From: a bacterium
GTDB taxonomy: Bacteria > UBA10199 > 2-02-FULL-44-16 > JAAZCA01
DNA: 64,000 nt
Direction of reading: 5' to 3'
Assembly (NCBI GenBank): GCA_963674695.2
Contig: CAXXGI010000003.1
Location: forward strand, 704,001-768,000
Under the pieces are notes generated by a model. The model saw only the letters and a program-made list of their open reading frames with translations, made no database searches and was not told the DNA's origin. Positions within the stretch are counted from its first letter, which is position 1; each line of letters starts with the position of its first letter. Below are positions 1 to 64,000 of the stretch, one piece after another. Position numbers and translations under genes: made by a program.

Positions 1-560
1 GCCATCTCTTCGACGCTCGCGCGCAGGTAGGGACCGCCCGATGCGGTGAGCAACAGACGCACGACATCATCCTTGCCATGACCTGCCAACGACTGATGAA
101 TGGCCGAGTGTTCGCTGTCGATCGGCAGAATGGTCACGCCCTTCTCTTTCGCGCGTTTGGAAACCAGGGCCCCTGCAACGACCATGGTCTCTTTATTCGC
201 CAGCGCAATATCTCGACCGGCATCGATGGCGGCGATGGTGGGCTCAAGACCCGCGGCACCGACGATGGCGGAAACCACCGTATCGGCATCGGCCTCGGTC
301 GCCACACGCGTGGCCCCTTCGATGCCACAGCAGATCTCGGGGCGATGCTCTCCCAGCATCCCGGAAAGCTGCACCTTCGCCTCTTCATTCCGCACCGAGA
401 CGATCGCGGGTCGGAACTGCTCGATCTGCTGGGCAAGCCCCTTTACGTCGTGGCCCTCGGCGAGACCGGTCACACAAAAGCGATCCGGATGACGGGCCAC
501 GACATCGAGCGTACTCTGCCCGATGGAACCCGTGCTGCCGAGGATGGCGAGTTTTTTCAT
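1..560 (-). CDS. dxr: 1-deoxy-D-xylulose 5-phosphate reductoisomerase (partial, runs off window start)
   Basis: Manual translation of the minus strand from ATG at 560: [14 protein letters not shown]...ANKE...[12 protein letters not shown]...LLLTASGGP; follows cdsA as in the canonical cluster. Not in the ORF track. Confidence 0.95.
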
Positions 561-570
561 GTATAACCCC

Positions 571-607
571 GTTCGATGGTTCGATAGTCCGACAGTTCGA
601 TGGTTCA
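571..607. repeat. Short degenerate 8-bp tandem repeat (GTTCGATR-like) overlapping the cdsA stop codon
   Basis: gttcgatg gttcgata gtccgaca gttcgatg gttca; related units at 63457-63489. Confidence 0.6.
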
Positions 608-1405
608 AAATCCAAACACATACACCGCATACGCAAAGGCGGCGGGACCGGTGAAGATCAGGGCGTCGAGCCGATCGAGCACGCCGCCGTGTCCGGGGAT
701 GATCGTTCCCGAGTCCTTCACCCCCGCGCTGCGCTTGAGCATGGATTCAACCAGATCCCCGAAGGGCGAAACGATCCAGATCATCAGCGCAAACCCAACC
801 GTCACCATGATACCGAGATCGGGCAACAAAATCGTGCGAACCAAGAAGGTCCCAACCAGCGCGCCGACGAGCGCGCCCAGGAACCCCTCGAACGTCTTGT
901 TCGGGCTCACCATCGGCGCAAAGCGATGGCGCCCACATGTTTTTCCCGCCAGATACGCAAAGGTGTCGCAGAGACAGGCCGGGGCCAACGTCATCAGGAC
1001 CAGCTCACGCCCATGGGCCAGTTCGCGCAACCACCCCCAACAGGGAAAGGCCACGCCCAACATCATGACCCCCAAAACCGCCAAGCCCAGCCGATCGGCT
1101 GAACGGTCAAGCGTTTTGGAGCGCGCCATGATGACGAGCGAGAGCGCAAACGTCGCGCCCACCACCGCGAGAAGGATGATCTCATTCGAAACCGGAACCA
1201 GGAGCATGAGAAGAGCGATGATCGCCCCGATGATGAGGAGGGCGAACCGTTCCACACGGTCGTGCAGAAACATCCGCGCAAATTCCATGAGGCCCATCAC
1301 GGCAACGATCAGAATGAAGAGCTGCAGCGAAATGAGCGGGAGCCACCAAACACCAGCGACGACCCCAACCCCGAGCAGGATGGCGGTGATCACGCGTTTC
1401 ATCAT
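605..1405 (-). CDS. cdsA: Phosphatidate cytidylyltransferase
   Basis: Polytopic membrane protein with SPNKTFEG and [32 protein letters not shown] signature; synteny with uppS and dxr. Confidence 0.95.
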
Positions 1406-2106
1406 TTTCCCTTCATCTGAGCGCTGGTTCGGCCGAAGCGGCGTTCGCGTTCGATGTAGGAGGCGATCGCCTCTTCCAGCTTTTCTTCATCGAAATCCGG
1501 CCAAGGAACGGGCGAGAAATAGAGCTCGGCATAGGCCAACTGCCAGAGCAGGAAGTTGCTGACGCGAAACTCACCGCTGGTCCGAATGAGCAGGTCCGGA
1601 TCGGGAATGCCGACCGTATCGAGCTCCTGCGAAAATTGCTCCGGCGTGACCTCGATCATCCCCTTTTCGATCACGCGGCCAACCGCACGACAGATCTCCT
1701 GCCGACCACCGTAGGAGAGCGCGACGATGAGCGTCATGTGATCGCCGTTCCGGGTGGCCTCTTCCGTGGCCATAAGCTCTGAGCGCACCTCCGGCGGAAG
1801 GCGATCGAGATCGCCGATGGCCCGAAAGCTCGTGCGCTTTTCGATGAGACGCTTGCGCTTGCTGGCGAGGAAATGACGCAGCAGCTGCATGAGCGCAACG
1901 ACCTCGTCGGAGGGGCGATTCCAGTTCTCTTCGGAGAAGGCATAGAGCGTGAGATAGCGGATACCACGATCGTGGCAGGCATCGACGATGCGCTCGATCA
2001 TCTCGGCACCGCGCCGATGTCCTTCGGCACGCGCAAGCCCCTGCTCCTGGGCCCAGCGTCCGTTGCCGTCCATGATGATGGCGATATGTTTGGGAACACG
2101 TTTCAT
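1402..2106 (-). CDS. uppS: Undecaprenyl diphosphate synthase (cis-prenyltransferase)
   Basis: PKHIAIIMDGNGRWA, YAFSEENWNRP, PDLLIRTSGEFRVSNFLLWQLAYAE. Start moved to the ATG at 2106 because the upstream extension reads through a palindromic repeat. Confidence 0.95.
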   Translation of the reverse strand: MKRVPKHIAIIMDGNGRWAQEQGLARAEGHRRGAEMIERIVDACHDRGIRYLTLYAFSEENWNRPSDEVVALMQLLRHFLASKRKRLIEKRTSFRAIGDLDRLPPEVRSELMATEEATRNGDHMTLIVALSYGGRQEICRAVGRVIEKGMIEVTPEQFSQELDTVGIPDPDLLIRTSGEFRVSNFLLWQLAYAELYFSPVPWPDFDEEKLEEAIASYIERERRFGRTSAQMKGK

Positions 2107-2141
2107 AGTATGAGGTCTGTCATTCCCCGAAACGTCGGGCA

Positions 2142-2212
2142 TGTCATTCCCGCGAAAGCGGGAATCTCGCCATTTACAGCATATCGAGATCCCCGCTTTC
2201 GCGGGGATGACA
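2142..2212. repeat. Family A palindromic intergenic repeat (TGTCATTCCCGCGAAAGCGGGAATCTCG-spacer-CGAGATYCCCGCTTTCGCGGGRATGACA), copy 1
   Basis: Inverted arms of about 28 bp, each with an internal hairpin; resembles dRS3/RPE/REP-type elements (ATTCCC-N8-GGGAAT core). A partial copy lies at 2118-2140. Confidence 0.9.
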
Positions 2213-2217
2213 ACCAT

Positions 2218-2775
2218 TCAGACTTCCATGATGTCTTTCTCTTTATGCTCGAGGGCCGTGTCGATCTCTTTGATGAAATTATCGGTCATCTTCTGAATCT
2301 GTTCGTGCCCCTTGCGCTCTTCGTCTTCGGTGATCGTACTGTCCTTCTTGAGCGTCTTGAGCTCGTCGTTCACATCGCGCCGCACGTTGCGCACGGCAAT
2401 CTTGCAGTCCTCGCCGTGCTTGCGCATCACCCGCACCAGTTCTCTGCGCCGCTCTTCGTTGAGCGGCGGAATGGGCAGACGGACGACGCGACCGTCGCTG
2501 GTGGGATTGAGCCCCAGATCAGCCTTGAGGATTGCCTTTTCGATTCCGGCAATCGCACTCCCATCCCAGGGCTGAATCGCGATGGTGCGCGGATCGGGCA
2601 CAGAGAGTGTGGCCATCTGCGCCAGCGGCGTCATCGTGCCATAATAGTCGACGCGCACGTCATCCAGGATAGAAAGCGATGCCCGGCCCGTGCGCATCTT
2701 CGACAACTCGCGGCGCAGCGCCTCCATCGCCTTCTCCATCTTCTCTTTCGTCGCCTCATAGATCAGATTATCCAT
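2218..2775 (-). CDS. frr: Ribosome recycling factor
   Basis: MRTGRAS..LDDVRVDYYG, IPPLNEERRRELV; synteny pyrH-frr-uppS. Confidence 0.97.
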   Translation of the reverse strand: MDNLIYEATKEKMEKAMEALRRELSKMRTGRASLSILDDVRVDYYGTMTPLAQMATLSVPDPRTIAIQPWDGSAIAGIEKAILKADLGLNPTSDGRVVRLPIPPLNEERRRELVRVMRKHGEDCKIAVRNVRRDVNDELKTLKKDSTITEDEERKGHEQIQKMTDNFIKEIDTALEHKEKDIMEV

Positions 2776-3487
2776 TGACCACCGTCCCGAGGTTAGCTCC
2801 CATCACCACCTTCTCGAGGTTTCCCTCTTTGAAGACGTCGAAGACAACGATGGGGAGGTTATGTCCCATGCACATAGAGATCGCCGTCGCATCCATGACT
2901 TTGAGATCTTTTCCCAAGACATCGAGGTAGGTGAGCGTATCATAACGCTTTGCGTTCTTATCTTTCACCGGATCGGCCGAATAGATGCCATCGACCTTCG
3001 TGGCTTTCAGCAGCACGTCGGCGCCAATTTCAAGCGCGCGCAACGACGCCGCGGTATCGGTGGAAAAGAAGGGATTTCCGGTGCCACCGCCGAAGACAAC
3101 CACACGCCCCTTGCTCAAGTGATTGAGCGCTCGACGGCGATCGAATCGCTCGGCCACACCCTCGAGATTGCGCGAGGTCATGACCGAGGCCGGCATGCCG
3201 GCGCTGTCGAAAGCTGACTGAAGCCCCAGGCTATTCATGACGGTGGCGAGCATTCCCATCGTATCGGCCTGAACCTGATCGATGGCACCCGCAGCGGAAG
3301 CCGTCGCCCCACGGTAGATATTACCCGCGCCGATGACCAGCCCCACCTGCACGCCCGCATCGACGATCGGCTTGATTTCGGCGACGATATGGCTCGCCGA
3401 TTTCATGCAGATGCCCGACGCAGCCCCTTCCGGCAAAAGCGCTTCACCGGAGAGTTTGAGCAGAATGCGGTGATATTTTGGTGGCAT
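2768..3487 (-). CDS. pyrH: UMP kinase
   Basis: RILLKLSGEAL, GGTGNPFFSTDTAASLRA, KATKVDGIYSADP; start set at MPPKYHR. Confidence 0.96.
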   Translation of the reverse strand: MPPKYHRILLKLSGEALLPEGAASGICMKSASHIVAEIKPIVDAGVQVGLVIGAGNIYRGATASAAGAIDQVQADTMGMLATVMNSLGLQSAFDSAGMPASVMTSRNLEGVAERFDRRRALNHLSKGRVVVFGGGTGNPFFSTDTAASLRALEIGADVLLKATKVDGIYSADPVKDKNAKRYDTLTYLDVLGKDLKVMDATAISMCMGHNLPIVVFDVFKEGNLEKVVMGANLGTVVNG

Positions 3488-3524
3488 GCATCCCCCTTCC
3501 ACCGACAAAGACATTACTGGAGCT

Positions 3525-3596
3525 TGTCATTCCCGCGAAAGCGGGAATCTCGATTGAAGCCTTTACATCGGGATCCCCGTTTCCACGGGGATGACA
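3525..3596. repeat. Family A palindromic repeat, copy 2
   Basis: tgtcattcccgcgaaagcgggaatctcg...cgggatccccgtttccacggggatgaca between tsf and pyrH. Confidence 0.9.
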
Positions 3597-3620
3597 CTCC
3601 TCTATTTGCCCTGAACCTGA

Positions 3621-4478
3621 TTATTCCACGCCTTCGCCGACCTGCAAGCGATGAAATGCACCGATGCGGATGGAATCATCGATCTTCTTGAGCCAAGCGC
3701 CGACGCTCGCCTTTCCATCAGGATCGCGAACATAGAGCTGGTCTTCCAAGCAGACCTCGGTGAAGAACTTGCTGAGCTTGCCCGTGACGATCTTTTCGAG
3801 AATTTCCGGTGGTTTCTTCGTATCGGCCATCTGGGCCTTGATGATCTCTCGCTCTTTGGCGAGCACCGTCTCGGAGATCTCGTCGCGCCGCACGAACTGC
3901 GGTTGCATGGCCGCCACGTGCATGGCGATCTCGCGCGCGGTGTTCTCATCGAGCTTTCCGTTCGGGTCGTCGTAGCAAACCACGACGCCGATTTTCGAAC
4001 CTGCGTGAATATACTGCGCGAGTTTTTGTCCGTCATTTGCCGCAACGCGCACGAAGCGCCGAACGCCGAGGTTCTCACCGATCTTGGCGACCACAGCAAT
4101 CTGCTCCTCCTGCACGGTATGATCACCGAGAGGAGCCGCCATCATAGCATCGAGATCCGCAGGGGAGCTCTCGCGCACGACGTTCGTCATATTCTGCACG
4201 AACTGCTGAAAGTCCTCGGTCTTCGTCACGAAGTCGGTCTCGCAGTTCACCTCGACGAGCACCGCGAGCTTGCCGTCGTCGCTGAGTTCATAGCCAATCA
4301 GACCGTCGGCGGCCTTGCGCCCCGACTTCTTGGCGGCCGTGGCCACGCCCTTCTTGCGCAGAAACTCGAGGGCCTCTTCCATGTCGCCACTCGTCTCCTT
4401 TAACGCTGTTTTACAATCCATCATACCCGCGCCCGTCTTCTCGCGCAGCTCTTTGACCATTGAAGATGTGATACTCAT
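3621..4478 (-). CDS. tsf: Elongation factor Ts
   Basis: VKELREKTGAGMMDCK, EVNCETDFV motifs. Confidence 0.97.
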   Translation of the reverse strand: MSITSSMVKELREKTGAGMMDCKTALKETSGDMEEALEFLRKKGVATAAKKSGRKAADGLIGYELSDDGKLAVLVEVNCETDFVTKTEDFQQFVQNMTNVVRESSPADLDAMMAAPLGDHTVQEEQIAVVAKIGENLGVRRFVRVAANDGQKLAQYIHAGSKIGVVVCYDDPNGKLDENTAREIAMHVAAMQPQFVRRDEISETVLAKEREIIKAQMADTKKPPEILEKIVTGKLSKFFTEVCLEDQLYVRDPDGKASVGAWLKKIDDSIRIGAFHRLQVGEGVE

Positions 4479-4534
4479 GGAACCTTCCTCCTTCGAAGTG
4501 ATGAGGTTAAAAAAGTTTATTCGCCAACTTACGA

Positions 4535-4605
4535 TGTCATTCCCGCGTAGGCGGGAATCTCGCTTTTAATGACACACCGAGATCCCCGCTTCCGCGGGGA
4601 TGACA
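4535..4605. repeat. Family A palindromic repeat, copy 3
   Basis: tgtcattcccgcgtaggcgggaatctcg...cgagatccccgcttccgcggggatgaca between rpsB and tsf. Confidence 0.9.
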
Positions 4606-4657
4606 AAGCCAAGGTTTATAATGCCATTCTCAAACGCCCGTGCTCGCTACGGAAGAC

Positions 4658-5575
4658 CTATTCCGCCTTTGCCTCTTCGGCTTCATTCTCTTCCGGAACC
4701 TCGGCCTTGGCGCTGGCAAACTGCTCGGCCTCGGTGTCGGAGACAGCTGCGGCTTCCTGCTCGCCACGACGTCCACCGATCCAGGCACGGCCCTTCCCTC
4801 CGATTTTCTGTTCGCGCACGGCCGGGCCCTTCGAAACGCCCTCGCCTTCCTTGGCCCGCATGGCATCCGACTCGCGCAGCGACGCTTCGCGACGCTTGGA
4901 GCCCTCTTCGCACGCATCAGCCATGAGCCCCACGAAATACTGGATGGAGCGAATCGCGTCGTCATTTCCGGCGATCGGGTAATCGATGCCGTCCGGATCG
5001 CAGTTGGTGTCGATGAGGGCGACGATCGGAATACCGAGCTTCCTCGCCTCGAGCTTGGCAATGCCTTCGGAACCCGGATCGACGATGAAGAGCGCGCCAG
5101 GGGTCTTCGTCATTTCCTTGATGCCGCCGAGTGAATGCTCGAGCTTATTGATCTGACGTTCAACCTTCAGCCCTTCCTTCTTGGTGAGCTTCTCGATCTC
5201 GCCGCTCTCCTTCTTGGCATAGAGGTTCATCAAGCGATCGATCGACTGCTTGATCGTCTTAAAGTTGGTGAGCATCCCGCCCAGCCAACGGTTGGTGACA
5301 TAGTACTGCTTGCAGCGCTGTGCCTCTTCCTCGATGATGTCGTGCGCTTGCTTCTTCGTGCCGACAAAGAGGACCGAGTTGCCCAACGCAACCGTGTCGG
5401 CGATGAAGGTGTAGGCACGTTCGGCTTGCTTGCTCGTCTGGTCCAGATCGATGATATGGATACCATCACGGGAGGTGAAGATGAACGGACGCATCTTCGG
5501 ATTCCAACGACGGGTCTGATGCCCAAAATGGACGCCCGCTTCCAGCAGTTCCTTCACATTGACTTGCGGTGACAT
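4658..5575 (-). CDS. rpsB: 30S ribosomal protein S2
   Basis: [34 protein letters not shown]; ATG at 5575 preceded by AAGGAG. Confidence 0.97.
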
Positions 5576-5745
5576 AAACTTCTCCTTTGGTTTGAACCGA
5601 TAGATCTCCCACAACCGACGCGTCATCCCAGGGCTCATTCCGAAGGTTGGCGATGCCGGAACCAAATGAGGGAGCTTTTCGGAATTTCCAGGCAAAGCGT
5701 GTGCAACCAACTGCCCGGATTAGTTACGAAAATCGCGTGCGGCAG
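5576..5745 (-). promoter_or_regulatory. Probable rpsB 5' leader (S2 autoregulation)
   Basis: About 170 nt of non-coding sequence upstream of rpsB; structured autoregulatory leaders are established for rpsB-tsf. Structure not computed. Confidence 0.35.
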
Positions 5746-5823
5746 TACCATGCACCCGAGGCGGATGCAATAGAAAAGGCTAGTTTTCTCTGGTGAGCAT
5801 CTCTACAAAAGTTGCTCATTGAT

Positions 5824-5899
5824 TGTCATCCCCGAGTGGGGTAATCGGGGATCTCGATGGCCCGTAACAATCGAGATTCCCGTTTTCACGGGAATGACA
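5824..5899. repeat. Family A palindromic repeat, copy 4 (variant)
   Basis: tgtcatccccgagtggggtaatcggggatctcg...cgagattcccgttttcacgggaatgaca. Confidence 0.85.
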
Positions 5900-5919
5900 C
5901 CATTACGGAAGGGATCAGC

Positions 5920-6834
5920 ATGGGGGCAACTATGCAACTCATTGTTATTACATCCTTTTTCATCATCACCACCCTCCTCCCGCTCCACGGGGCCCTTGCC
6001 CAGGGAAAGGCGCCGCAGATCGAAATGCTCCCCGCAGTTCCGGCGACGAAGGCCCCGGAAAAACCGCCGATCGTGGCGGAGCCCAAGACCGCGGCGAAAG
6101 CGGCTCCGCGCGCTCCGGAGAAGAAGGCCGCACCTGCGCTCGATGCCAAGCGCGACCTGCGCCTCTATCGGAAATCGGGCCACCGCTCGAAGGAGTGGAA
6201 TGACCTGATCGCACCGGCCTTTGATTCCTTCGACAGTGAGAATTATGCGACGGCTTACGTCTTTCTCAAGCGGGCCTACGATCGTGGCTGCCGCGACGCA
6301 CTCGTCCTCTTCCGCTACGGGCTCTACCTGGAGTCAAAGGGAAACATGAAGGAAGCGGCGCAACTCCTCTTGGAATCAGCGGAAAAGATGAAGGAGCAAT
6401 ATCCAGGCCATCCGCTCGTCACACAGATCCACCAACATGCCGGCCGCGCGGCTTTTCAGGTCGACGATCTCGAGGGAGCGCTCCCCCACCTGCAAAAGGC
6501 ACTCGAAGTCGAGCCGGACGACTTCATGCTCCTGTTCATGGCCGGCCAGATCCTGCGCAAAGCCAAGCGCCCACAGGAGGCCTATGCCCTCTTCCTCAAG
6601 GCCAAGGACCTCGCCCCGCCGGAGAGCGATGACACCAATCCGAAGCTCGCCCTCCTGGGAGAACTGATGGCGACCGCTTTCGAGCTGGAGGATTTCAAGA
6701 CCGTCGATGCCTACGCCGATGAGATCCTGCTCATGGACCCCCTGAATGCCGCCGCCCGCGCCTATAAGAACATCCTCCTGAAGCAGCGCTACAAACAGCG
6801 CGAGCACGACATCATTGAAAAGATAGTGAGATAG
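5920..6834 (+). CDS. Exported tetratricopeptide-repeat protein
   Basis: Hydrophobic signal-like N-terminus (..LHGALAQ), Pro/Ala/Lys linker, then helical TPR-like repeats (ALPHLQKALEVEPDD, AYALFLKAKDLAP). Start is 5920 or 5932. Confidence 0.75.
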   Translation: MGATMQLIVITSFFIITTLLPLHGALAQGKAPQIEMLPAVPATKAPEKPPIVAEPKTAAKAAPRAPEKKAAPALDAKRDLRLYRKSGHRSKEWNDLIAPAFDSFDSENYATAYVFLKRAYDRGCRDALVLFRYGLYLESKGNMKEAAQLLLESAEKMKEQYPGHPLVTQIHQHAGRAAFQVDDLEGALPHLQKALEVEPDDFMLLFMAGQILRKAKRPQEAYALFLKAKDLAPPESDDTNPKLALLGELMATAFELEDFKTVDAYADEILLMDPLNAAARAYKNILLKQRYKQREHDIIEKIVR

Positions 6835-7090
6835 TGAGATGGTGAGATGGCTGAATCGTGAGATGGTGAGATGGCGAAAGAGCCTGTCATTCCCGCGAAA
6901 GCGGGAATCTCGATGAGGACGGAACATCGAGATCCCCTTTTTCACGGGGATGACAATGCCTGGGCCATCACGCCATTCAGCTATCTCACGATCTAACGAT
7001 CCAGCCATCTCACCATCCCACGATTTTGCCATCTCACGATTTCGCCATCTCACGATCTTGCCATCTCACCATCTCGCCATTCAGCCATCC
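6821..7090. repeat. Composite repeat: 8-bp array (GAGATGGT)n, family A copy 5 (6885-6955), then the inverted 8-bp array (ACCATCTC)n
   Basis: agatagtgagatagtgagatggtgagatgg.. on the left; ..ccatctcacgat..ccatctcaccatctcgccat on the right; the TPR gene stop codon falls inside the left array. Confidence 0.85.
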
Positions 7091-7181
7091 CACCAGAGAC
7101 AAAAAACGGCCCCGGAGGCGATATGCCAACCGGGGCCAATGGGGGAGTCTTCTTCTTTACGTCCCTATACCCTCACATCTC

Positions 7182-10100
7182 TCAAGCAGAGGTTTTCTCT
7201 CGCTTGCGTCGTGACACGAGCTTGGTGAGTCCGAGCAGCAGACCCATCAGGTAGAACATGCTGGTCGGTGCACCGGAGGCGGAACCCACGAGCGAACAGC
7301 CTTCCTGTCCTGACGTGGCGCGACCGATGTTGGCCAGGTTGAAGTATCCACCGCTCATCATCTCATCCATATCCGGGATACCATCCATATCGGAATCGGG
7401 GTTGCGTCCATCGGTCTCGCTGTACTGCCCACCCTCCCGGACATTGCGAACGCCGTCACAGTTGAGATCCTCACCGGTTCCGCTGGAGGCGACCCAACCG
7501 TCGGGCAGGCCGTCGCCGTCGGTGTCGCTCGACAGGGCGTTGGTCTCCACTCCCATATCGAAGATACCGTTCTGGTTCGCATCTTCACCCGTGCTCTGGA
7601 TGAGCTGACCGTCGGGGCCCGGGACCATCATCGGACCGTCGGGGATACAGTCGCCGTCGCTGTCGATGTTGGTCGGATCCGTGCCGTAGCGAAGCTCATA
7701 GCCGTCGGTGATGGAGTCGCCATCGGTGTCGGCGTTCAGCGGATCGCTCTCGCCCAGGTGCGGCTCATAGATCCCGTTGAGGTTGACGTCTTCACCGGTG
7801 TCGTCGGCCGGGTTCTTACCGTCCCACACGCCGTCGCCATCGGTATCCTCGTTCATCGGATCGGTCTCGCCCGCATCGACGATACCGTTGCCATTGATAT
7901 CTTCGAGCGAGTTGGGCAGACCATCCTCATCGGAATCGATGCCGCCACTGGTGCTGCCGTCGGCCGAACCGATACAGGTCGGGTCTTCGTTCAGGCGGCA
8001 GCCCGGGTTTTCTTCATCATCTTCCTCTGAATCGTTGTCAGAGTCGCGCATACAGGGGTTGGAGTTGAAGTACTTGATCAATCCACCCTCATACTCCTTG
8101 TCATCGTCCAGACCGTCCTTATCCGAGTCCTTGATCGTCGGATCGGAGATCATGGGGATACCGCTGGAGAGCGCACCCTCTTCCAAGATCCGAGCGAGGA
8201 ATTCGGTGCCAATGATCAGGTCGATCGTGCCATCCGCATCGATCTCGACGCCATCGTAGAGGGAGTCGCCATCGGAGTCCCGCAGCAGCGGATGCGTGTC
8301 GTGCGTGCCGATCTGCGGACAGCCCTCGGCACCCTGGTGGATCTGGAAGTTGATCTCGTCGATTCCGTCGAAGTTCTCTTCGAGGTCGAGCAGATCATCG
8401 TCATCGGTGTCTTCATCGGCCGGGTTGGTCGGGTACGGCCATCCGGTCACCTCGACGAAGTCGGTGATGCCATCGCCATCGGAGTCGGGGTCAAGCGCAT
8501 CCGACTCGGTCGGCGTTACTTCGCTGACACCCGCGGCCGCCAGCACCTCGGCATCGAGCACTTCCGCTACACCCTCCACCCCTTTGAGCCCTAAGACCTT
8601 ATTATTGAACTTGCCATCCTGGTTCCGATCTTCAAGACCATCGCGCAGTCCGTCGCCATCACGATCGAGGAAGAAGGCCAGGATCTTACGACCCACATAG
8701 AGTTCACGCGGGTTCGGACAGCTGTAGTTCGAGGCCGTCGCATCGAAACCGTCGCGGCCAGGGCCAGCGGTGATCGGACAGACATCCGAACCGCTGGTGG
8801 CTTCCGTCGACTTCCAACCGTCGCTGTAGCCGTCGCCATCGGAGTCTTCACAGTAGTGGCGCAGTGACACATCGGAACCGCTCTGACCGATGGCCGAACC
8901 GCAGTCACCCGTGCAGGCACCGCTGGGGTTCTCGACCACATCGGGAATGCCGTCCTGATCGGTGTCGCCCGCGAGCGATGCGATCCCCAGATAGCCGCCC
9001 GTGACCTGGAAGATATCCGGAACACCATCCGCACCCATCGGCGAACCATCGCCGGCCTCAGCTTCGATCACCGCACCGGTCTCGTCGTAGCCCGTGACCA
9101 CCTTGCCCGAGTCGCGCAGCGATACAGGGATGCCCTCGTCGAAGACCACATAACGCGGATCGATCGTGTAGAACATCAGCTTCGGTGTACAGGGGTACTG
9201 ACCACCACAGGTGTTGCCCACGGTATTCGCGATCAGCGGACAGGCATCGTTGCTCTGGCTTGCGTTCGCACAGCCCGAGCCGTTGCCGTCACACCAGCCG
9301 TCGCCATCGGAATCCGCATCGGTCATATCGAGCTCAGCGTTATCCTCATCGCGATCGCCATCGAAGTTGGCCGGGTTGGCCAGCATCTGGTTCTTACAGG
9401 CGAAGATCTCGATATCATAACTGTTCTGCGCACTCGAAGCGAAGGCGCGCCGATCCTCGTCCACGGGGTTGCCGCCGGCATCGAGTTTGAACCAGACGTA
9501 GCGCACACCGATGTCGTCCATGGAACCGAGCTGACATTCGATCGGGTTGCCGTTGGCATCGGGCACCGGATACATGCTGTCGTAGCTCTCGAAGGTGTAG
9601 AGGTAGTTCTTCGCCGCACGCGTACCACTCGGGTTCGTCGCGTAGACGAGCTGGTTGCGATCCTCGGCACCGTCCTTCAGATTGTCGTTGTCCTGATCGT
9701 CATTGTCCGGAACCGGATCGACGCCGTCGTGCAGACCGTCGCCATCGGTATCGGCCATGTACCAGCAGGTCGTGTCATCGGTGCAATCGCAGTTCCGGTT
9801 CGTGTCTTCGCGATCATCCGGAATGTTGTCGCCGTCGGTGTCATAGCCAGGCGCCTGGATGCCGGTCGCACTCGTCCCGATGAGCAGATTGCGTTTCTTC
9901 AGGCACTCATACTTGCTCATGAAGCGTTTGCGGTTCAGACGGTTTCCAGGATTGCCGTTCGTACCACCGGTCGGCGCGCCGAAGCCGCCGCCCTCACACT
10001 GCACCTGGCTCATGTCGTCGGCCACGTTGATCACCTGGCTGGAGCGCGCGATGCTGTTACCGGTCAGCTCCGGCACGATGAGGATCTGCTGACCGTCCTT

Positions 10101-11462
10101 GGGGACGTTGATCATGAACTCACCGTTCATGTCGCCCAGGTCGATGAGGCCCATGCCGGACGCTTCACTCATACCCGCGACATAGCCCAGAAACCCCGGC
10201 ACATGATTGTTGATGTTGTAGACCTGCAGTTTGGCGACATTCTTCACCATATCGGCCGTACAGAATTCAGAATCAAGCCCCTGCGGACCGGAGGGAACCT
10301 CCTGGTCTGACGGCCACTTGATGACCGCACCATGGATGAAGACCACTTCCTTGGTCTCGGTAATCTGATTGCCGTCGGCGTCCACCTGCACCGTGCCATC
10401 CTCGTTGCGCACCGGATAGTCGGCGGTGGAAGCCTGCACGCTGTAGAGGCGCACGGACGTGTTGAACTTGGTCGCGATGAAGTTATTCGTATCGTTCGTC
10501 TTCATCTTCATGTTCACCGCACCGGCCGCACTCGTTGCCGTCGAGGCCAGAAGCAGCTCATCCATCGTCTGCATATTCTCGAGCGAGGCGAATCCGTCGA
10601 CATCCGTTCCACCCGTGATATATCGGTTGGTCGGGATGAAACGGTTGCCATGCGCTTCAGAGGCATTGTTGATACGAATCACCTTGCCGCCAATCGAACC
10701 ACTCGCACCGCAGTTGGGCATGATGAAGTTGTCGGTCGCATTGTCACCGAAGACGAAGGCATCGCCGCCCACGCCCACGACCCAGACGTGATCGAGGACG
10801 TTGTTGGAACCGTTGACACAAATAGCGTTCTTGCCCGCCGGCACGCCCTTGATCTTGATGTTGGAGAGTTTGACCGCATCGGAATCGATCTGAATGGCGC
10901 AATCGACCTCATTGCCATCGCCGTCGGTCCAGGCCTTCATCGCACTGGCGTCGAGCGTGATGACGCGACGCTGATAGTCTTTTTCGCCCGCTTCGAATCC
11001 ACATTCCCCTGCATCTTCGCCATCATAGATCAGGGTGCCATCGCCGTCTGTCGCGGGTGCTGCAGCACAGGCCGCCACACCAGAGATCTGATAGTAGCTC
11101 CCTTCCTGTCCCACGATCTCAACTCCGCGCCGCTCGGTCTTATTGATCAACACATGATCACCCATGGCGCGCGAGCCGATGATGAGCGGATACGTCATAT
11201 TGATCGTCCCCGAAGAGGGTTGGACCAAGATGCGTTTCTTACACGCCTGTTTGGTGGAATTGGCGTAGGCCATGGCGACCCCGAGGGTCGTGACCGAGTG
11301 ATCCTGCATCGTGCCCCAATACGGGCTCTTCACGACGCACTCGTTCGTGCCCATGCCGCCATACGGAAATTCCCAGGCCGAGGCTGGCTGTGACATCGCC
11401 AACATCGTCCCGAAAACTGCCAGGATGGCCACCACTATTTTCACTGTCCGTTTGACCTTCAT
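7182..11462 (-). CDS. Large surface protein: signal peptide, probable beta-helix N-domain, many DxDxDG (thrombospondin type 3-like, Ca-binding) repeats, MYXO-CTERM-like C-terminal sorting signal
   Basis: MKVKR..ASA signal; many DTDGDG/DSDGDG motifs and Cys pairs; C-terminus GCSLVG...MFYLMGLLLGLTKLVSRRKREK (GC, TM, basic tail). Confidence 0.8.
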   Translation of the reverse strand: MKVKRTVKIVVAILAVFGTMLAMSQPASAWEFPYGGMGTNECVVKSPYWGTMQDHSVTTLGVAMAYANSTKQACKKRILVQPSSGTINMTYPLIIGSRAMGDHVLINKTERRGVEIVGQEGSYYQISGVAACAAAPATDGDGTLIYDGEDAGECGFEAGEKDYQRRVITLDASAMKAWTDGDGNEVDCAIQIDSDAVKLSNIKIKGVPAGKNAICVNGSNNVLDHVWVVGVGGDAFVFGDNATDNFIMPNCGASGSIGGKVIRINNASEAHGNRFIPTNRYITGGTDVDGFASLENMQTMDELLLASTATSAAGAVNMKMKTNDTNNFIATKFNTSVRLYSVQASTADYPVRNEDGTVQVDADGNQITETKEVVFIHGAVIKWPSDQEVPSGPQGLDSEFCTADMVKNVAKLQVYNINNHVPGFLGYVAGMSEASGMGLIDLGDMNGEFMINVPKDGQQILIVPELTGNSIARSSQVINVADDMSQVQCEGGGFGAPTGGTNGNPGNRLNRKRFMSKYECLKKRNLLIGTSATGIQAPGYDTDGDNIPDDREDTNRNCDCTDDTTCWYMADTDGDGLHDGVDPVPDNDDQDNDNLKDGAEDRNQLVYATNPSGTRAAKNYLYTFESYDSMYPVPDANGNPIECQLGSMDDIGVRYVWFKLDAGGNPVDEDRRAFASSAQNSYDIEIFACKNQMLANPANFDGDRDEDNAELDMTDADSDGDGWCDGNGSGCANASQSNDACPLIANTVGNTCGGQYPCTPKLMFYTIDPRYVVFDEGIPVSLRDSGKVVTGYDETGAVIEAEAGDGSPMGADGVPDIFQVTGGYLGIASLAGDTDQDGIPDVVENPSGACTGDCGSAIGQSGSDVSLRHYCEDSDGDGYSDGWKSTEATSGSDVCPITAGPGRDGFDATASNYSCPNPRELYVGRKILAFFLDRDGDGLRDGLEDRNQDGKFNNKVLGLKGVEGVAEVLDAEVLAAAGVSEVTPTESDALDPDSDGDGITDFVEVTGWPYPTNPADEDTDDDDLLDLEENFDGIDEINFQIHQGAEGCPQIGTHDTHPLLRDSDGDSLYDGVEIDADGTIDLIIGTEFLARILEEGALSSGIPMISDPTIKDSDKDGLDDDKEYEGGLIKYFNSNPCMRDSDNDSEEDDEENPGCRLNEDPTCIGSADGSTSGGIDSDEDGLPNSLEDINGNGIVDAGETDPMNEDTDGDGVWDGKNPADDTGEDVNLNGIYEPHLGESDPLNADTDGDSITDGYELRYGTDPTNIDSDGDCIPDGPMMVPGPDGQLIQSTGEDANQNGIFDMGVETNALSSDTDGDGLPDGWVASSGTGEDLNCDGVRNVREGGQYSETDGRNPDSDMDGIPDMDEMMSGGYFNLANIGRATSGQEGCSLVGSASGAPTSMFYLMGLLLGLTKLVSRRKREKTSA

Positions 11463-11526
11463 GAGGTCCTCCTCATGTACCGCGTTGGTTCACACCCCCA
11501 CCTACTGTATTCGCCCCAAAGGCTCA

Positions 11527-12750
11527 TCACTTGCTGCTCTTCTTCGCAAAATCGACGGTCTCGCCGACAACCCACTTCAGTCCGCCCATGATGGTCGCGT
11601 TGACCGGCGAATTGAGATTGTCGAAGCCGTAGTAATGCTTCCCCTCGCCCGCCTCCATCTGGCCAACCTCTTCGCGCATGCGTGTCGTACCTTCAGCGCG
11701 CAGGAACCCATAAAAACCGGCAGCTCCCAATCCCGCTTCAGCACCGAAGAGAAAGGCATCCATGCTGAGGCTCGTTTTATTTTCCAGTCCGAGCAGGATG
11801 TCATCCGACCAGACCCGCTTCCACCCGAGAAATCCGCGTGCATACGCGTTAAATCCGTTATCGGCGTGATATTTCGCTCCGACACCCGCATCGACACCGA
11901 AGTGAGAGACCGTCCCCCTCTTGGTGCCATTGGCCTGATCTCCGGGAGCAGTAATGTTGCCCCAGCCACCGAAGACATCGAGACCGGCCTGTCCGGTCCA
12001 GAATCCCTCGCCGCTATGCGCACGGGCCTTGCCCCATCCCTTAAAGGAAGGCCAGATGCCAAGCGTCAGGCGATTCTGAAAGATGTCGCTGGTTGAGGCA
12101 AAATGCCCTTGGTCCCCGGGCAGATCGAGACTCGCATCGGCGCCCGGACCCTGCGGCGCGGTGACCTGCTGGCCCAGGAAGATGCCGGCCCAGCTCACCT
12201 CGAACATCTGCCCCCAGCTATAATAATAGTGTTTCTTTGTGTTCTTTGATTTTTTCTTCTTCTTGCTCTTTTTCTTCTTACCCATGTCGATCGGGTCCTT
12301 TTTCTTGCCCTTCCTTGTCTTTTTGCTCTTGCGGCGACGTCGGCGAGAGGTACGCGTCTCCTCTTCCTCCTCCGCTTCATCGGCCTCCTCCGCTTCATCG
12401 GCCTCTTCCGCTTCGTCGGCTTCATCAACAGCCTCGTCATCATCGACAGCCTCTTCCTCGTCGACGGCCTCTTCCTCGTCGGCCTCTTCGGCGCCATATG
12501 CAGCAGCGCACTTCGAGGCACTGCGCGAGCATTCATAGAGGCGTTCTCCCGCCTCCGAATCAGAGTCAGCTCTCACGAATTCATCGAGCTGCTCGCGCTC
12601 GCAGCTACTGACATCCTCGGCGTCCTCGCATGCATCACCGATTTCATCCATAACTTCGCCGATGTCCTCCTGACAGGCCGGAGCAGCTTCACCCGCAGCG
12701 TTTGTGCACTTTGTCAGCAGAGTATTGAGAATTTCGCCGGCTCCGATCAT
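11527..12750 (-). CDS. Orphan protein: Cys-containing N-domain, Glu/Asp-rich tract, Lys/Arg-rich tract, beta-barrel-like C-domain
   Basis: Strong SD AAGGAGG; EEADEAEE repeats, then RRRRRKSKK..KKKKSKKKKKSK, then alternating aromatic/Gly beta strands. Confidence 0.75.
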   Translation of the reverse strand: MIGAGEILNTLLTKCTNAAGEAAPACQEDIGEVMDEIGDACEDAEDVSSCEREQLDEFVRADSDSEAGERLYECSRSASKCAAAYGAEEADEEEAVDEEEAVDDDEAVDEADEAEEADEAEEADEAEEEEETRTSRRRRRKSKKTRKGKKKDPIDMGKKKKSKKKKKSKNTKKHYYYSWGQMFEVSWAGIFLGQQVTAPQGPGADASLDLPGDQGHFASTSDIFQNRLTLGIWPSFKGWGKARAHSGEGFWTGQAGLDVFGGWGNITAPGDQANGTKRGTVSHFGVDAGVGAKYHADNGFNAYARGFLGWKRVWSDDILLGLENKTSLSMDAFLFGAEAGLGAAGFYGFLRAEGTTRMREEVGQMEAGEGKHYYGFDNLNSPVNATIMGGLKWVVGETVDFAKKSSK

Positions 12751-12806
12751 AACGTCCTCCTTGATAATAGACCCTAGAGACTCTTCCCCTTATTCCTCCA
12801 TCCTCA

Positions 12807-12833
12807 TTATCGGAGCGAAACGCCAAAAGTTGC
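12807..12833 (-). promoter_or_regulatory. Sigma-28-like promoter P1 (GCAAC-N15-CCGATAA)
   Basis: Minus strand gacGCAACttttggcgtttcgctCCGATAA, 56 nt upstream of the ATG at 12750. Confidence 0.75.
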
Positions 12834-13090
12834 GTCGTTTTTCAGCATTGCGAAAAAAGAAGATATCTTTATGAAATATATGTGGATTTTAGAACTGCCA
12901 AACGGCGTTCACGCCCGTCATTTCAAAAGAGTTTCCCGCAGATTTCCATTTCACGCACACCCGCGGCCACGACGGTTTGTCACTTCCCCACCCGAACGAG
13001 ACCAAAATGACCGGTGTATCATCATAATAGGGGGACAGCATCGGTATGCGCCAAAGACCGAACCGATTGGGCGGAGGGATGAATATCATG

Positions 13091-13155
13091 CCGAAAAGTG
13101 GTCAAAGGCGACCACTACGAAGGCCGTTTGTGGTGGTAACATTTTGCCACTTCGG
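13091..13155. repeat. Family C palindrome (AAAAGTGGTCAAA..ACCACTACGAA..), degenerate copy
   Basis: Shares aaaagtggtcaaa..accactacgaa.ggcc with the copy at 62426-62526. Confidence 0.65.
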
Positions 13156-13207
13156 TGCAGTTGGAACGATATCTTGAAGCCATCGTCCGGGAGGATAAAG
13201 GATCCGT

Positions 13208-13260
13208 CGAGATTCCCCCGCCACACAACCGGCGGGCAGGCTGCCTTCACGGGAATGACA
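13208..13260. repeat. Family A half-copy with nested CCCGCC-N-GGCGGGCAGG hairpin insert
   Basis: cgagattcc[cccgccacacaaccggcgggcagg]ctgccttcacgggaatgaca; same insert at about 14604-14628. Confidence 0.75.
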
Positions 13261-13292
13261 CCCTTCTGTAATGCGAGGCTTCGGAGGTGAGA

Positions 13293-14471
<1,179 letters not shown>

Positions 14472-14552
14472 GAAACCTCCGTGATTCGTTACTCGTTACT
14501 CGTGACTGCTGAAAAAGTCATTTCGTGTTGTCATGTTCGTAAAAACGGAGTT

Positions 14553-14648
14553 TGTCATTCCCGTGGAAACGGGAATCTCGCTTTTTACGGTACATCGAGA
14601 TCCCCCCGCCACACAACCGGCGGGCAGGCTGCGTTCACGGGGATGACA
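14553..14648. repeat. Family A palindromic repeat with nested hairpin insert, flanked by CTCGTRA heptamer remnants
   Basis: tgtcattcccgtggaaacgggaatctcg...cgagatcc[cccgccacacaaccggcgggcagg]ctgcgttcacggggatgaca; heptamers at about 14486-14506 and 14675-14694. Confidence 0.85.
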
Positions 14649-14691
14649 ACAGCAGGGTTTGTCAGCAACCTGGCAACTCGTAACCGACGAG

Positions 14692-15654
14692 TCATGGCTC
14701 ATACGGAAACTTCTCGGCCAGTTCCTCGACGAGTTTTTTTGCCTCGGCAGAGAGTTTTTTTGGCGGCACGATGTTGACGACCACGAACTGATCGCCCGTC
14801 TTGCCCTTCTTGCCGATGATCGGCGCGCCTTTTCCCGCGATGCGAAACTTCTGCCCCCCCTCGGTACCGGCCGGGATCTTCATGCGCTGCACTCCGGTAA
14901 TCGTGGGCACATGCACCGAACCGCCGAGCATCGCGTTATAGACGGTGATGGGCACCTCGGTATAGATGTCGGCCCCCTCACGCCAGAAATTCTTGTGCGG
15001 TTCGACATGGACGCGCAGGAAGAGGTCGCCCGAGGCGCCGCCGCCGAATCCCGGCTGTCCCTTCCCCGCAACGCGCACCTTGGAACCGTTATCGATGCCA
15101 GCCGGGATCTTGACCGTGAGTTTTTCGACCTTGTCACCTCGACGGATGGAGATCTTGCTCTGCGTCCCACCCACGGCATCTTCAAAACCGATTTCGATGT
15201 CGGCATAGGTGTCGTGCCCGTTGACCGGCTGCGCCCCCTCGGTGCGCTTGCCCCACTCCTGCCGATATTCGCCCCGCCGCACGCCCCCCATATCGAAGAG
15301 GTCGCGGAAGAGATCGCCCATATCGCCCTGAAAGTTGACCTCGCGCCAATCGCCACCGGAGCCGCCCTGCTCCCAGGCATGACCGCCAAAACCGCCCGCC
15401 CCCGGCGCCCCGGCACCCGGCCCGGCCCCACCGCTGAACTGGCCGTATTGACGATACATATCATACTGTTTGCGCTGCTTGGCATCGGACAGGACGTTAT
15501 AGGCCTCGGAGATATCCTTGAATTTTTCCTCGGCGGCCTTATCCCCCTTATTCACATCGGGATGATGTTGTTTTGCCAGCCGCCGATAGGCTTTTTTGAT
15601 CTCATCGTCGGAAGCGCCGGGCGGAACGCCCAAGATTTGATAGTAGTCACTCAT
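14692..15654 (-). CDS. DnaJ class B / CbpA-like chaperone (J domain, G/F region, C-terminal domain, no Zn finger)
   Basis: [27 protein letters not shown]; [19 protein letters not shown]; no CxxCxGxG repeats. Confidence 0.9.
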
Positions 15655-15733
15655 GGCCGAGCATCATGATGGGCCAAGCCTGCCTTGTCAATATGCCAGA
15701 CAACATTGATCGTGCAGAGCGTGAGGCAAAAGC

Positions 15734-15790
15734 CCGGCAGCGTGTTTTTCGGGGACCGCCGTCTCGATGGCTTCGAGAAAAAAACAGCCG
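15734..15790. repeat. Truncated copy of family B MITE-like element
   Basis: ccggcagcgtgtttttcggggaccgccgtctcg matches the left end of the 25027-25170 copy. Confidence 0.6.
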
Positions 15791-15939
15791 CACTCCGTCC
15801 AGCTGGAATGCCTCATATGTACGCTTCCGCTCCGCTCACACGTTTTGGCATCTGACTCAAGCCGATTTTCCTCATGAACTCACCCGCAACCACATTCTAT
15901 TCTGGCGGGCTCAAACATCATGATGACAAACGCTGCTGT

Positions 15940-16034
15940 TGTCATCCCCGCGAAAGCGGGGATCTCGGTGTGCCTTGACAATCGAGATCCCCGCTGGAGC
16001 CTGTCCTGAGCGTAGCCGAAGGGCGGGGATGACA
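15940..16034. repeat. Family A palindromic repeat with a different nested insert (CCTGTCCTGAGCGTAGCCGAAGG)
   Basis: tgtcatccccgcgaaagcggggatctcg...cgagatccccgct[ggagcctgtcctgagcgtagccgaagg]gcggggatgaca. Confidence 0.85.
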
Positions 16035-16114
16035 CATCTGCAGGCAAGGCACGTATGCAATGTTATCGCAACGCCTCACATCTATTTGCATGAACACATC
16101 GTGACCAGTGCAAG

Positions 16115-16573
16115 TTAATGCAGGAAAGAATCTTCTGGGCCGAGGGCTTCTTCGACGAGGGGGCGGCGGTGTTCGGCATCTTCGCCAACCGCGTGCCAGT
16201 GGCGCACTTCGTTTTCGCCATACTGCCAGGAGAGCAGGATCTCGTCGCGGCCGAGCCAGGAATAGATGCTCACGATGCCGTGATCGAGATCCTCGATGAC
16301 CACGCCGAGCGCGTGAATTTCATCGAGCAAACCGGCATATTCCTCGGAGAGACGGCGAAACTGGCGATGGAGGAGATAGGCGACGGGATGTCCCGTCGTC
16401 TCCGTCTCGCCGGCGGCCTCATCGGGACCGAGCTCAATGCCCAGCTCGCGGGCACGACGTGAAAGCTCATTGACCTTATTCTGAATGCGGCCGAGTTCGG
16501 CGAAGAGCAGTTCCAGCCGCGGGATCAGCGAATTGGCCTCATCGATGGTGTAGTAACTGCGGCGCTCGTGCAT
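16115..16573 (-). CDS. DUF2203-like protein
   Basis: YYTIDEANSLIPRL..GVVIEDLDHGIV..EILLSWQYGENEVRHWH pattern typical of DUF2203; SD GGAGG before the ATG at 16573. Confidence 0.75.
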   Translation of the reverse strand: MHERRSYYTIDEANSLIPRLELLFAELGRIQNKVNELSRRARELGIELGPDEAAGETETTGHPVAYLLHRQFRRLSEEYAGLLDEIHALGVVIEDLDHGIVSIYSWLGRDEILLSWQYGENEVRHWHAVGEDAEHRRPLVEEALGPEDSFLH

Positions 16574-16592
16574 GCGCGTGCCTCCGTTTCGC

Positions 16593-17150
16593 TCACCCAT
16601 TCCCCTTGGCGTGGGTGATCTCTTTCTGTGCTTGATACTTCCCCTTCTTGTCCGCGTAGGAGACCGCACAGGTCTCGCTGGCCTCGAGGAAGAGAATCTG
16701 TCCGATGCCCTCGCCCGCGTAGATCCGTGCTGGTCGGGATGTCGTATTCGCGATGGCGATCGTAGCGTGCCCCTCCCACTCGGGTTCGAAGGGAGTCACA
16801 TTGATGGTGACACCACACCGAGCGTAGGTCGACTTGCCATAACAGATCGTGAGCACATCCCGCGGAATGCGAAAATATTCCACCGTCTGCGCCAACACAT
16901 AGCTATTGCCGGGGATCTCGCAGACATCCCCTTCGAAATCGCGGAAATGAATCTGATCGAAAGCCTTCGGGTCCATGACGGCCGTATCGCCCGGCACATA
17001 GATCTTGAATCGCCGATCGATACGAAAATCGTAGCCATAAGAGGAGAGCCCGTAGGAGATCCCGGATCGAACCTGCTTCTCCTCAAACGGCTCGATCATA
17101 CCGTGCTCGAGTGCCTGATTTCGAATCCAACGGTCGGAATGAACGCCCAC
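16593..17150 (-). CDS. dcd: dCTP deaminase
   Basis: [41 protein letters not shown]. Confidence 0.95.
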
Positions 17151-17292
17151 GATTCCTCCTCTGCCGCGATGAATGGTCGCGCACTATACCGATGCAGACA
17201 GCGATTTCAAGCGGTGCCATCATTTTTCGAAAAAACGCTTGATTTTCGACTGCCTCCGGCCGCATCCTCCCCGTTCAAAACGAGGATTATCC

Positions 17293-17949
17293 GTGTCCCG
17301 AAAACAAACGATCATCATCGCCGCCGCTACCTTCGTGGGAATCGGATGGTTTTATCTGCTCAGCGCGACCTTCGGCGCCCCCATGACGCTCCATCTCAAT
17401 CTGTTCACCCCCGGGAAGACGGCCTATATGAAGGCATGCCCCGAGGATATCCACCAACGGTGGGTGCCGCTGGATACGATTGCACCCTTTCTGCAGCAGG
17501 CGGTGGTCATCGCCGAAGACGACCGATTTTTCGATCACCCAGGATTTGACTGGGAGGCCATCAAGACCGCGGCACGGACCAACTGGAAACGCGGGGAGAT
17601 GGCGCACGGCGCTTCGACCATCAGCCAACAGTTGGCGCGCAACCTCTTCCTCTCGCCGAACAAATCCCTCTGGCGCAAAGCGCGCGAACTCATCATCGCC
17701 CTCAAACTGGAGCGGGATCTGCCGAAGAAGCGCATCCTCGAACTCTATTTGAACGTCGTCGAATGGGGAGATTGCATCTATGGGGCCGAGGCCGCCGCGC
17801 GTCACTACTTCGGCAAACCCGCAGCCGCCCTCACCAAGCACGAGGCCGCCTGGCTCGCGGCCATCCTTCCCCAACCGCGATTCTATGATACGCACCGCAA
17901 TGGGGCTTATCTGACTTCGCGAACCACATCGATTGAAAGTCGATTGTAG
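17293..17949 (+). CDS. mtgA: Monofunctional peptidoglycan transglycosylase
   Basis: AEDDRFFDHPGFD, GASTISQQLARNLFL, RKAREL, ILELYLNVVEWG GT51 motifs; GTG start after GAGGA. Confidence 0.9.
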   Translation: MSRKQTIIIAAATFVGIGWFYLLSATFGAPMTLHLNLFTPGKTAYMKACPEDIHQRWVPLDTIAPFLQQAVVIAEDDRFFDHPGFDWEAIKTAARTNWKRGEMAHGASTISQQLARNLFLSPNKSLWRKARELIIALKLERDLPKKRILELYLNVVEWGDCIYGAEAAARHYFGKPAAALTKHEAAWLAAILPQPRFYDTHRNGAYLTSRTTSIESRL

Positions 17950-17958
17950 GGCACCTCT

Positions 17959-18000
17959 AAAAAAAATGGGCCTGAACTCCCTTGCGGGGATCCAGGCCCA
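17959..18000 (-). terminator. Intrinsic terminator downstream of the histone gene
   Basis: Stem tgggcctg..caggccca with an 8-nt U tract on the minus strand. Confidence 0.65.
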
Positions 18001-18023
18001 ATATCCACCTTCTTGAACACTTC

Positions 18024-18203
18024 TCAGATATCACGATCCTTCACCGTCTGGCGGCCGTTGTCCTTCGCCCGCGCAACGGCTTTGTCGAGCAGATCACGCA
18101 CCGCATCTGAAAGGGCATCCACCGCCGTCTCAGAGGTCTGCATGCCCTTCGCCTTCACATATTCCTTCACCTTCGATACCACGACCAATGTTTCCTTTGC
18201 CAT
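18024..18203 (-). CDS. Bacterial histone-fold protein (Bd0055/HBb-like), 59 aa
   Basis: Manual translation MAKETLVVVSKVKEYVKAKGMQTSETAVDALSDAVRDLLDKAVARAKDNGRQTVKDRDI*; SD AAGGAGGGGAG; histone RxTxxxxD clamp motif; below the ORF-track size cut-off. Confidence 0.9.
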   Translation of the reverse strand: MAKETLVVVSKVKEYVKAKGMQTSETAVDALSDAVRDLLDKAVARAKDNGRQTVKDRDI

Positions 18204-18298
18204 GACTCCCCTCCTTGCAAATGGCTATCTGTTTTCGAGTGACGGCAGTTTCGGAAATCGACCCCCTCTTGTCAAATCAAAAAGGGCATTCACCATCG

Positions 18299-18327
18299 TT
18301 GACAACGAAAAGATGCTCTGATAATTT
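18299..18327 (+). promoter_or_regulatory. Sigma-70 promoter for tRNA-Lys/tRNA-Glu
   Basis: TTGACA-N17-TAATTT followed by a GC-rich discriminator, 22 nt upstream of tRNA-Lys. Confidence 0.55.
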
Positions 18328-18349
18328 CCGCCGACTTTTTCGATGACGT

Positions 18350-18425
18350 GGGCCGCTAGCTCAGTTGGCAGAGCAGCGCCCTTTTAAGGCGCGGGTCGAA
18401 GGTTCGAATCCTTCGCGGCTCACCA
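18350..18425 (+). tRNA. tRNA-Lys(TTT)
   Basis: Cloverleaf: GGGCCGC/GCGGCTC acceptor, GCGCC-CTTTTAA-GGCGC anticodon arm, GGTTCGAATCC T arm, encoded CCA. Confidence 0.97.
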
Positions 18426-18431
18426 TGAAAG

Positions 18432-18523
18432 CAGTGGGAAGTGGGAAGTGGGAAGTGGGAAGTGAACATCGAATACCGATGGTTTCCATCGCTTTTCACT
18501 TCACACTTCTCACTTTACACTGC
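18432..18523. repeat. Heptamer array (AGTGGGA)x4 with an inverted degenerate array between the tRNAs
   Basis: cagtgggaagtgggaagtgggaagtgggaagtg ... cacttcacacttctcactttacactg. Confidence 0.75.
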
Positions 18524-18529
18524 TTTTCA

Positions 18530-18601
18530 GACCCCATCGTCTAGCGGTTAGGACACCGCCCTTTCACGGCGGCGGCACGGGTTCGAGTCCCGTTGGGGTC
18601 G
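18530..18601 (+). tRNA. tRNA-Glu(TTC)
   Basis: GACCCCA/TGGGGTC acceptor, CCGCC-CTTTCAC-GGCGG anticodon arm, GGTTCGAGTCC; CCA not encoded. Confidence 0.95.
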
Positions 18602-18602
18602 C

Positions 18603-18642
18603 AAAAAATCCGGAGAGGCTTTATGCCTCTCCGGATTTTTTT
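18603..18642. terminator. Intrinsic terminator after tRNA-Glu
   Basis: aaaaaatccggagaggc-tttat-gcctctccggattttttt perfect stem. Confidence 0.85.
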
Positions 18643-18860
18643 GCGTCCCTGGGACTCGAACGCCCGCCGAAGGCGGGCTGTTCGACGACCTTCCGACAGC
18701 CAGTCACCGAAGGTGACCCAATAATGCTGAAGTGCCGGCGCGTGGGTACCGCGCGCCGGCGCACCGTTGGGGTCGCAAAACGATTATGGCCGAGAAGGTA
18801 TCGGAACCACGGTTCCGACCGACCTCCCGACAGGCTCGCCGCGTGCTTGATAAAAATGAC

Positions 18861-18887
18861 GCAACCTTTTTGAACTCCCGCCGATAG
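18861..18887 (+). promoter_or_regulatory. Sigma-28-like promoter P2 (GCAAC-N15-CCGATAG)
   Basis: gacGCAACctttttgaactcccgCCGATAG, 22 nt upstream of the ATG at 18910. Confidence 0.75.
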
Positions 18888-18909
18888 AGGGAGAAAGGAA
18901 CTCATCTCC

Positions 18910-19806
18910 ATGAACATAGCTCTCCCCTGCCTACTGACCTCGCCCGAACTCCTACTCCTGTCGGGCGCGCACACGACCTCCCTTGGTTCAGGGGAGGCAT
19001 TCGATCTCCTTCATCAGTTCAGCACCGAGCTGAACACCGAGGTCGACTCCGTCGCTCATCCCACGTCCGAAACACCGATCGTGCATATGGCCGAACAGCT
19101 GGCGATCATCAAGGCCGACGAACCGGATCATTACGCCGCTGCCCTGCAGGGTCTGCAATACGTTATTGGCTTGGAGCCATCGACGCGGCTCTTCCGTCAA
19201 ACCTGGTTTTCAGGGGAGAGCACCATCATTCGTCCGCTGACCTTTCAGGTGAGCAACCGGGAGACCGATGATCATCCCCTGGACCTGAGCGAGAAAGAGA
19301 CCTCCATGAATCTCACCCTCTCAGAGATGCCGCTCGAAATACATCGGTATATTGGAGTAGAAATCCAACGCCTGCGCCGGGCCCGAAGCTTGAACTCGAA
19401 GCAACTCGTCGAGCTGCTCGGCATGGAGGATAATAGCTCCGCCTCAGCAATGCATTTCATCGAAACGGGACAGCAGCACACAAACTGGCCGCTCCTCTTC
19501 GCCCTTCAGCGTATCTTCGGCCTCGAATCGCTCTATTTCTTCAAGCTGTGCTCCATGCTTCTCGATAAGGGCGATGTTCCCCCATTCATCAGCGAAAAGG
19601 TGCGTTTAAAAAAGGCCCATTTCTACTATCACCGTGCAGCACGCCTCAAGATGGCAGGCGAACTGACCTCGGAGCACATCCGCGAGATCATCGACGAGGC
19701 GAGCGTCTATCAGATTCATAACCAGTCGTTTGCCCTGGCCGATGCGCCGCCACAGACGATCCTGGGACCATTTTCGCTCCTCCTCAGCCTCCTGCTCAAA
19801 CGATAA
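18910..19806 (+). CDS. Orphan protein with a central XRE/Cro-like HTH domain
   Basis: IGVEIQRLRRARSLNSKQLVELLG..AMHFIETGQQHTNWPLLFALQRIFGL resembles HTH_3; SD AAGGA. Confidence 0.65.
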   Translation: MNIALPCLLTSPELLLLSGAHTTSLGSGEAFDLLHQFSTELNTEVDSVAHPTSETPIVHMAEQLAIIKADEPDHYAAALQGLQYVIGLEPSTRLFRQTWFSGESTIIRPLTFQVSNRETDDHPLDLSEKETSMNLTLSEMPLEIHRYIGVEIQRLRRARSLNSKQLVELLGMEDNSSASAMHFIETGQQHTNWPLLFALQRIFGLESLYFFKLCSMLLDKGDVPPFISEKVRLKKAHFYYHRAARLKMAGELTSEHIREIIDEASVYQIHNQSFALADAPPQTILGPFSLLLSLLLKR

Positions 19807-19840
19807 AAAAGCCCGCATCGCTTGCGATGCGGGCTTTTTT
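19805..19840. terminator. Bidirectional terminator between convergent genes
   Basis: aaaaaagcccgcatcgcttgcgatgcgggctttttt. Confidence 0.85.
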
Positions 19841-19856
19841 CACGTTTTCCAACGAG

Positions 19857-20030
19857 TCAGTCCTGCGGCTTGATCGCACTGACCGGACATTCATCGACGC
19901 AGGCACCACAATCGACGCAGGTCTCGGCATCGATCACCCGTTTTCCATCCTTCTCTTTGATCGCCTCGACCGGGCAGGTCGGATCACAAGCGCCGCAGTT
20001 GGTACATTCATCGGTAATAATGTGTGCCAT
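19857..20030 (-). CDS. 2[4Fe-4S] ferredoxin, 57 aa
   Basis: Manual translation MAHIITDECTNCGACDPTCPVEAIKEKDGKRVIDAETCVDCGACVDECPVSAIKPQD*: two CxxCxxCxxxCP motifs; SD AAGGAGG. Missed by the ORF track. Confidence 0.95.
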   Translation of the reverse strand: MAHIITDECTNCGACDPTCPVEAIKEKDGKRVIDAETCVDCGACVDECPVSAIKPQD

Positions 20031-20123
20031 GGGTCTTCCTCCTTGAGTTCGAAAACAGCGAATGGTTCGGCATGTATATCGGTTCCTTCCTGCCAGATCA
20101 ATCCAAAATAATCAGGTCTCCTC

Positions 20124-20963
20124 CTAGCTTCCAAATTGGATCGCCAACGACAGGTCGGTCAACGTATCGAGCTTCTTTTTTCCCGCCGCAGGCTGATTAT
20201 CGAACCGCAGCGTAAAACCGATGTCGACCGCGAGATGTTTGATGATCGTGAAGGTGACCGCGGTCCGGCTGTTCACGCGCGTCTCATAGCCGTTTTGCAC
20301 ATCCTCGAGACACTGCAATCGCTGGCTGAGCGCCACATGCCCGCCGAACTGCTGCTCATAGGAAACTTCCTGCAGCGCAGAATTGATCTTTTTATCCGGA
20401 TTCGGGGGAAAGCGATCCTCATAGGTGAAGTCATATCCAAACGAGAGCGACAGATGCACCTTCGGACGCCGAACCACAAAAAACCGGATGCCGCCGAACC
20501 CGCGTGCGCCCAGGTCGATCCCCTTGATGTAGTCGCTAAAGCCTCCGCCACCGACGAAGAGCGAGGTCCATTCCGAATTATAGTAGTCCAAGCGATAGGT
20601 ACCGAAGATGAATCGTTTCTGCGTTCCCGTTCCCCCTGAACCCGTGGTCGAAAAGACCCGCTCGTAATTCCCGCCGAGGCGCCATTCATTCTCAAAACGA
20701 TGATAGCGGAGTGTGGTAGAGTTTCCGCCTGTAATGTTGAGCGAACTGGTATTTCCAGTGGAATTGGCCAATCCCAACCGCGTCTTGGTCGAGTAACTCG
20801 ACGTCGAAAAATCAATCTTCTCGATGCGCGGCGTTTTTCGATCGAGCGATTTCTCCACCTCGTCGGCCGCCTGCGCCCAAGCTGTGACAGGCACTGCGAT
20901 GAGGCCTGCGATGACCGCTGCCACCAGGGCTCCATCGATAATCCATTTCTCCATTCGTCGCAT
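20124..20963 (-). CDS. DUF481-like outer-membrane beta-barrel
   Basis: Signal peptide (..TAWAQA), STGNTSS, amphipathic beta strands, FDNQPAAGKKKLDT..IQF C-terminus; start uncertain. Confidence 0.7.
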   Translation of the reverse strand: MRRMEKWIIDGALVAAVIAGLIAVPVTAWAQAADEVEKSLDRKTPRIEKIDFSTSSYSTKTRLGLANSTGNTSSLNITGGNSTTLRYHRFENEWRLGGNYERVFSTTGSGGTGTQKRFIFGTYRLDYYNSEWTSLFVGGGGFSDYIKGIDLGARGFGGIRFFVVRRPKVHLSLSFGYDFTYEDRFPPNPDKKINSALQEVSYEQQFGGHVALSQRLQCLEDVQNGYETRVNSRTAVTFTIIKHLAVDIGFTLRFDNQPAAGKKKLDTLTDLSLAIQFGS

Positions 20964-21149
20964 GGCTGAGGGCCATAAAAAAAATGGAACCGCAATGCAA
21001 GCCGTGATCCAAGAAACGAAGCGCCTTGCCGAAGCCGCAGATGAGGCATCCACCCGCCGTATGGGCATTTGCGAACGAGATGCTCGCGCGCATTGACTTC
21101 ACGCGCACATTGCTGTTTTTTACAGTGCTATCGATACGAGGAGGCTCAC

Positions 21150-22307
21150 ATGTCTTGGCTCAATCCGACAATGATCTGGAATGAAGCGGTTATGATCGCA
21201 CAGAAGATCCCTCTGCCTCAGGTGATCATCACCATCGCCATGTTCATCGGCGCATGGCTCATCAGCGGCCTGTTTAAACGCATGACCAAGCGTTATTTCT
21301 CGAAAAGACTCGGAGAATCAAACTCCTTCTGGGCCCGTTTCTGGAAGAAAGAGCGCCGCTTCATCCTGCGCTCGATCGGTTGGGTCATCTGGATCGCCTT
21401 CTTCGGCGCTGCCCTCTTCGTGTGGGCCGGTCACCTCTCGCGCATGGCGGGACGACTCGAAGCGATCTATGTGCCGCTCGGCCGCGCTGCGGTCATCATC
21501 ATCATCGCCCTGCTCACGCTCAAAGCAACGCGCGTGGTCATGACCATCGTGCTCGATCAACTCACCCCCATCGCCGGGCGCGGTATGAAACGCGCCCAAA
21601 GGCGCATGGAAACGCTCAACCACGTCTTCAACTACGGCATCACCTTTGCCATCCTCGGCATTACAGTGATGATGCTCCTCGACACCTTCGGCATCGACTT
21701 GAAGGCCGTGCTCGCCACCGTCGGTGTTGCCTCCGTCGCCATCGGTTTCGGCGCCCAGAGCCTGGTCAAGGACTTCATCAGCGGCATCTTCATCCTCACC
21801 GAAGACCAGTATGGCGTGGGCGATGTAGTCAACATCAACGGTGAGAGCGGATTCGTCGAGCGCATGACACTGCGGATGACACAATTGCGCAACATGGAGG
21901 GCATCCTCATCACGGTGCCGCACGGATCGATCACGAACGTGAAGAACATGACCAGCACCTGGTCGCGCGTCGATTATACGATCGGCGTCGGCTATGCCAC
22001 CGACCTCGATCATGCGCTCGATGTCCTGATGGAGGAGGCCGAAAAACTCCGGGCCGACTATCCAAACGAGATCATCGAAGCACCGGAGCGCATCGGTGTG
22101 GACGAATTCGGCGACTCCTCGATCACGATCCGCATCCTCATCAAGACCGCGCCCCTCAAGCAATGGATGATGAAGCGCGAGCTCAACCGCCGCATCCACA
22201 AGCGCTTCGAGGCCGAAAAGATCGAGATCCCCTTTCCGCAACGCACGCTCTGGATCCGTGAGCCGAAGGAGGAGATCCTGGCGAAGCTGGCCGAGAAGCA
22301 CGCATAG
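21150..22307 (+). CDS. Small-conductance mechanosensitive channel (MscS/YbiO-like)
   Basis: VASVAIGFGAQSLVKDFISGIFIL.EDQYGVGD, IEIPFPQRT; SD GAGGAGG. Confidence 0.9.
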   Translation: MSWLNPTMIWNEAVMIAQKIPLPQVIITIAMFIGAWLISGLFKRMTKRYFSKRLGESNSFWARFWKKERRFILRSIGWVIWIAFFGAALFVWAGHLSRMAGRLEAIYVPLGRAAVIIIIALLTLKATRVVMTIVLDQLTPIAGRGMKRAQRRMETLNHVFNYGITFAILGITVMMLLDTFGIDLKAVLATVGVASVAIGFGAQSLVKDFISGIFILTEDQYGVGDVVNINGESGFVERMTLRMTQLRNMEGILITVPHGSITNVKNMTSTWSRVDYTIGVGYATDLDHALDVLMEEAEKLRADYPNEIIEAPERIGVDEFGDSSITIRILIKTAPLKQWMMKRELNRRIHKRFEAEKIEIPFPQRTLWIREPKEEILAKLAEKHA

Positions 22308-22367
22308 GATGACCTTGTCTTCCCGCCCAGACTTCGATATAAGAGGCGAAACAACCAAGGGGGATAT

Positions 22368-22847
22368 ATGCGAAAAGGCGTCATCATAGCAGCCACACTG
22401 ATCGTCGCACTCGGTGCGGTCACCACGGCATCAGCGCGGGAGGAGACGCTCCAGGGCAAGGGGGCCGTCCTTCACACCATGCAGGGCGACATTCCCGGCT
22501 CGACCGAAGTATCAAAGGCCTACAGCAACACCATTCGGCTCTACAAACTCAAACCGAAGGACGTCGCCTACTGGAATCCGCACGGCGGCAAGTACATCAC
22601 CGCGGGCCCCTATGCCTACCTCTGGTGCTCGATCTTCAAGAAGGGAAAGGGCAACCCCAAGCACGACTGGATCGCCGTCACTGCAAAGTCGCTGCAGGAA
22701 TCGCTCAATCTCAACTACAAGCTCGACGGCGTCGCGTTCTATCAGCTCACCAGCGACGGACAAAAGTTGCACTTCACGGCCTATCCGTACACCACCGTCC
22801 ACGGCATGGCGACCGGACAGAAGGTCGACCGCATTCGGGAGGACTGA
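22368..22847 (+). CDS. Exported basic hypothetical protein
   Basis: Signal peptide MRKGVIIAATLIVALGAVTTASA; good SD; no family recognised. Confidence 0.7.
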   Translation: MRKGVIIAATLIVALGAVTTASAREETLQGKGAVLHTMQGDIPGSTEVSKAYSNTIRLYKLKPKDVAYWNPHGGKYITAGPYAYLWCSIFKKGKGNPKHDWIAVTAKSLQESLNLNYKLDGVAFYQLTSDGQKLHFTAYPYTTVHGMATGQKVDRIRED

Positions 22848-22854
22848 CGAAGTT

Positions 22855-22951
22855 TGTCATTCCCGCGGAAGCGAAAAGATTGTCATTCCCGCGAAGGCGG
22901 GAATCTCGCCTGTACTGCCCAATCGAGATCCCCGCCTTCGCGGGGATGACA
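22855..22951. repeat. Family A palindromic repeat (22881-22951) preceded by a partial duplicate (22855-22873)
   Basis: tgtcattcccgcggaagcg..tgtcattcccgcgaaggcgggaatctcg...cgagatccccgccttcgcggggatgaca. Confidence 0.9.
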
Positions 22952-22973
22952 ACAACAGAGTTCGTCAATACGC

Positions 22974-23005
22974 AAAAGCCTCGCGGGAAACCGCGGGGCT
23001 TTTTT
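22974..23005. terminator. Intrinsic terminator
   Basis: aaaagcctcgcgg-gaaa-ccgcggggctttttt. Confidence 0.75.
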
Positions 23006-23022
23006 CCGACCACACACATCCC

Positions 23023-23183
23023 TCGTCCGGCTGGGTATTTTCGGGGATCTCTTCTTTCATCGCGATCAAAGCCTTTCATGCTGCGATGAAAGAAGAAAAA
23101 GCCGTCGAGGCGGCGTCTGACCTGCCCGCCGGTTGGTTAGGCGGGGCCGAAACGGCGGTCCCCGAAAATACCCAGCCGGACGA
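23023..23183. mobile_element. Family B MITE-like element, copy 1 (25-bp perfect terminal inverted repeats, nested hairpin insert)
   Basis: TCGTCCGGCTGGGTATTTTCGGGGA...TCCCCGAAAATACCCAGCCGGACGA; core nearly identical to the reverse complement of 25027-25170. Confidence 0.7.
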
Positions 23184-23226
23184 TGGACTCATAGCAACGA
23201 ATACAACGTTTAAGGGGAATGCTTCC

Positions 23227-24900
23227 TCAGGAATCTCGATCGATCAAATCGAGGACGGCGGCGTCGACCGTATCGCGGAAGGTGCTGTAGTGCTCGAGAT
23301 AATCCTCGAGCCCGAAGTCATACGGAATATCGGGAGTCACGCCGATATTTTCGATGTAGTTGGTCTTCCCCCCCTGCCCGTCGGAGACGGCCTTCGATCT
23401 CCACATCAGCGATTCAGTGAGACGCACGCTGATATCGGAATGGCCAAAGGGCCCGACCCCCACGACGTTGCCACCAGCCCCCATCGTGCGCGACCCCATG
23501 AGCACCGCTCGTCCTGCATCCTGCATGACCGCGGGAAAGACGTCTGCCGCAGAGGCATCGAGTTCGTTGATGAGCAGCAGGATCGGCTTCGTGTAGAGAT
23601 ACGTCTCCCCCTTCTCATCGCGCGCAGCATCGACGGTCAGTCCACCGCTGCAGAGGGGGAACGGATCGGTGAGAGGCTTTCCGGTCATCATCGCGCGGCG
23701 AATCCCTGACACGATATCGTTGACCAGGCGTTCGTCCTCGCTCCCCGGTTCGACATGCGGCAGATACGATTCAAAGATGACGAGCCAGTTCCGGTTGGCG
23801 CGAATGCGAAAGAGCATCTTCTCGATCGGTTCGCGCGCAAAGAAAGCCGTCACCGCTTCGAGATAGCAGAGGTTCCCCCCGCCGTTGCCCGTCTGATCGA
23901 TGATCAGGGCATCGGTCTCGGCCTCGAATGCGGGAATCGTCTTCGCCAGAAACTCGACATTCGCCATCGGATTCATAGGCATCCAGGTGTGAATCCGCAG
24001 AAATCCGATCTTCCGTCCCCCGATCGTCGCGATGCCGGAAAAGAACGGCTGCGAGGAGCGCACCTCAAACCCCTCCCAGAGCGGAAAGAACGGCCTGAAA
24101 TCGCCTATCATCGCCCCCATGAGATCGCCGTCGATGGTGAGCCGACGCATACGATCGAGCGGGTTTTCCATCACCTCGCCCTCGGGGGAGAGGATCTCAC
24201 CCGCCACCGCGCGGGAGAGCCCGGCATCGGTCTGCACCGGCGCAAGCGCCCGCCCCTGCTCGATCCAGGGCATGGCCACCTTTCGCTGTGACCCGCTCTT
24301 GCGCGACTGGATCACGACCCAGGCGGTATCATGTTCCGGCATATGGGGAATCTGTGCCTGTCGACGGGAGACAATCCAGCTGGCAAACAGGCGCTCCTCG
24401 GTCGAGGCGTTCCCAAACCGCCGATACTGCGCCATCGCATCCCGAATCTCTTCTGCCGCAATGCCATCGATCGAGACGAGTCGATCGCCCACGTCGAACG
24501 GAAAATCGCTCCGGGAGAGCTCCCGGCGACTAATCCCTGAAATGACCACCTCTCCATCGAAACTATCGGTTTCAAAACCCAGCCACTTCGACTGCGACGA
24601 CGGGATCGTCATACTCATATGCACATCGGAAAACCCTGCAATGAAACCGATCATCGCCGCATAGAAATCCTCATCCGACCCCTGCGACTCGGCCGCGACG
24701 AGCAGCTCTTCCGAGAGCGCCTCAAAGGAGATGCCGAGGTGCTCCTCCTTCCAGGTGAGCGGCGCATAGCGATGCGCAATCAAACTGATGAGCGTCTGCG
24801 CATCAGCAACGCGCTCATCAACGCTCATGCGCGCGTGGGCCGCACAGACGAAGGTTACCGATACGACAACAGCCATCATCAACGTCAGTATTCGTCGCAT
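23227..24900 (-). CDS. Secreted S41-family protease, CPAF-like (PDZ-like plus tail-specific protease domains)
   Basis: YAPLTWKEEHLG, FSDVH, IGFLRIHTW, ALIIDQTGNGGG, LLINELDASAADVFP, GSRTMGAGG, YIENIGVTPD parallel the motifs of chlamydial CPAF (recalled); signal peptide present. Confidence 0.85.
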   Translation of the reverse strand: MRRILTLMMAVVVSVTFVCAAHARMSVDERVADAQTLISLIAHRYAPLTWKEEHLGISFEALSEELLVAAESQGSDEDFYAAMIGFIAGFSDVHMSMTIPSSQSKWLGFETDSFDGEVVISGISRRELSRSDFPFDVGDRLVSIDGIAAEEIRDAMAQYRRFGNASTEERLFASWIVSRRQAQIPHMPEHDTAWVVIQSRKSGSQRKVAMPWIEQGRALAPVQTDAGLSRAVAGEILSPEGEVMENPLDRMRRLTIDGDLMGAMIGDFRPFFPLWEGFEVRSSQPFFSGIATIGGRKIGFLRIHTWMPMNPMANVEFLAKTIPAFEAETDALIIDQTGNGGGNLCYLEAVTAFFAREPIEKMLFRIRANRNWLVIFESYLPHVEPGSEDERLVNDIVSGIRRAMMTGKPLTDPFPLCSGGLTVDAARDEKGETYLYTKPILLLINELDASAADVFPAVMQDAGRAVLMGSRTMGAGGNVVGVGPFGHSDISVRLTESLMWRSKAVSDGQGGKTNYIENIGVTPDIPYDFGLEDYLEHYSTFRDTVDAAVLDLIDRDS

Positions 24901-24906
24901 GGCCCC

Positions 24907-24933
24907 TTATCGGCCCCCCGCCCAAGAAGTTGC
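24907..24933 (-). promoter_or_regulatory. Sigma-28-like promoter P3 (GCAAC-N15-CCGATAA), probably leaderless
   Basis: Minus strand cgcGCAACttcttgggcggggggCCGATAAggggccATG; the ATG is 6 nt after the -10 box. Confidence 0.75.
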
Positions 24934-25026
24934 GCGATTTTTGACCATTTTCACCCCCAGCAAGTCCCTTCCTGGAGCTTCCTGACAGCTTCCCGCCTCA
25001 CACCTATCTCTTCGTCGCGGGAGTGG

Positions 25027-25170
25027 ACATCATCCGGCAGTGTGTTTTACGGGGACCGCCGTCTCGGCTCAAACGCCGCCTCGACGGCTTTTTCTTCTTC
25101 CATCGCAGCATTATAGGCTTGGATCGCGATGAAAGAAGAGATCCCCTACAAACACACTGCCAGACGATGT
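25027..25170. mobile_element. Family B MITE-like element, copy 2 (inverted relative to copy 1)
   Basis: Imperfect TIRs acatcatccggcagtgtgttttacgggga / tcccctacaaacacactgccagacgatgt; shared core ccgcctcgacggctttttcttct..gatcgcgatgaaagaagagatcccc. Confidence 0.7.
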
Positions 25171-25240
25171 CTTCAAGAGATCCACTTCACACCGGCGGGA
25201 AGAGCTTGGCTCTCGGTGCAGAAAGCTGTTCATGGTCAGA

Positions 25241-25526
25241 CCGGTTGGAAGACCTCATTTCTGAGTCCTTCTTCCGCATTGCAGGCCGGACCCTTCCCGG
25301 AGGAGTATAAAGGCGCGCCTGCGAGACGAGCGTATCCCGAAGCAATAAAATCCGATTGGCCTCACGACATTGAGAGCCGACGAAGGAGGATCCTCAATGT
25401 TGATGAGGACAACGGATTTTTTGCGAGGGGTAGCGAGCGAAGCGCGCCCTCACGACGAAGGGAAGGGTTTGGCCTGCAATGCGGAAAAAGCGGAGCGGAT
25501 GCGCAAAAATGAGGTATTCCAACCGG
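25241..25526. repeat. About 290-bp imperfect palindrome (long hairpin / MITE-like)
   Basis: Nested complementary blocks: ccggttggaa/ttccaaccgg, acctcattt/aaatgaggt, ttccgcattgcaggcc/ggcctgcaatgcggaa, acccttccc/gggaagggt, aaaatccg/cggatttt, acattgag/ctcaatgt. Confidence 0.8.
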
Positions 25527-25543
25527 CCTTGGCTTTCCCCCGC

Positions 25544-26878
25544 TTACCGGCGGAGGCGGGCAAGGGATTCGCGCCAGGGATTGACGATGCCTTCGCGGAT
25601 GTGATGAGCGGCGGTTTCGCCCGCGCGGCCGAGGATGAACTTGAAGGCGACCGGTCCGATGATCTGACCGATCGCGATGGACGCGAGCATGACCGTTCGA
25701 AAGGAGACGCCCCACGTCGGAAAGGCGATTGCGACCGCGCCGGCGATACCGACGCTGACGCCCGCCTGTCCGATGAACCCCATAAAACCCCACCGGCGAA
25801 TGAGCGGCCCCTCCCCCCCGATGCGCGCGCCCGCCCATGTGCCGAGCGCCGTTCCCGAAAGGCGCAGCACCACGAAGAGCACCGCCACCGGCCACATGCG
25901 TTCGAGCGCGGCGATGTTGAGAGCGGCACCGGCCAGGGCGAAGAAGACGATATAGACGGTCGTCGAGGTACGCTCGATGGCCGCCACCATACGCGGACCT
26001 AAGCGCGTGAAGTTTTCGACGAGAAAACCCGCCGTCAGACAGACGAGCAGGAAGTGCAGGTGCAACTGTTCCGATGCCGTCACGATGACCAGCGAGAGCA
26101 CGACCGTGAAGAGGACAAACTCTCGCCGCACAAAACGGAGATAGACCGCCACGAGTGCTGCGACCACCGCTCCGACGAGAAATGAGGCCCCCACCGAGAT
26201 GAGCACCTCTACAGCGATACCCTCCTCGACCTGTGCGCCGGAAAACCAGGCGGTGCCCAGACCGATGGCCAGCGCAAACCCCAGGAGCACCAGAACATCT
26301 TTGATCACCGTCACCCCGATGGTGATATCGGAGAGCCTCCCGTGCGCGCGCGTCTCGACGATGACGGCGATGACGGTTGCCGGCGAGTTCGCCACGGCCA
26401 TCACCCCGAAGAAGATTGCGGCGATCAGGAGTCCCTTCCCCCCGAACAGGTCGATCTGCATCCATCGCAGGGCCAGGAACATCCCCGCCGCACCGACGAC
26501 GAACGCGCCGATCGTCTGCAGGAGCGTGATCCAGACGATTGTCTTTCCACACGCGCGCAGCCGCGCGAGTCGCAACTCGCCACCGGCGGTGAAGGCGATG
26601 AGTGCCAGCGCAAGATGGTCCAGCGGCGCGAGCATCAGCACCGTCTCGTGCGTGACCAGCCCCAGCACATAGGGACCACAGATAATGCCCGCCAACAGAT
26701 AGCCGGTGATGTGCGGAAGCCCAAAGCGCGCGGCAAAAGAACCGGCGACAAAACCAGCGAGCAACAGAAACCCGAAGACAAGCATCGCGCGCGGCAGCGG
26801 ATCGATCGCAGCGCTCACACCGCCCGATTGCAGGGCGATCATGAGGACAAAGAGCAGGAAGAGGCCGAGGAATCTCAT
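25544..26878 (-). CDS. Cation:proton antiporter (CPA2-like), subunit 2
   Basis: GLPHITGYLLAGIICGPYVLG, IAFTAGGEL, NSPATVIAV, VIKD, FFALAGA, QAGVSVG; ATG overlaps the upstream stop. Confidence 0.85.
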   Translation of the reverse strand: MRFLGLFLLFVLMIALQSGGVSAAIDPLPRAMLVFGFLLLAGFVAGSFAARFGLPHITGYLLAGIICGPYVLGLVTHETVLMLAPLDHLALALIAFTAGGELRLARLRACGKTIVWITLLQTIGAFVVGAAGMFLALRWMQIDLFGGKGLLIAAIFFGVMAVANSPATVIAVIVETRAHGRLSDITIGVTVIKDVLVLLGFALAIGLGTAWFSGAQVEEGIAVEVLISVGASFLVGAVVAALVAVYLRFVRREFVLFTVVLSLVIVTASEQLHLHFLLVCLTAGFLVENFTRLGPRMVAAIERTSTTVYIVFFALAGAALNIAALERMWPVAVLFVVLRLSGTALGTWAGARIGGEGPLIRRWGFMGFIGQAGVSVGIAGAVAIAFPTWGVSFRTVMLASIAIGQIIGPVAFKFILGRAGETAAHHIREGIVNPWRESLARLRR

Positions 26879-28083
26879 GCCACCTCCCCTTCGAACGCGA
26901 GCAAACGTCGAACACAGATGGGGTTGGCGATTCCGTTGATGACGAATGCGATCAACACGATCGCCAGAACAAGATGTGCGCCGGCGTGGCCAAACCGGGT
27001 GGCAAAATCCAACGCCAGCGCCAAACCGATTCCCCCCTGCCCCGTCAAGGCCAGACCAAATGAGCAGGGATGCTGCGCCCGATGTCGGATGGAACGAAAG
27101 GCGAGCCGCGCGCCGACCATTTTGGCCAGCGTTCGCAGCAAGACGAACAGGATGGCCGCACCGATGACGACCGGCCCTTCGATGATCCACATCGATCCGG
27201 ACAGCATCAGCATGAACACATAGAGGGGTTTCTTCGCCGTCACCAGAAGACGATAGAGCTTGTCCTGCTGCGGCGAGGCGTTCGTGAGCGTAACCCCAAC
27301 GATGAGCCCGAGAAAGAGCGGGGAGACATCGAGCATCGCCGCGACGCCGGAGATGAAGACCAACACCCCCACCGCGATGGCGAGCCGTTCATCCCCTGTG
27401 AGTTTGAGCGAGAGAAAGAAATGGCTGAGCAGGCCCAGCGCAACCCCCAAGCCGATAACGATGACGATCCACATGATGCCGGGGACAAATCCCCCTTCGC
27501 GCACGCCCTCGAGGCCGAAAAAAGGAAGGGTCACGCCGTAGAGACAGATACCGACCAACGCGTCGAGGGACGTGACCGTGCGCAACAGATGTGACGTTCG
27601 GCCATGCGCCTTCAAACGCCGAATGACCGCCGTGACCGCCGTGGGTGCGGAAACACACGCCACCGATGCCAGCGCAAAGACCGCCGGCAGCGTCTTTCCC
27701 GCTGCCGCGAAGAGATCCGGAAAGAGGAGGCGCACCGCAAGCGCCGCGGGCACCATCAGGACAAAGGTGATGATCGCCTGCGAAGCCGCAATGCGATAGG
27801 TCGCCTTCGACAGGATTTTGAGCGTGCGCAGACGAAACTGCAGGCCAAAGACCATCCCCACAAAGGCCAGGACGATGGCGATCGGTTCCCCAAACTGCCG
27901 GAGCAGCTCCAGGTCAATCCAGCCCAGGGCCTGAGGCCCAAGCAACACGCCCAGCAAGAGAAACTCGATGCCATAGGGAAGACAACAGGAGAGCAGAAAC
28001 GGAAGTTGGCGAACGCGAAATGCACGGTCGGCGCCGATGTAAGCGATAGCGACCAACAGCAGGATGAAGAGAATGGAGTGCAT
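26875..28083 (-). CDS. Cation:proton antiporter (CPA2-like), subunit 1
   Basis: LLGVLLGPQALG, multiple TM helices, SLDA, QGGIGLALA; translationally coupled to both neighbours. Confidence 0.8.
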   Translation of the reverse strand: MHSILFILLLVAIAYIGADRAFRVRQLPFLLSCCLPYGIEFLLLGVLLGPQALGWIDLELLRQFGEPIAIVLAFVGMVFGLQFRLRTLKILSKATYRIAASQAIITFVLMVPAALAVRLLFPDLFAAAGKTLPAVFALASVACVSAPTAVTAVIRRLKAHGRTSHLLRTVTSLDALVGICLYGVTLPFFGLEGVREGGFVPGIMWIVIVIGLGVALGLLSHFFLSLKLTGDERLAIAVGVLVFISGVAAMLDVSPLFLGLIVGVTLTNASPQQDKLYRLLVTAKKPLYVFMLMLSGSMWIIEGPVVIGAAILFVLLRTLAKMVGARLAFRSIRHRAQHPCSFGLALTGQGGIGLALALDFATRFGHAGAHLVLAIVLIAFVINGIANPICVRRLLAFEGEVA

Positions 28084-28451
28084 CAGGAATCGCCGGGAGG
28101 ATTCTTTCCTTTATCCCGCTTGCGCGTGGAAAACCCATGGAAGCGGGAAACCGGAAGCGTGAAGAAGACGCCTGTCCCCTCCTCTTCAAAGTTACCGCAG
28201 ATTTCCTCGACAAGCGTGATCGCCATATCGACGATGTCGTCGTCGACCACCGACATGATCATGTGGTTGCCAATATTTCCTCCAGGCATGAGATCGCGCA
28301 AGCCGGTGAAGATCGGCACCTCTGCCGTGAGAATCTGCCCCATGCCGCGACTGTCGACGACGGAGGCGCCGCGAATACCGATATCGACAAAGCCGGTGAG
28401 AATATCATCCAAGAGCCGTGTCTGTTTTATGATGAGCACCATCAACTGCAT
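28083..28451 (-). CDS. PII-like (GlnB-fold) protein
   Basis: GIRGASVVDSRGMG and GTGVFFTLPVSRFHG resemble the PII T/B-loop and C-terminal motifs. Confidence 0.75.
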   Translation of the reverse strand: MQLMVLIIKQTRLLDDILTGFVDIGIRGASVVDSRGMGQILTAEVPIFTGLRDLMPGGNIGNHMIMSVVDDDIVDMAITLVEEICGNFEEEGTGVFFTLPVSRFHGFSTRKRDKGKNPPGDS

Positions 28452-28478
28452 ATCGCCTCCTTGCCGAGCACGCCTCCA

Positions 28479-28946
28479 TCACCCCACGTGTCGGCCATCT
28501 TCTTCGCAGAGCATCCGATATAATTCATCTGCCACCGCCACCTGCCACAGTCGATCGATGAATTGTTCATCGGCACAGATGCGCGCGATGCGCGCCAGCA
28601 GTCGCAGGTGTTCGGACGCACGCTCCGGCGGAGAGAGTAAAAGAAACGCGAGCTTGATCGGCTGTCCATCGATCGCGTTGAACGCGAGTGGCTCTTCGAT
28701 CGTCGCCACGCTCATGACCGTTTCAGAAAGGCCGTCGATCGTGGCATGCGGAATGCCCAACCAATGTCCAACGCCGGTCGAACAGGTATACTCCCGCTCG
28801 AGCAGCACATCGACGACGGATCCCACATCGAGCGCAACGCCATCAATGACAAGCGCCTCGACCATCGCCGAGAGCAGCGCTTCGCCCGTGGTCGCGTTCA
28901 GAGCAACCCGCAATCGTTCCAGCTTGAGGTACGCGGTGAGTTTCAT
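28479..28946 (-). CDS. PTS EIIA (fructose/Ntr-type) domain protein
   Basis: LLEREYTCSTGVGHWLGIPHA (phospho-His motif), FNAIDGQPIKLAFLLLSP, HLRLLARIAR. Confidence 0.85.
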   Translation of the reverse strand: MKLTAYLKLERLRVALNATTGEALLSAMVEALVIDGVALDVGSVVDVLLEREYTCSTGVGHWLGIPHATIDGLSETVMSVATIEEPLAFNAIDGQPIKLAFLLLSPPERASEHLRLLARIARICADEQFIDRLWQVAVADELYRMLCEEDGRHVG

Positions 28947-29026
28947 GAGAGATTGGAACCAACGACGACCACTTCCGTAAATGGTGGCTCTGTAGAGTCA
29001 GTCGGGAAAAGAGGTTAATCGTATAA

Positions 29027-29107
29027 GTCATCCTGAGTGCAACGAAGGATCCCCTGTAGAACGCGTTTAAACGGGAGATTCTTCGGTTGTTCCTCCCTCA
29101 GAATGAC
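29027..29107. repeat. Family D palindrome (GTCATCCTGAG..CGAAGGATC...GATTCTTCG..CTCAGAATGAC)
   Basis: Inverted arms with the same GTCAT/ATGAC termini as family A. Confidence 0.7.
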
Positions 29108-29132
29108 AAAAACTGCTATTTCCCGACAGGCT

Positions 29133-29753
29133 CTATGTACTGTGCGCTGCACGACGACGCCGACTGCCGCGCACCCCGGCCCGAGGCTTCATGACATCGG
29201 TGATGCTCTCAAAGAGAACGGTGCGGTCGATCGGCTTTGCCAGGCAGAGATCGGCTCCGAGTTCGGAGGCGCGGTCGAGGTTCCGTTCAGAGGGAAAACC
29301 GGTCAGGACGATGATCTTGACGTGTTTGAGCGCCGGCGATCGTCGAATGCTCTGACAGACCTTAAAGCCATCCATGCCCGGCATCACCAAGTCGAGAATG
29401 ACCAGGTCTGGGCGCTCCGCTTCCATGAGCGTTCCCGCTTCAAAACCGTCCGATGCCGTGAAGATATCGAATTTTTCGGGAAAGTTTCCGAGCGCTTCCT
29501 GCAAGGCCACGCGAATGGACTCTTCGTCGTCGACGATGAGCACTTTGCGGTGCATCGGCTCCAACTGCGCGCCCATCGGGATGCCCTGCTCGGCACAGAA
29601 GTTTTTGAGTTCTTCGTTCCGAATGCGCAGATGCCCACCTGCGGTGCGATAGGCGTCTAAAAGCCCCCGTTTGATCCAATTCTTGATCGTGTTATAGCTG
29701 ACCTGACAGAGGCGCGCGGCTTCAAATGTGGTCAAAACATCCTTTTTACTCAT
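29133..29753 (-). CDS. Response regulator with N-terminal excisionase/MerR-like HTH
   Basis: LTTFEAARLCQVSYNTIKNWIKRG..YRTAGGHLRI, then receiver VLIVDDE..LVILDLVMPGMDG..LTG..KP. Confidence 0.85.
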   Translation of the reverse strand: MSKKDVLTTFEAARLCQVSYNTIKNWIKRGLLDAYRTAGGHLRIRNEELKNFCAEQGIPMGAQLEPMHRKVLIVDDEESIRVALQEALGNFPEKFDIFTASDGFEAGTLMEAERPDLVILDLVMPGMDGFKVCQSIRRSPALKHVKIIVLTGFPSERNLDRASELGADLCLAKPIDRTVLFESITDVMKPRAGVRGSRRRRAAHST

Positions 29754-29848
29754 GCCATCCCTCCGAAAGATGGACCCTTTTATACAATCCCATCGGCGAC
29801 GTCAATATGATAGAAATATTACTATTGTTACTTTGAAAAGGCAAGTCC

Positions 29849-30943
29849 CTATTTCTCATCCCCAAACGAGGTCCCGAGCGACCGTGCTGCGCGAACCAGA
29901 GGGTGATTGCGCGGGACCTTCTTGAGCCGCCGCACGGCGCGATCGATCGGAACGCCGCGCACGCTCGCGCCCCTCAGCGCCGCCATCTCGCCAAAACGCC
30001 CCTCGGCCAAGAGATCCACCGCAGTCACCCCGAAGCGCGTGGCCAGATCGCGATCGAAGGCCGTAGGCGTGCCACCCCGCTGGAGATGCCCGAGAACCAC
30101 CGGCCGACTCGATATACCGGTCTTGGTCTCGATCGCATCAGCAACCTGATGGGCGATACCACCGAGGCGAATCGGATCGGGGCTCTCCTCGAGATGTTTG
30201 GAGATGACATACCCCTTTCCCCGCTCCGTGGCCCCCTCGGCGACCACCACGATGCTGAAGCGCTTGCCCTCGCGACGACGACGATGAATCTCGGCAATGA
30301 CCGCCTCCATATGAAAGGGAATCTCCGGGATCAGGATGATGTCGCCACCGCCGGCCAGTCCCCCCCGAAGGGCCAACCACCCTGCATATCGCCCCATGAC
30401 CTCGACGACCATCACGCGGTGATGCGACTGCGCCGTGGTATGCAGACGATCGATCGCATCGCTGATGATCTGCACGGCTGTATCGTGGCCGAAGGTCATG
30501 TCGGTCTCTTCCAGGTCGTTATCGATGGTCTTCGGAATTCCCACCACGGGCAGACCCAGTTTGCGCAGACCGTTGGCGATACTCAGCGTCCCGTCGCCAC
30601 CGATGGCCACCAGGGCATCGAGCTTCCACTTCCGAACGTTGGCCATCGCCTCCTTCGAGCGATCCTCCTTGATGAGTTTTCCCCGCACACGCCGCGCATA
30701 GTCGAACGGATTGGCGGTGTTCGATGTGCCTAGAATCGTTCCGCCGATCGAAAGGATGTTGGATACAGCACTCGCACTGAGTTTTTTGGCACGCCGATGC
30801 ATGAGCCCGTCATAGCCATCGTGGATTCCCAAGACCTCCCATTGATGATCGTGGAGCGCCTTCTTCACGACCGCTCGAATGACGGCATTGAGTCCCGGGC
30901 AATCTCCCCCTCCGGTGAGCACTCCGATACGCTTGATGGCCAT
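29849..30943 (-). CDS. pfkA: 6-phosphofructokinase
   Basis: GVLTGGGDCPGLNA, GGTILGT, GGDGT, PKTIDND, VEVMGR, LGHLQRGG. Confidence 0.93.
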   Translation of the reverse strand: MAIKRIGVLTGGGDCPGLNAVIRAVVKKALHDHQWEVLGIHDGYDGLMHRRAKKLSASAVSNILSIGGTILGTSNTANPFDYARRVRGKLIKEDRSKEAMANVRKWKLDALVAIGGDGTLSIANGLRKLGLPVVGIPKTIDNDLEETDMTFGHDTAVQIISDAIDRLHTTAQSHHRVMVVEVMGRYAGWLALRGGLAGGGDIILIPEIPFHMEAVIAEIHRRRREGKRFSIVVVAEGATERGKGYVISKHLEESPDPIRLGGIAHQVADAIETKTGISSRPVVLGHLQRGGTPTAFDRDLATRFGVTAVDLLAEGRFGEMAALRGASVRGVPIDRAVRRLKKVPRNHPLVRAARSLGTSFGDEK

Positions 30944-30989
30944 GCATTCCCCCCTGGTTGAAGCCGCGTTCGATGATCCTTCCCTCGAC

Positions 30990-32234
30990 TCAGCGCTTTT
31001 TCCCGCCCTTCCGCACCATGACCGCCGCAAAGAAACCATCCCAGTCGCCGTCACGCGGGTCCGTCTGAAAGTACCCTTCTGGACGAACGAGGCCCGCCGG
31101 ATCGACGCCGGCCTTCTTCAGCGTCTCGCCGGCATCGGCGATCGTAAACGGAGATCCTTTGAGGAATGCCTCGACCACAGCCTCGTTCTCTTCTCGAAGA
31201 AGGCTGCAGGTCATATAGACCAAGCGCCCCCCGGGAGCGACCGACTCGGAATATCGACTCAGCAATTCAAGCTGCACACGCGCATGCCCTTGGACCACCT
31301 CCGGCGTAATCCGCCATCGCAGATCGGGATTGCGTCGCAGCGTCCCGGTGCTCGTACAAGGCGCATCGACCAGGACCAGATCACACCGCTGCGGAAGTTT
31401 TCCCCCGCTGGAATCCTTGGCAATATCCGCATCGATCTCAATCATTTCCGTCGCCGCTCGCCGCCTGCGGCGCTTGAGTTCATTCAATTTTTTCGAATCG
31501 CGATCGGTGGCAATGATCTTCCCTCGGCCCTTCAAGAGCATCGCCATCATGAGGCTCTTTCCCCCAGCGCCAGCGCAGGCATCGAGGATCGTCTGTCCCG
31601 GCCGCACGCCAGCCGTCAGCGTTGCCAATTGACTGGCCTCATCCTGCACCTCGATCACGCCCTGCCGATAGAGCGCCATCGTCTTGAGCGCCAAACGCCT
31701 CTCGAGGCGAATGCCGTAGGGGGAACGAGCCGTCGGCTCGGCCTCGACGCTCTCGGCCTGCAGAGCGCGCAGCGCTTTATCACGCGACTGGCGCTCGATG
31801 TTGACGCGCAAGCAGGGCCGCGCCTCCTCGTTGAGACAGTCGGCGAGGGCATCGGCCCCCTCAGGCCCATATCGATCGACAAAAATAGCGAAGAGCTCAT
31901 CGGGAAAACTGTGCCACGCTGCCGCCCCCCCCGGAAAATGGTCCGGCATCTCCTCCAAAGCATATTCCGGCACGCCACCACACCACCCCCGATAGGCAAG
32001 AATGCGCGCACGATGGTTGATGCGCCGCTTGCCCTTCAGTTCGAGGCAGCCATCGAGACGCCGACGCCAGCGGATGACGCCAAAGACGATATCGGAGACG
32101 ATGCGCCTCTCGCGAGCACCGAGCTCGCGATGCCGGCGCAGATAACCTGCCAACAACCGGTCCAGCGCCTTGGGCTCTATATCCAAAGCCCGCAAAATTG
32201 ATTCGGCATGTGTGATCACATCCATCCAGGACAT
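30990..32234 (-). CDS. RsmB/NOP2 family RNA m5C methyltransferase
   Basis: VQDEASQ, DACAGAGGKS, LVDAPCTSTGTLRRNPD, YMTCS..ENE, DGFFAA. Confidence 0.9.
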   Translation of the reverse strand: MSWMDVITHAESILRALDIEPKALDRLLAGYLRRHRELGARERRIVSDIVFGVIRWRRRLDGCLELKGKRRINHRARILAYRGWCGGVPEYALEEMPDHFPGGAAAWHSFPDELFAIFVDRYGPEGADALADCLNEEARPCLRVNIERQSRDKALRALQAESVEAEPTARSPYGIRLERRLALKTMALYRQGVIEVQDEASQLATLTAGVRPGQTILDACAGAGGKSLMMAMLLKGRGKIIATDRDSKKLNELKRRRRRAATEMIEIDADIAKDSSGGKLPQRCDLVLVDAPCTSTGTLRRNPDLRWRITPEVVQGHARVQLELLSRYSESVAPGGRLVYMTCSLLREENEAVVEAFLKGSPFTIADAGETLKKAGVDPAGLVRPEGYFQTDPRDGDWDGFFAAVMVRKGGKKR

Positions 32235-32374
32235 CCTTTCGCCTTGTGCCAACGGGGGCAGCATGATAGCAGAGCGCACGCTGATGTCGAGTGCGCACAC
32301 AGCGCATCGCATCAAAAATATGTTTTTTTTGCGGTATCGGCGTTCAACCCGAGACCTGCGACCTGTGACCCGTC

Positions 32375-33112
32375 ATGCACCATGCCTTTTTCGACCGCTA
32401 TAGCGATGGATTAAGTCCCCTCCACCGATTCGATGTGCGACTCAAGCTCATCGTCGCCTTTGTCCTGGTTTTGGCCATCGCTTCGATGCCGCCAGAGGAA
32501 ACGGGGCGCATCATCATCTGCCTCCCCGTACTGCTCATCCTCTGGATTGCCGCCCAATTGCCGCTCACCTACCTCCTCAAACGACTGGCGCTCCTACTGC
32601 CCTTCGTCCTGATCATGTCCGCGGCACTGATCTGGGCCCGCCGTTCGGTCGACCCGGTCGGCGCCTATCACTTTGCGCTGCACGTGCTGCTCAAGGCGGG
32701 GACCGCCATCATCGCACTAACGCTGGTCACCTCCACCACACCCTTTCCACGCCTGCTTTCTGGCCTGCGCTGGTTTCGCGTGCCGGGCATCCTCACCGCT
32801 CTGCTCGCCTTTCTCTATCGCTTTCTCTATATCCTCATCGACGAATTCGAACGCCTCTCCATTGGCCGCCGAAGCCGCGCCTTCGGACATGGCCTGGCGC
32901 TGGCCTGGCGCTCGCGTGCCTGGATGCTGGGCACCTTCCTCATCCGATCGATCGAACGCTCGGAGCGCATCTATCAAGCCATGTGTGCGCGTGGATGGAT
33001 CGGACAACTCGAGACACCGGACCACTTCACGAGGCCGTGCGTGCCTCAGATCGTGGCGGCGGTTCTGGCCGTTGCTGCGGCCATCGCCCTGCGATGGGGA
33101 GTTTACCCATGA
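32375..33112 (+). CDS. cbiQ: ECF transporter T component (CbiQ-like)
   Basis: SPLHRFDVRLKL, TTPFPRLL, YRFLYIL, FLIRSIERSERIYQAMCARG. Confidence 0.85.
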   Translation: MHHAFFDRYSDGLSPLHRFDVRLKLIVAFVLVLAIASMPPEETGRIIICLPVLLILWIAAQLPLTYLLKRLALLLPFVLIMSAALIWARRSVDPVGAYHFALHVLLKAGTAIIALTLVTSTTPFPRLLSGLRWFRVPGILTALLAFLYRFLYILIDEFERLSIGRRSRAFGHGLALAWRSRAWMLGTFLIRSIERSERIYQAMCARGWIGQLETPDHFTRPCVPQIVAAVLAVAAAIALRWGVYP

Positions 33113-33810
33113 ATACGGCCATCATTCTCACCGACATCCGCTTCGCCTACGGCGATGGAAGTCATGCCCTCGAAAGCATCACGCTCGGTATCGAGCGCGG
33201 AGAACGCGTCGCCCTGATCGGCCCCAATGGCGCCGGCAAATCGACGCTTCTGCTCCATCTCAACGGAATCCTGCGAGGCCAGGGCCGCATCACGATCGAA
33301 GATCTCCCCCTGTGCGATGAACACCTGTATGAAATTCGCCGACGCGTTGGGCTGATCTTTCAGGAACCGAACGATCAGCTCTTCTGCCCGACCGTCCGCG
33401 AGGATATCGCCTTCGGACCCATGCACTTCCACCTCGACCGCGATGCCCTCGACGAAACGGTCGAGAAGGTCCTGCGCGACATGGATCTGCTCGACGTCGC
33501 CGATCGTGCCGCCCATCACCTGAGCGTAGGCGAGCGCCGACGCGTGAGCATTGCAGCGGTACTCGCCTGCAAACCACACATCCTGGCGCTGGACGAACCG
33601 GCCGCAGCACTCGATCCGAAACGACGCCGTTGGCTCGTCGACTTCCTGCTCGCCGACACGCGCACGATCATCCTGGCCACGCACGACCTCGCCTTTGCCC
33701 GCTCGGTTTGCCAGCGCGCCATTCTCATGAATGCCGGCCGCATCGTCGCCGATGGCCCGATCGACACGATCCTCGAAGATCGCGCGCTGCTCGAAAAAAA
33801 CGACTTGTAG
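33109..33810 (+). CDS. cbiO: ECF transporter ATPase (CbiO-like)
   Basis: GPNGAGKST, FQEPNDQLF.PTV.EDIAFGP, LSVGE, LDEP; ATG overlaps the cbiQ stop. Confidence 0.88.
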   Translation: MNTAIILTDIRFAYGDGSHALESITLGIERGERVALIGPNGAGKSTLLLHLNGILRGQGRITIEDLPLCDEHLYEIRRRVGLIFQEPNDQLFCPTVREDIAFGPMHFHLDRDALDETVEKVLRDMDLLDVADRAAHHLSVGERRRVSIAAVLACKPHILALDEPAAALDPKRRRWLVDFLLADTRTIILATHDLAFARSVCQRAILMNAGRIVADGPIDTILEDRALLEKNDL

Positions 33811-33850
33811 CTAAGGAAAGAAGAAGAACCCGAAAGAGGCAACGCCCCCA

Positions 33851-36074
<2,224 letters not shown>

Positions 36075-36097
36075 AACGGTTCTCCTTTGTGTTTCTC

Positions 36098-36146
36098 ACC
36101 TGACTGGCCTGACTGGCCTGACTGGCCTGACTGGCCTGACTGGCTA
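36098..36146. repeat. 9-bp tandem repeat (CCTGACTGG)x5 abutting the hslU stop codon
   Basis: cctgactggcctgactggcctgactggcctgactggcctgactggcta. Confidence 0.9.
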
Positions 36147-37529
36147 GAGTATATACTTCCGCAAATCCCGATCGCGCACAATCTCGGAGAGATGTTTGAC
36201 GACATAGTCACGATCGACCTTGAGTTTTTCCCCCACACGCTCGGGCGCATGAAACGAAATCTCTTCGAGGAGTTTTTCCATGACCGTATGCAAGCGTCGC
36301 GCACCGATGTCTTCGGTCTGCCCGTTAACCTCGGCGGCCACCGCACAGATCTCCTCGATGGCGTCCTCTCCAAAATCAAGATGAACCCCTTCCGTCTTCA
36401 TGAGGGCGCGATACTGTTTGATGAGCGAATTCTCCGGTTCCGTCAGAATGCGGATAAAATCCTCGCGCGTGAGCGAATCGAGTTCGACGCGGATAGGAAA
36501 ACGCCCCTGCAGTTCGGGGATGAGGTCGCTGGGTTTGGCGATGTGAAACGCCCCCGCAGCGATGAAGAGCACATGGTCGGTCCGAACCAAACCGTATTTG
36601 GTCATCACCGAGGACCCCTCGATGATCGGAAGGATGTCGCGCTGCACGCCCTCGCGGGAGACATCCGGCCCGTGACCGCGGCCCTCGCCACGCGGGGCAG
36701 CGACCTTGTCGATCTCGTCGAGAAAGACAATGCCGTTCTGTTCGACACGCTCGATCGCCTGAGCGGTGACCGACTCCATGTCGACCAGACGCGCGGACTC
36801 CTCGGCGATGAGATATTCACGCGCTTCCGAAACCTTCATCTTCCGATCCTTCTTGCCACCCGGCTGCATAAAACCACCGAGCATATCGCGCAGGTTCGAG
36901 CTCATCTCCTCGAGGCTCGTCGCCGCAACCACTTCAATGGAGGGCATGGCCGGCGGACGCGACTGCGCTTCGATCTCGATCATGCGATCTTCGAGTTTCC
37001 CATCGCGCAAGAGTTTGCGCAGCCGTTTGCGCGTATCGGGCTTACTGGTCTCGACCGGAGCTTCAGACGCATCGGCCTGCTCCGGAGAAACCGTCGGCGT
37101 TTCATCCGAACCGGGTAAGAGCAGATCCAGCAGGCGCTCTTCGGCTAACTCCTGCGCCTTGACCTTCACACGCGCCGTCTCCTCCTCGCGCACGAGCTTA
37201 ATGGCCACCTCGGCCAGCTCGCGAATCATCGATTCGACATCCTTGCCGATATAGCCGACCTCGGTGAATTTCGAGGCCTCCACCTTGATGAACGGCGCCT
37301 GAGCTAACCGTGCGAGCCGACGGGCGATCTCGGTCTTGCCCACACCAGTCGGCCCGATCATAATGATGTTCTTGGGAACGATTTCGTCGCGCAGATGATC
37401 GTCCACCTTGCGACGCCGCCAACGATTGCGCAGCGCGATGGCGACGCTTTTCTTGGCTTTGTCCTGGCCGATGATAAATCGATCGAGTTCGGAGACGATC
37501 TCGCGGGGAGTAAAATTCGTTTCGTTCAT
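36144..37529 (-). CDS. hslU: ATP-dependent protease ATPase subunit HslU
   Basis: [49 protein letters not shown]. Confidence 0.97.
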
Positions 37530-37560
37530 CGTTGCAGAGCACTCCTCTCAAAAATACCGT

Positions 37561-38094
37561 TCATCGCTTCAATATTTCGACGCTCAACGAGTCGTTCGTA
37601 TAGATACAGATGTCGGCTGCGATCGCCATCGACGCGCGGGCGATCTCCTCGGCCTCGAGCTTCGAGTGCCGCACGAGCGCACGCGCTGCCGCCGCCGCAT
37701 ACGGTCCGCCCGAACCGATAGCGGCCACGTCGTCGTCGGGTTCGAGCACATCGCCACTGCCGCTGATCGTGAAGGTCTTCTCCCCATCGGCGACGATCAT
37801 CATCGCCTCAAGCTTGCGCAGGATGCGATCGGTGCGCCATTCCTTAGCCAACTCCACCGCCGCACGCGTGAGATTTCCCCGGAACTCGCCGAGCTTTGCC
37901 TCGAAGCGCTCAAAGAGCGTGAAGGCATCGGCGCTCGATCCGGCAAAACCCGCCAGGATCTTTCCGTCGAGCATCGTTCGAATCTTTCGCGCGCCGCGCT
38001 TCATGATGGTATTGCCGAAGCTCACCTGCCCATCTCCGGCGATGGCCACGCTGCCTTTACGCCGCACACACAGAATCGTCGTTGCATGAAACAT
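37561..38094 (-). CDS. hslV: ATP-dependent protease subunit HslV
   Basis: [37 protein letters not shown]. Confidence 0.97.
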
Positions 38095-38120
38095 ATGAGC
38101 CCTCGTTTTTTGCTGGCATT

Positions 38121-38191
38121 TGTCATTCCCGCGAAGGCGGGAATCTCGGTTTTTTCACGTACTTCGAGATTCCCGCCTTCGCGGGAATGAC
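38121..38191. repeat. Family A palindromic repeat
   Basis: tgtcattcccgcgaaggcgggaatctcg...cgagattcccgccttcgcgggaatgac. Confidence 0.9.
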
Positions 38192-38299
38192 GACAAAAAA
38201 CCTTTCCCCGATAGGCGCGACCTCAGCCGCACGTTTATACAGAGCTGTTTTTGGATAGCAAGTTTTTTGACACAGGACGTTCGATAAACAACGCGCATT

Positions 38300-39205
38300 T
38301 TAGGCCTTGGGGTGGGCCTCATCATACGCTTCCATCAATTTTTCGATGCCGACGTGGGTGTATTTCTGCGTGGTGGAGAGGCTGGCATGCCCGAGCAGCT
38401 CCTGGATGCCACGCATATCGGCGCCCGCGCCCAAGAGGTGCGTGGCGAAGGTATGGCGCAGAACGTGCGGGGTGACCGTCTTCTGCATGCCGCACTGCTT
38501 GATATATTTGGCCAGCATCCGCTCGACCGAACGCGCGGTGAGGCGCCCTCCCTGCCGGTTGACGAACATGGCTCGCTGCGCCACCTCATCGGAGACAAGC
38601 GTAGGACGAAACTCGAGATAGCCGGCCAGCGACGCGACGGCCTTCTCGCCCATGGGCACGATGCGCTCCTTGCGCCCTTTTCCCATGACCCGTACCGACG
38701 GCGCGGTCAGATCGACATCTTCAACGTTCAGCGCCACCAGCTCGCCCACGCGCAGACCGGAGGCATAGAGCAACTCCATGATCGCCCGATCGCGGGACCC
38801 GAGCGGATCAGCCGTGGTCGGTGAACCCAGGAGCGTGAAAACCTCATCGACCGTCAGGAACTTCGGCACGCGCTTCGGAATTTTCGGCGTGGCCACTTCT
38901 TTGGCCGGATTGTTGAGGATGAGCCCCTGTCGCAAGCAGTAGCTAAAAAACGTTCGCAGTGAGGCCAGTTTTCGCGCCATCGAGGAGGGACTCATGCGAT
39001 CGAACATCTGTCCGAGATATTCGCGCACCACATTGGCATCGACTTCGCCGATGCGTTCGATGCCGCTGGCACCGATGCCCGGATTACGTTTTTCCAAAAA
39101 ATTGAAGAATTGGGTAATATCGACGAGATAATTCTTGTGCGTATGCAGCGATGCACCCTTTTCAAATCGCAGGTATGTCGAAAATCGCTCGATCAGTCGT
39201 CTCAT
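38300..39205 (-). CDS. xerC: Tyrosine recombinase XerC
   Basis: LYASGLRVGEL, GKGRKERIVP, HVLRHTFATHLL, LGHASLSTTQKYTH, AHPKA; conserved topA-xerC-hslVU context. Confidence 0.9.
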   Translation of the reverse strand: MRRLIERFSTYLRFEKGASLHTHKNYLVDITQFFNFLEKRNPGIGASGIERIGEVDANVVREYLGQMFDRMSPSSMARKLASLRTFFSYCLRQGLILNNPAKEVATPKIPKRVPKFLTVDEVFTLLGSPTTADPLGSRDRAIMELLYASGLRVGELVALNVEDVDLTAPSVRVMGKGRKERIVPMGEKAVASLAGYLEFRPTLVSDEVAQRAMFVNRQGGRLTARSVERMLAKYIKQCGMQKTVTPHVLRHTFATHLLGAGADMRGIQELLGHASLSTTQKYTHVGIEKLMEAYDEAHPKA

Positions 39206-39338
39206 GGATCCCTCCCCCCGGAAGAATGAAGTTTCTAAAGTATAAAAAGTATCGGGAGTGTACAGACGACGACGGATAAACGCAACCACTTTTTCGTCGT
39301 ATAAGGGGGGATATTTCGAAGAGTCAGAAACCCTCTCT

Positions 39339-40949
39339 CTACCGATATCGAGCGGACGCCCGCAGAATTCCCAAAAACCCAATGGTTATCAACAGAATAC
39401 CACCAATCGCCATTCCGCCACCGGGGATCTCAGATGCATGCAACGAGCAGGCACCGCCATCGCTGCCGTCGGCCCCATAGAGCGAGGGAAGCGCCTGGGC
39501 CTCTTCCTCCGGATCGACCGAGCCGCCGGGACTGCCCCCGCCACCCCCGGAGACGACCTCCTCCGGGCAAAGGCGCGCTTCACCGTCATAGACGTCGGGC
39601 ACCTCGTCGGCATTCATGTCGAGCCATCCGCCCTCCTGGGCGTCCGGACATCCATCCTCATCGGAATCATCATCGCGAAAATTCGGAACACCGTCGCAAT
39701 CGATGTCGGCGATCTCAGCCGGCGGATTACATCCCTTCCCGCCATGGACCAATCGCAGATCGAAGTCGGCGATGCCATCGCCGTCGAAATCTCCGAGCGC
39801 CTCACAGCCGTCGCTCAATCCATCGCCATCGGTATCGGAGATCGAGGGGTCGGCATCCTCCGGATCGACCCAGCCATTGCCGTTGATATCCTCCTCGCCG
39901 TCGGTGAGGCCGTCGCCATCCGAATCGGGATTGAGCGGATCCATCGCGTTCGGCTTGCGGTAGTTCGTCCCCGCCGCCTGCAGGCCATGGCATCCGTTGC
40001 GTTCCTCCGGCTGAATGCGTCCCATTTCGACGCCGTCACTCAACCCATCGCCATCGGTATCGCAGACGTTGCGATTCGTTCCCGCGCGGTCTTCATCGCC
40101 GTCGCTCACGCCGTCACCATCGGTATCGCCGAGCAGCGGATCGGATTCATCCGCGCCCAGTTCGTCGTCATCATTGCGATCACCCTCCTCCCCATCGATG
40201 AGGCCATCGCCATCGGAGTCGGGAAGGTTCGGGTCGGTCTCCACCCAGACGACGAGTTCGTCATCGAAGGTCTCGTCATCGCCCTCGTCGGCACGCCCGC
40301 GCTGACCGTCGAAATCGACATCCTCGAGGCCATCGATCAAGCCATCGCCGTCGCTGTCGTCATTGGTCGGATCGGTACGCGTGGTCGGATCGCTGTCGAA
40401 GAGCATCGCCATGTTCGTGAGCCGCTCGCGCTCATCGGCATCGTAAGGAATGGCATTGTCCATACGGGCGACGCTGTTCTCCGCCAGGATCGCCTCACAC
40501 CGCGCCGTCAGTTTAACGCGCGGACGGCGACGGATGCGCTTGAGCAGGCGCGTCGTTTCCGCCTTGGTGATCCCCACCTCGACGCCATCGGGAATGCAAT
40601 CGCCGTCGGAATCCGGATTCATCGGATCGAGCATCCCCAACGCCTTGAAGGAAAACTCCCCTGCTTCGAGGATCTCATCGATGCGACCGATATGCAGGCG
40701 CTCCTCTCCATCGGTGAGCCCATCCGCATCGCTGTCGGGATTTTTGGAATCGGTCTCCCCCGCTTCGACGTCCACATGACCATCGCCATCGAAGTCCTCA
40801 CGGTCATCGGTGAGGCCATCGCAATCGAAGTCGTTTTCGCAGCCGGTCGTCTGCGCCGCATAGAGCTGCACGCCGACACCCGCACTCCAGAGCAGAGATA
40901 CGAATCCCATCACCACCAACATGCCGATCATAATGCGCGACTGTCTCAT
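39339..40949 (-). CDS. Surface protein with DxDxDG (TSP3-like Ca-binding) repeats and MYXO-CTERM-like C-terminus
   Basis: Signal peptide; many DSDGDGL.DG.E repeats; C-terminus GGACSL...ILLITIGFLGILRASARYR. Confidence 0.8.
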   Translation of the reverse strand: MRQSRIMIGMLVVMGFVSLLWSAGVGVQLYAAQTTGCENDFDCDGLTDDREDFDGDGHVDVEAGETDSKNPDSDADGLTDGEERLHIGRIDEILEAGEFSFKALGMLDPMNPDSDGDCIPDGVEVGITKAETTRLLKRIRRRPRVKLTARCEAILAENSVARMDNAIPYDADERERLTNMAMLFDSDPTTRTDPTNDDSDGDGLIDGLEDVDFDGQRGRADEGDDETFDDELVVWVETDPNLPDSDGDGLIDGEEGDRNDDDELGADESDPLLGDTDGDGVSDGDEDRAGTNRNVCDTDGDGLSDGVEMGRIQPEERNGCHGLQAAGTNYRKPNAMDPLNPDSDGDGLTDGEEDINGNGWVDPEDADPSISDTDGDGLSDGCEALGDFDGDGIADFDLRLVHGGKGCNPPAEIADIDCDGVPNFRDDDSDEDGCPDAQEGGWLDMNADEVPDVYDGEARLCPEEVVSGGGGGSPGGSVDPEEEAQALPSLYGADGSDGGACSLHASEIPGGGMAIGGILLITIGFLGILRASARYR

Positions 40950-40983
40950 CGTCCCTCATGCCAAAATCGTCCCTGGCTTCCCC

Positions 40984-41010
40984 TTTTCGGCCAACGCCGC
41001 CGGAAGTTGT
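40984..41010 (-). promoter_or_regulatory. Degenerate sigma-28-like promoter P4 (ACAAC-N15-CCGAAAA)
   Basis: Minus strand cACAACttccggcggcgttggCCGAAAA, 34 nt upstream of the ATG at 40949; one mismatch in each box. Confidence 0.45.
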
Positions 41011-41052
41011 GTGCTTTTTAGGGGGAAACGGCTTTTTTTCACCAGGCGCGAT

Positions 41053-41070
41053 GCGTCAGAAATCTGACGC
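41053..41070. promoter_or_regulatory. Perfect 8-2-8 palindrome, candidate operator between divergent promoters
   Basis: GCGTCAGA-AA-TCTGACGC between P4 and P5. Confidence 0.4.
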
Positions 41071-41088
41071 GCTGTGCGTTGAAAGGAC

Positions 41089-41115
41089 GCAACTTTTCAG
41101 GACATCCTCCGATAA
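41089..41115 (+). promoter_or_regulatory. Sigma-28-like promoter P5 (GCAAC-N15-CCGATAA)
   Basis: gacGCAACttttcaggacatcctCCGATAA, 35 nt upstream of the ATG at 41151. Confidence 0.75.
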
Positions 41116-41150
41116 CGTCTCGAAGGCCCCGCACGGGCAGGAGTTTGCGT

Positions 41151-42218
41151 ATGTCGGAAAGCCAAAACACGATCGCCATCCGCTGCGACCAGATCCGGCA
41201 ATCGGATCAACGCGAGAGCTGTGCCTATTATGTGGAGAGCTGTTTCGAACAGCGCGAACAGATCGCATCGGGCGGCGAGGAGGCACCGGACGGGTATCAA
41301 CTGCTGCAACCGGACGGACGATCGACCTCGCTGAGCAGCTTCAATCGGTGTCTCGATGCCGCGTCATTCATGCCGACCTATTACGGTCCGCTCCCGGAAT
41401 CTGTGCTCGCCACCAGAGAGATAGCGAAAGAAACACCGAAGGCGGATGATGACGTCGTCGAGGAGGAAGTCGTCGAGGAACCTGATGATGTCGAAGAAGA
41501 GGTCATCGATGAGACGGATGATACGATCGAAGAAGCGGATGATGCGATTGATGAGGATGAGGATGCAATCGACGATGACGAAGAGGATGAAGAGGAGACC
41601 GAGTATCCCCACTGCGCCTCCTTCGATGCCGGCAGCGCGGCGTTTACCCGTTGCACGGAAGTCAGCGACATCTGCATGGACGAAGAACCGCCCTATTCCC
41701 TCCCCGTCGGAGAACAGACCTTAACGGTCCACTCCGAAGAGAACTGTCTGAAGTGGGCCCAGCGTATCGCCCGAAGCACGCCGAGCAAGAAGGGCAGGAC
41801 GCGGAAGAAAAAAACGCGGAAGAGACCGGCGCACCACAAATCGACCGAGTTCGCCCTCTGGCGTTCCGACGGCAAGACGCGATTCCATGTTCCGCTCGAC
41901 GAGGTCTCCGGTACGGATGGCACACGACTGGCCCTACGGGTGGGGAAACATCAGCGCGAAACATTTCGCCTGCGCTTCTATAAGGACGGGCAGATCTATG
42001 GCCCTGAGGTCAACTTCAACTACTCGCTCGAATCGACCGGCGGCGGGCGCTACCGCCTGACCTATACGATCTCCAACCGCAACGGCGGCGGCTCGGGCAA
42101 AAAACGCAGCATCACCATATCCGCCGACAAACGCGGCATCCGCGATACGCTGGTCTTTGGCATCAAAACACAGGAAAAGAACGCAACGGTCACATCGATC
42201 CAACTCGTAAAGATGTAG
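41151..42218 (+). CDS. Orphan protein: Cys-rich module, Asp/Glu tract, second Cys-rich module, Lys/Arg tract, beta-rich C-domain
   Basis: SD AGGAG; DDDVVEEE..DDDEEDEEE; KKGRTRKKKTRKR; no Sec signal peptide. Confidence 0.75.
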   Translation: MSESQNTIAIRCDQIRQSDQRESCAYYVESCFEQREQIASGGEEAPDGYQLLQPDGRSTSLSSFNRCLDAASFMPTYYGPLPESVLATREIAKETPKADDDVVEEEVVEEPDDVEEEVIDETDDTIEEADDAIDEDEDAIDDDEEDEEETEYPHCASFDAGSAAFTRCTEVSDICMDEEPPYSLPVGEQTLTVHSEENCLKWAQRIARSTPSKKGRTRKKKTRKRPAHHKSTEFALWRSDGKTRFHVPLDEVSGTDGTRLALRVGKHQRETFRLRFYKDGQIYGPEVNFNYSLESTGGGRYRLTYTISNRNGGGSGKKRSITISADKRGIRDTLVFGIKTQEKNATVTSIQLVKM

Positions 42219-42251
42219 AGAGAACCTGCAGGAAAATAACGATTTCGCCGA

Positions 42252-42330
42252 TTGGTGTCATTCCCGCGAAAGCGGGAATCTCGACTTTTCACGTACTTCG
42301 AGATTCCCGCTTTCGCGGGAATGACACCAA
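42252..42330. repeat. Family A palindromic repeat (long perfect arms)
   Basis: ttggtgtcattcccgcgaaagcgggaatctcga...tcgagattcccgctttcgcgggaatgacaccaa. Confidence 0.92.
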
Positions 42331-42374
42331 AAGTCCTTTCCCCGCCAGACTCTTCGTGCCCCCCCGACCGATCA

Positions 42375-44648
42375 CTATCCCTTCGTCTTTTTGTAGGAAC
42401 AGCCCTTCTGCGGGCAGGCGACGCTCGTCTCGCCTGTGCGTTTGGAATACTTCTCCACGAGAATGGCAAAACCACAATCGGGACAGGGACCGGCGACGGG
42501 CTTGTCCCAGCTGGCATACTTGCAATTCGGATAGCGGCTGCAACCGTAGAAGATACGGCCGCGGCGACTGCTCTTCTGGACGAGTTCGCCCTCTTTGCAT
42601 TCCGGACAGGCAACGCCGGTTCCGATAGAACGCGTCGTCTTGCATTCGGGATAGCGCGAGCAAGCGAGGAACTCCCCATAGCGACCGCGCCGCTTGATCA
42701 TGGGCGCACCGCAGGTCTCACAGACCTCATCCGTGCCCTCGACCTCCTGCACGACGATCTTCCCCTCGGCATCGTGCGTGAATTCCTTCGTATTGCGACA
42801 CTCCGGATATTGCGAACAGGCCAGGAATTCGCCGTGACGCCCCCAACGGATGACCATTTTATTTTTGCACTTCTCACAGACGATGTCGGTCTCAACGACC
42901 TCTTGCTTCACGTTGCGCATGCGATCGCGCGCCTCGGCCAAACGCTTCTCGAACGGCTTATAGAAATCGCTCAGGGCCTTGACCCACGCCACCTTTCCCT
43001 CCCCGACATCATCGAGCTCGCGCTCCATCTGCGCGGTGAAACCAATATCGAAGGTATCGGGAAAACTATCGATGAGCAGCTCGTTGACGAGCCTTCCCAA
43101 ATGCGTGGGGAAAAAGCGTTTCTCGATCTTATTCACATAATCCTTGTCCTGAATCGTGCTCATGATCGTGGCATAGGTGGAGGGACGTCCGATCCCCTTT
43201 TCTTCGAGCTCCTTGACCAAGGATGCCTCGGTGAAACGCGGGGGCGGCTGCGTGAAGTGCTGATGCGGATCGATCGCGTGCACGGTGAGCGTCTCCCCCT
43301 CGCTCAAATCCGGGAGCGTGGGATTTTCTTCCTCATCGCGCTCGGCCACCTCATCCACGCCCTCGAGATAGACGGAGATAAAACCCGGAAAACGCATCAC
43401 CTGGCCCGTCGCACGCAACAGAAACCGGCCCGCCTCGACGGTGAACTGCGTCTGATCGAAGACGGCGGGATTCATCTGGGATGCGACGAAGCGCTTCCAG
43501 ATCAGGTCGTAGAGCTTAAAAGCCGCCGGCTCCAAGAATTCCTTCACCCGCTCGGGGGGATGGTCCATGGACGTCGGGCGAATCGCCTCGTGCGCCTCCT
43601 GTGCCCCCTTCTTGCTGCGATATTGAACGGGTTTGCTGGGAAGATACTCCTTGCCATAACGCTCGCCGATGAAGGTGCGAACGGCTTCGATCGCGACGTC
43701 GGCGACGCGTGTGGAATCGGTGCGCATATAGGTGATGAGACCGATAGAACCTTCATCGCCGATCTCGATGCCCTCGTAGAGCATCTGTGCCAGCGCCATG
43801 GTGCGCTTGGCGGTAAACCCCAATTTTCGCGCCGCCTCCTGCTGCAACTTCGACGTGATGAACGGGGGCGCCGGGCGCCGTTTGCGCTCGGAGCGTTTGA
43901 TCGTCGATAGCGTAAAGGTGGAGCGCTTCAGTTCATCGACGACATCGGTCGCGGCACCCTCTTGCCCCAGCTCAAAGTTCTCGTTATCGATTTTGACGAG
44001 CTTGGCCTCAAACGGCGGTGCCTTGCTCCCCTCGAGATTGGCGACGATGGACCAATATTCCTTTGAGTCGAAGGCCTCGATCTCATCCTCGCGCTCGCAG
44101 ACGATGCGCACCGCAACCGTCTGCACGCGCCCGGCGGAGAGCCCCCGCCGCACCTTCTCCCACAGGATGGGACTCACCTTATAACCGACGAGTCGATCGA
44201 GGACGCGCCGAGCCTGCTGCGCTTCGAACAGATGCGTATCGATCTCGGTGGGGGATGCGATGGCTTCCTGGATCGCCCCTTTGGTGATCTCATTGAAACG
44301 CGCGCGACAGATCCTCGGGCCGGAGTCCCCCTTCTTCGACTTCGTCGCTTTGCGAATGCGATCGGCGATGTGCCAGGCGATGGCCTCCCCCTCACGATCG
44401 GGATCGGGGGCCAGATAGACCACGTCTGACTTCTTCGCGGCATCGGTGATCTGCTTGAGGACCTTCGTCTTTCCGCGGATGACGACATACTTCGGCGCAA
44501 ACCCATCCTCGACATCGACCCCCAGTTCGCGCGGGGGGAGATCGACCACATGGCCGACGCTGGCCATGACGGAATAGCCCTTGCCCAGATATTTTTTGAT
44601 CGTTTTGGCCTTGGCCGGAGATTCGACGATGACGAGTGCTTTTTCCAT
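42375..44648 (-). CDS. topA: DNA topoisomerase I
   Basis: LVIVESPAKAKTI, DPDREGEAIAWH, SAGRVQ, ITYMRTDS, C-terminal Zn ribbons; start MEKAL at 44648. Confidence 0.97.
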   Translation of the reverse strand: MEKALVIVESPAKAKTIKKYLGKGYSVMASVGHVVDLPPRELGVDVEDGFAPKYVVIRGKTKVLKQITDAAKKSDVVYLAPDPDREGEAIAWHIADRIRKATKSKKGDSGPRICRARFNEITKGAIQEAIASPTEIDTHLFEAQQARRVLDRLVGYKVSPILWEKVRRGLSAGRVQTVAVRIVCEREDEIEAFDSKEYWSIVANLEGSKAPPFEAKLVKIDNENFELGQEGAATDVVDELKRSTFTLSTIKRSERKRRPAPPFITSKLQQEAARKLGFTAKRTMALAQMLYEGIEIGDEGSIGLITYMRTDSTRVADVAIEAVRTFIGERYGKEYLPSKPVQYRSKKGAQEAHEAIRPTSMDHPPERVKEFLEPAAFKLYDLIWKRFVASQMNPAVFDQTQFTVEAGRFLLRATGQVMRFPGFISVYLEGVDEVAERDEEENPTLPDLSEGETLTVHAIDPHQHFTQPPPRFTEASLVKELEEKGIGRPSTYATIMSTIQDKDYVNKIEKRFFPTHLGRLVNELLIDSFPDTFDIGFTAQMERELDDVGEGKVAWVKALSDFYKPFEKRLAEARDRMRNVKQEVVETDIVCEKCKNKMVIRWGRHGEFLACSQYPECRNTKEFTHDAEGKIVVQEVEGTDEVCETCGAPMIKRRGRYGEFLACSRYPECKTTRSIGTGVACPECKEGELVQKSSRRGRIFYGCSRYPNCKYASWDKPVAGPCPDCGFAILVEKYSKRTGETSVACPQKGCSYKKTKG

Positions 44649-44664
44649 GGATCTCCTAAGGACG

Positions 44665-44691
44665 GTGACTCGTGACTCGTAACTCGTGACT
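44665..44691. repeat. Heptamer array (GTRACTC)x4
   Basis: gtgactcgtgactcgtaactcgtgact between dprA and topA. Confidence 0.8.
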
Positions 44692-44712
44692 GGTAGAGGC
44701 ACAATCGAATCA

Positions 44713-45822
44713 CTAATCACCGTTCAATCGATACCGCCGACCGGACAGTTCCTCCACATCCCCTTCAATGACCAGGCGCGAGAGTGTTGCCATCACTTCC
44801 GACGCCTCGAGATCCGTTCGAACGATGATCTCATCGATCGTACGTCCCTTCCGCTTTCCGAGCGCATTCAAAATCGGGCAGTGCTTACCCACATCAACCT
44901 GACATTGTCCAGGGCTTTTGGAAAAACGGTAACGAAGAAGAGGACTTGCGATCAATTCGCGAACATCGCGACCGCATTCGACCAATGCCGCTCCATCGCG
45001 CAGAAGGCTGTTGACCCCCCGTGCCGCAGCGGTGCCCCCCTGGCCGGGGACGGCACCGACTTCACGCCCCTGCTCGAGAGCCAGCCGCGCCGTGATGAGA
45101 CTGCCGCTGCGCTCGGCCGCCTCGATGACGATCGTCGCTATGGCAAGCCCGCTGATGATGCGATTACGTTGCGGAAAGAAGGATCGTTCCGGCTCGCGCC
45201 CCAGCGGAAACTCGGAGAGGAGCAATCCCGCCTGCAGGATCTCGTGCGCCAGATCCCTGTTGCTCGCGGGATAGAGGATGTCGGGACCGCACCCAAAGAC
45301 GGCGACCGTCTGACCCATGCCCGCCAGCGCCCCCCTATGAGCGGCTGCATCGATGCCATAGGCCATGCCGCTGACGACGATGACCCCCGCCTCGGCCAAC
45401 TCACCGGCGATCTGAGCGGTAACGTTGCATCCATGCCTCGTCGCTCGACGCGACCCGACGATGGCCACACAGGGGCCAGACAAGGCATCGCGTAACGCTC
45501 CGCGCACCACCAGCACCGGCGGCGGATCGACGATCTCAGCCAGGAGCGGTGGATAAGCCTCATCGCCGAGGGCAATGATCTGGGCCCCCATCGCATCGAC
45601 CGCGCGGCAGCGTCGCTGCATCTCGTCCCAGCGATCGAAGTGGGAAAAGCGATCGAAGAGGGCACGGCGATTGCCAAACCGTTCCCGAAGACGGCGACGG
45701 GGCTCTTGAAAGATGCAACGCGCCGATCCCGCCTCAGCGAGCAGGCCTCGTGCAATCGTGGGTGCCTGAAAAAAGAGTTCCTGCAGGGCGAGCAAAAAAA
45801 TCCGCTCGTCTCGGTCGGACAT
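44713..45822 (-). CDS. dprA: DNA-processing protein DprA/Smf
   Basis: AIVGSRRAT, VSGMAYGIDAAAH, FPQRNRIISGL, EAAERSGSLITA. Confidence 0.95.
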   Translation of the reverse strand: MSDRDERIFLLALQELFFQAPTIARGLLAEAGSARCIFQEPRRRLRERFGNRRALFDRFSHFDRWDEMQRRCRAVDAMGAQIIALGDEAYPPLLAEIVDPPPVLVVRGALRDALSGPCVAIVGSRRATRHGCNVTAQIAGELAEAGVIVVSGMAYGIDAAAHRGALAGMGQTVAVFGCGPDILYPASNRDLAHEILQAGLLLSEFPLGREPERSFFPQRNRIISGLAIATIVIEAAERSGSLITARLALEQGREVGAVPGQGGTAAARGVNSLLRDGAALVECGRDVRELIASPLLRYRFSKSPGQCQVDVGKHCPILNALGKRKGRTIDEIIVRTDLEASEVMATLSRLVIEGDVEELSGRRYRLNGD

Positions 45823-45903
45823 GGGAACCTCCCTAGATCCCCCGCTTGACCTGGCACGAGCGGAAAAACATTCAAGAACAGTACCTTACTTCATATGTCT
45901 AAA

Positions 45904-46263
45904 CTAAGAGTTGAAGCCCTCTTCCCCCGAAGGCGCCGTCTGCGGTGGAACCGGCGGTGCCCCGGTTGGGGATGCCGCTACGGCCTGCCCCTCATCCACC
46001 CGCTCCTTGAGCTCCTTGCCCACCTTGAAAAAGGGAAGCCGCTTCGGCTTGACCTGGATAGACTGCCCGGTGCGCGGATTTCGGCCGGTATAGGCGCCGT
46101 ATTCCTTGACGACGAAGCTCCCTAACCCCCTGATTTCGATGCGATCGCCACGTTTCATGGCCTCGATCATCGAATCGAAGATGAGGTTGACCACGTCCTC
46201 CGCACGTTTCTTCGTGATTTTCGACTTCTCGGAGACTACCTCGATGAGTTCTGACTTGTTCAT
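45904..46263 (-). CDS. ihfB: Integration host factor beta / HU family
   Basis: MNKSELI..RIEIRGLGSF..GRNPRTG..PFFKVGKELKERVD. Confidence 0.85.
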   Translation of the reverse strand: MNKSELIEVVSEKSKITKKRAEDVVNLIFDSMIEAMKRGDRIEIRGLGSFVVKEYGAYTGRNPRTGQSIQVKPKRLPFFKVGKELKERVDEGQAVAASPTGAPPVPPQTAPSGEEGFNS

Positions 46264-46449
46264 CACTCACCTCATTTCGTGTAATTCGTGGATATCACTG
46301 ACAAAATTAGCAGTATGCCCCGCGACTGTCAAGGGTCAATTTTGAGAATTTACCGGGAATTCTAAGGGGTTACCTGATCCGCTCGAAACCGCGCCCTGCG
46401 GGCATTTCTCGGTGGTAGCTGTGGATAAGTATCGCGTGCGGCGGCGACA

Positions 46450-47094
46450 TCAGGATGATCGGCGAACCGCCAGGAGGTTGCGCTCACGTTCGGTCGGATA
46501 GGCCCAGGCCTTCTCGAAGCGCTCGATCGAGACGCAGAGATCGGGCTTTGGCGGCAGACCCGGATCGTGCAGCCGGACGGTATCATCATTCACATCGACG
46601 ACGACGACGAAGTGCCCGGAGTATCCCTCTCGCCCGTGCAGGAGAGCCGCGTTCAGATTGACGATGACCACCGCCCCCGCATCGATCTGTTCGCGCAGAT
46701 CCACGAGCGTCGGCAGGCGATACGTGAGCGGCGCATGCGCCATGAAACGTCGCGCAATCTCGACCTCCTGCACCAGGTCGCTCTGCGCGATCTGTGCCTG
46801 CCCCACTTCTTCGCCAAAGCGTTCGATCAGATAGTCGCCGCCCCGATCGACGAAGGCAGCGTAGTCGAACTCCTCGATGAGCAGGAGGTCGAGCCCCTCA
46901 TCGAGCATCCAGAGCATCGCCGCTGTGGGCCAGGTCCATTTTCCTGGGAGCTTGCGCGAAATAGAGTCGAGTTCGTCGTAGGTGAAGGAGCGCTCCGGCA
47001 TCAGCTCGCCCAGGGCCATCATGAGTGCGGCCTGCCAGCAGTGCGTTCCGTCACCCGTATTGGAATGAAAGGGAATGGTTCTGTCCGCTGTCAC
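46450..47094 (-). CDS. Peptidase C39-like (papain-fold) protein
   Basis: THCWQAALMMAL (Cys) and GHFVVVVD..VRLHDPG (His/Asp); GTG start just after the purF stop. Confidence 0.65.
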   Translation of the reverse strand: MTADRTIPFHSNTGDGTHCWQAALMMALGELMPERSFTYDELDSISRKLPGKWTWPTAAMLWMLDEGLDLLLIEEFDYAAFVDRGGDYLIERFGEEVGQAQIAQSDLVQEVEIARRFMAHAPLTYRLPTLVDLREQIDAGAVVIVNLNAALLHGREGYSGHFVVVVDVNDDTVRLHDPGLPPKPDLCVSIERFEKAWAYPTERERNLLAVRRSS

Positions 47095-47098
47095 GACC

Positions 47099-48487
47099 CT
47101 ACTCCCCCGTCCAGCAGTAGAGGCAAAGACGGTCGCGCGGCAGGCCAATCGCCTCGACCATGTCGTCGATGGTCTGATACATGAGGGTGGTCACGCCGAT
47201 ATCGGAGGTGATCCAGTCGATCATCTTTCCGTACTTCTCGGTCGTATGATCGAGGTAGGCCTCGACCCCCTCGATGTCGCGTCCCTCGATCGCACGAATG
47301 GCGCGACGAGCGACCAGCTCTTTGCGCGTGCGCGTGGAGATGTTGAACTTGCACGGAAACATGAGCGGCGGACAAGCCGGTCGCACATGGATCTCTTTGG
47401 CGCCACACTGATTGAGTTTTTCCACCGTAAAGCTCTTCAGCTGCGTGCCGCGCACGATCGAGTCCTCGCAGATGAGCACGCTCTTGCCCTCGATGAGCTC
47501 CCGCACGGGGATAAGCTTCATCTTCGCCACGCGATCACGCTCGGCCTGCGTGGGCGGCGTGTAGCTGCGACCATACCCCGGCGTATACTTCACCAACGGT
47601 CGACGGTAGGGCACGCCCGATTCCATGGCATAGCCGATGGCATGCGCCACACCCGACTCCGGCACGCCGCCGACGATGTCCGGCTTGACCGTGTCTCGGC
47701 GTGCCAGACATGCCCCGCAGCGCTCGCGCACGAGCTCGGCGTTGATTCCCTCGTAGTCGGAAGCGGGAAACCCCGTGTAGATCCAGAGGAAGGAGCAAAT
47801 CTTGCAATCTTTTTCCGCATCGCGCACGGTTCGTGGCCCCTCCTCATCGATGAAGACGATCTCCCCCGGGCCCAGATATTTCTGAATGTCATACCCCAAA
47901 TTCACCAGCGCCCCGGATTCGGTCGTCACCGTCCAACCCTTTTCCCCCTTGCCCAGAATCAGCGGCGAACATCCGCGCCGATCGCGCGCGGCGAACATCC
48001 CCTTCTCGGTGAGAATAAGCATCGAGCAGGAACCCTCGATTCGGTCGAAGACCTTCTCGATGCCCGACTCCACGCTGTCGCCCTCGTTGATGAGCTTGGC
48101 CACCAACTCCACCTGGTTGATCTTGCCACGCCGCACCTCGGTAAAGGAATGCCCACGGTCGAAGAGCTCTTTGGCAATATCCTCGGCGTTGTCGATCCAG
48201 CCGTTCATGACGAGGGCGAAGCGGCCGAATCGCGTATTCATCGTGATGGGCTGCTCCTGCTTGGCGCTCACCGCACCGATGCCGCGCTGTCCCTTGAGAA
48301 ATGCACGTTCGTCGTGAAATTTCCCTTTGAACTGCGTGGAGCGCAGCGAATGGATCTTGCGCACGAGTTCGTCGCCCCAGACCGCCACGCCGCCATAGGC
48401 CGTACCCAAATGGGAATGATAGTCGGTTCCGTAATACAGGGTTTCCGTGCAGTCATTTTTTTCCACCACGCCGAAGATGCCGCTCAT
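47099..48487 (-). CDS. purF: Amidophosphoribosyltransferase (variant lacking the N-terminal Cys)
   Basis: MSGIFGVV start after SD AGGAGG; PRT motif EDSIVRGTQ; Fe-S Cys motifs CSFLWIY, CPP..PC, CLYCWTG. Confidence 0.88.
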   Translation of the reverse strand: MSGIFGVVEKNDCTETLYYGTDYHSHLGTAYGGVAVWGDELVRKIHSLRSTQFKGKFHDERAFLKGQRGIGAVSAKQEQPITMNTRFGRFALVMNGWIDNAEDIAKELFDRGHSFTEVRRGKINQVELVAKLINEGDSVESGIEKVFDRIEGSCSMLILTEKGMFAARDRRGCSPLILGKGEKGWTVTTESGALVNLGYDIQKYLGPGEIVFIDEEGPRTVRDAEKDCKICSFLWIYTGFPASDYEGINAELVRERCGACLARRDTVKPDIVGGVPESGVAHAIGYAMESGVPYRRPLVKYTPGYGRSYTPPTQAERDRVAKMKLIPVRELIEGKSVLICEDSIVRGTQLKSFTVEKLNQCGAKEIHVRPACPPLMFPCKFNISTRTRKELVARRAIRAIEGRDIEGVEAYLDHTTEKYGKMIDWITSDIGVTTLMYQTIDDMVEAIGLPRDRLCLYCWTGE

Positions 48488-48551
48488 GTTCGTCCTCCTG
48501 AAAAAGTTGAGGTGGTGGCGTAACAATGATCTGCGGTGAAGACAAGCCCAT

Positions 48552-48581
48552 AAAAAAACGGCATCGCTTGTGCGATGCCGA
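48552..48581 (-). terminator. Intrinsic terminator, identical to 50296-50325
   Basis: aaaaaaacggcatcgcttgtgcgatgccga. Confidence 0.75.
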
Positions 48582-48611
48582 CATGACGCCCACAAATAAT
48601 TTCCCCGCGGC

Positions 48612-50099
48612 TTATTCATACGGATCGGTCAGCAGGAGTCCGTCGGCAATCTGGGTGATCGTCGTGCTCGCCTCCCAATCGTTGAGCGGCGTAAAATCCA
48701 TGTTCATCCCCCAGAGAAAATAGGAATCCGGAAACGCATTGATCCGCGCGCGCGCGATCGCATAGGCATCCGGGTCGCCCTCCCATCGATATTCCATGAG
48801 GATGCCCGCGATGACGTTATCATAATAGGGGTTCCCATCCTGACCCGTCGTCTCCTCGGCCGGGAGCAGATAGCCCGCCCAGGAGATGCTCGTGTTATAG
48901 GTGGGCGCCTGCACCCCGCCGGTGAAGGCGTTATAGAAATCGTAGACCTCATTCACCAGGGCGGTGGCCCCCTCATATTTATAGAGTCCATTGAGCGCAT
49001 AGGCGACCGAATCGCCATAGACATGTTTATCCCCGATGCGACTCCAATCGTTTTCGCCATCGCCGTAACAGCCGTACGGCGTGAAGGTCTCATAGCCATC
49101 GCGCAGTCCGTCGATCAGGACGGAATCGCGTAGCTCCTGCGCCCATTGCGCATAGTCCGCGTTCCCCGTCACCTGGCCCAGCATCTTGAGCGGATGCAAC
49201 GCCATGAGCATCTTCATCTTGAGCGAATTATCGAATGCCGTCGATGCCGGATAGATGATGTAGCGCTCCGAGATCCCGCCCTGATAAAGGGGAGTCACCA
49301 GGTTGAGATTCGGGCAGCCATCCTTCGATTCCAACTGAAACGCCTTCCAGAGGGAATCGTTCGGCGTCTGCATTCCTCGGATAAACGCCGCGGCCTCCTC
49401 GGCTGAGGTCAGATAGCGAGCATCGCCCGTGATCGCATAGATATCGAGGAGCGCCTCAATGCAGAAGCCCGCGCCGATCGGATAGAAGTACTGCGTCTGC
49501 CCTTCGGCCATCGATGCCTGCGAGGAGTAAAAAGCACCGTCGAGGAGCTGTTGGCGTTTCTCCACATAGAAGTTCCCGCCGTATTCGCCATCGTCATGAT
49601 ACTGCTGCGTCAGGATAAACTCGGCCAGCGTTATCATCTTATCGTAGACCTGCGCATCCTCCTCAATGATCTCATAATAATGCGAGAGAAACGTCAGCGG
49701 AATGCAGGCCGACTGAACGCGAATCGGGCCCTCCTCCGGACCGTACTCTCCGGTCACGACATTGCGTTTGAGGTTCGGCGCGTGATCTAGAATCCAATCC
49801 TTGGCATCGGTGATGAAGGGCAAAACAACCGGTCCATCGACCTCCTCGCCATCATCATCATCGCCTGCAACAACATCGTCATCGTCGCCTGTAACAACAT
49901 CATCAGCATCATCGTCATCCCCGGCAAGCTCCTCGACCGATGCCGGGCCTTCACCCTGTTCATCCGCGGCATTGATCCCTTCACCCAAACTGCCCTCGCC
50001 AACGTTCACCCGTGCCGTGCACCCAAACGCGATGAAGAGAAAGAGAGACGCAATGAGCACTCCCAGCCTGATGATCTGTTTTCGGTTCCACGCGAGCAT
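48612..50099 (-). CDS. Lipoprotein with GDDDD acidic linker and probable alpha/alpha-toroid (six-hairpin-like) domain
   Basis: SD GAGGAG; lipobox IAFGC; GDDDD repeats; ALLDIYAITGDARYLTSAEEAAAFI and LGQVTGNADYAQWA repeats typical of (alpha/alpha)6 barrels. Confidence 0.65.
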   Translation of the reverse strand: MLAWNRKQIIRLGVLIASLFLFIAFGCTARVNVGEGSLGEGINAADEQGEGPASVEELAGDDDDADDVVTGDDDDVVAGDDDDGEEVDGPVVLPFITDAKDWILDHAPNLKRNVVTGEYGPEEGPIRVQSACIPLTFLSHYYEIIEEDAQVYDKMITLAEFILTQQYHDDGEYGGNFYVEKRQQLLDGAFYSSQASMAEGQTQYFYPIGAGFCIEALLDIYAITGDARYLTSAEEAAAFIRGMQTPNDSLWKAFQLESKDGCPNLNLVTPLYQGGISERYIIYPASTAFDNSLKMKMLMALHPLKMLGQVTGNADYAQWAQELRDSVLIDGLRDGYETFTPYGCYGDGENDWSRIGDKHVYGDSVAYALNGLYKYEGATALVNEVYDFYNAFTGGVQAPTYNTSISWAGYLLPAEETTGQDGNPYYDNVIAGILMEYRWEGDPDAYAIARARINAFPDSYFLWGMNMDFTPLNDWEASTTITQIADGLLLTDPYE

Positions 50100-50295
50100 A
50101 GATCTCCTCACCACACACAGGGACACACATCCGCCCAAGCGCACGTCGTATAATGATAGCATGCCAATGGACGGATAGTCCAGGGGCAGTTCGCGTAACT
50201 TCTTGTTTTTATAACTTTTTATTTTGTCGCGGAGGTGATTGCAGGACAATTTTGCTTCATCTCATGGTGCCCTTCGTCTGAAGCTTCACGAAACA

Positions 50296-50325
50296 AAAAA
50301 AACGGCATCGCTTGTGCGATGCCGA
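50296..50325 (-). terminator. Intrinsic terminator after tRNA-Arg
   Basis: Hairpin cggcatcgc/gcgatgccg with a U tract on the minus strand. Confidence 0.75.
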
Positions 50326-50329
50326 TGGG

Positions 50330-50402
50330 TGGGCCTGGCAGGATTCGAACCTGCGACCCTCTGCTTAGGAGGCAGATGCTCTATCCCCTGAGCTACAAGC
50401 CC
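50330..50402 (-). tRNA. tRNA-Arg(CCT)
   Basis: Reverse complement gives GGGCTTG..GCTCAGGGGATAGAGC A TCTGC-CTCCTAA-GCAGA..GCAGGTTCGAATCCTGC CAGGCCC A. Confidence 0.95.
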
Positions 50403-50408
50403 TGGTGA

Positions 50409-50930
50409 TTATGTGTAGCTGATCAATGAATGGACGGGGGTGTTGGGCATCTTGTCGCGTCCACTCAGGAAGGCGAGTTCCACGACGAACGCGCACTCGA
50501 CGACCTGGCCCCCCTGCTGCTCGATGAGCGTACAGGCGGCACCGGCCGTACCGCCGGTGGCGAGCAAGTCATCCACGATGACCACGCGCTGACCCTTGGC
50601 GATGGCGTCGGTGTGCACCTCGATCGTCGCCGAACCGTATTCGAGATCGTAGGAGACATCGACGGTTTCATACGGCAACTTCCCCTTCTTGCGCACCGGC
50701 ACGAAAGCCGCACCCAGCTGATGGGCGATCGGCGTTCCAAAGAGAAACCCGCGCGACTCGATGCCGACGATCACATCGATCTTCTGAGCGGCATAGCGAT
50801 CGGTGAAGGTCTTAATCGTGCGCGTGAATGCCTCGGAATTCTGCAAGAGCGGCGTGATGTCTTTGAAGATGATGCCGGGTTTCGGAAAATCCGGAATATC
50901 GCGAATGTGCTCTTTCAGGTAATTCTGCAT
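50409..50930 (-). CDS. apt: Adenine phosphoribosyltransferase
   Basis: PDFPKPGIIFKDITPLL, ESRGF, RKKGKLP, VDDLLATGGT. Confidence 0.97.
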   Translation of the reverse strand: MQNYLKEHIRDIPDFPKPGIIFKDITPLLQNSEAFTRTIKTFTDRYAAQKIDVIVGIESRGFLFGTPIAHQLGAAFVPVRKKGKLPYETVDVSYDLEYGSATIEVHTDAIAKGQRVVIVDDLLATGGTAGAACTLIEQQGGQVVECAFVVELAFLSGRDKMPNTPVHSLISYT

Positions 50931-50958
50931 GATTCCTCCTCATATGCGTTGATGATGT

Positions 50959-51744
50959 TCAACCCTTCTTTCGGCGCTCGGGCAGGAAAAATAGGGGATT
51001 GCGGGCGGTTTGTCCATGCCGAATTTCAAAATGCAGGTGCGAGCCCGTCGCCCGCCCCGTACGCCCAACATCGCCGATGACCTGTCCCTGCTTGACCTCT
51101 TGCCCCTTCTTGACGCGATTTCGGTTATTATGCGCATAGGCGCTAAAAAAATCGTCACTATGACGCACGAGAATAATATTCCCATATCCGCGCATCTTCC
51201 CCGAAAAGACCACCTTGCCTTTGGCCGCCGCCTTGATCGGCGTGCCGGTCCTACCGCGAATATCGATGCCGTCGTGCCGCCGCCCATTGCGCATGCCGAA
51301 TGGGGATGAGAGCTGACCATCGACCGGCCAGATGAAGCGACCGCGGTAGGTCTTGATCGGCTTGGAATATTTATTTCCGCGACGTCCTGCATACCGCCCT
51401 CGCTTCCCCGGGGGCGCGGCGACATCCTGCCCAAAGGGGAGCTTCTTGTAGCCCCCCTTCTTGCCTTTGTCGGGCATGTAGATGCGCATCCCCGGCTGGA
51501 CATCGGCCGGATGCAGGATGTTGTTGAACTCAGCGAGCTCCTGCACATCGACGCGATAGGACTTGGCGATGCGCCAGATCGAATCGCCGTGACGCACGCG
51601 ATGATAGCGCCCGCGTTTGTCAAACGAGGTCGCACAACCATTCAACAGCAACGACGCACCCACCAAGACGATCAGCACGAGCACTGACAGCCCCATGCGC
51701 CTGCGCAGCAAATATCTCATTATTTTCGATCGATGCATAAACAT
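50959..51744 (-). CDS. NlpD-like lipoprotein (LysM plus M23 peptidase)
   Basis: Lipobox LLNGC, LysM HRVRHGDSIWRIA, HDGID and HLHFEIR; surE-pcm-nlpD synteny. Start uncertain. Confidence 0.88.
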   Translation of the reverse strand: MFMHRSKIMRYLLRRRMGLSVLVLIVLVGASLLLNGCATSFDKRGRYHRVRHGDSIWRIAKSYRVDVQELAEFNNILHPADVQPGMRIYMPDKGKKGGYKKLPFGQDVAAPPGKRGRYAGRRGNKYSKPIKTYRGRFIWPVDGQLSSPFGMRNGRRHDGIDIRGRTGTPIKAAAKGKVVFSGKMRGYGNIILVRHSDDFFSAYAHNNRNRVKKGQEVKQGQVIGDVGRTGRATGSHLHFEIRHGQTARNPLFFLPERRKKG

Positions 51745-51754
51745 CGTTTTCCCT

Positions 51755-51802
51755 GTTCACGATTTACGGTTCACCGTTCACGGTTTACCGTTCACCGCCT
51801 CA
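51755..51802. repeat. Heptamer array (GTTYACS)x6 at the pcm stop
   Basis: gttcacgatttacggttcaccgttcacggtttaccgttcaccg. Confidence 0.75.
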
Positions 51803-52528
51803 CCCATCGTCGCGCCACCCCTTCGCACCGATGAGCTGTACAAACCGACAGGCCGTGAGCGAGCGCTGCGTCGTCTGGATCCCATGGCCGGTTCGTTGAA
51901 TCACTTCCAGGTATTGCACATCCTTGTTGCCCACGGGAATGACCAACCGCCCCTTCGGCGCGAGCTGTTCAATGAGATCTTCCGGAACCACCGGCGCACC
52001 GGCCGTAACAACGATCCCGTCGAACGGCGCATCCTCCGGCCAGCCGAGCGTCCCATCGCCGATACGAAGGTTGATGTTGGTATATCCGAGTCGATTGAGC
52101 ACCTTGCGCGCCCGATCGGAGAGGTCGGCCAGGCGCTCGATGGAGAAGACCTCTGTGACCAATCGAGACAAGACCGCCGCCTGATATCCGGAACCGGTCC
52201 CGATCTCCAGGATACGCTCGCTCCCCGTCAGCTCGAGCGCCTCGGTCTGCAGCGCCACCATCAACGGCTGTGAGATCGTCTGCCCCATACCGATGGGAAG
52301 CGGACGATCTTCATAGGCCTGGCTCTCCATCCCCTGCCCCACGAACGCGTGGCGCGGAACATCGCGCATGACCTGCAAAACGCGTTCATCCCGAACGCCA
52401 CCCCGCTCGATCTGGTCTGAGACCATGCGTCGCCGCGCCACTTCATAGCGACAGCGCAGCCGTCCCTGTTTGTTCAAATCCACCGCCGCTCGCTGCTGAC
52501 GCGGAGTTTTCTGTGTGTATCCGTGCAT
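51800..52528 (-). CDS. pcm: Protein-L-isoaspartate O-methyltransferase
   Basis: VPRHAFV, AYEDRPLPIGMGQTISQP, LEIGTGSGYQAA, GDGTLGWPEDAPFD; start downstream of the heptamer array. Confidence 0.93.
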   Translation of the reverse strand: MHGYTQKTPRQQRAAVDLNKQGRLRCRYEVARRRMVSDQIERGGVRDERVLQVMRDVPRHAFVGQGMESQAYEDRPLPIGMGQTISQPLMVALQTEALELTGSERILEIGTGSGYQAAVLSRLVTEVFSIERLADLSDRARKVLNRLGYTNINLRIGDGTLGWPEDAPFDGIVVTAGAPVVPEDLIEQLAPKGRLVIPVGNKDVQYLEVIQRTGHGIQTTQRSLTACRFVQLIGAKGWRDDG

Positions 52529-52533
52529 GGTAC

Positions 52534-52772
52534 CTCGTGACTCGTGACTCGTGACTCGTAACTCGTGACTCGTAACTCGTGACTCGTGACTCGTGACTCG
52601 TGACTCGTGACTCGTGACTCGTGACTCGTGACTCGTAACACGTGACTCGTGACTCGTAACTCGTGACTCGTAACTCGTAACTCGTGACTCGTAACTCGTG
52701 ACTCGTGACTCGTGACTCGTAACTCGTGACTCGTGACTCGTGACTCGATACGAGTAACGAGTTACGAGTGAC
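52534..52772. repeat. Long heptamer array (CTCGTRA) of about 30 units plus about 3 inverted units spanning the surE stop
   Basis: 52534-52747 continuous ctcgtga/ctcgtaa units; 52751-52772 cgagtaacgagttacgagtgac. Confidence 0.95.
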
Positions 52773-53577
52773 GCCCTTGAAACATCTTCCACGTCTTGAG
52801 TTCTTCGAGCATCTTCGCGTCGGTCATGTTCACGCGCAGGGGAGTCACCGAGATGTGGTCGGAGAAGGCAGCGTTGCAATCGGAATGGGGACGATCCTCG
52901 AACCCCGCTTCGTCCCCCCCGATCCAGTAGTAGATGCGACCCTTCGGATCGACCTTCTCGACGATGATGTCGCCGTAATCGCGTTTGCCCTGATGGGTGA
53001 CCACGGCGCCCTTGATCTGCGAAGCGGACGTGTCGGGGACATTGACGTTGAGGAGTACGCCGCGGGGAAGGCCGCTGGCCAAAATCTGCCGTGCAAGCTT
53101 TGCCGCAAAGCGCGCCGCAACGGGAAAACCAACGCCTCCGCCACCGTTACTCACCAACGAGACCGCCACAGCCGGAATGCCGATGATCGCCCCCTCCATC
53201 GCTACGGAGACCGTGCCCGAATAGTGGACGTCGTCGCCCAGGTTCGGCCCATGGTTGATGCCCGAAACAACGAGGTCCGGATGGCGATCCAGCAGCTCAT
53301 GGACGGCCAGCATCACGCAGTCGGTCGGCGTTCCATCGACGGCATAGACGTCCGTATCCATTTTTTTGACCCGCAGCGGCCGATGCAAGGTGATCGAATG
53401 ACTCGCCGCCGAACGCTGCCCGTCGGGGGCCACCACGACCACATGCCCGACACGGCGCAACGCTCGCTGCAGATGGATGATCCCGTCCGCGCGAACACCA
53501 TCATCATTGGAAACGAGGATCAGCGGACGCGGAGACTTCTTCATCCGAGCTGAATGCGATTTCGTTTTGGGGGACAC
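52762..53577 (-). CDS. surE: 5'/3'-nucleotidase SurE
   Basis: ILVSNDDG, SAASHSIT, GTPTDCV, SGINHGPNLGDDVHYSGTV; start GTG 53577 or ATG 53544. Confidence 0.95.
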   Translation of the reverse strand: MSPKTKSHSARMKKSPRPLILVSNDDGVRADGIIHLQRALRRVGHVVVVAPDGQRSAASHSITLHRPLRVKKMDTDVYAVDGTPTDCVMLAVHELLDRHPDLVVSGINHGPNLGDDVHYSGTVSVAMEGAIIGIPAVAVSLVSNGGGGVGFPVAARFAAKLARQILASGLPRGVLLNVNVPDTSASQIKGAVVTHQGKRDYGDIIVEKVDPKGRIYYWIGGDEAGFEDRPHSDCNAAFSDHISVTPLRVNMTDAKMLEELKTWKMFQGRHS

Positions 53578-53661
53578 CGATGCTCCGGAATCTGAATTCG
53601 TGTGTATTTATAGGTACTTATCTCACACCCCTTTGGGGAGTGTCAAGGAAAAGATCCGGCT

Positions 53662-53745
53662 CGTGAACCGTAAACCGTAAACGGTGAACAGCAATCCTCG
53701 TCACAGAACAGAATTCTGTTCACCGCTCACGGTTCACCGTTCACG
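53662..53745. repeat. Inverted pair of heptamer arrays (CGTRAAC / GTTCACS)
   Basis: cgtgaaccgtaaaccgtaaacggtgaac ... gttcaccgctcacggttcaccgttcacg. Confidence 0.75.
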
Positions 53746-53787
53746 CCCCTTGCATTTCCCCCCATCACTTGTTATCCGCCCGCCACC

Positions 53788-54822
53788 ATGAGCGACGCAT
53801 ACAAGAAAGCCGGTGTCGATATCGATGCGGGCAACGCCTTTGTCGACCGCATCAAAGGGCATATCCGTTCGACCCACCGTCGAGGGGTGGTCTCGGAGCT
53901 CGGCGGCTATGGGGGTATGTTTGCCCCCGATCTGCACGAGATGCGCGAGCCCATCCTCGTGTCCGGCACCGATGGCGTGGGCACCAAACTCAAGCTCGCC
54001 ATCGAGATGGGCAAACTCGACACGGTCGGCATCGACCTGGTCGCCATGTGCGTAAACGACATCATCTGTAGCGGTGCCGAACCCCTCTTCTTTCTCGATT
54101 ATTTTGCGACGCCGAAACTCGATCTGGAAAAACACGAGGCGATCGTGGCCGGCATCGCTGACGGATGTCGGCAGGCGCGCTGTGCGCTCCTCGGCGGAGA
54201 GACGGCGGAGATGCCGGATCTCTATGCAGCGGGTGACTTCGACCTAGCCGGATTCGCCGTGGGTGTGGTCGATCGCGAGAAGATCATCGACGGCAGCGAC
54301 ATCGGCACCGGGTGGGCGATCGTGGGGCTGGCCTCCTCCGGCTTTCACAGCAACGGCTATTCGCTGGTTCGCCACATCGTCCGCGAAAAGAAGCTCGACC
54401 TGAACATCGTCCATGACGGCCTTGAAAAACCGCTCGGGGAGATGCTGCTCGCACCGACCACCATCTATACGCCGCTCGTGGCCAACCTCTCGCGCACGTT
54501 CCGCATCCGCGGCATCGCCCATATCACCGGCGGAGGCTTCTGGGACAATATCCCGCGCATCCTGCCCGCCGGCGTCACCGCCGTCATCGACCGACAGAGC
54601 TGGATCATTCCGCCGCTCATCCGATTCATCCAGCATCAGGGCAACGTCACCGAGGACGAGCTGCTGCGCGTCTTCAACTGCGGCATCGGCATGGTGCTCG
54701 TCGTACCCAGCGACGAAGCCGACGACCTGGCCCAAACCGCCACCACCCACGGGGTGCACGCCTACCGCATCGGCCAAACCCGTCGACGCAAAAAAGATGA
54801 ACCCTCTGTGGTCATCGCGTAG
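53788..54822 (+). CDS. purM: Phosphoribosylformylglycinamidine cyclo-ligase
   Basis: YKKAGVDI, GTDGVGTK, DLVAMCVND, GGETAEMP, SSGFHSNGYS, HITGGG, FNCGIG. Confidence 0.97.
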   Translation: MSDAYKKAGVDIDAGNAFVDRIKGHIRSTHRRGVVSELGGYGGMFAPDLHEMREPILVSGTDGVGTKLKLAIEMGKLDTVGIDLVAMCVNDIICSGAEPLFFLDYFATPKLDLEKHEAIVAGIADGCRQARCALLGGETAEMPDLYAAGDFDLAGFAVGVVDREKIIDGSDIGTGWAIVGLASSGFHSNGYSLVRHIVREKKLDLNIVHDGLEKPLGEMLLAPTTIYTPLVANLSRTFRIRGIAHITGGGFWDNIPRILPAGVTAVIDRQSWIIPPLIRFIQHQGNVTEDELLRVFNCGIGMVLVVPSDEADDLAQTATTHGVHAYRIGQTRRRKKDEPSVVIA

Positions 54823-54869
54823 ATCGCCCCTTGCGTTGTCGAACATTTTCGGTAAGATCGCGCGCACTT

Positions 54870-55520
54870 ATGCCTCGAACAACTCCCCTCAGCATCGGCG
54901 TCCTGGCCTCCGGCAGCGGGACAAACCTTCAGTCGATCATCGATGCCTGCAAGCAGGGCCAGATCCCCGCACGCGTTGCCGTGGTCATCAGCGACAACCG
55001 CAACGCCTATGCGCTGGAGCGCGCGCGCAAAGCGAATATTCCGGCACTCGTCTTCGAGCGAGGAGCGTTCGCCGACCGTCATGCCTTCGAGGGGGCCATC
55101 GTCGAAGCGCTGCAGAGCGCCGATGTCGAGCTCGTCTGTCTTGCGGGCTTTATGCGCATCATCGGAAAGACGATCCTCAATGCCTTTGTGGAGCGCATCC
55201 TCAACATCCATCCTGCGCTGCTCCCCGCTTTTCCGGGGTTGGAGGGGCAACGACAAGCCTTTGAATACGGCACCAAGATCGCCGGATGTACGGTGCACTT
55301 CGTCGATGCCAAGACCGACCATGGGCCGATCGTGCTCCAGGCCGCCGTTCCGGTGCTCGACAGCGATACGGTCGACAAACTCGCGGCGCGTATCCTGAGG
55401 GAGGAGCACGCGCTCTTTCCGGAGGCCATCCGGCTCTTCGCCGAGGGGGCGCTTCATATCGAGGGAAGACGAGTCGTTATCGACCCGCAACCACAACCCA
55501 TTCAAGATCAATCATTATGA
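54870..55520 (+). CDS. purN: Phosphoribosylglycinamide formyltransferase
   Basis: VLASGSGTNLQ, LAGFMRI, NIHPALLPAFPG, GCTVHFVD..DHGPI. Confidence 0.96.
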   Translation: MPRTTPLSIGVLASGSGTNLQSIIDACKQGQIPARVAVVISDNRNAYALERARKANIPALVFERGAFADRHAFEGAIVEALQSADVELVCLAGFMRIIGKTILNAFVERILNIHPALLPAFPGLEGQRQAFEYGTKIAGCTVHFVDAKTDHGPIVLQAAVPVLDSDTVDKLAARILREEHALFPEAIRLFAEGALHIEGRRVVIDPQPQPIQDQSL

Positions 55521-55533
55521 GGGGGGACTGACG

Positions 55534-56115
55534 ATGAAAAAGGGATTGCTTATATTGTGTGCTGTCATCAGCATCGCGACATTCAGTCACACCGCCATGG
55601 CCGAATCGGCGGCGGGCAATTTCACCGTGGGACTCGGCCCGGTCGGCAACATCTACGTGGTCGACTCGCGTCCACAACTCGACCCGGGCGTGGGCGGCTA
55701 TGTCTTCTTCGACTACCGATGGTCGCCGCAGTTCTCCACCCAGTTCAGCGTCATCGTCACCACGCAGGATGGCACCGGCATTTCGAACGGGGATAACGGC
55801 ATCGAATTCCTGGGCATCCCCACCTTCGACCTCAAGTTCTACCTCCTCTCAACCCCGTCACGATGGGATCCCTACGGCCTCATCGGTATGGGTGTCTATG
55901 CCGTGACAGAGGGAACCGCCAAGAACGGGACGACGGCCGTCGGCATCGGTGCCAACTTAGGGCTGGGCACTGACTTCTATATCACCGAGCGTTTCTCTGT
56001 GGGACTCTCAGCCATCTTCCGTTCCATCGGTCTCATCGACTCGGTCAGTGGGAACAATAACGGTACCGCGCTCTTCCCCTTCTCACTCATGGGGAATGTC
56101 GCCTACCACTTCTAG
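55534..56115 (+). CDS. Small outer-membrane beta-barrel (OmpA/OmpW-like)
   Basis: Signal peptide ..TAMA; amphipathic strands, DPYGLIGMG, GLGTDFY; C-terminal YHF BAM signal. Confidence 0.75.
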   Translation: MKKGLLILCAVISIATFSHTAMAESAAGNFTVGLGPVGNIYVVDSRPQLDPGVGGYVFFDYRWSPQFSTQFSVIVTTQDGTGISNGDNGIEFLGIPTFDLKFYLLSTPSRWDPYGLIGMGVYAVTEGTAKNGTTAVGIGANLGLGTDFYITERFSVGLSAIFRSIGLIDSVSGNNNGTALFPFSLMGNVAYHF

Positions 56116-56124
56116 TGAAGGCAC

Positions 56125-56841
56125 ATGAACCATCGCCCCATCGCCATCATCCTGTTCTTTTTTTTCGCCCTCACACAGGGCTGTTCCGGACGCGCGCCTG
56201 ATTCAGCCGAGCAACGCGCACAGATGGTTCGCACGCAGATCACAGCTCGCGGCATCACCGACCAAAAGGTGATCGCTGCATTTCGCATGATGCCGCGCGA
56301 AGAATTCGTGCTGCCGCAATATCGCACGCATGCCTATGATGATAACGAGGTCCCGATCGGCTTCGGACAGACGCTCGACCGCCCCATTGAAAATGCCACG
56401 ATGATGCAGGCGCTCGATATCGATGCGAACGAACGCGTGCTGGAGGTGGGCACGGGCGTGGGACTTTTGGCCTCGCTTCTCGGACAGGTGGCCAAAGAGG
56501 TCTATACGATTGAAATCGATCCCAAGACCGCCGCGAAGGCACGGGAGAACATCACCCGGCTGGGGTTTTCCAATATCCGCGTCAAGACCGGCGACGGCTT
56601 TGTGGGCTGGGCTGAGCATGCGCCCTTCGACGCGATCGTCATGACCTGCAGCCCCAACCGCATTCCCGATCCGATCGCGGCGCAACTCGCCGAAGGCGGG
56701 CGTTTGATCATCCCCCTAGGAAGCGACGAACGTTTTCAGGATTTGATTCTCTTTGAAAAACAGAATGGAAAACTCATCGAACTCTCAAAACTCATTCCCG
56801 CCCAATTCGTACCGATGAAGGGAAAGATCCGTGACTCGTAA
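56125..56841 (+). CDS. Second protein-L-isoaspartate O-methyltransferase with lipoprotein-like signal
   Basis: IILFFFFALTQGC; PREEFV, PIGFGQT, LEVGTGVG, GDGFVGWAEHAPFD, FVPM. Confidence 0.85.
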   Translation: MNHRPIAIILFFFFALTQGCSGRAPDSAEQRAQMVRTQITARGITDQKVIAAFRMMPREEFVLPQYRTHAYDDNEVPIGFGQTLDRPIENATMMQALDIDANERVLEVGTGVGLLASLLGQVAKEVYTIEIDPKTAAKARENITRLGFSNIRVKTGDGFVGWAEHAPFDAIVMTCSPNRIPDPIAAQLAEGGRLIIPLGSDERFQDLILFEKQNGKLIELSKLIPAQFVPMKGKIRDS

Positions 56842-56863
56842 CTCGTGACTCGTGACTCGTGAC
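56830..56863. repeat. Heptamer array (CGTRACT)x5 containing the stop codon of the second pcm
   Basis: cgtgactcgTAActcgtgactcgtgactcgtgac. Confidence 0.85.
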
Positions 56864-56897
56864 ACCGAATATCGTGTCGCCGCGAACCTCCATCGAC

Positions 56898-56968
56898 TGT
56901 CATTCCCGCGAAGGCGGGAATCTCGAAGTACTCGAAAAATCGAGATTCCCGCCTTCGCGGGAATGACA
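56898..56968. repeat. Family A palindromic repeat
   Basis: tgtcattcccgcgaaggcgggaatctcga...tcgagattcccgccttcgcgggaatgaca. Confidence 0.92.
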
Positions 56969-57005
56969 AAAAACGGAATAATCAGCATTCCCCGATAGGC
57001 ACTCG

Positions 57006-58082
57006 TTAGTTCTCCTGACCTTCCCGCTCTTGCTTCAACTTGTAAACAAAGACCAAAATCTCGGCCACCGCCTGATAGAGCTCCTCCGGAATCTCATCGC
57101 CGACATCCAGTTCGATGAGCGTCCAGGCCAGCGGCGGGTTCTGCACGATGGGGATGCGCATCTCCTCGGCCAGCTCGCGAATGGTATTCGCGAAGAGACG
57201 CTGCCCCTTCGCTACCACATGGGGTGCGGCCATATCGGAGTCTTCGTACTTGATCGCCACCGCCAGCTCCACGGGGTTGGTCACCACCGCATCCGCCGTC
57301 GACACCGCCTGCCGCACGTCGCCCATTGCCAGCTCCTGGTGCAACTGTCGACGAGCGCTCTTGATGAGGGGGTCCCCCTCGTCCTGCTTGTACTCGCGCT
57401 TGACCTCATCCTTGCTCATGCGCATCTGCTTCTTATATTGCCAGCGCTGCACGAAGACATCGATGATGGCGATGATGATAAAGATAATGAAGACACGGAT
57501 GAGAAACATCACCATAAGTCTGGCCGCCAGACCAGTGGATTGATCGGGCGTGGCCTGCACCGTGAGGACGATCTCTCGAATGCTGTCGCTGATGACGAAA
57601 TAGGCCATCAGAAAGATGAGAAAGAGCTTGGCGATATTCTTCAGGAGTTCGACGAACGTCGTCATCTTGAACATGTTTTTGATATTCTGAATCGCATTGA
57701 GCCGCTTCATCTGTGGCTTCATCGGCTCACCGGTAAAGATCGGACCGATCTGGATAAACCCCACGCCGATCGCGATGGCGACGATGACCAGCGCAAAGGG
57801 ACCGACGATGCGCACCCAGGTCATGAAGTTCGAGCGAGCCATGAGGGCAAGCTCCTCAAAGGAAAGGTTCCCGCGAGCGACCATATCGAAGTTGGAAACG
57901 AGCAGGCTGCGCAACTGGTCGCCAATGTAGCCGCGCATGAAGACGATGAGACCGAAGGCGGCGATGAGAATAACGATGGTGTTCATGTCGCGAGACTTCG
58001 CGATCTGACCCTTTTTGCGTGCATCCCGCAGCCGTTTTGGCGTTGCTTCTTCAGTCTTTTCCTGGCTGGATGATTCGAACAT
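57006..58082 (-). CDS. Type III export switch protein, FlhB/SctU (EscU/YscU) family
   Basis: EKTEEATPKRLRDARKKGQIAKSRD, four TMs, MSKDEVKREYKQDEGDP, VVTNPVELAVA, IPEELYQAVAEIL. Confidence 0.92.
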   Translation of the reverse strand: MFESSSQEKTEEATPKRLRDARKKGQIAKSRDMNTIVILIAAFGLIVFMRGYIGDQLRSLLVSNFDMVARGNLSFEELALMARSNFMTWVRIVGPFALVIVAIAIGVGFIQIGPIFTGEPMKPQMKRLNAIQNIKNMFKMTTFVELLKNIAKLFLIFLMAYFVISDSIREIVLTVQATPDQSTGLAARLMVMFLIRVFIIFIIIAIIDVFVQRWQYKKQMRMSKDEVKREYKQDEGDPLIKSARRQLHQELAMGDVRQAVSTADAVVTNPVELAVAIKYEDSDMAAPHVVAKGQRLFANTIRELAEEMRIPIVQNPPLAWTLIELDVGDEIPEELYQAVAEILVFVYKLKQEREGQEN

Positions 58083-58204
58083 CGCTCATTCCCCCTTAAG
58101 GGGCGACCCTAACAGAATCACGGCTCCCCCACAACCGCTTCTCGCTCGCTCCGAGCCTCCTCCGTGATTGATTCTCTCACACAATTGGGCTATCGTGGTC
58201 GTCT

Positions 58205-60298
58205 ATGGCGGACACCCCCTCCCAGCAACAGACCATCGGCCAATACTACCTCATGGAGAAGATCGCCCAGGGGGGAATGGCCGAAATCTTCAAGGGGCTC
58301 TCCTACGATGTCCATGGGTTGAAGAAGACCGTCTGCATCAAGCGCATCCTCCCGCGGCTGGCCGAAGACAAGGAATTCATCGACTCGCTCATCGACGAGG
58401 CCAAGATCGCCGTTCGCCTCGTGCACGGCAACATCGCCCAGACCTTCGACCTGGGAAAGGTGGGCGACGACTACTTCATGGTCATGGAATTCGTCGACGG
58501 CAAAAGCCTGTCGCAGATCCATAAGAAGTGTCTGGCCAAGGGCACGATGATCCCGATCCCCTTCCTGCTCTATTTCATCACGGAGTCCCTCGGCGGCCTG
58601 GACTATATCCACCGGCGCACCGATCAGGAGGGCACGCCGCTGAACATCGTCCACCGCGACATCAGTCCACAGAACATCATGGTCTCCTTTTCGGGGACCG
58701 TGAAGATCATCGATTTCGGCATTGCCAAGTCGCGCTTCAAGGCCGGCTCCACCGACTCGGGGCTGCTCAAGGGCAAGTTCGCCTACATGTCGCCCGAACA
58801 GGCCTACGGTGAACAGCTCGACCACCGCTCCGACCTCTTCTCGCTGGCCGTCATCCTGCACGAAATGCTCACGGGCAAACGCCTGTTCAAGGCCGAGGAC
58901 AACCGACAGACCATCCGCAACGTCCGGCGCACCAAGGTCGACCCGCCGTCGAGCTTTCGCGGCGACATCCCCGAAGAACTCGACCGCATCGTGCTGCACG
59001 GGCTGGCCAAGGACCGTCGGCATCGCTATGGCTTCGCTTCAGAGATGCGCGATGACCTGACGAAGTTTTTTCACCGCACCTATCCGGAGTTCCAGTCCTC
59101 CGATGCCGCAGCGTTCGTGCGAGAACTCTTTGCCGACGACATCGCCACCCAGTCCGAAGAGGATGCCGACGGAAAGACGCCCCACCTCATCATCGATCAC
59201 ACCAACTCGGCACTGGCCGACGATAGCCAGTTCGAGGCGACCGGCGTGGCCCGCGCGCCGGTCGACATGCGCGAATACATGCTCGACGAGCATACCGGCC
59301 CGCGTCGTCCGGAGCCGAGAGCGGAGCAGGCCGATGAGGAGGAGAGCCAATCGACCGCTCGCCGCCAACTCGAAGATTTCGCCCCATCGGACGAGGAAGA
59401 CGAACATTATGACGAAGCGGAAGAAGCGCTTGAGGCGGGTGATGAGGGCGAAGCGGAGGAGCAGGAACGGACGCGTCGCCGCTGGGTCCCCTGGGTCGCG
59501 GGCATCCTCGGATTTGGCATCGCCGCCACCATCGGGGCCGTGCTGCTCACCCGCGCAAAGACTGCCCCTCCTCATCCGGGACTGATATCCACCTTCGGCG
59601 AGATCATGGTCGTGACCGACCCCTCCGATGCGCGCGTCCTGCTCGACGGCGAACTCATGGGGAGCGGCTCGCCCGTCACGCTGCGCGACGTGAGGCCTGA
59701 AACCGATCACGTGCTGGCCGTCCAGAAGGAGGGCTTCACGCCGCACGAACGCAAACTCCGCCTGCGTGCCGGTGATTTCCTGAGCTTTCAGGTAACGCTC
59801 ACGCCGGCCATGCTGCCGACGGGGACCATCCTTCTCGAGACCACGCCCAAGGGGGCGACCGTCTTTCTCGACGACCGCGAGACCAGCCACCGCACCCCGG
59901 CCACGCTCGATGAGCTGAAGGCGGGAAAACGCTACCGGCTGGGCCTCTACCTGGATGGCCATCGTTTCTGGTCGAAACAGATCGAGCTCAAGGGGGGCGA
60001 AACCAAGACCTTCGACGTCCAGATGACGCCCGACTACGGTTCGGTGCGCGTCGAATCCGAGCCCACCGGGGCGCTCGTCGTGATGGGCGGCGTGCCCGTG
60101 GGACAGACGCCGCTCAAACGCGACAACCTCGAACCGGGGCGCATCTACCAGATCGAAGTCTGGCATGAGGGTTTCGAACACGCCAAGCGCGAGTTCAAGA
60201 CGATCGCCGGCCGCGAGGAGACCATCCGTATCCTTCTGGAACGCGAGGATACCCCCGCTCAGCGAGAGTTCCTCAAACGCACGAAGAAAAGACCTTGA
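58205..60298 (+). CDS. Membrane Ser/Thr protein kinase with extracytoplasmic PEGA domains
   Basis: IAQGGMAEIF, VCIKRI, VHRDISPQN, DFGIAK, YMSPEQ; acidic linker; one TM; three PEGA-like repeats (TDPSDARVLLDG, TTPKGATVFLDD, SEPTGALVVMGG). Confidence 0.92.
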   Translation: MADTPSQQQTIGQYYLMEKIAQGGMAEIFKGLSYDVHGLKKTVCIKRILPRLAEDKEFIDSLIDEAKIAVRLVHGNIAQTFDLGKVGDDYFMVMEFVDGKSLSQIHKKCLAKGTMIPIPFLLYFITESLGGLDYIHRRTDQEGTPLNIVHRDISPQNIMVSFSGTVKIIDFGIAKSRFKAGSTDSGLLKGKFAYMSPEQAYGEQLDHRSDLFSLAVILHEMLTGKRLFKAEDNRQTIRNVRRTKVDPPSSFRGDIPEELDRIVLHGLAKDRRHRYGFASEMRDDLTKFFHRTYPEFQSSDAAAFVRELFADDIATQSEEDADGKTPHLIIDHTNSALADDSQFEATGVARAPVDMREYMLDEHTGPRRPEPRAEQADEEESQSTARRQLEDFAPSDEEDEHYDEAEEALEAGDEGEAEEQERTRRRWVPWVAGILGFGIAATIGAVLLTRAKTAPPHPGLISTFGEIMVVTDPSDARVLLDGELMGSGSPVTLRDVRPETDHVLAVQKEGFTPHERKLRLRAGDFLSFQVTLTPAMLPTGTILLETTPKGATVFLDDRETSHRTPATLDELKAGKRYRLGLYLDGHRFWSKQIELKGGETKTFDVQMTPDYGSVRVESEPTGALVVMGGVPVGQTPLKRDNLEPGRIYQIEVWHEGFEHAKREFKTIAGREETIRILLEREDTPAQREFLKRTKKRP

Positions 60299-60334
60299 AC
60301 AATCGAGGCAAGCCGGTACACTCCGCGAACTCTT

Positions 60335-61249
60335 ATGACCGCCAAACGCAAAAAACCCGACAACACCGAGGACGCTTTCGAGCGGACCGTCGTGACCTCG
60401 ATCGAAAAGGTCGCCTGTCCGAAGGATGAACGCGCTTATATCCTCTTCATCGCCGGACCGCTCATCGGAAAGATGTACCTGCTCGAACGCGCGGAGACGA
60501 CCATCGGGCGTGCGGACGATGCCGATATCACCATCCGCGACCCGCGCATCTCTCGCGAACACGTCTGCATCAACGTCACGCCGGGACGAATCAGCATCAT
60601 CGATCTCGACTCGACCAACGGCACGTTCGTCAACGGGGAACGGGTCACTAAGGTAATCCTCGAAAACGGCGACAAGATCCATCTCTCGAGCGACACCCTC
60701 TTCAAGTTTGCCGTGGGCGATGAAGCCGAAGGCCTCTTCTATAAAGAGATGGAGCAGATGGCCAACTACGACGCCGTCACGGGCATTGCCAACAAGCACG
60801 TCTTCAGCCGTCGTATGAAGGAGGAGTTCAGCTTCGCCAAGCGCACGAAGTGGCCGCTTTCCTTCCTCATGATCGACATCGACTTCTTCAAGAAGGTCAA
60901 CGACACCTACGGCCACATGGCTGGCGATTACGTCCTCACCGGCGTGGCCCAGCGCATTCAAGAAGCGGTTCGCGACGAAGACATTCTGGCGCGCCTCGGC
61001 GGCGAGGAGTTCGGCGTGATCCTGCGCGGCATCGACAAACCCGGTGCGGTCACGCTTGCCGAGCGCATCTGCCAATCGATCGAGGCCAAACCCTTTCGTT
61101 TCGAAAACCAGAAAATCTCCGTCACCATCTCCATCGGCGTGGCCACCCTCGCCGGAGACAATTTCGCCAAAGCCAAGGAACTGCTCGCGCACGCCGATGA
61201 ATGCCTCTATGTCTCGAAGGAGAACGGCCGCAACCGCGTCACCGCCTGA
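60335..61249 (+). CDS. FHA-GGDEF diguanylate cyclase (DgcB-like)
   Basis: FHA motifs IGR, ISREH, DLDSTNGTFVNG; GGDEF domain DIDFFKKVNDTYGH..GD, RDED I-site, RLGGEEF. Confidence 0.92.
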   Translation: MTAKRKKPDNTEDAFERTVVTSIEKVACPKDERAYILFIAGPLIGKMYLLERAETTIGRADDADITIRDPRISREHVCINVTPGRISIIDLDSTNGTFVNGERVTKVILENGDKIHLSSDTLFKFAVGDEAEGLFYKEMEQMANYDAVTGIANKHVFSRRMKEEFSFAKRTKWPLSFLMIDIDFFKKVNDTYGHMAGDYVLTGVAQRIQEAVRDEDILARLGGEEFGVILRGIDKPGAVTLAERICQSIEAKPFRFENQKISVTISIGVATLAGDNFAKAKELLAHADECLYVSKENGRNRVTA

Positions 61250-61272
61250 CCCTGGTCAATTCTAGTCTGTGC

Positions 61273-61299
61273 GCAACTTTTTCATCATCGTGTCGATAA
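61273..61299 (+). promoter_or_regulatory. Sigma-28-like promoter P6 (GCAAC-N15-TCGATAA), probably leaderless
   Basis: tgcGCAACtttttcatcatcgtgTCGATAAttgaaccATG; the ATG is 7 nt after the -10 box and no SD is visible. Confidence 0.7.
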
Positions 61300-61306
61300 T
61301 TGAACC

Positions 61307-62404
61307 ATGAGTGACCCCATTACGGCATTCACAAAACAAGCGGCGATTGATGATGAAGGAGCGATTGCTCGCGCCGAGAGACATCTCAATATGCTCGACG
61401 GTTCGGACGAGATTCATGTTGGCTCCAGCATCAACATCTCCTGCAACCCCGCCCGCGACATATACAAACGCTGCTCTATCAACACCCATCAAAGTTACAA
61501 CGCCATTGATTCTACGCTGGAGAGCACACCCGAGCACCTCCACAAACGGTTTTTCGATCTCCTGCAACCGCTCTCCTCCGACTCGTATGGAACCAATCCG
61601 GCCAAGACCCGTGACGCCTTGTTCGGGCGCCTGCTTTTCTTCAATGAATTTAAAAAACGCAGATACCACGCAGCCGACATGGCCCACGAACCCTATCCGA
61701 AATTCATGACCGGAAGCTTCGCTGAACTCGCGGAGTACCAAGCTCGACTCGAACAGAGCATCCGCATCTATATCGCCGGCAGCGACCTCGACAAGACTGC
61801 TGTGCGCGCGGAATACGACCGCCTCTGGGCACCCATCCGGGAGATGAATCAGCAAATCGAAGAACGCACGCGCATGAGCGTTCCCACCGATCTGCGCGAT
61901 GAGATGGGTCTGCTTCTCAAAGAGATCGCGCGGATCGATTTCGCGGATCAGTCGCCGGAGGGGATCGAGCGCCTGCGCAGCCTCTCGATGGCGATCGAGC
62001 AGTGGGACGACCTGCGCCAGGCGCGAGCGATCGTTCTCCTCGAAGCATTCGCCCCGAATGCCGCCGTGCACGTGTACAGCCAGATCCGCGCGTCGAGTTG
62101 GGAGATCGTCGATGAACTGGGCGCCGCGCGTTTCTCGTGGACGGACCACGTCCCCAATAACGCACGCACGCTGGCACTTGCGAAGTTCTTCCTCCTCGGT
62201 TCGCCGATGAACAGCGACGGTGAACTTCGTATCGTCGGCGAACACGAAAACGGCTGGCTGCGCATCGAGGGAGCCTTCAAGAACGCCTCCGACCGATTCC
62301 CCCCCGTCATCGACGCCCGCCTCGATGTCCTCAAGACGCAGTCGTTCCTGCAGAGCCTCTCGAAGGAGCTCGGCGTAACCGACCTCCTCAGACAACGATT
62401 CTGA
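61307..62404 (+). CDS. Orphan helical hypothetical protein
   Basis: 365-aa ORF filling the gap between the cyclase and folD; no signal peptide or recognisable motif. Confidence 0.65.
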   Translation: MSDPITAFTKQAAIDDEGAIARAERHLNMLDGSDEIHVGSSINISCNPARDIYKRCSINTHQSYNAIDSTLESTPEHLHKRFFDLLQPLSSDSYGTNPAKTRDALFGRLLFFNEFKKRRYHAADMAHEPYPKFMTGSFAELAEYQARLEQSIRIYIAGSDLDKTAVRAEYDRLWAPIREMNQQIEERTRMSVPTDLRDEMGLLLKEIARIDFADQSPEGIERLRSLSMAIEQWDDLRQARAIVLLEAFAPNAAVHVYSQIRASSWEIVDELGAARFSWTDHVPNNARTLALAKFFLLGSPMNSDGELRIVGEHENGWLRIEGAFKNASDRFPPVIDARLDVLKTQSFLQSLSKELGVTDLLRQRF

Positions 62405-62425
62405 CGCCCGAGCGACCCGACTTCA

Positions 62426-62526
62426 CAAAAGTGGTCAAAACCCTACCACTACGAATGGCCTTCGGAGTGGTCAATTTGCTACCAGTACGAACGGCTTCTG
62501 TAGTGGTAGGGTTTTGACCACTTTTG
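62426..62526. repeat. Family C palindrome with 27-bp perfect arms
   Basis: caaaagtggtcaaaaccctaccactac ... gtagtggtagggttttgaccacttttg, with an internal degenerate extra unit. Confidence 0.85.
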
Positions 62527-62614
62527 CCCCTTCACCCCGCGCCCAACCGTTGACATTTCGTCCCGCGAGGAATAGGTCGTAGTCCTTCTTTTCCCCCTAT
62601 TATCGGGAGGTTCG

Positions 62615-63466
62615 ATGGCTCAGATCCTGGACGGCAAGGCACTGGCGGCGGAGATCCGTGAGGGGCTGGGGCGCGAAGCCAGCGCACTGGCGCAAAACGG
62701 TATCACGCCTGGGCTTGCGGTCGTCCTCGTCGGCCAAAATCCGGCCAGCCAGGTCTATGTGCGGATGAAGCGCAAGGCCTGCGCCAAGGCGGGAATTGCC
62801 GCCATCGACCATGACCTCCCCGCCGAGACGAGCGAGGACACGCTCCTCCAACTCATCGACCAGCTCAACGCCGACCCGAAGATCCACGGCATCCTGGTAC
62901 AGCTGCCGCTGCCGAAGCAGATCGACGAGGCGCGCGTGATCGAGCGGATCGATCCAGCCAAGGATGTCGACGGTTTTCATCCGGTCAACGTCGGACTCCT
63001 CGCGACGGGAAAGCCCTGTTTCGTCTCCTGCACGCCGGCGGGCATCATGGAACTGATCGACCTGGCAGGGATCGACATCGTGGGCAAGCGCGCCGTCGTG
63101 CTCGGGCGCAGCAACATCGTGGGCAAACCGGTCGCGGCACTCCTGCTCGCGCGCCATGCGACGGTCACGATCTGTCATTCGCGCACCGAAGACCTCGCGG
63201 GAGAGATCGCCCGCGCCGACATCGTTGTGGCCGCCATCGGCCAACCGGAGTTCGTCAAGGGTTCCTGGATCAAACCGGGCGCCACTGTCATCGATGTCGG
63301 CATCAACCGCTTGGACGATGGCCGTCTCGTCGGCGATGTCGAATTCGACGCGGCAGCCGAACGCGCCGACGCCATCACCCCGGTTCCCGGCGGCGTCGGA
63401 CCGATGACGATTGCAATGCTGTTGAAAAATACGGTTGAGGCGGCAAAGCGTACAACAGTTCGATAG
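62615..63466 (+). CDS. folD: Methylenetetrahydrofolate dehydrogenase/cyclohydrolase
   Basis: [45 protein letters not shown]. Confidence 0.97.
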
Positions 63467-63502
63467 TTCGTCAGTCGAACCATCGAACCAAAGGAGACAA
63501 TC

Positions 63503-64000
63503 GTGTCCAGAAAAACACCCCTCTACGACGAACATGTACGACTCGGCGGAAAAATCGTCGACTTCGCGGGATGGGAGATGCCCGTGCAATACTCGGGCGT
63601 CATCGATGAGCACAAGGCCGTGCGTGAGGCCGCGGGGCTCTTCGACGTCTCCCACATGGGCGAGCTGGAGTTCAAGGGCCCGGACGCCGAGGCCGCCCTC
63701 CAGTATCTCACCACCAACGATGTAACGAAGATGACCGACGGGCGCGCGCAGTATTCGATCCTCTGCAACGAGCGCGGAACGGTGGTCGATGACATCATCG
63801 TCTATCGCTTCAACCCGCATCATTATATGCTCGTCGTCAACGCCTCGAACGCCGAGAAGGATTTCCAGTGGTGCAAAGCCCATCTCAAAGGGGACGTCAC
63901 GCTGACCGACCGCAGCGACGCATTCGCGTTGATTGCCTTTCAGGGACCGAAAGCGCCGGAAATTTTGGCCACGCTCACCGATCTCCCGGTCGCTGACATG
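63503..64000 (+). CDS. gcvT: Glycine cleavage system T protein (partial, runs off window end)
   Basis: Manual translation from the GTG after AAGGAG: [54 protein letters not shown]...VVNASN..QGP. Confidence 0.95.

Follow-up and report, generated by a model that had tools for sequence, protein, structure and literature searches.

Group 3 sigma factors form the sigma-28 family (FliA/SigD/WhiG), and the class 3 flagellar promoters of Escherichia, Salmonella and Pseudomonas have the form TAAAGTTT-N11-GCCGATAA. ECF (group 4) sigma factors lack region 3, the reader of the extended −10 element; their promoters carry an AAC-containing −35 box, GGAACTT, located about 16–17 nt before a CG-containing −10 box, which is short and of the CGT type. 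One ECF factor, HrpL of Pseudomonas syringae and Erwinia, recognizes the hrp box GGAACC-N15/16-CCACNNA. In the P. aeruginosa fliC promoter (PMC12784957), TCTAAAG occupies positions −36 to −30 and GCCGATAA positions −15 to −8, giving TAAAG-N14-GCCGATAA, whose final A is at −8; according to the same source, sigma-28 contacts the GC of GCCGATAA as an extended −10 element, and transcription from sigma-28 promoters starts about 8 nt past the final A of that box. In the flagella-free Chlamydia, sigma-28 serves a developmental step and drives hctB and tsp, the latter encoding an S41 protease (PMC12282069). For Bdellovibrio bacteriovorus, Karunker et al. (2013, PMC3627812) report TTAAG-N16-CCGATA in 92 of 140 attack-phase promoters, which serve proteases, surface anchors and many unknowns.

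The bipartite motif GCAAC-N15-YCGATAR, proposed in the earlier note as a variant sigma-28-type promoter, is present in the window (the whole 64-kb stretch of DNA analysed) at exactly the five positions claimed there (Table 1, sites 1–5), while the mean of 100 dinucleotide-preserving shuffles was 0.05. The shuffle maximum was one site, and none of the 100 shuffles gave five. In a one-mismatch search of the window the count stayed at five, against 0.99 expected. The degenerate sixth site, ACAAC...CCGAAAA, has two mismatches to the motif and forms a divergent pair with site 4. When the two strands of the window were scanned with a weighted two-box model, precisely these six sites took the top scores (19.2–22.0, maximum possible 22.7); each is intergenic and faces the start of a gene, and 16 of the 18 next-ranked matches listed (16.5–18.7) lie within genes. 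The spacer length is invariant at all sites, and the spacers and flanks are not conserved in sequence. The canonical form TAAA-N15-[GC]CCGAT was found neither in the window nor in 137 kb of related loci. As previously stated, the genes behind the sites are accessory, and none of the Pfam-identified housekeeping genes of the window (including rpsB, tsf, pyrH, frr, purA, hslUV and topA) carries the motif.

Table 1. Motif sites, their downstream genes and an export-gate gene in the window. Distances to start codons are counted from the −10 box.
Feature	Position	Strand	Description
Promoter site 1	12807..12833	−	GCAACTTTTGGCGTTTCGCTCCGATAA; with an A-tract and GAC before it; start codon 56 nt downstream, with AAGGAGG Shine-Dalgarno in front
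Target T1	11527..12750	−	407-aa ORF without family and without N-terminal hydrophobic segment
Second gene of site-1 operon (probable)	7182..11462	−	1426 aa; 64-nt gap, same strand
Promoter site 2	18861..18887	+	GCAACCTTTTTGAACTCCCGCCGATAG; ATG 22 nt downstream
Target T2	18910..19806	+	298-aa ORF; no family over threshold
Promoter site 3	24907..24933	−	GCAACTTCTTGGGCGGGGGGCCGATAA; ATG 6 nt past −10 box
Target T3	23227..24900	−	557-aa S41 serine peptidase with signal peptide
Promoter site 4	41089..41115	+	GCAACTTTTCAGGACATCCTCCGATAA; ATG at 41151, 35 nt downstream
Target T4	41151..42218	+	355-aa protein
Promoter site 5	61273..61299	+	GCAACTTTTTCATCATCGTGTCGATAA; ATG 7 nt past −10 box
Target T5	61307..62404	+	365-aa orphan without family
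Degenerate site 6	40984..41010	−	ACAACTTCCGGCGGCGTTGGCCGAAAA; start codon 34 nt downstream
Target T6	39339..40949	−	536-aa secreted TSP3-repeat protein; C-terminal Cys, helix and basic tail
FlhB/SctU-family export-gate gene	57006..58082	−	lone gene without motif site, 3.2 kb from site 5

The T1 protein comprises a Cys-containing N-terminus, an acidic run, a K/R-rich run and a Gly/aromatic-rich C-terminal half; protein database searches with it returned no matches, T1 itself included. The product of the second gene of this operon is secreted, carries TSP3-type Ca-binding repeats with partial CglD-like matches, and ends in a tail consisting of Cys, a hydrophobic helix and basic residues. Its N-terminal part is similar to the second ORF past the motif in related locus L012 (28% identity, E 3e-11). 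Site 2 lies 259 nt past tRNA-Glu. Calling its target T2 an HTH orphan was an overstatement, the HTH_31 match being below threshold (E 0.011; 16.4 bits, cutoff 27). The protease T3, formerly described as CPAF-like, belongs to the S41 family (Pfam Peptidase_S41, 71.5 bits, cutoff 24), and the CPAF label goes too far, as the score with the NCBIfam model NF033424 (235.1 bits, E 1.5e-69) is just under the cutoff of 250. T4 consists of a Cys-rich helical N-domain, an acidic linker, a basic run and a beta-rich C-domain, and belongs to a small family with members of about 300 aa found only in metagenomes. The sole match of T5 among 5.8 billion clustered proteins is, within the limits of the search, T5 itself. 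The export-gate gene is ambiguous by profile (SctU 351.8 versus FlhB 345.7 bits); among solved structures, the closest are those of flagellar FlhB (200 bits), ahead of SpaS (110 bits).

Conservation of the motif in many uncultured genomes goes beyond the earlier note. The extended 19-base form GACGCAACTTTT-N11-CCGATAA has 37 matches in 24 genomes among 596 Gb of public genomes, compared with about 4.3 expected by our own arithmetic under equal base frequencies; nine genomes hold two to four matches each. According to their titles, the carriers are mostly uncultured ‘Deltaproteobacteria’, Bdellovibrionota (two so titled) and some Acidobacteriota MAGs. The 137,306 bp around the matches contain four further GCAAC-N15-YCGATAR sites, which the search pattern did not force (about 0.07 expected, again by our own arithmetic), and a near-match is present in L035. 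The motif is kept between orthologues in L018 and L024 (53% identity, GC 63% versus 48%), L003 and L027, and L002 and L011. Twelve of the 37 matches overlap an ORF of at least 100 aa in a greedy longest-ORF set, and in five of these the ORF is an over-extended downstream gene; the match in L030, inside a real gene on the opposite strand, is probably a chance hit. Each related genome was sampled by one to four sites, a small and pattern-biased part of it. Most genes downstream of the motif have no known family.

An origin of the motif by chance, or as a dispersed repeat or mobile-element remnant, had nothing in its favour except that a single window offers few sites. It is refuted by the shuffles, by the unconserved spacers and flanks, and by the recurrence in 24 genomes, with motif-bearing loci ranging from 41 to 72% GC.

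The motif is bipartite and asymmetric, has fixed spacing around an unconserved spacer, and always points towards a nearby start codon, features that support its action as a promoter. It is very improbable that it is instead the binding site of an activator or repressor. Any conserved intergenic motif before genes could be an operator, but here two asymmetric boxes with a fixed, unconserved 11-nt spacer keep one orientation to the gene, and both match known sigma recognition elements. Moreover, at 7 of 42 sites only 4–8 nt separate the second box from the start codon, too little for another promoter downstream of it. The ATGs at these seven sites, all of ORFs of at least 80 aa, have offsets of 4, 6, 6, 6, 7, 7 and 8 nt; one further ATG is at 10 and one at 15, followed by a cluster at 20–36. 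The 4–8 nt cluster would fall where the start of a leaderless mRNA is expected, and this layout provides an estimate of the transcription start from sequence only. Within the window, the mRNA of T3 is probably leaderless because its ATG is so close to the −10 box (the open frame begins at 24906), and so is that of T5, with its ATG at a similar distance, no Shine-Dalgarno sequence and an open frame beginning at 61304. The leaderless look of these two genes is not mentioned in the earlier note.

The −10 half of the motif corresponds to that of sigma-28 promoters. YCGATAR, present in all five exact window sites, agrees with the −10 element GCCGATAA, and at the position before CCGATAA, which the search left free, 22 of the 37 matches have G (binomial p 9e-6), completing GCCGATAA; TG precedes CCGATAA in 14 of the 37. 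G also occupies the extended −10 position in 4/6 window sites, 3/4 extra sites and the L035 near-match. The geometry GCAAC-N14-(G)CCGATAA is that of fliC, TAAAG-N14-GCCGATAA, with the same 14-nt spacing. The −35 half is different: five sites have GCAAC and the sixth ACAAC in place of TAAA(G), and the agreement is confined to the middle two A and the TTT after them. Over eight bases, the −35 half GCAACTTT has five in common with TAAAGTTT and seven with the ECF-type GGAACTTT. Hence, of the sigma-28 promoter type suggested originally, the −10 half and the geometry stand by comparison with fliC, and the −35 half is nearer to ECF GGAACTT than to TAAAGTTT.

We consider it the best explanation, with a probability of roughly 60%, that the motif is the promoter of one alternative sigma factor, most likely of the sigma-28 family with a changed −35 preference, controlling a large non-flagellar regulon. 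Precedents are the FliA attack-phase regulon of B. bacteriovorus and the use of sigma-28 in Chlamydia. The factor, most likely a group 3 FliA/SigD/WhiG member, would keep the reading of the extended −10 element (G)CCGATAA and the spacing, and would prefer GCAACTTT over TAAAGTTT at −35. Transcription would begin about 7 nt past the −10 box; T3 and T5 would therefore be leaderless, and the other genes would have short leaders with Shine-Dalgarno sequences, of roughly 15–50 nt. The factor would activate many lineage-specific genes at dispersed positions, comprising in the window two Cys/acidic/basic proteins, two Ca-binding repeat surface proteins, the S41 protease and two orphans, and in related genomes also operons of non-flagellar type III secretion apparatus. 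Against the family assignment, which is made from the DNA, no sigma gene was found among the 61 window ORFs and neither a sigma gene nor a sigma-70 family domain among the 141 ORFs of the 37 related loci (0/71 downstream, 0/70 other).

Three of the 42 sites lead type III secretion operons, a link that the earlier note did not contain. The order in L031 is SctJ-like, SctQ-like, motif, a 108-aa ORF and SctV, and in both L002 and L011 the motif is followed by a small ORF, a TPR chaperone similar to LcrH/SycD/SctY, another small ORF and SctU; the genes for FHIPEP and an FHA protein run divergently. The FlhB/FlhA-family genes behind these three sites score slightly higher as SctU/SctV, and they adjoin an SctJ-like or TPR chaperone-like gene. 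The motif could also be the promoter of an ECF sigma factor dedicated to type III secretion and its substrates, analogous to HrpL and the hrp box, the orphans being secreted substrates and the sigma gene travelling with the secretion cluster between phyla. This explanation is possible, though rather unlikely. Besides the three operons, it is favoured by the −35 box GCAACTTT with its upstream A-tract, which resembles GGAACTT, and by the ECF-like distance of 16 nt from the AAC of GCAAC to CGA (AAC-N16-CG). Occurrence of the 19-base motif in Acidobacteriota as well as in ‘Deltaproteobacteria’ and Bdellovibrionota is also easier to understand for a factor that travels with a gene cluster, and a crude hydropathy test shows no hydrophobic segment at the N-terminus of 26 of the 39 proteins encoded first behind the sites. 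The remaining 13, however, are ordinary Sec or lipoprotein-type exported proteins. The −10 half argues against an ECF factor as well, since CGATAA, with bases conserved over 7–8 positions and a preferred G two bases upstream, forms the eight-base sigma-28 box rather than the short CGT or CCACNNA, and ECF sigmas have no region 3 to read it. ECF genes are usually autoregulated, yet no sigma/anti-sigma pair was found in the small sample of 71 downstream ORFs. Finally, the site density (6 per 64 kb in the window; in the loci, 4 extra per 137 kb) points to more than a hundred promoters by a wide margin and is far above that of a typical ECF regulon, and we count this for the sigma-28 reading.

More doubtful is a reading that joins the two, an injectisome-coupled sigma-28-like circuit going back to the flagellar ancestor of type III secretion. 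A sigma of FliA type, perhaps restrained by a FlgM-like anti-sigma that is itself exported, might turn on the non-flagellar apparatus and its substrates after assembly is complete. This module might have moved between ‘Deltaproteobacteria’/Bdellovibrionota-type MAGs and Acidobacteriota, and orphans devoid of signal peptides, such as T1, T2, T4 and T5, might be the secreted effectors. If so, the effectors of uncultured bacteria, possibly predatory or host-associated ones, could readily be listed by means of the motif.

If the preferred reading of a sigma-28-type factor is true, a single short DNA signature marks out an entire co-regulated programme in a broad set of bacteria represented only by metagenomes, and hundreds of orphan genes could be assigned with it to one functional class, for example attack, contact or secretion. 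The factor would be a natural case of a shifted −35 preference with fixed −10 reading, and the type III secretion link would offer a testable idea on early injectisome regulation.

The motif resembles class 3 flagellar promoters in the −10 octamer, with its partly conserved G at the extended −10 position, in the distance between the boxes and in the T-run past the −35 pentamer, and would also resemble them in a start about 8 nt past the last A. It differs in the −35 pentamer, GCAAC here and TAAAG there, and its regulon is apparently far larger and made up mostly of genes without family; no flagellin, motor or chemotaxis genes occur behind the 47 sites (42 plus 5) of this pattern-biased sample. 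With HrpL and the hrp box it shares a bipartite alternative-sigma promoter scattered genome-wide, AAC in the −35 box, and the marking of type III secretion operons and of lineage-specific genes without signal peptides. Nevertheless, the −10 half does not match the hrp box (CCGATAA versus CCACNNA), the spacing is off by one base, many targets have ordinary signal peptides and no ECF gene is present among the ORFs scanned. The C. trachomatis sigma-28 regulon likewise includes an S41 protease and a lysine-rich basic protein, comparable to the CPAF-like S41 protease and the two K/R-run proteins of the window. This likeness of targets may be a coincidence, and the two chlamydial promoters are canonical, unlike the six sites in 64 kb with their different −35 box. 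B. bacteriovorus is not known to have a non-flagellar type III secretion system. From its FliA promoters the motif differs in the −35 box and in standing also before non-flagellar type III secretion operons. What the motif would have in common with the FliA attack-phase regulon of B. bacteriovorus (PMC3627812) is a sigma-28-type promoter heading a large, mostly non-flagellar programme of proteases, surface proteins and uncharacterised proteins; a FliA-type non-flagellar programme is thus already published, and the earlier term ‘undescribed system’ was too strong.

The 64-kb window contains five copies of the motif GCAAC-N15-YCGATAR, compared with a mean of 0.05 and a maximum of one copy in 100 dinucleotide-preserving shuffles, and the five sites and coordinates of the earlier note are reproduced exactly. 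With one mismatch tolerated the count is still five, with 0.99 expected. The degenerate sixth site noted earlier (40984-41010(-), ACAAC...CCGAAAA) is also present, with two mismatches to the motif. In a weighted two-box scan of both strands these six sites have the six highest scores (19.2-22.0 of 22.7); of the 18 matches listed next, with scores of 16.5-18.7, 16 lie within genes. Genes were mapped from frame-specific GC content together with Pfam. On this map every one of the six sites occupies intergenic DNA and faces a start codon, located 56, 22, 6, 35, 7, and 34 nt downstream of sites 1 to 6, respectively. The same map bears out the earlier observation that housekeeping genes lack the motif: it is absent from rpsB, tsf, pyrH, frr, uppS, cdsA, dxr, and purA, and likewise from pyrB-like, hslUV, xerC-like, topA, dprA, purM, purN, and folD genes of the window. 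The canonical form TAAA-N15-GCCGAT does not occur in the window. Outside the fixed bases, an A-run about 10 nt upstream of the motif is present at five of the six sites, C precedes GCAAC at five (GAC at three), and a T-run after GCAAC is common to the sites. An isolated CCGATAA at 62600-62606(-), intergenic past the target of site 5 and on the opposite strand, has neither a -35 box nor a downstream gene and is probably a chance occurrence.

Motif sites, their target genes (T1-T6, directly downstream of sites 1-6) and other features of the window
Feature	Position	Strand	Motif site	Description
Second gene after site 1	7182-11462	-		1426-aa secreted protein, TSP3 Ca-binding repeats, partial CglD-like matches; 64-nt gap to T1
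T1	11527-12750	-	1, 12807-12833(-)	407-aa ORF, no family
tRNA-Lys(TTT)	18350-18425
tRNA-Glu(TTC)	18530-18602			Site 2 placed 259 nt after
T2	18910-19806	+	2, 18861-18887(+)	298-aa orphan
T3	23227-24900	-	3, 24907-24933(-)	S41 peptidase, signal peptide
T6	39339-40949	-	6, 40984-41010(-)	Second TSP3-repeat secreted protein
T4	41151-42218	+	4, 41089-41115(+)	355-aa protein
tRNA-Arg(CCT)	50328-50402	-
O-methyltransferase	51800-52879	-		Protein-L-isoaspartate type
O-methyltransferase	56125-56841	+		Protein-L-isoaspartate type
Export-gate gene	57006-58082	-		FlhB/SctU family, no motif
Ser/Thr kinase	58205-60298	+		Three PEGA domains
FHA-GGDEF protein	60335-61249	+
T5	61307-62404	+	5, 61273-61299(+)	365-aa orphan

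The earlier description of the targets as acidic/basic orphans, Ca-binding surface proteins, a CPAF-like protease and an HTH orphan is broadly right, with two assignments weaker than stated: the HTH_31 match of T2 is sub-threshold (E 0.011), and T3 scores 235 bits against the chlamydial CPAF model, the cutoff of which is 250. T1 combines a Cys-containing N-terminus, a long acidic run, a K/R-rich run, and a Gly/aromatic-rich C-terminal half, the acidic and basic runs being long and of low complexity. Neither the whole protein nor residues 165-407 had any match, itself included, in the protein collection where neighbouring window proteins are present, and T1 may have been missed by the source annotation; the case for a real gene rests on its length, its strong Shine-Dalgarno sequence, and its frame bias. 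For T5, a search of 5.8 billion clustered proteins recovered nothing but T5 itself, within the length and word limits of the tool, and Atlas gave no match; terminator-like matches around it were no more frequent than in shuffles. The true start of T4 is the ATG at 41151 rather than the TTG at 41079. A library of 1.84 billion representatives yielded 27 matches to T4, including itself, at E<=0.001; they make up a small family of proteins of about 300 aa, with no Pfam domain or signal peptide and known only from metagenome assemblies. T4 and its relatives P0003-P0016 share four invariant and three nearly invariant cysteines in a helical N-terminal domain, followed by a beta-rich C-terminal domain. 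The AlphaFold model of T4 (pLDDT 77, pTM 0.40) matched no solved structure in PDB at E<=0.001, Atlas contained nothing similar, and the cluster look-up gave neither names nor taxa. At the C-termini of both TSP3-repeat proteins (7182-7300(-) and 39339-39450(-)), Gly/Ala-Cys-Ser is followed by a hydrophobic helix and then a basic tail, reminiscent of a C-terminal sorting signal; no NCBIfam sorting-signal model matched at E<=0.01. Elsewhere in the window, the two O-methyltransferase genes lie 3 kb apart, one of them, next to surE, carrying a 150-aa N-terminal extension with weak coiled-coil matches. In the GC-rich segment 25362-28083(-), a Na+/H+ exchanger ORF (25544-27190) overlaps an ORF of no family (26875-28083) by 316 nt, and the exchanger probably starts further downstream than its ORF implies.

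The extended form common to sites 1 and 4, GACGCAACTTTT-N11-CCGATAA with 19 fixed bases, was searched for on both strands of 185,579 species-representative genomes (596 Gb). It gave 37 matches, compared with about 4.3 expected by chance from our own arithmetic with equal base frequencies; as one exact form that fits two of the five window sites, the query yields a biased sample and no regulon size. The matches fall in 24 assemblies, nine of which carry two to four each (22 loci together), and the genome of the window is not among them. By record title, the majority are uncultured "Deltaproteobacteria bacterium" MAGs, joined by one "Myxococcales" MAG with three matches, two "Pseudomonadota" MAGs with two each, two MAGs of Bdellovibrionota, four of Acidobacteriota, and three other titles. 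The motif-bearing MAGs may belong to the GTDB phylum UBA10199, an assumption not used here. The GC content of the loci ranges from 41 to 72%, indicating that recurrence of the motif is not a composition effect. Within the 137,306 bp of these loci (labelled L and a number), four extra GCAAC-N15-YCGATAR sites not imposed by the query were found, with about 0.07 expected (own arithmetic), and a GCAAC...GCCGATAC site was found besides. Together with the seed site, one of the four makes up a divergent pair like that of the window. When the longest ORFs are chosen greedily, 12 seed sites out of 37 overlap ORFs of 100 aa or more. In five of these cases the downstream gene is over-extended to an upstream start codon; at L031 the motif falls in the 3'-terminal part of a secretion gene lying upstream; and at least one site, that of L030, sits within a genuine opposite-strand gene and probably belongs to the chance matches expected. 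The motif is kept at orthologues in L018 and L024 (a lipoprotein-like protein of 366/367 aa, 53% identity, GC 63% vs 48%), at FGE-sulfatase-domain proteins in L003 and L027, and at the orthologous operon of L002 and L011. The window shares DNA similarity with the loci only in the tRNA-Glu region, with L037. Of its targets, only the 1426-aa protein has an orthologue in any of the 37 loci: its N-terminal part resembles the product of the second ORF after the motif in L012 (28% identity, E 3e-11). T1 and the first ORF of that L012 operon show no significant similarity (E 0.049); only the second genes of these operons are detectably related. Literature searches for GCAAC with CCGATAA, or for GCAACTTT as a sigma-factor promoter, returned primers and unrelated items, with no account of the motif in the literature collection covered.

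Independent evidence on the transcription start comes from where the start codons lie. In seven of 42 sites, the ATG of an ORF of at least 80 aa lies 4, 6, 6, 6, 7, 7, or 8 nt past the -10 box; further offsets are one of 10 nt, one of 15 nt, and a group spread over 20-36 nt. Placing the final A of the -10 box at -8 puts the ATGs at 4-8 nt at about +1. Two of these close starts belong to T3 (24900-24913) and T5 (61293-61309), located 6 and 7 nt past the box, and in both the reading frame is open for no more than 3-6 nt ahead of the ATG; translation of one of the two genes from this ATG yields a clear signal peptide, and the arrangement recurs in five of the 37 related loci. Neither a leader nor a Shine-Dalgarno sequence would fit in this space, so the T3 and T5 mRNAs are probably leaderless, which supports the motif as a promoter with a sigma-28-like start distance. 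Such leaderless cases, together with the asymmetry of the motif, its unconserved spacer, its orientation, and its recurrence across genomes, fit poorly both with an operator for a transcription factor, which we regard as improbable, and with a chance or repeat element, the probability of which is negligible. The motif is very probably a promoter recognized by an alternative sigma factor. Sigma-54 (no GG-N10-GC pattern) and sigma-70 were ruled out as its readers on sequence grounds alone.

The base before CCGATAA, left free in the query, is G in 22 of the 37 matches (binomial p 9e-6), with TG as the two preceding bases in 14; the same G occurs in four of the six window sites, three of the four extra sites, and a near-match in L035. 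This G completes the sigma-28 octamer GCCGATAA. The E. coli sigma-28 -35 consensus is TAAAGTTT, and the ECF-type -35 box is GGAACTTT. The -35 box of the motif is not of the sigma-28 type, and has five of eight bases as in the former and seven of eight as in the latter; a T-run behind the -35 pentamer is common to the motif and the E. coli consensus. This box favours reading by an ECF-type factor, possibly tied to a secretion system by analogy with HrpL and the hrp box, while the eight-base sigma-28 -10 box with its extended -10 G counts against it.

First ORFs were scanned behind 35 of the 37 seed sites, L021 and L023 having no downstream ORF long enough. No Pfam family could be assigned to 21 of these at E<=1e-4; among the others are M10 and Mx-type metallopeptidases, a lipase, OmpA, outer-membrane barrel proteins, FGE-sulfatase domains, ComEC, and NUDIX. 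A crude test of hydropathy indicated an N-terminus like that of a signal peptide or lipoprotein for 13 of 39 first proteins, window included, and none for the other 26. No flagellin, motor, or chemotaxis genes were seen behind the examined sites. Type III secretion genes follow the motif at three sites. L031, from a record titled Bdellovibrionota, carries in succession an SctJ-like lipoprotein (E 8.7e-23), a FliN-domain SctQ-like protein, a 108-aa ORF, and a FHIPEP protein scoring 499.6 bits as SctV vs 459.7 as FlhA, with the motif in the 3' end of the SctQ-like gene ahead of the 108-aa ORF. In the two loci with the title Pyrinomonadaceae, L002 and L011, the motif occupies a divergent intergenic region. 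Genes for FHA and FHIPEP proteins lie to one side of it; to the other lie a small ORF, a gene for a TPR protein similar to the LcrH/SycD, SctY, and CdsG chaperones, a further small ORF, and an SctU/FlhB gene. Literature searches joining UBA10199 with type III secretion found no paper, and those on type III secretion or injectisomes in Bdellovibrionota or Acidobacteriota gave nothing relevant. The window itself contains a lone export-gate gene of the FlhB/SctU family, 3.2 kb from site 5 and with no further apparatus genes nearby. Its scores as SctU (351.8 bits) and FlhB (345.7 bits) both lie just below cutoff, its closest solved structures are flagellar FlhB, and it shares 32% identity with the L002 protein; its assignment to a flagellum or an injectisome is ambiguous. 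The kinase and FHA-GGDEF genes lie beside it.

The position of the motif ahead of secretion operons in records from different phyla is a further point for an ECF-type factor. The size of the regulon, however, speaks against it: six sites in 64 kb and four unforced sites in 137 kb of related DNA imply well over a hundred promoters per genome. Sigma-70 family domains were found in none of the 61 window ORFs and none of the 141 ORFs of the loci; the lack of a sigma gene behind the sampled sites also counts against this alternative, as weak evidence with one to four sites sampled per genome. An ECF-type reader is the main, but less likely, alternative.

Overall, the motif is real and, as far as its sequence context tells, functional-looking; it is conserved in many uncultured genomes and in some is linked to non-flagellar type III secretion. 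We consider it likely, with a probability of roughly 0.6, that it is an alternative-sigma promoter common to a wide set of uncultured bacteria and read by a factor of the sigma-28 family. One group-3 member of this family would have kept the composite -10 reading and the spacing and changed its -35 preference, and a sigma-28-type promoter with a shifted -35 box would govern a large non-flagellar programme.

The nearest parallels are found in known sigma-28 systems. In the Pseudomonas aeruginosa fliC promoter, as quoted in a cryo-EM study of sigma-28, TCTAAAG occupies positions -36 to -30 and GCCGATAA positions -15 to -8, the GC pair of the latter being an extended -10 element; the -35 box is read there by S224 and Q228 of region 4.2 (PMC12784957). 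Counted from that quoted sequence, TAAAG-N14-GCCGATAA and GCAAC-N14-(G)CCGATAA are identical in -10 box and spacing, so the sigma-28 geometry with a differing -35 box proposed in the earlier note holds for the octamer and spacing, with the -35 box being nearer to the ECF type than to that of sigma-28. In Bdellovibrio bacteriovorus, TTAAG-N16-CCGATA was reported in 92 of 140 mapped attack-phase promoters, and FliA was proposed there to control, as a global regulator, proteases along with surface anchors and numerous unknowns (PMC3627812). In Chlamydia, which has no flagella, sigma-28 is described as driving hctB and the S41 protease gene tsp (PMC12282069).

Follow-up and report, generated by a model that had tools for sequence, protein, structure and literature searches.

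Does an open reading frame of 59 codons in the genome of a bacterium of the UBA10199 lineage encode a histone, and, if so, of which kind? The frame lies on the reverse strand of a 64,000-nucleotide stretch of contig CAXXGI010000003.1 (the window), together with the features listed in Table 1. An earlier note had read it as a bacterial histone with a truncated alpha3 helix, resembling Bd0055 (HBb) of Bdellovibrio bacteriovorus, and had proposed that the organism uses histone-based chromatin. To our knowledge, HBb and the HLp protein of Leptospira are the only bacterial histones that have been characterised. Bacterial histones as a whole are reported from less than 2% of genomes (Hocher et al., 2023).

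Table 1. Features of the histone locus and a further nucleoid-protein gene; positions are those of the window.
Feature	Position	Strand	Remarks
59-aa alpha3-truncated histone CDS	18024..18203	-	ATG 18201-18203, stop TGA 18024-18026; from ORF list
Shine-Dalgarno region AAGGAGGGGA	18207..18216	-	GGAGG 18210-18214, 6 nt 5' of ATG
Intrinsic terminator	17959..18000	-	hairpin 17967-18000, then U8 17959-17966
Candidate histone -35 box TTGACA (TGTCAA on +)	18270..18275	-	invariant bases in 9 loci; putative promoter role
Weak candidate -10 box GAAACT	18247..18252	-	17 nt past -35; 3/6 consensus match; putative
Candidate tRNA-operon promoter	18299..18327	+	TTGACA 18299-18304, TG 18319-18320, TAATTT 18322-18327
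tRNA-Lys (UUU)	18350-18425	+	ARAGORN; divergent neighbour of histone gene
tRNA-Glu (UUC)	18530-18602	+	ARAGORN; second gene of divergent tRNA unit
Monofunctional transglycosylase gene	17173-17949		convergent to histone gene
HU/IHF-family (PF00216) gene	45997-46263	-	one of six in genome, over Pfam cut-off

Prokaryotic histones fall into several classes. As described by Schwab (2024), alpha3-truncated histones have an alpha3 of 3-4 residues and an alpha2 shorter than that of nucleosomal histones. Members of the face-to-face (FtF) type, a class defined by a tetramer predicted with confidence in which the interface between the dimers is closed, form a toroidal tetramer, and bacterial dimers are without the FtF logo residues R48 and N52 (Schwab, 2024). 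Nucleosomal archaeal histones have, in the same account, a longer alpha2 and a 10-residue alpha3, and form open-ended hypernucleosomes and no closed tetramers.

Sequence and structure both place the window protein among the histones. In phmmer searches against the PDB, HLp from Leptospira perolatii scores best (9qt0, E 2.9e-11), and the B. bacteriovorus histone chains 8fvx/8cmp match over the full length (E 3e-9). The AlphaFold2 (AF2) model, made from a 90-row alignment, has pLDDT 95 and pTM 0.72, with helices at residues 9-17 and 25-48. Its alpha2 (25-48), one-turn alpha3 (56-58) and chain end at residue 59 correspond to the alpha3-truncated form. Foldseek against the PDB gives 9qt0_A (HLp) first (TM 0.90/0.94, rmsd 0.9), HBb 8fvx with TM 0.90/0.85, HTkC of Thermococcus kodakarensis (9f2c_A) with TM 0.87/0.89, and nucleosomal histones lower, at TM of about 0.5-0.7; the rows listed were all histones or histone-fold proteins, the top nine having TM 0.85-0.94. 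AF2 and Foldseek thus return the bacterial histone fold with truncated alpha3 that the earlier note had read, in the very test, a predicted structure of another kind, that it had named as able to overturn its reading. The RxTxxxxD motif of histones is present as R51, T53 and D58, of which, in the 90-row alignment, T53 and D58 are invariant and R51 reaches at least 90% conservation.

In the profile search suggested in the same note, every curated family model stayed under its cut-off, CBFD_NFYB_HMF with 15.0 of 21.4 bits. Likewise, the Pfam Histone model (14.0 of 26.4 bits) and the NCBIfam archaea_histone model (24.2 of 50 bits) stay below cut-off; the Pfam and NCBIfam histone models were not built for short alpha3-truncated forms. 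DUF1931, a Pfam profile of 138 positions for pseudodimeric histones with two fused histone folds without DNA-binding residues, was considered and rejected, as its 18.1 of 21.8 bits come from profile positions 19-53 only and the window protein is a single fold of 59 aa. The sequence matches in the PDB, together with the AF2/Foldseek fold, therefore make the window protein an alpha3-truncated histone sensu Schwab (2024).

The likeness to Bd0055 holds at the level of the family. HBb (PDB 8FVX, 8CMP, 9EZZ) has the same alpha3-truncated fold, and the LVVxSKVK and GRxTVxxRD patterns, given in the earlier note, align and are carried by both proteins. HBb is not, however, the closest match, since HLp is better in both sequence and fold, and R45 and N49 of the window protein are absent from HBb-type dimers. 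Structural-alignment identity, on the other hand, is higher for HBb (52-53%) than for HLp (46-47%). The closest characterised relative is HLp, not Bd0055.

HLp (PDB 9QT0-9QT2; Hu et al., 2025, PMC12701072) and the window protein are alike in an alpha3 cut to one turn, in the RD clamp (R55-D62 in HLp, R51-D58 in the window protein) and in a chain that ends one residue past the clamp Asp. They differ in that HLp has 63 aa with a short N-terminal tail, whereas the window protein is tail-less, and in HLp residues S52, T61 and F63, which are D48, R57 and I59 in the window protein. The gene neighbours also differ, being smc/map for HLp and tRNA-Lys/Glu plus a transglycosylase gene for the window histone. 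HLp is reported to wrap about 60 bp of DNA around a stable tetramer (PMC12701072).

HTkC, an archaeal FtF histone (PDB 9F2C), is more distant in sequence (phmmer E 9.8e-6, 40% identity); like the window protein it has 59 aa and no tail. Its loop 1 is longer by two residues, and its host is archaeal and also has nucleosomal histones. HTkC is reported to wrap DNA around its toroid. The nucleosomal histones HMfA/HMfB, as well as HPhA, share the histone fold and RxTxxxxD with the window protein at TM 0.56-0.65. For HLp, HTkC and HBb, binding to DNA has been reported to be without sequence preference.

The window protein carries the residues by which FtF histones are told from bacterial dimers. R45, N49, R51, T53 and D58 have the spacing of the FtF logo residues R48, N52, R54, T56 and D61, and in the phmmer alignment R45, N49 and R51 fall on R49, N53 and R55 of HLp, the residues from which its tetramer interface is made (Hu et al., 2025, PMC12701072). 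HTkC has Arg at the same position, also numbered R45, which is needed for its tetramer: according to the HTkC preprint its partner is the C-terminal carboxylate on the dimer opposite, and the R45A mutant is a dimer. At the position of N49 HTkC has Glu, and Asn is therefore not needed in every FtF histone. HBb has Ser and Asp at the positions of R45 and N49. Among the close homologues of the window protein the signature R...N.R.T....D is found in 106 of 108, the two exceptions being a partial and a frameshifted-looking sequence, and, of the 99 with a length of 59 aa, 98 carry R45 and 98 carry N49.

The chain end follows the same division. The window protein and 105 of its 108 close homologues end one residue past the clamp Asp, whereas HBb runs several residues past it. 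In 54 distant singlets from a representative library, whose rows are kin and not independent, this end is seen in 33 of 34 sequences with the Arg and Asn (R+N) and in 2 of 18 without them. By ending one residue past D58, the chain would have its terminal carboxylate placed as in HLp and HTkC, where it could pair with the conserved Arg of the FtF class.

In a complex model with four copies of the protein, one copy contacts its dimer mate and, at residues 44-45, 48-49 and 57-58, the other dimer, with an expected error below 8 A for the contacts to the other dimer, which lie where a face-to-face interface would be expected. The partner pLDDT is 92, and at least 98% of contacts agree between runs. 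Three runs gave ipSAE values of 0.88, 0.88 and 0.89, while the best of three controls had 0.00; the mark used was reached by 20 of 30 solved same-chain pairs and by 1 of 23 solved single chains, a calibration made with two copies that holds only roughly here because the protein's own alignment and four copies were used. As the tetramers of HLp and HTkC are already solved, the four-copy result may also be memory, and it speaks for likeness to them, not for binding.

The signature and the model together make a face-to-face tetramer the likely mode of the window protein. It is improbable that the protein is instead an HBb-type bacterial dimer, which would stay a dimer and compact DNA by bending, with no wrapping by a tetramer. 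HBb is reported to be a strict dimer of this kind, and the window protein matches its chains with E 3e-9 across the full length, 52-53% identity and TM 0.85-0.91; the dimer class, however, is without the Arg and Asn and yields no confident assembly larger than the dimer, whereas the window protein has R45, N49 and a confident modelled dimer-dimer contact. Its chain end is that of the R+N singlets, unlike that of 16 of the 18 others.

Relationships within the family bear on the same point. A quick maximum-likelihood tree (92 singlets, 59 columns) has a window clade of 38 rows (SH-aLRT 89), apart from an HLp-like group (30 rows, anchor P0217) and an HBb-like group (17 rows, near P0200); only 2 of its 89 inner branches are starred, and it does not separate HLp-like from HBb-like as the nearer group, which leaves room for a dimer. 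One DPANN sequence stands on a long branch inside the window clade, a placement that is not reliable. HBb-like paralogues do occur in the same phylum, but in genomes with both types the R+N copy matches the window protein better: for example, in G077 identity is 71% for the R+N copy (E 1.5e-20) as against 53% for the HBb-like one (E 4.1e-11).

Taken with the chain end and the four-copy contact, the FtF signature suggests a toroidal tetramer around which DNA would be wrapped whatever its sequence. The window histone is thus probably a tail-less, 59-aa, alpha3-truncated FtF histone, forming a DNA-wrapping ring tetramer, expressed from a monocistronic gene and acting alongside HU/IHF. In the mechanism proposed, two chains would form the usual head-to-tail histone-fold dimer, and two dimers would join into the ring through the C-terminal end of alpha2 (R45, D48, N49) and loop 2 (R51), with the one-turn alpha3 and the free C-terminus (R57, D58, I59) also taking part in closure. 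DNA would be bound along the rim of the tetramer, without sequence preference, by S10, K11, K13 and K17 of alpha1 and by loop residues T23 and T53, with the R51-D58 clamp holding, and would wrap the tetramer as in HLp and HTkC. Six of the nine DNA-contact positions of HLp are identical in the window protein (S10, K11, K13, K17, T23, T53), and three differ (V9, E25, Q52). According to Schwab (2024), FtF histones that lack an N-terminal tail are more typically archaeal than bacterial.

The step from this protein to histone-based chromatin, taken in the earlier note, is unproven. In the organism's genome (3.03 Mb in 3 contigs, 100% complete) there is a single histone gene beside six HU/IHF-family (PF00216) genes over the Pfam cut-off (L012-L017), the one in Table 1 included. 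The histone therefore coexists with classical nucleoid proteins, as HBb does with HU in Bdellovibrio and unlike the case of Leptospira, which is without HU and Dps according to PMC12701072. It may serve as one nucleoid-associated protein beside the HU/IHF-family proteins. Three sequencing runs were listed, all from one study and none of them of RNA.

A histone fold could also belong to a protein with no general role in chromatin, such as a scarce regulator acting at particular loci, or an adaptor between proteins, in a nucleoid dominated by HU/IHF; Schwab (2024) cautions that not every prokaryotic histone-fold protein need organise genomes. The six HU/IHF-family genes fit such a role, as does the weakly basic character of the window protein (pI 9.1, net charge about +1.5), the histones of two relatives having a pI of 6.2. 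The codon index points the same way, the histone standing at just the 83rd percentile of 2296 ORFs from a crude purpose-built caller, while two HU-family genes, the highest among the nucleoid-protein genes, are above the 99th; the index, referred to 24 Pfam-confirmed genes for ribosomal proteins, EF-Tu, EF-G and IF-1, carries little weight because the median of the reference genes is close to that of the genome. Codon bias is weak genome-wide (median 0.69 in the reference genes, 0.68 in the genome). Against a role outside chromatin stand the conserved DNA-contact residues and RxTxxxxD clamp, the very strong purifying selection, the conserved strong Shine-Dalgarno sequence, perfect -35 box and own terminator described below, and the DNA binding without sequence preference of the characterised HLp, HTkC and HBb. 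Such a role is accordingly given even less chance than the dimer, and a DNA-wrapping tetramer beside HU/IHF is the preferred reading.

The 59-aa ORF is a genuine gene. Its translation is identical to the sequence given in the earlier note, and the protein is already present as a called product in a large protein collection (P0001). A search of that collection yields 108 homologues at E <= 0.001 from 108 candidates, with 64-100% identity. Codon-level comparison was made with the genes of seven relatives, in two of which synonymous sites are saturated; against the other five, dN/dS is 0.047-0.093 at dS 0.9-1.9, which shows very strong purifying selection on the histone gene. A chance open frame, which the shortness of the ORF (59 codons) and a 102-aa ORF overlapping it on the opposite strand (18013-18321, +) might suggest, is ruled out by the pattern of conservation (99 of the 108 homologues exactly 59 aa long, low dN/dS at dS near or above 1), and the confident predicted fold and the positive codon log-odds of 17.2, by which the histone ORF beat the overlapping one in the purpose-built gene caller, agree with this.

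The gene has expression signals of its own. AAGGAGGGGAGTC stands directly 5' of the histone ATG and contains the GGAGG core at the spacing given in Table 1; GGAGG or GGGAGG precedes the gene in the window locus and in 11 of 11 relatives, as befits the very strong Shine-Dalgarno sequence claimed earlier, and in an intergenic alignment of nine divergent loci C7, C8 and T9 of CCTCC are invariant. The terminator, also claimed earlier, sits between the histone stop and the convergent transglycosylase stop (17947-17949), and its 86-nt stretch folds with dG -33.8 kcal/mol (z -2.98), 3 of 200 shuffles folding equally well or better. A GC-rich hairpin followed by a run of 5-8 T within 80 nt past the stop is found in the window locus and in 11 of 11 relatives.

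The tRNA-Lys and tRNA-Glu genes are divergent from the histone gene, as the earlier note had it, with 146 bases between the start of tRNA-Lys and the histone start codon. In relatives of the same family and order, tRNA-Lys adjoins the histone gene in 11 of 11 loci, tRNA-Glu follows tRNA-Lys in 10 of 11, and the tRNA genes are divergent from the histone gene in 10 of 11. In one relative of the same family (L022), tRNA-Lys and tRNA-Glu lie upstream and are co-directional with the histone gene.

Candidate promoters for both units lie in the intergenic region. For the histone gene, alignment positions G68, T69, C70, A71 and A72 of the candidate -35 box and A76-A80 are invariant in the nine loci, the first T of TGTCAA being present in seven of nine; the A/T run so conserved (18279-18283) precedes the box on its own strand. 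The only invariant base of the candidate -10 box is its second, an A (alignment position T48). For the tRNA genes, TTGACA and TnTGnTA (18317-18323) are invariant in the nine loci and read as a promoter with an extended -10; this promoter and the -35 box of the histone gene stand back to back. A simple consensus scan of 17800-18700 gave no sigma-70-like promoter and also missed the terminator hairpin; it missed the tRNA promoter because the -10 box matches the consensus at fewer than four of six positions. The boxes would act as the histone and tRNA promoters. The conservation of Shine-Dalgarno sequence, terminator and boxes in the relatives argues for a conserved monocistronic unit back to back with the tRNA promoter. 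In the proposed mechanism, the histone would be made from this single-copy unit, which would have a promoter and a terminator of its own as well as a strong ribosome-binding site, and which is transcribed divergently from the tRNA-Lys/tRNA-Glu unit.

Nearby genes are of housekeeping type and include those for dCTP deaminase, DUF2203, DnaJ, ferredoxin and a DUF481 protein. Four tandem 7-base units GGGAAGT (18434-18465) separate tRNA-Lys from tRNA-Glu within their spacer, and a 298-aa ORF straight after the tRNA pair (18910-19806, +) has no Pfam match at E <= 0.001. The DUF2203 ORF (16115-16669, -) and the dCTP deaminase ORF (16593-17150, -) overlap by 77 bases (16593-16669); the listed start of the former is probably too far upstream, because its Pfam match begins at residue 39.

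Histones of this family are widespread in the phylum of the organism, which comprises 93 species genomes in one class and 24 families. Searching with the window protein alone finds a match at E <= 0.001 in 72 of 93 genomes (53 of 63 of high quality), and searching with the alignment profile finds one in 74 of 93 (54 of 63), covering 23 of 24 families. A profile match is absent from some near-complete genomes, e.g., G055 (one contig, 97% complete). Forty matches from other families of the phylum (L031-L070) were examined, of which two were read in the wrong frame. R+N is present in 14 of the 40, and 11 of those 14 end one residue past the Asp; 24 are without R+N, most of them HBb-like (GMNTS...DGRKTVMDRD plus a short tail).

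Up to three types of alpha3 histone occur in one genome of the phylum, i.e., R+N, HBb-like and Cys-rich-extension, and several genomes hold two or three. The long Cys-rich N-terminal extensions of some copies (e.g., L044, L051, L062) recall by description the 'ZZ histones'; three of the long Cys-rich paralogues (L040, L044, L062) have no Pfam match at E <= 0.01. The top scorers of a library clustered at 50% (P0109-P0127 and others) are chains of 114-274 aa with two alpha3 histone folds each, a form with no representative in the window genome. Two singlet histones of DPANN archaea (L010, L011) have 57% and 49% identity to the window protein and the same R...N.R.T....D signature.

Members of the clade have been seen before. 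Three proteins with its DNGRQT motif are among the bacterial histone-fold proteins that Hocher et al. (2023) list in their Supplementary Table 1, one of which (PIU58409.1) is identical to homologue P0097, and the main text of that paper has no mention of 'Deltaproteobacteria' or 'UBA10199'. Many homologues are annotated as 'histone H3/H4' by JGI and as hypothetical by NCBI, and the NCBI labels of the named relatives are 'Deltaproteobacteria bacterium', 'bacterium', 'Bdellovibrio sp.' and 'Anaerolineales'. [quoted passage not shown] A full-text literature search found no paper joining 'UBA10199' with 'histone', and among the matches listed for 'UBA10199' and '2-02-FULL-44-16' none is on histones. 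The window histone is thus a real and not unexpected member of a recently described family, and only two points go beyond print, one being that alpha3 histones are nearly universal in the phylum and the other that the gene's pairing with a tRNA promoter is conserved.

These two points allow a wider, rather doubtful proposal, in which the whole phylum would keep alpha3 histones as vertically inherited core chromatin proteins, and the level of the FtF tetramer, acting with HU/IHF and not in their place, would track growth rate via the tRNA promoter. If this were true, the phylum would be a further bacterial lineage with persistent histone chromatin, beside Bdellovibrionota and Leptospirales. The order of the window organism has the FtF type, which there would be a tail-less tetramer of archaeal length, its gene transcribed divergently from a strong tRNA-Lys/Glu promoter, and other families have HBb-like and Cys-rich-extension copies.

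The current view of bacterial chromatin is unchanged by this gene, and three members of the clade had already been tabulated in a published survey. What the window histone adds is a clean, tail-less bacterial FtF histone whose lineage is uncultured and has such genes almost universally. With DPANN relatives that are 49-57% identical, it allows a test of the archaeal origin of bacterial FtF histones, and it offers a natural setting for asking how a tetrameric histone and HU/IHF proteins share one nucleoid.
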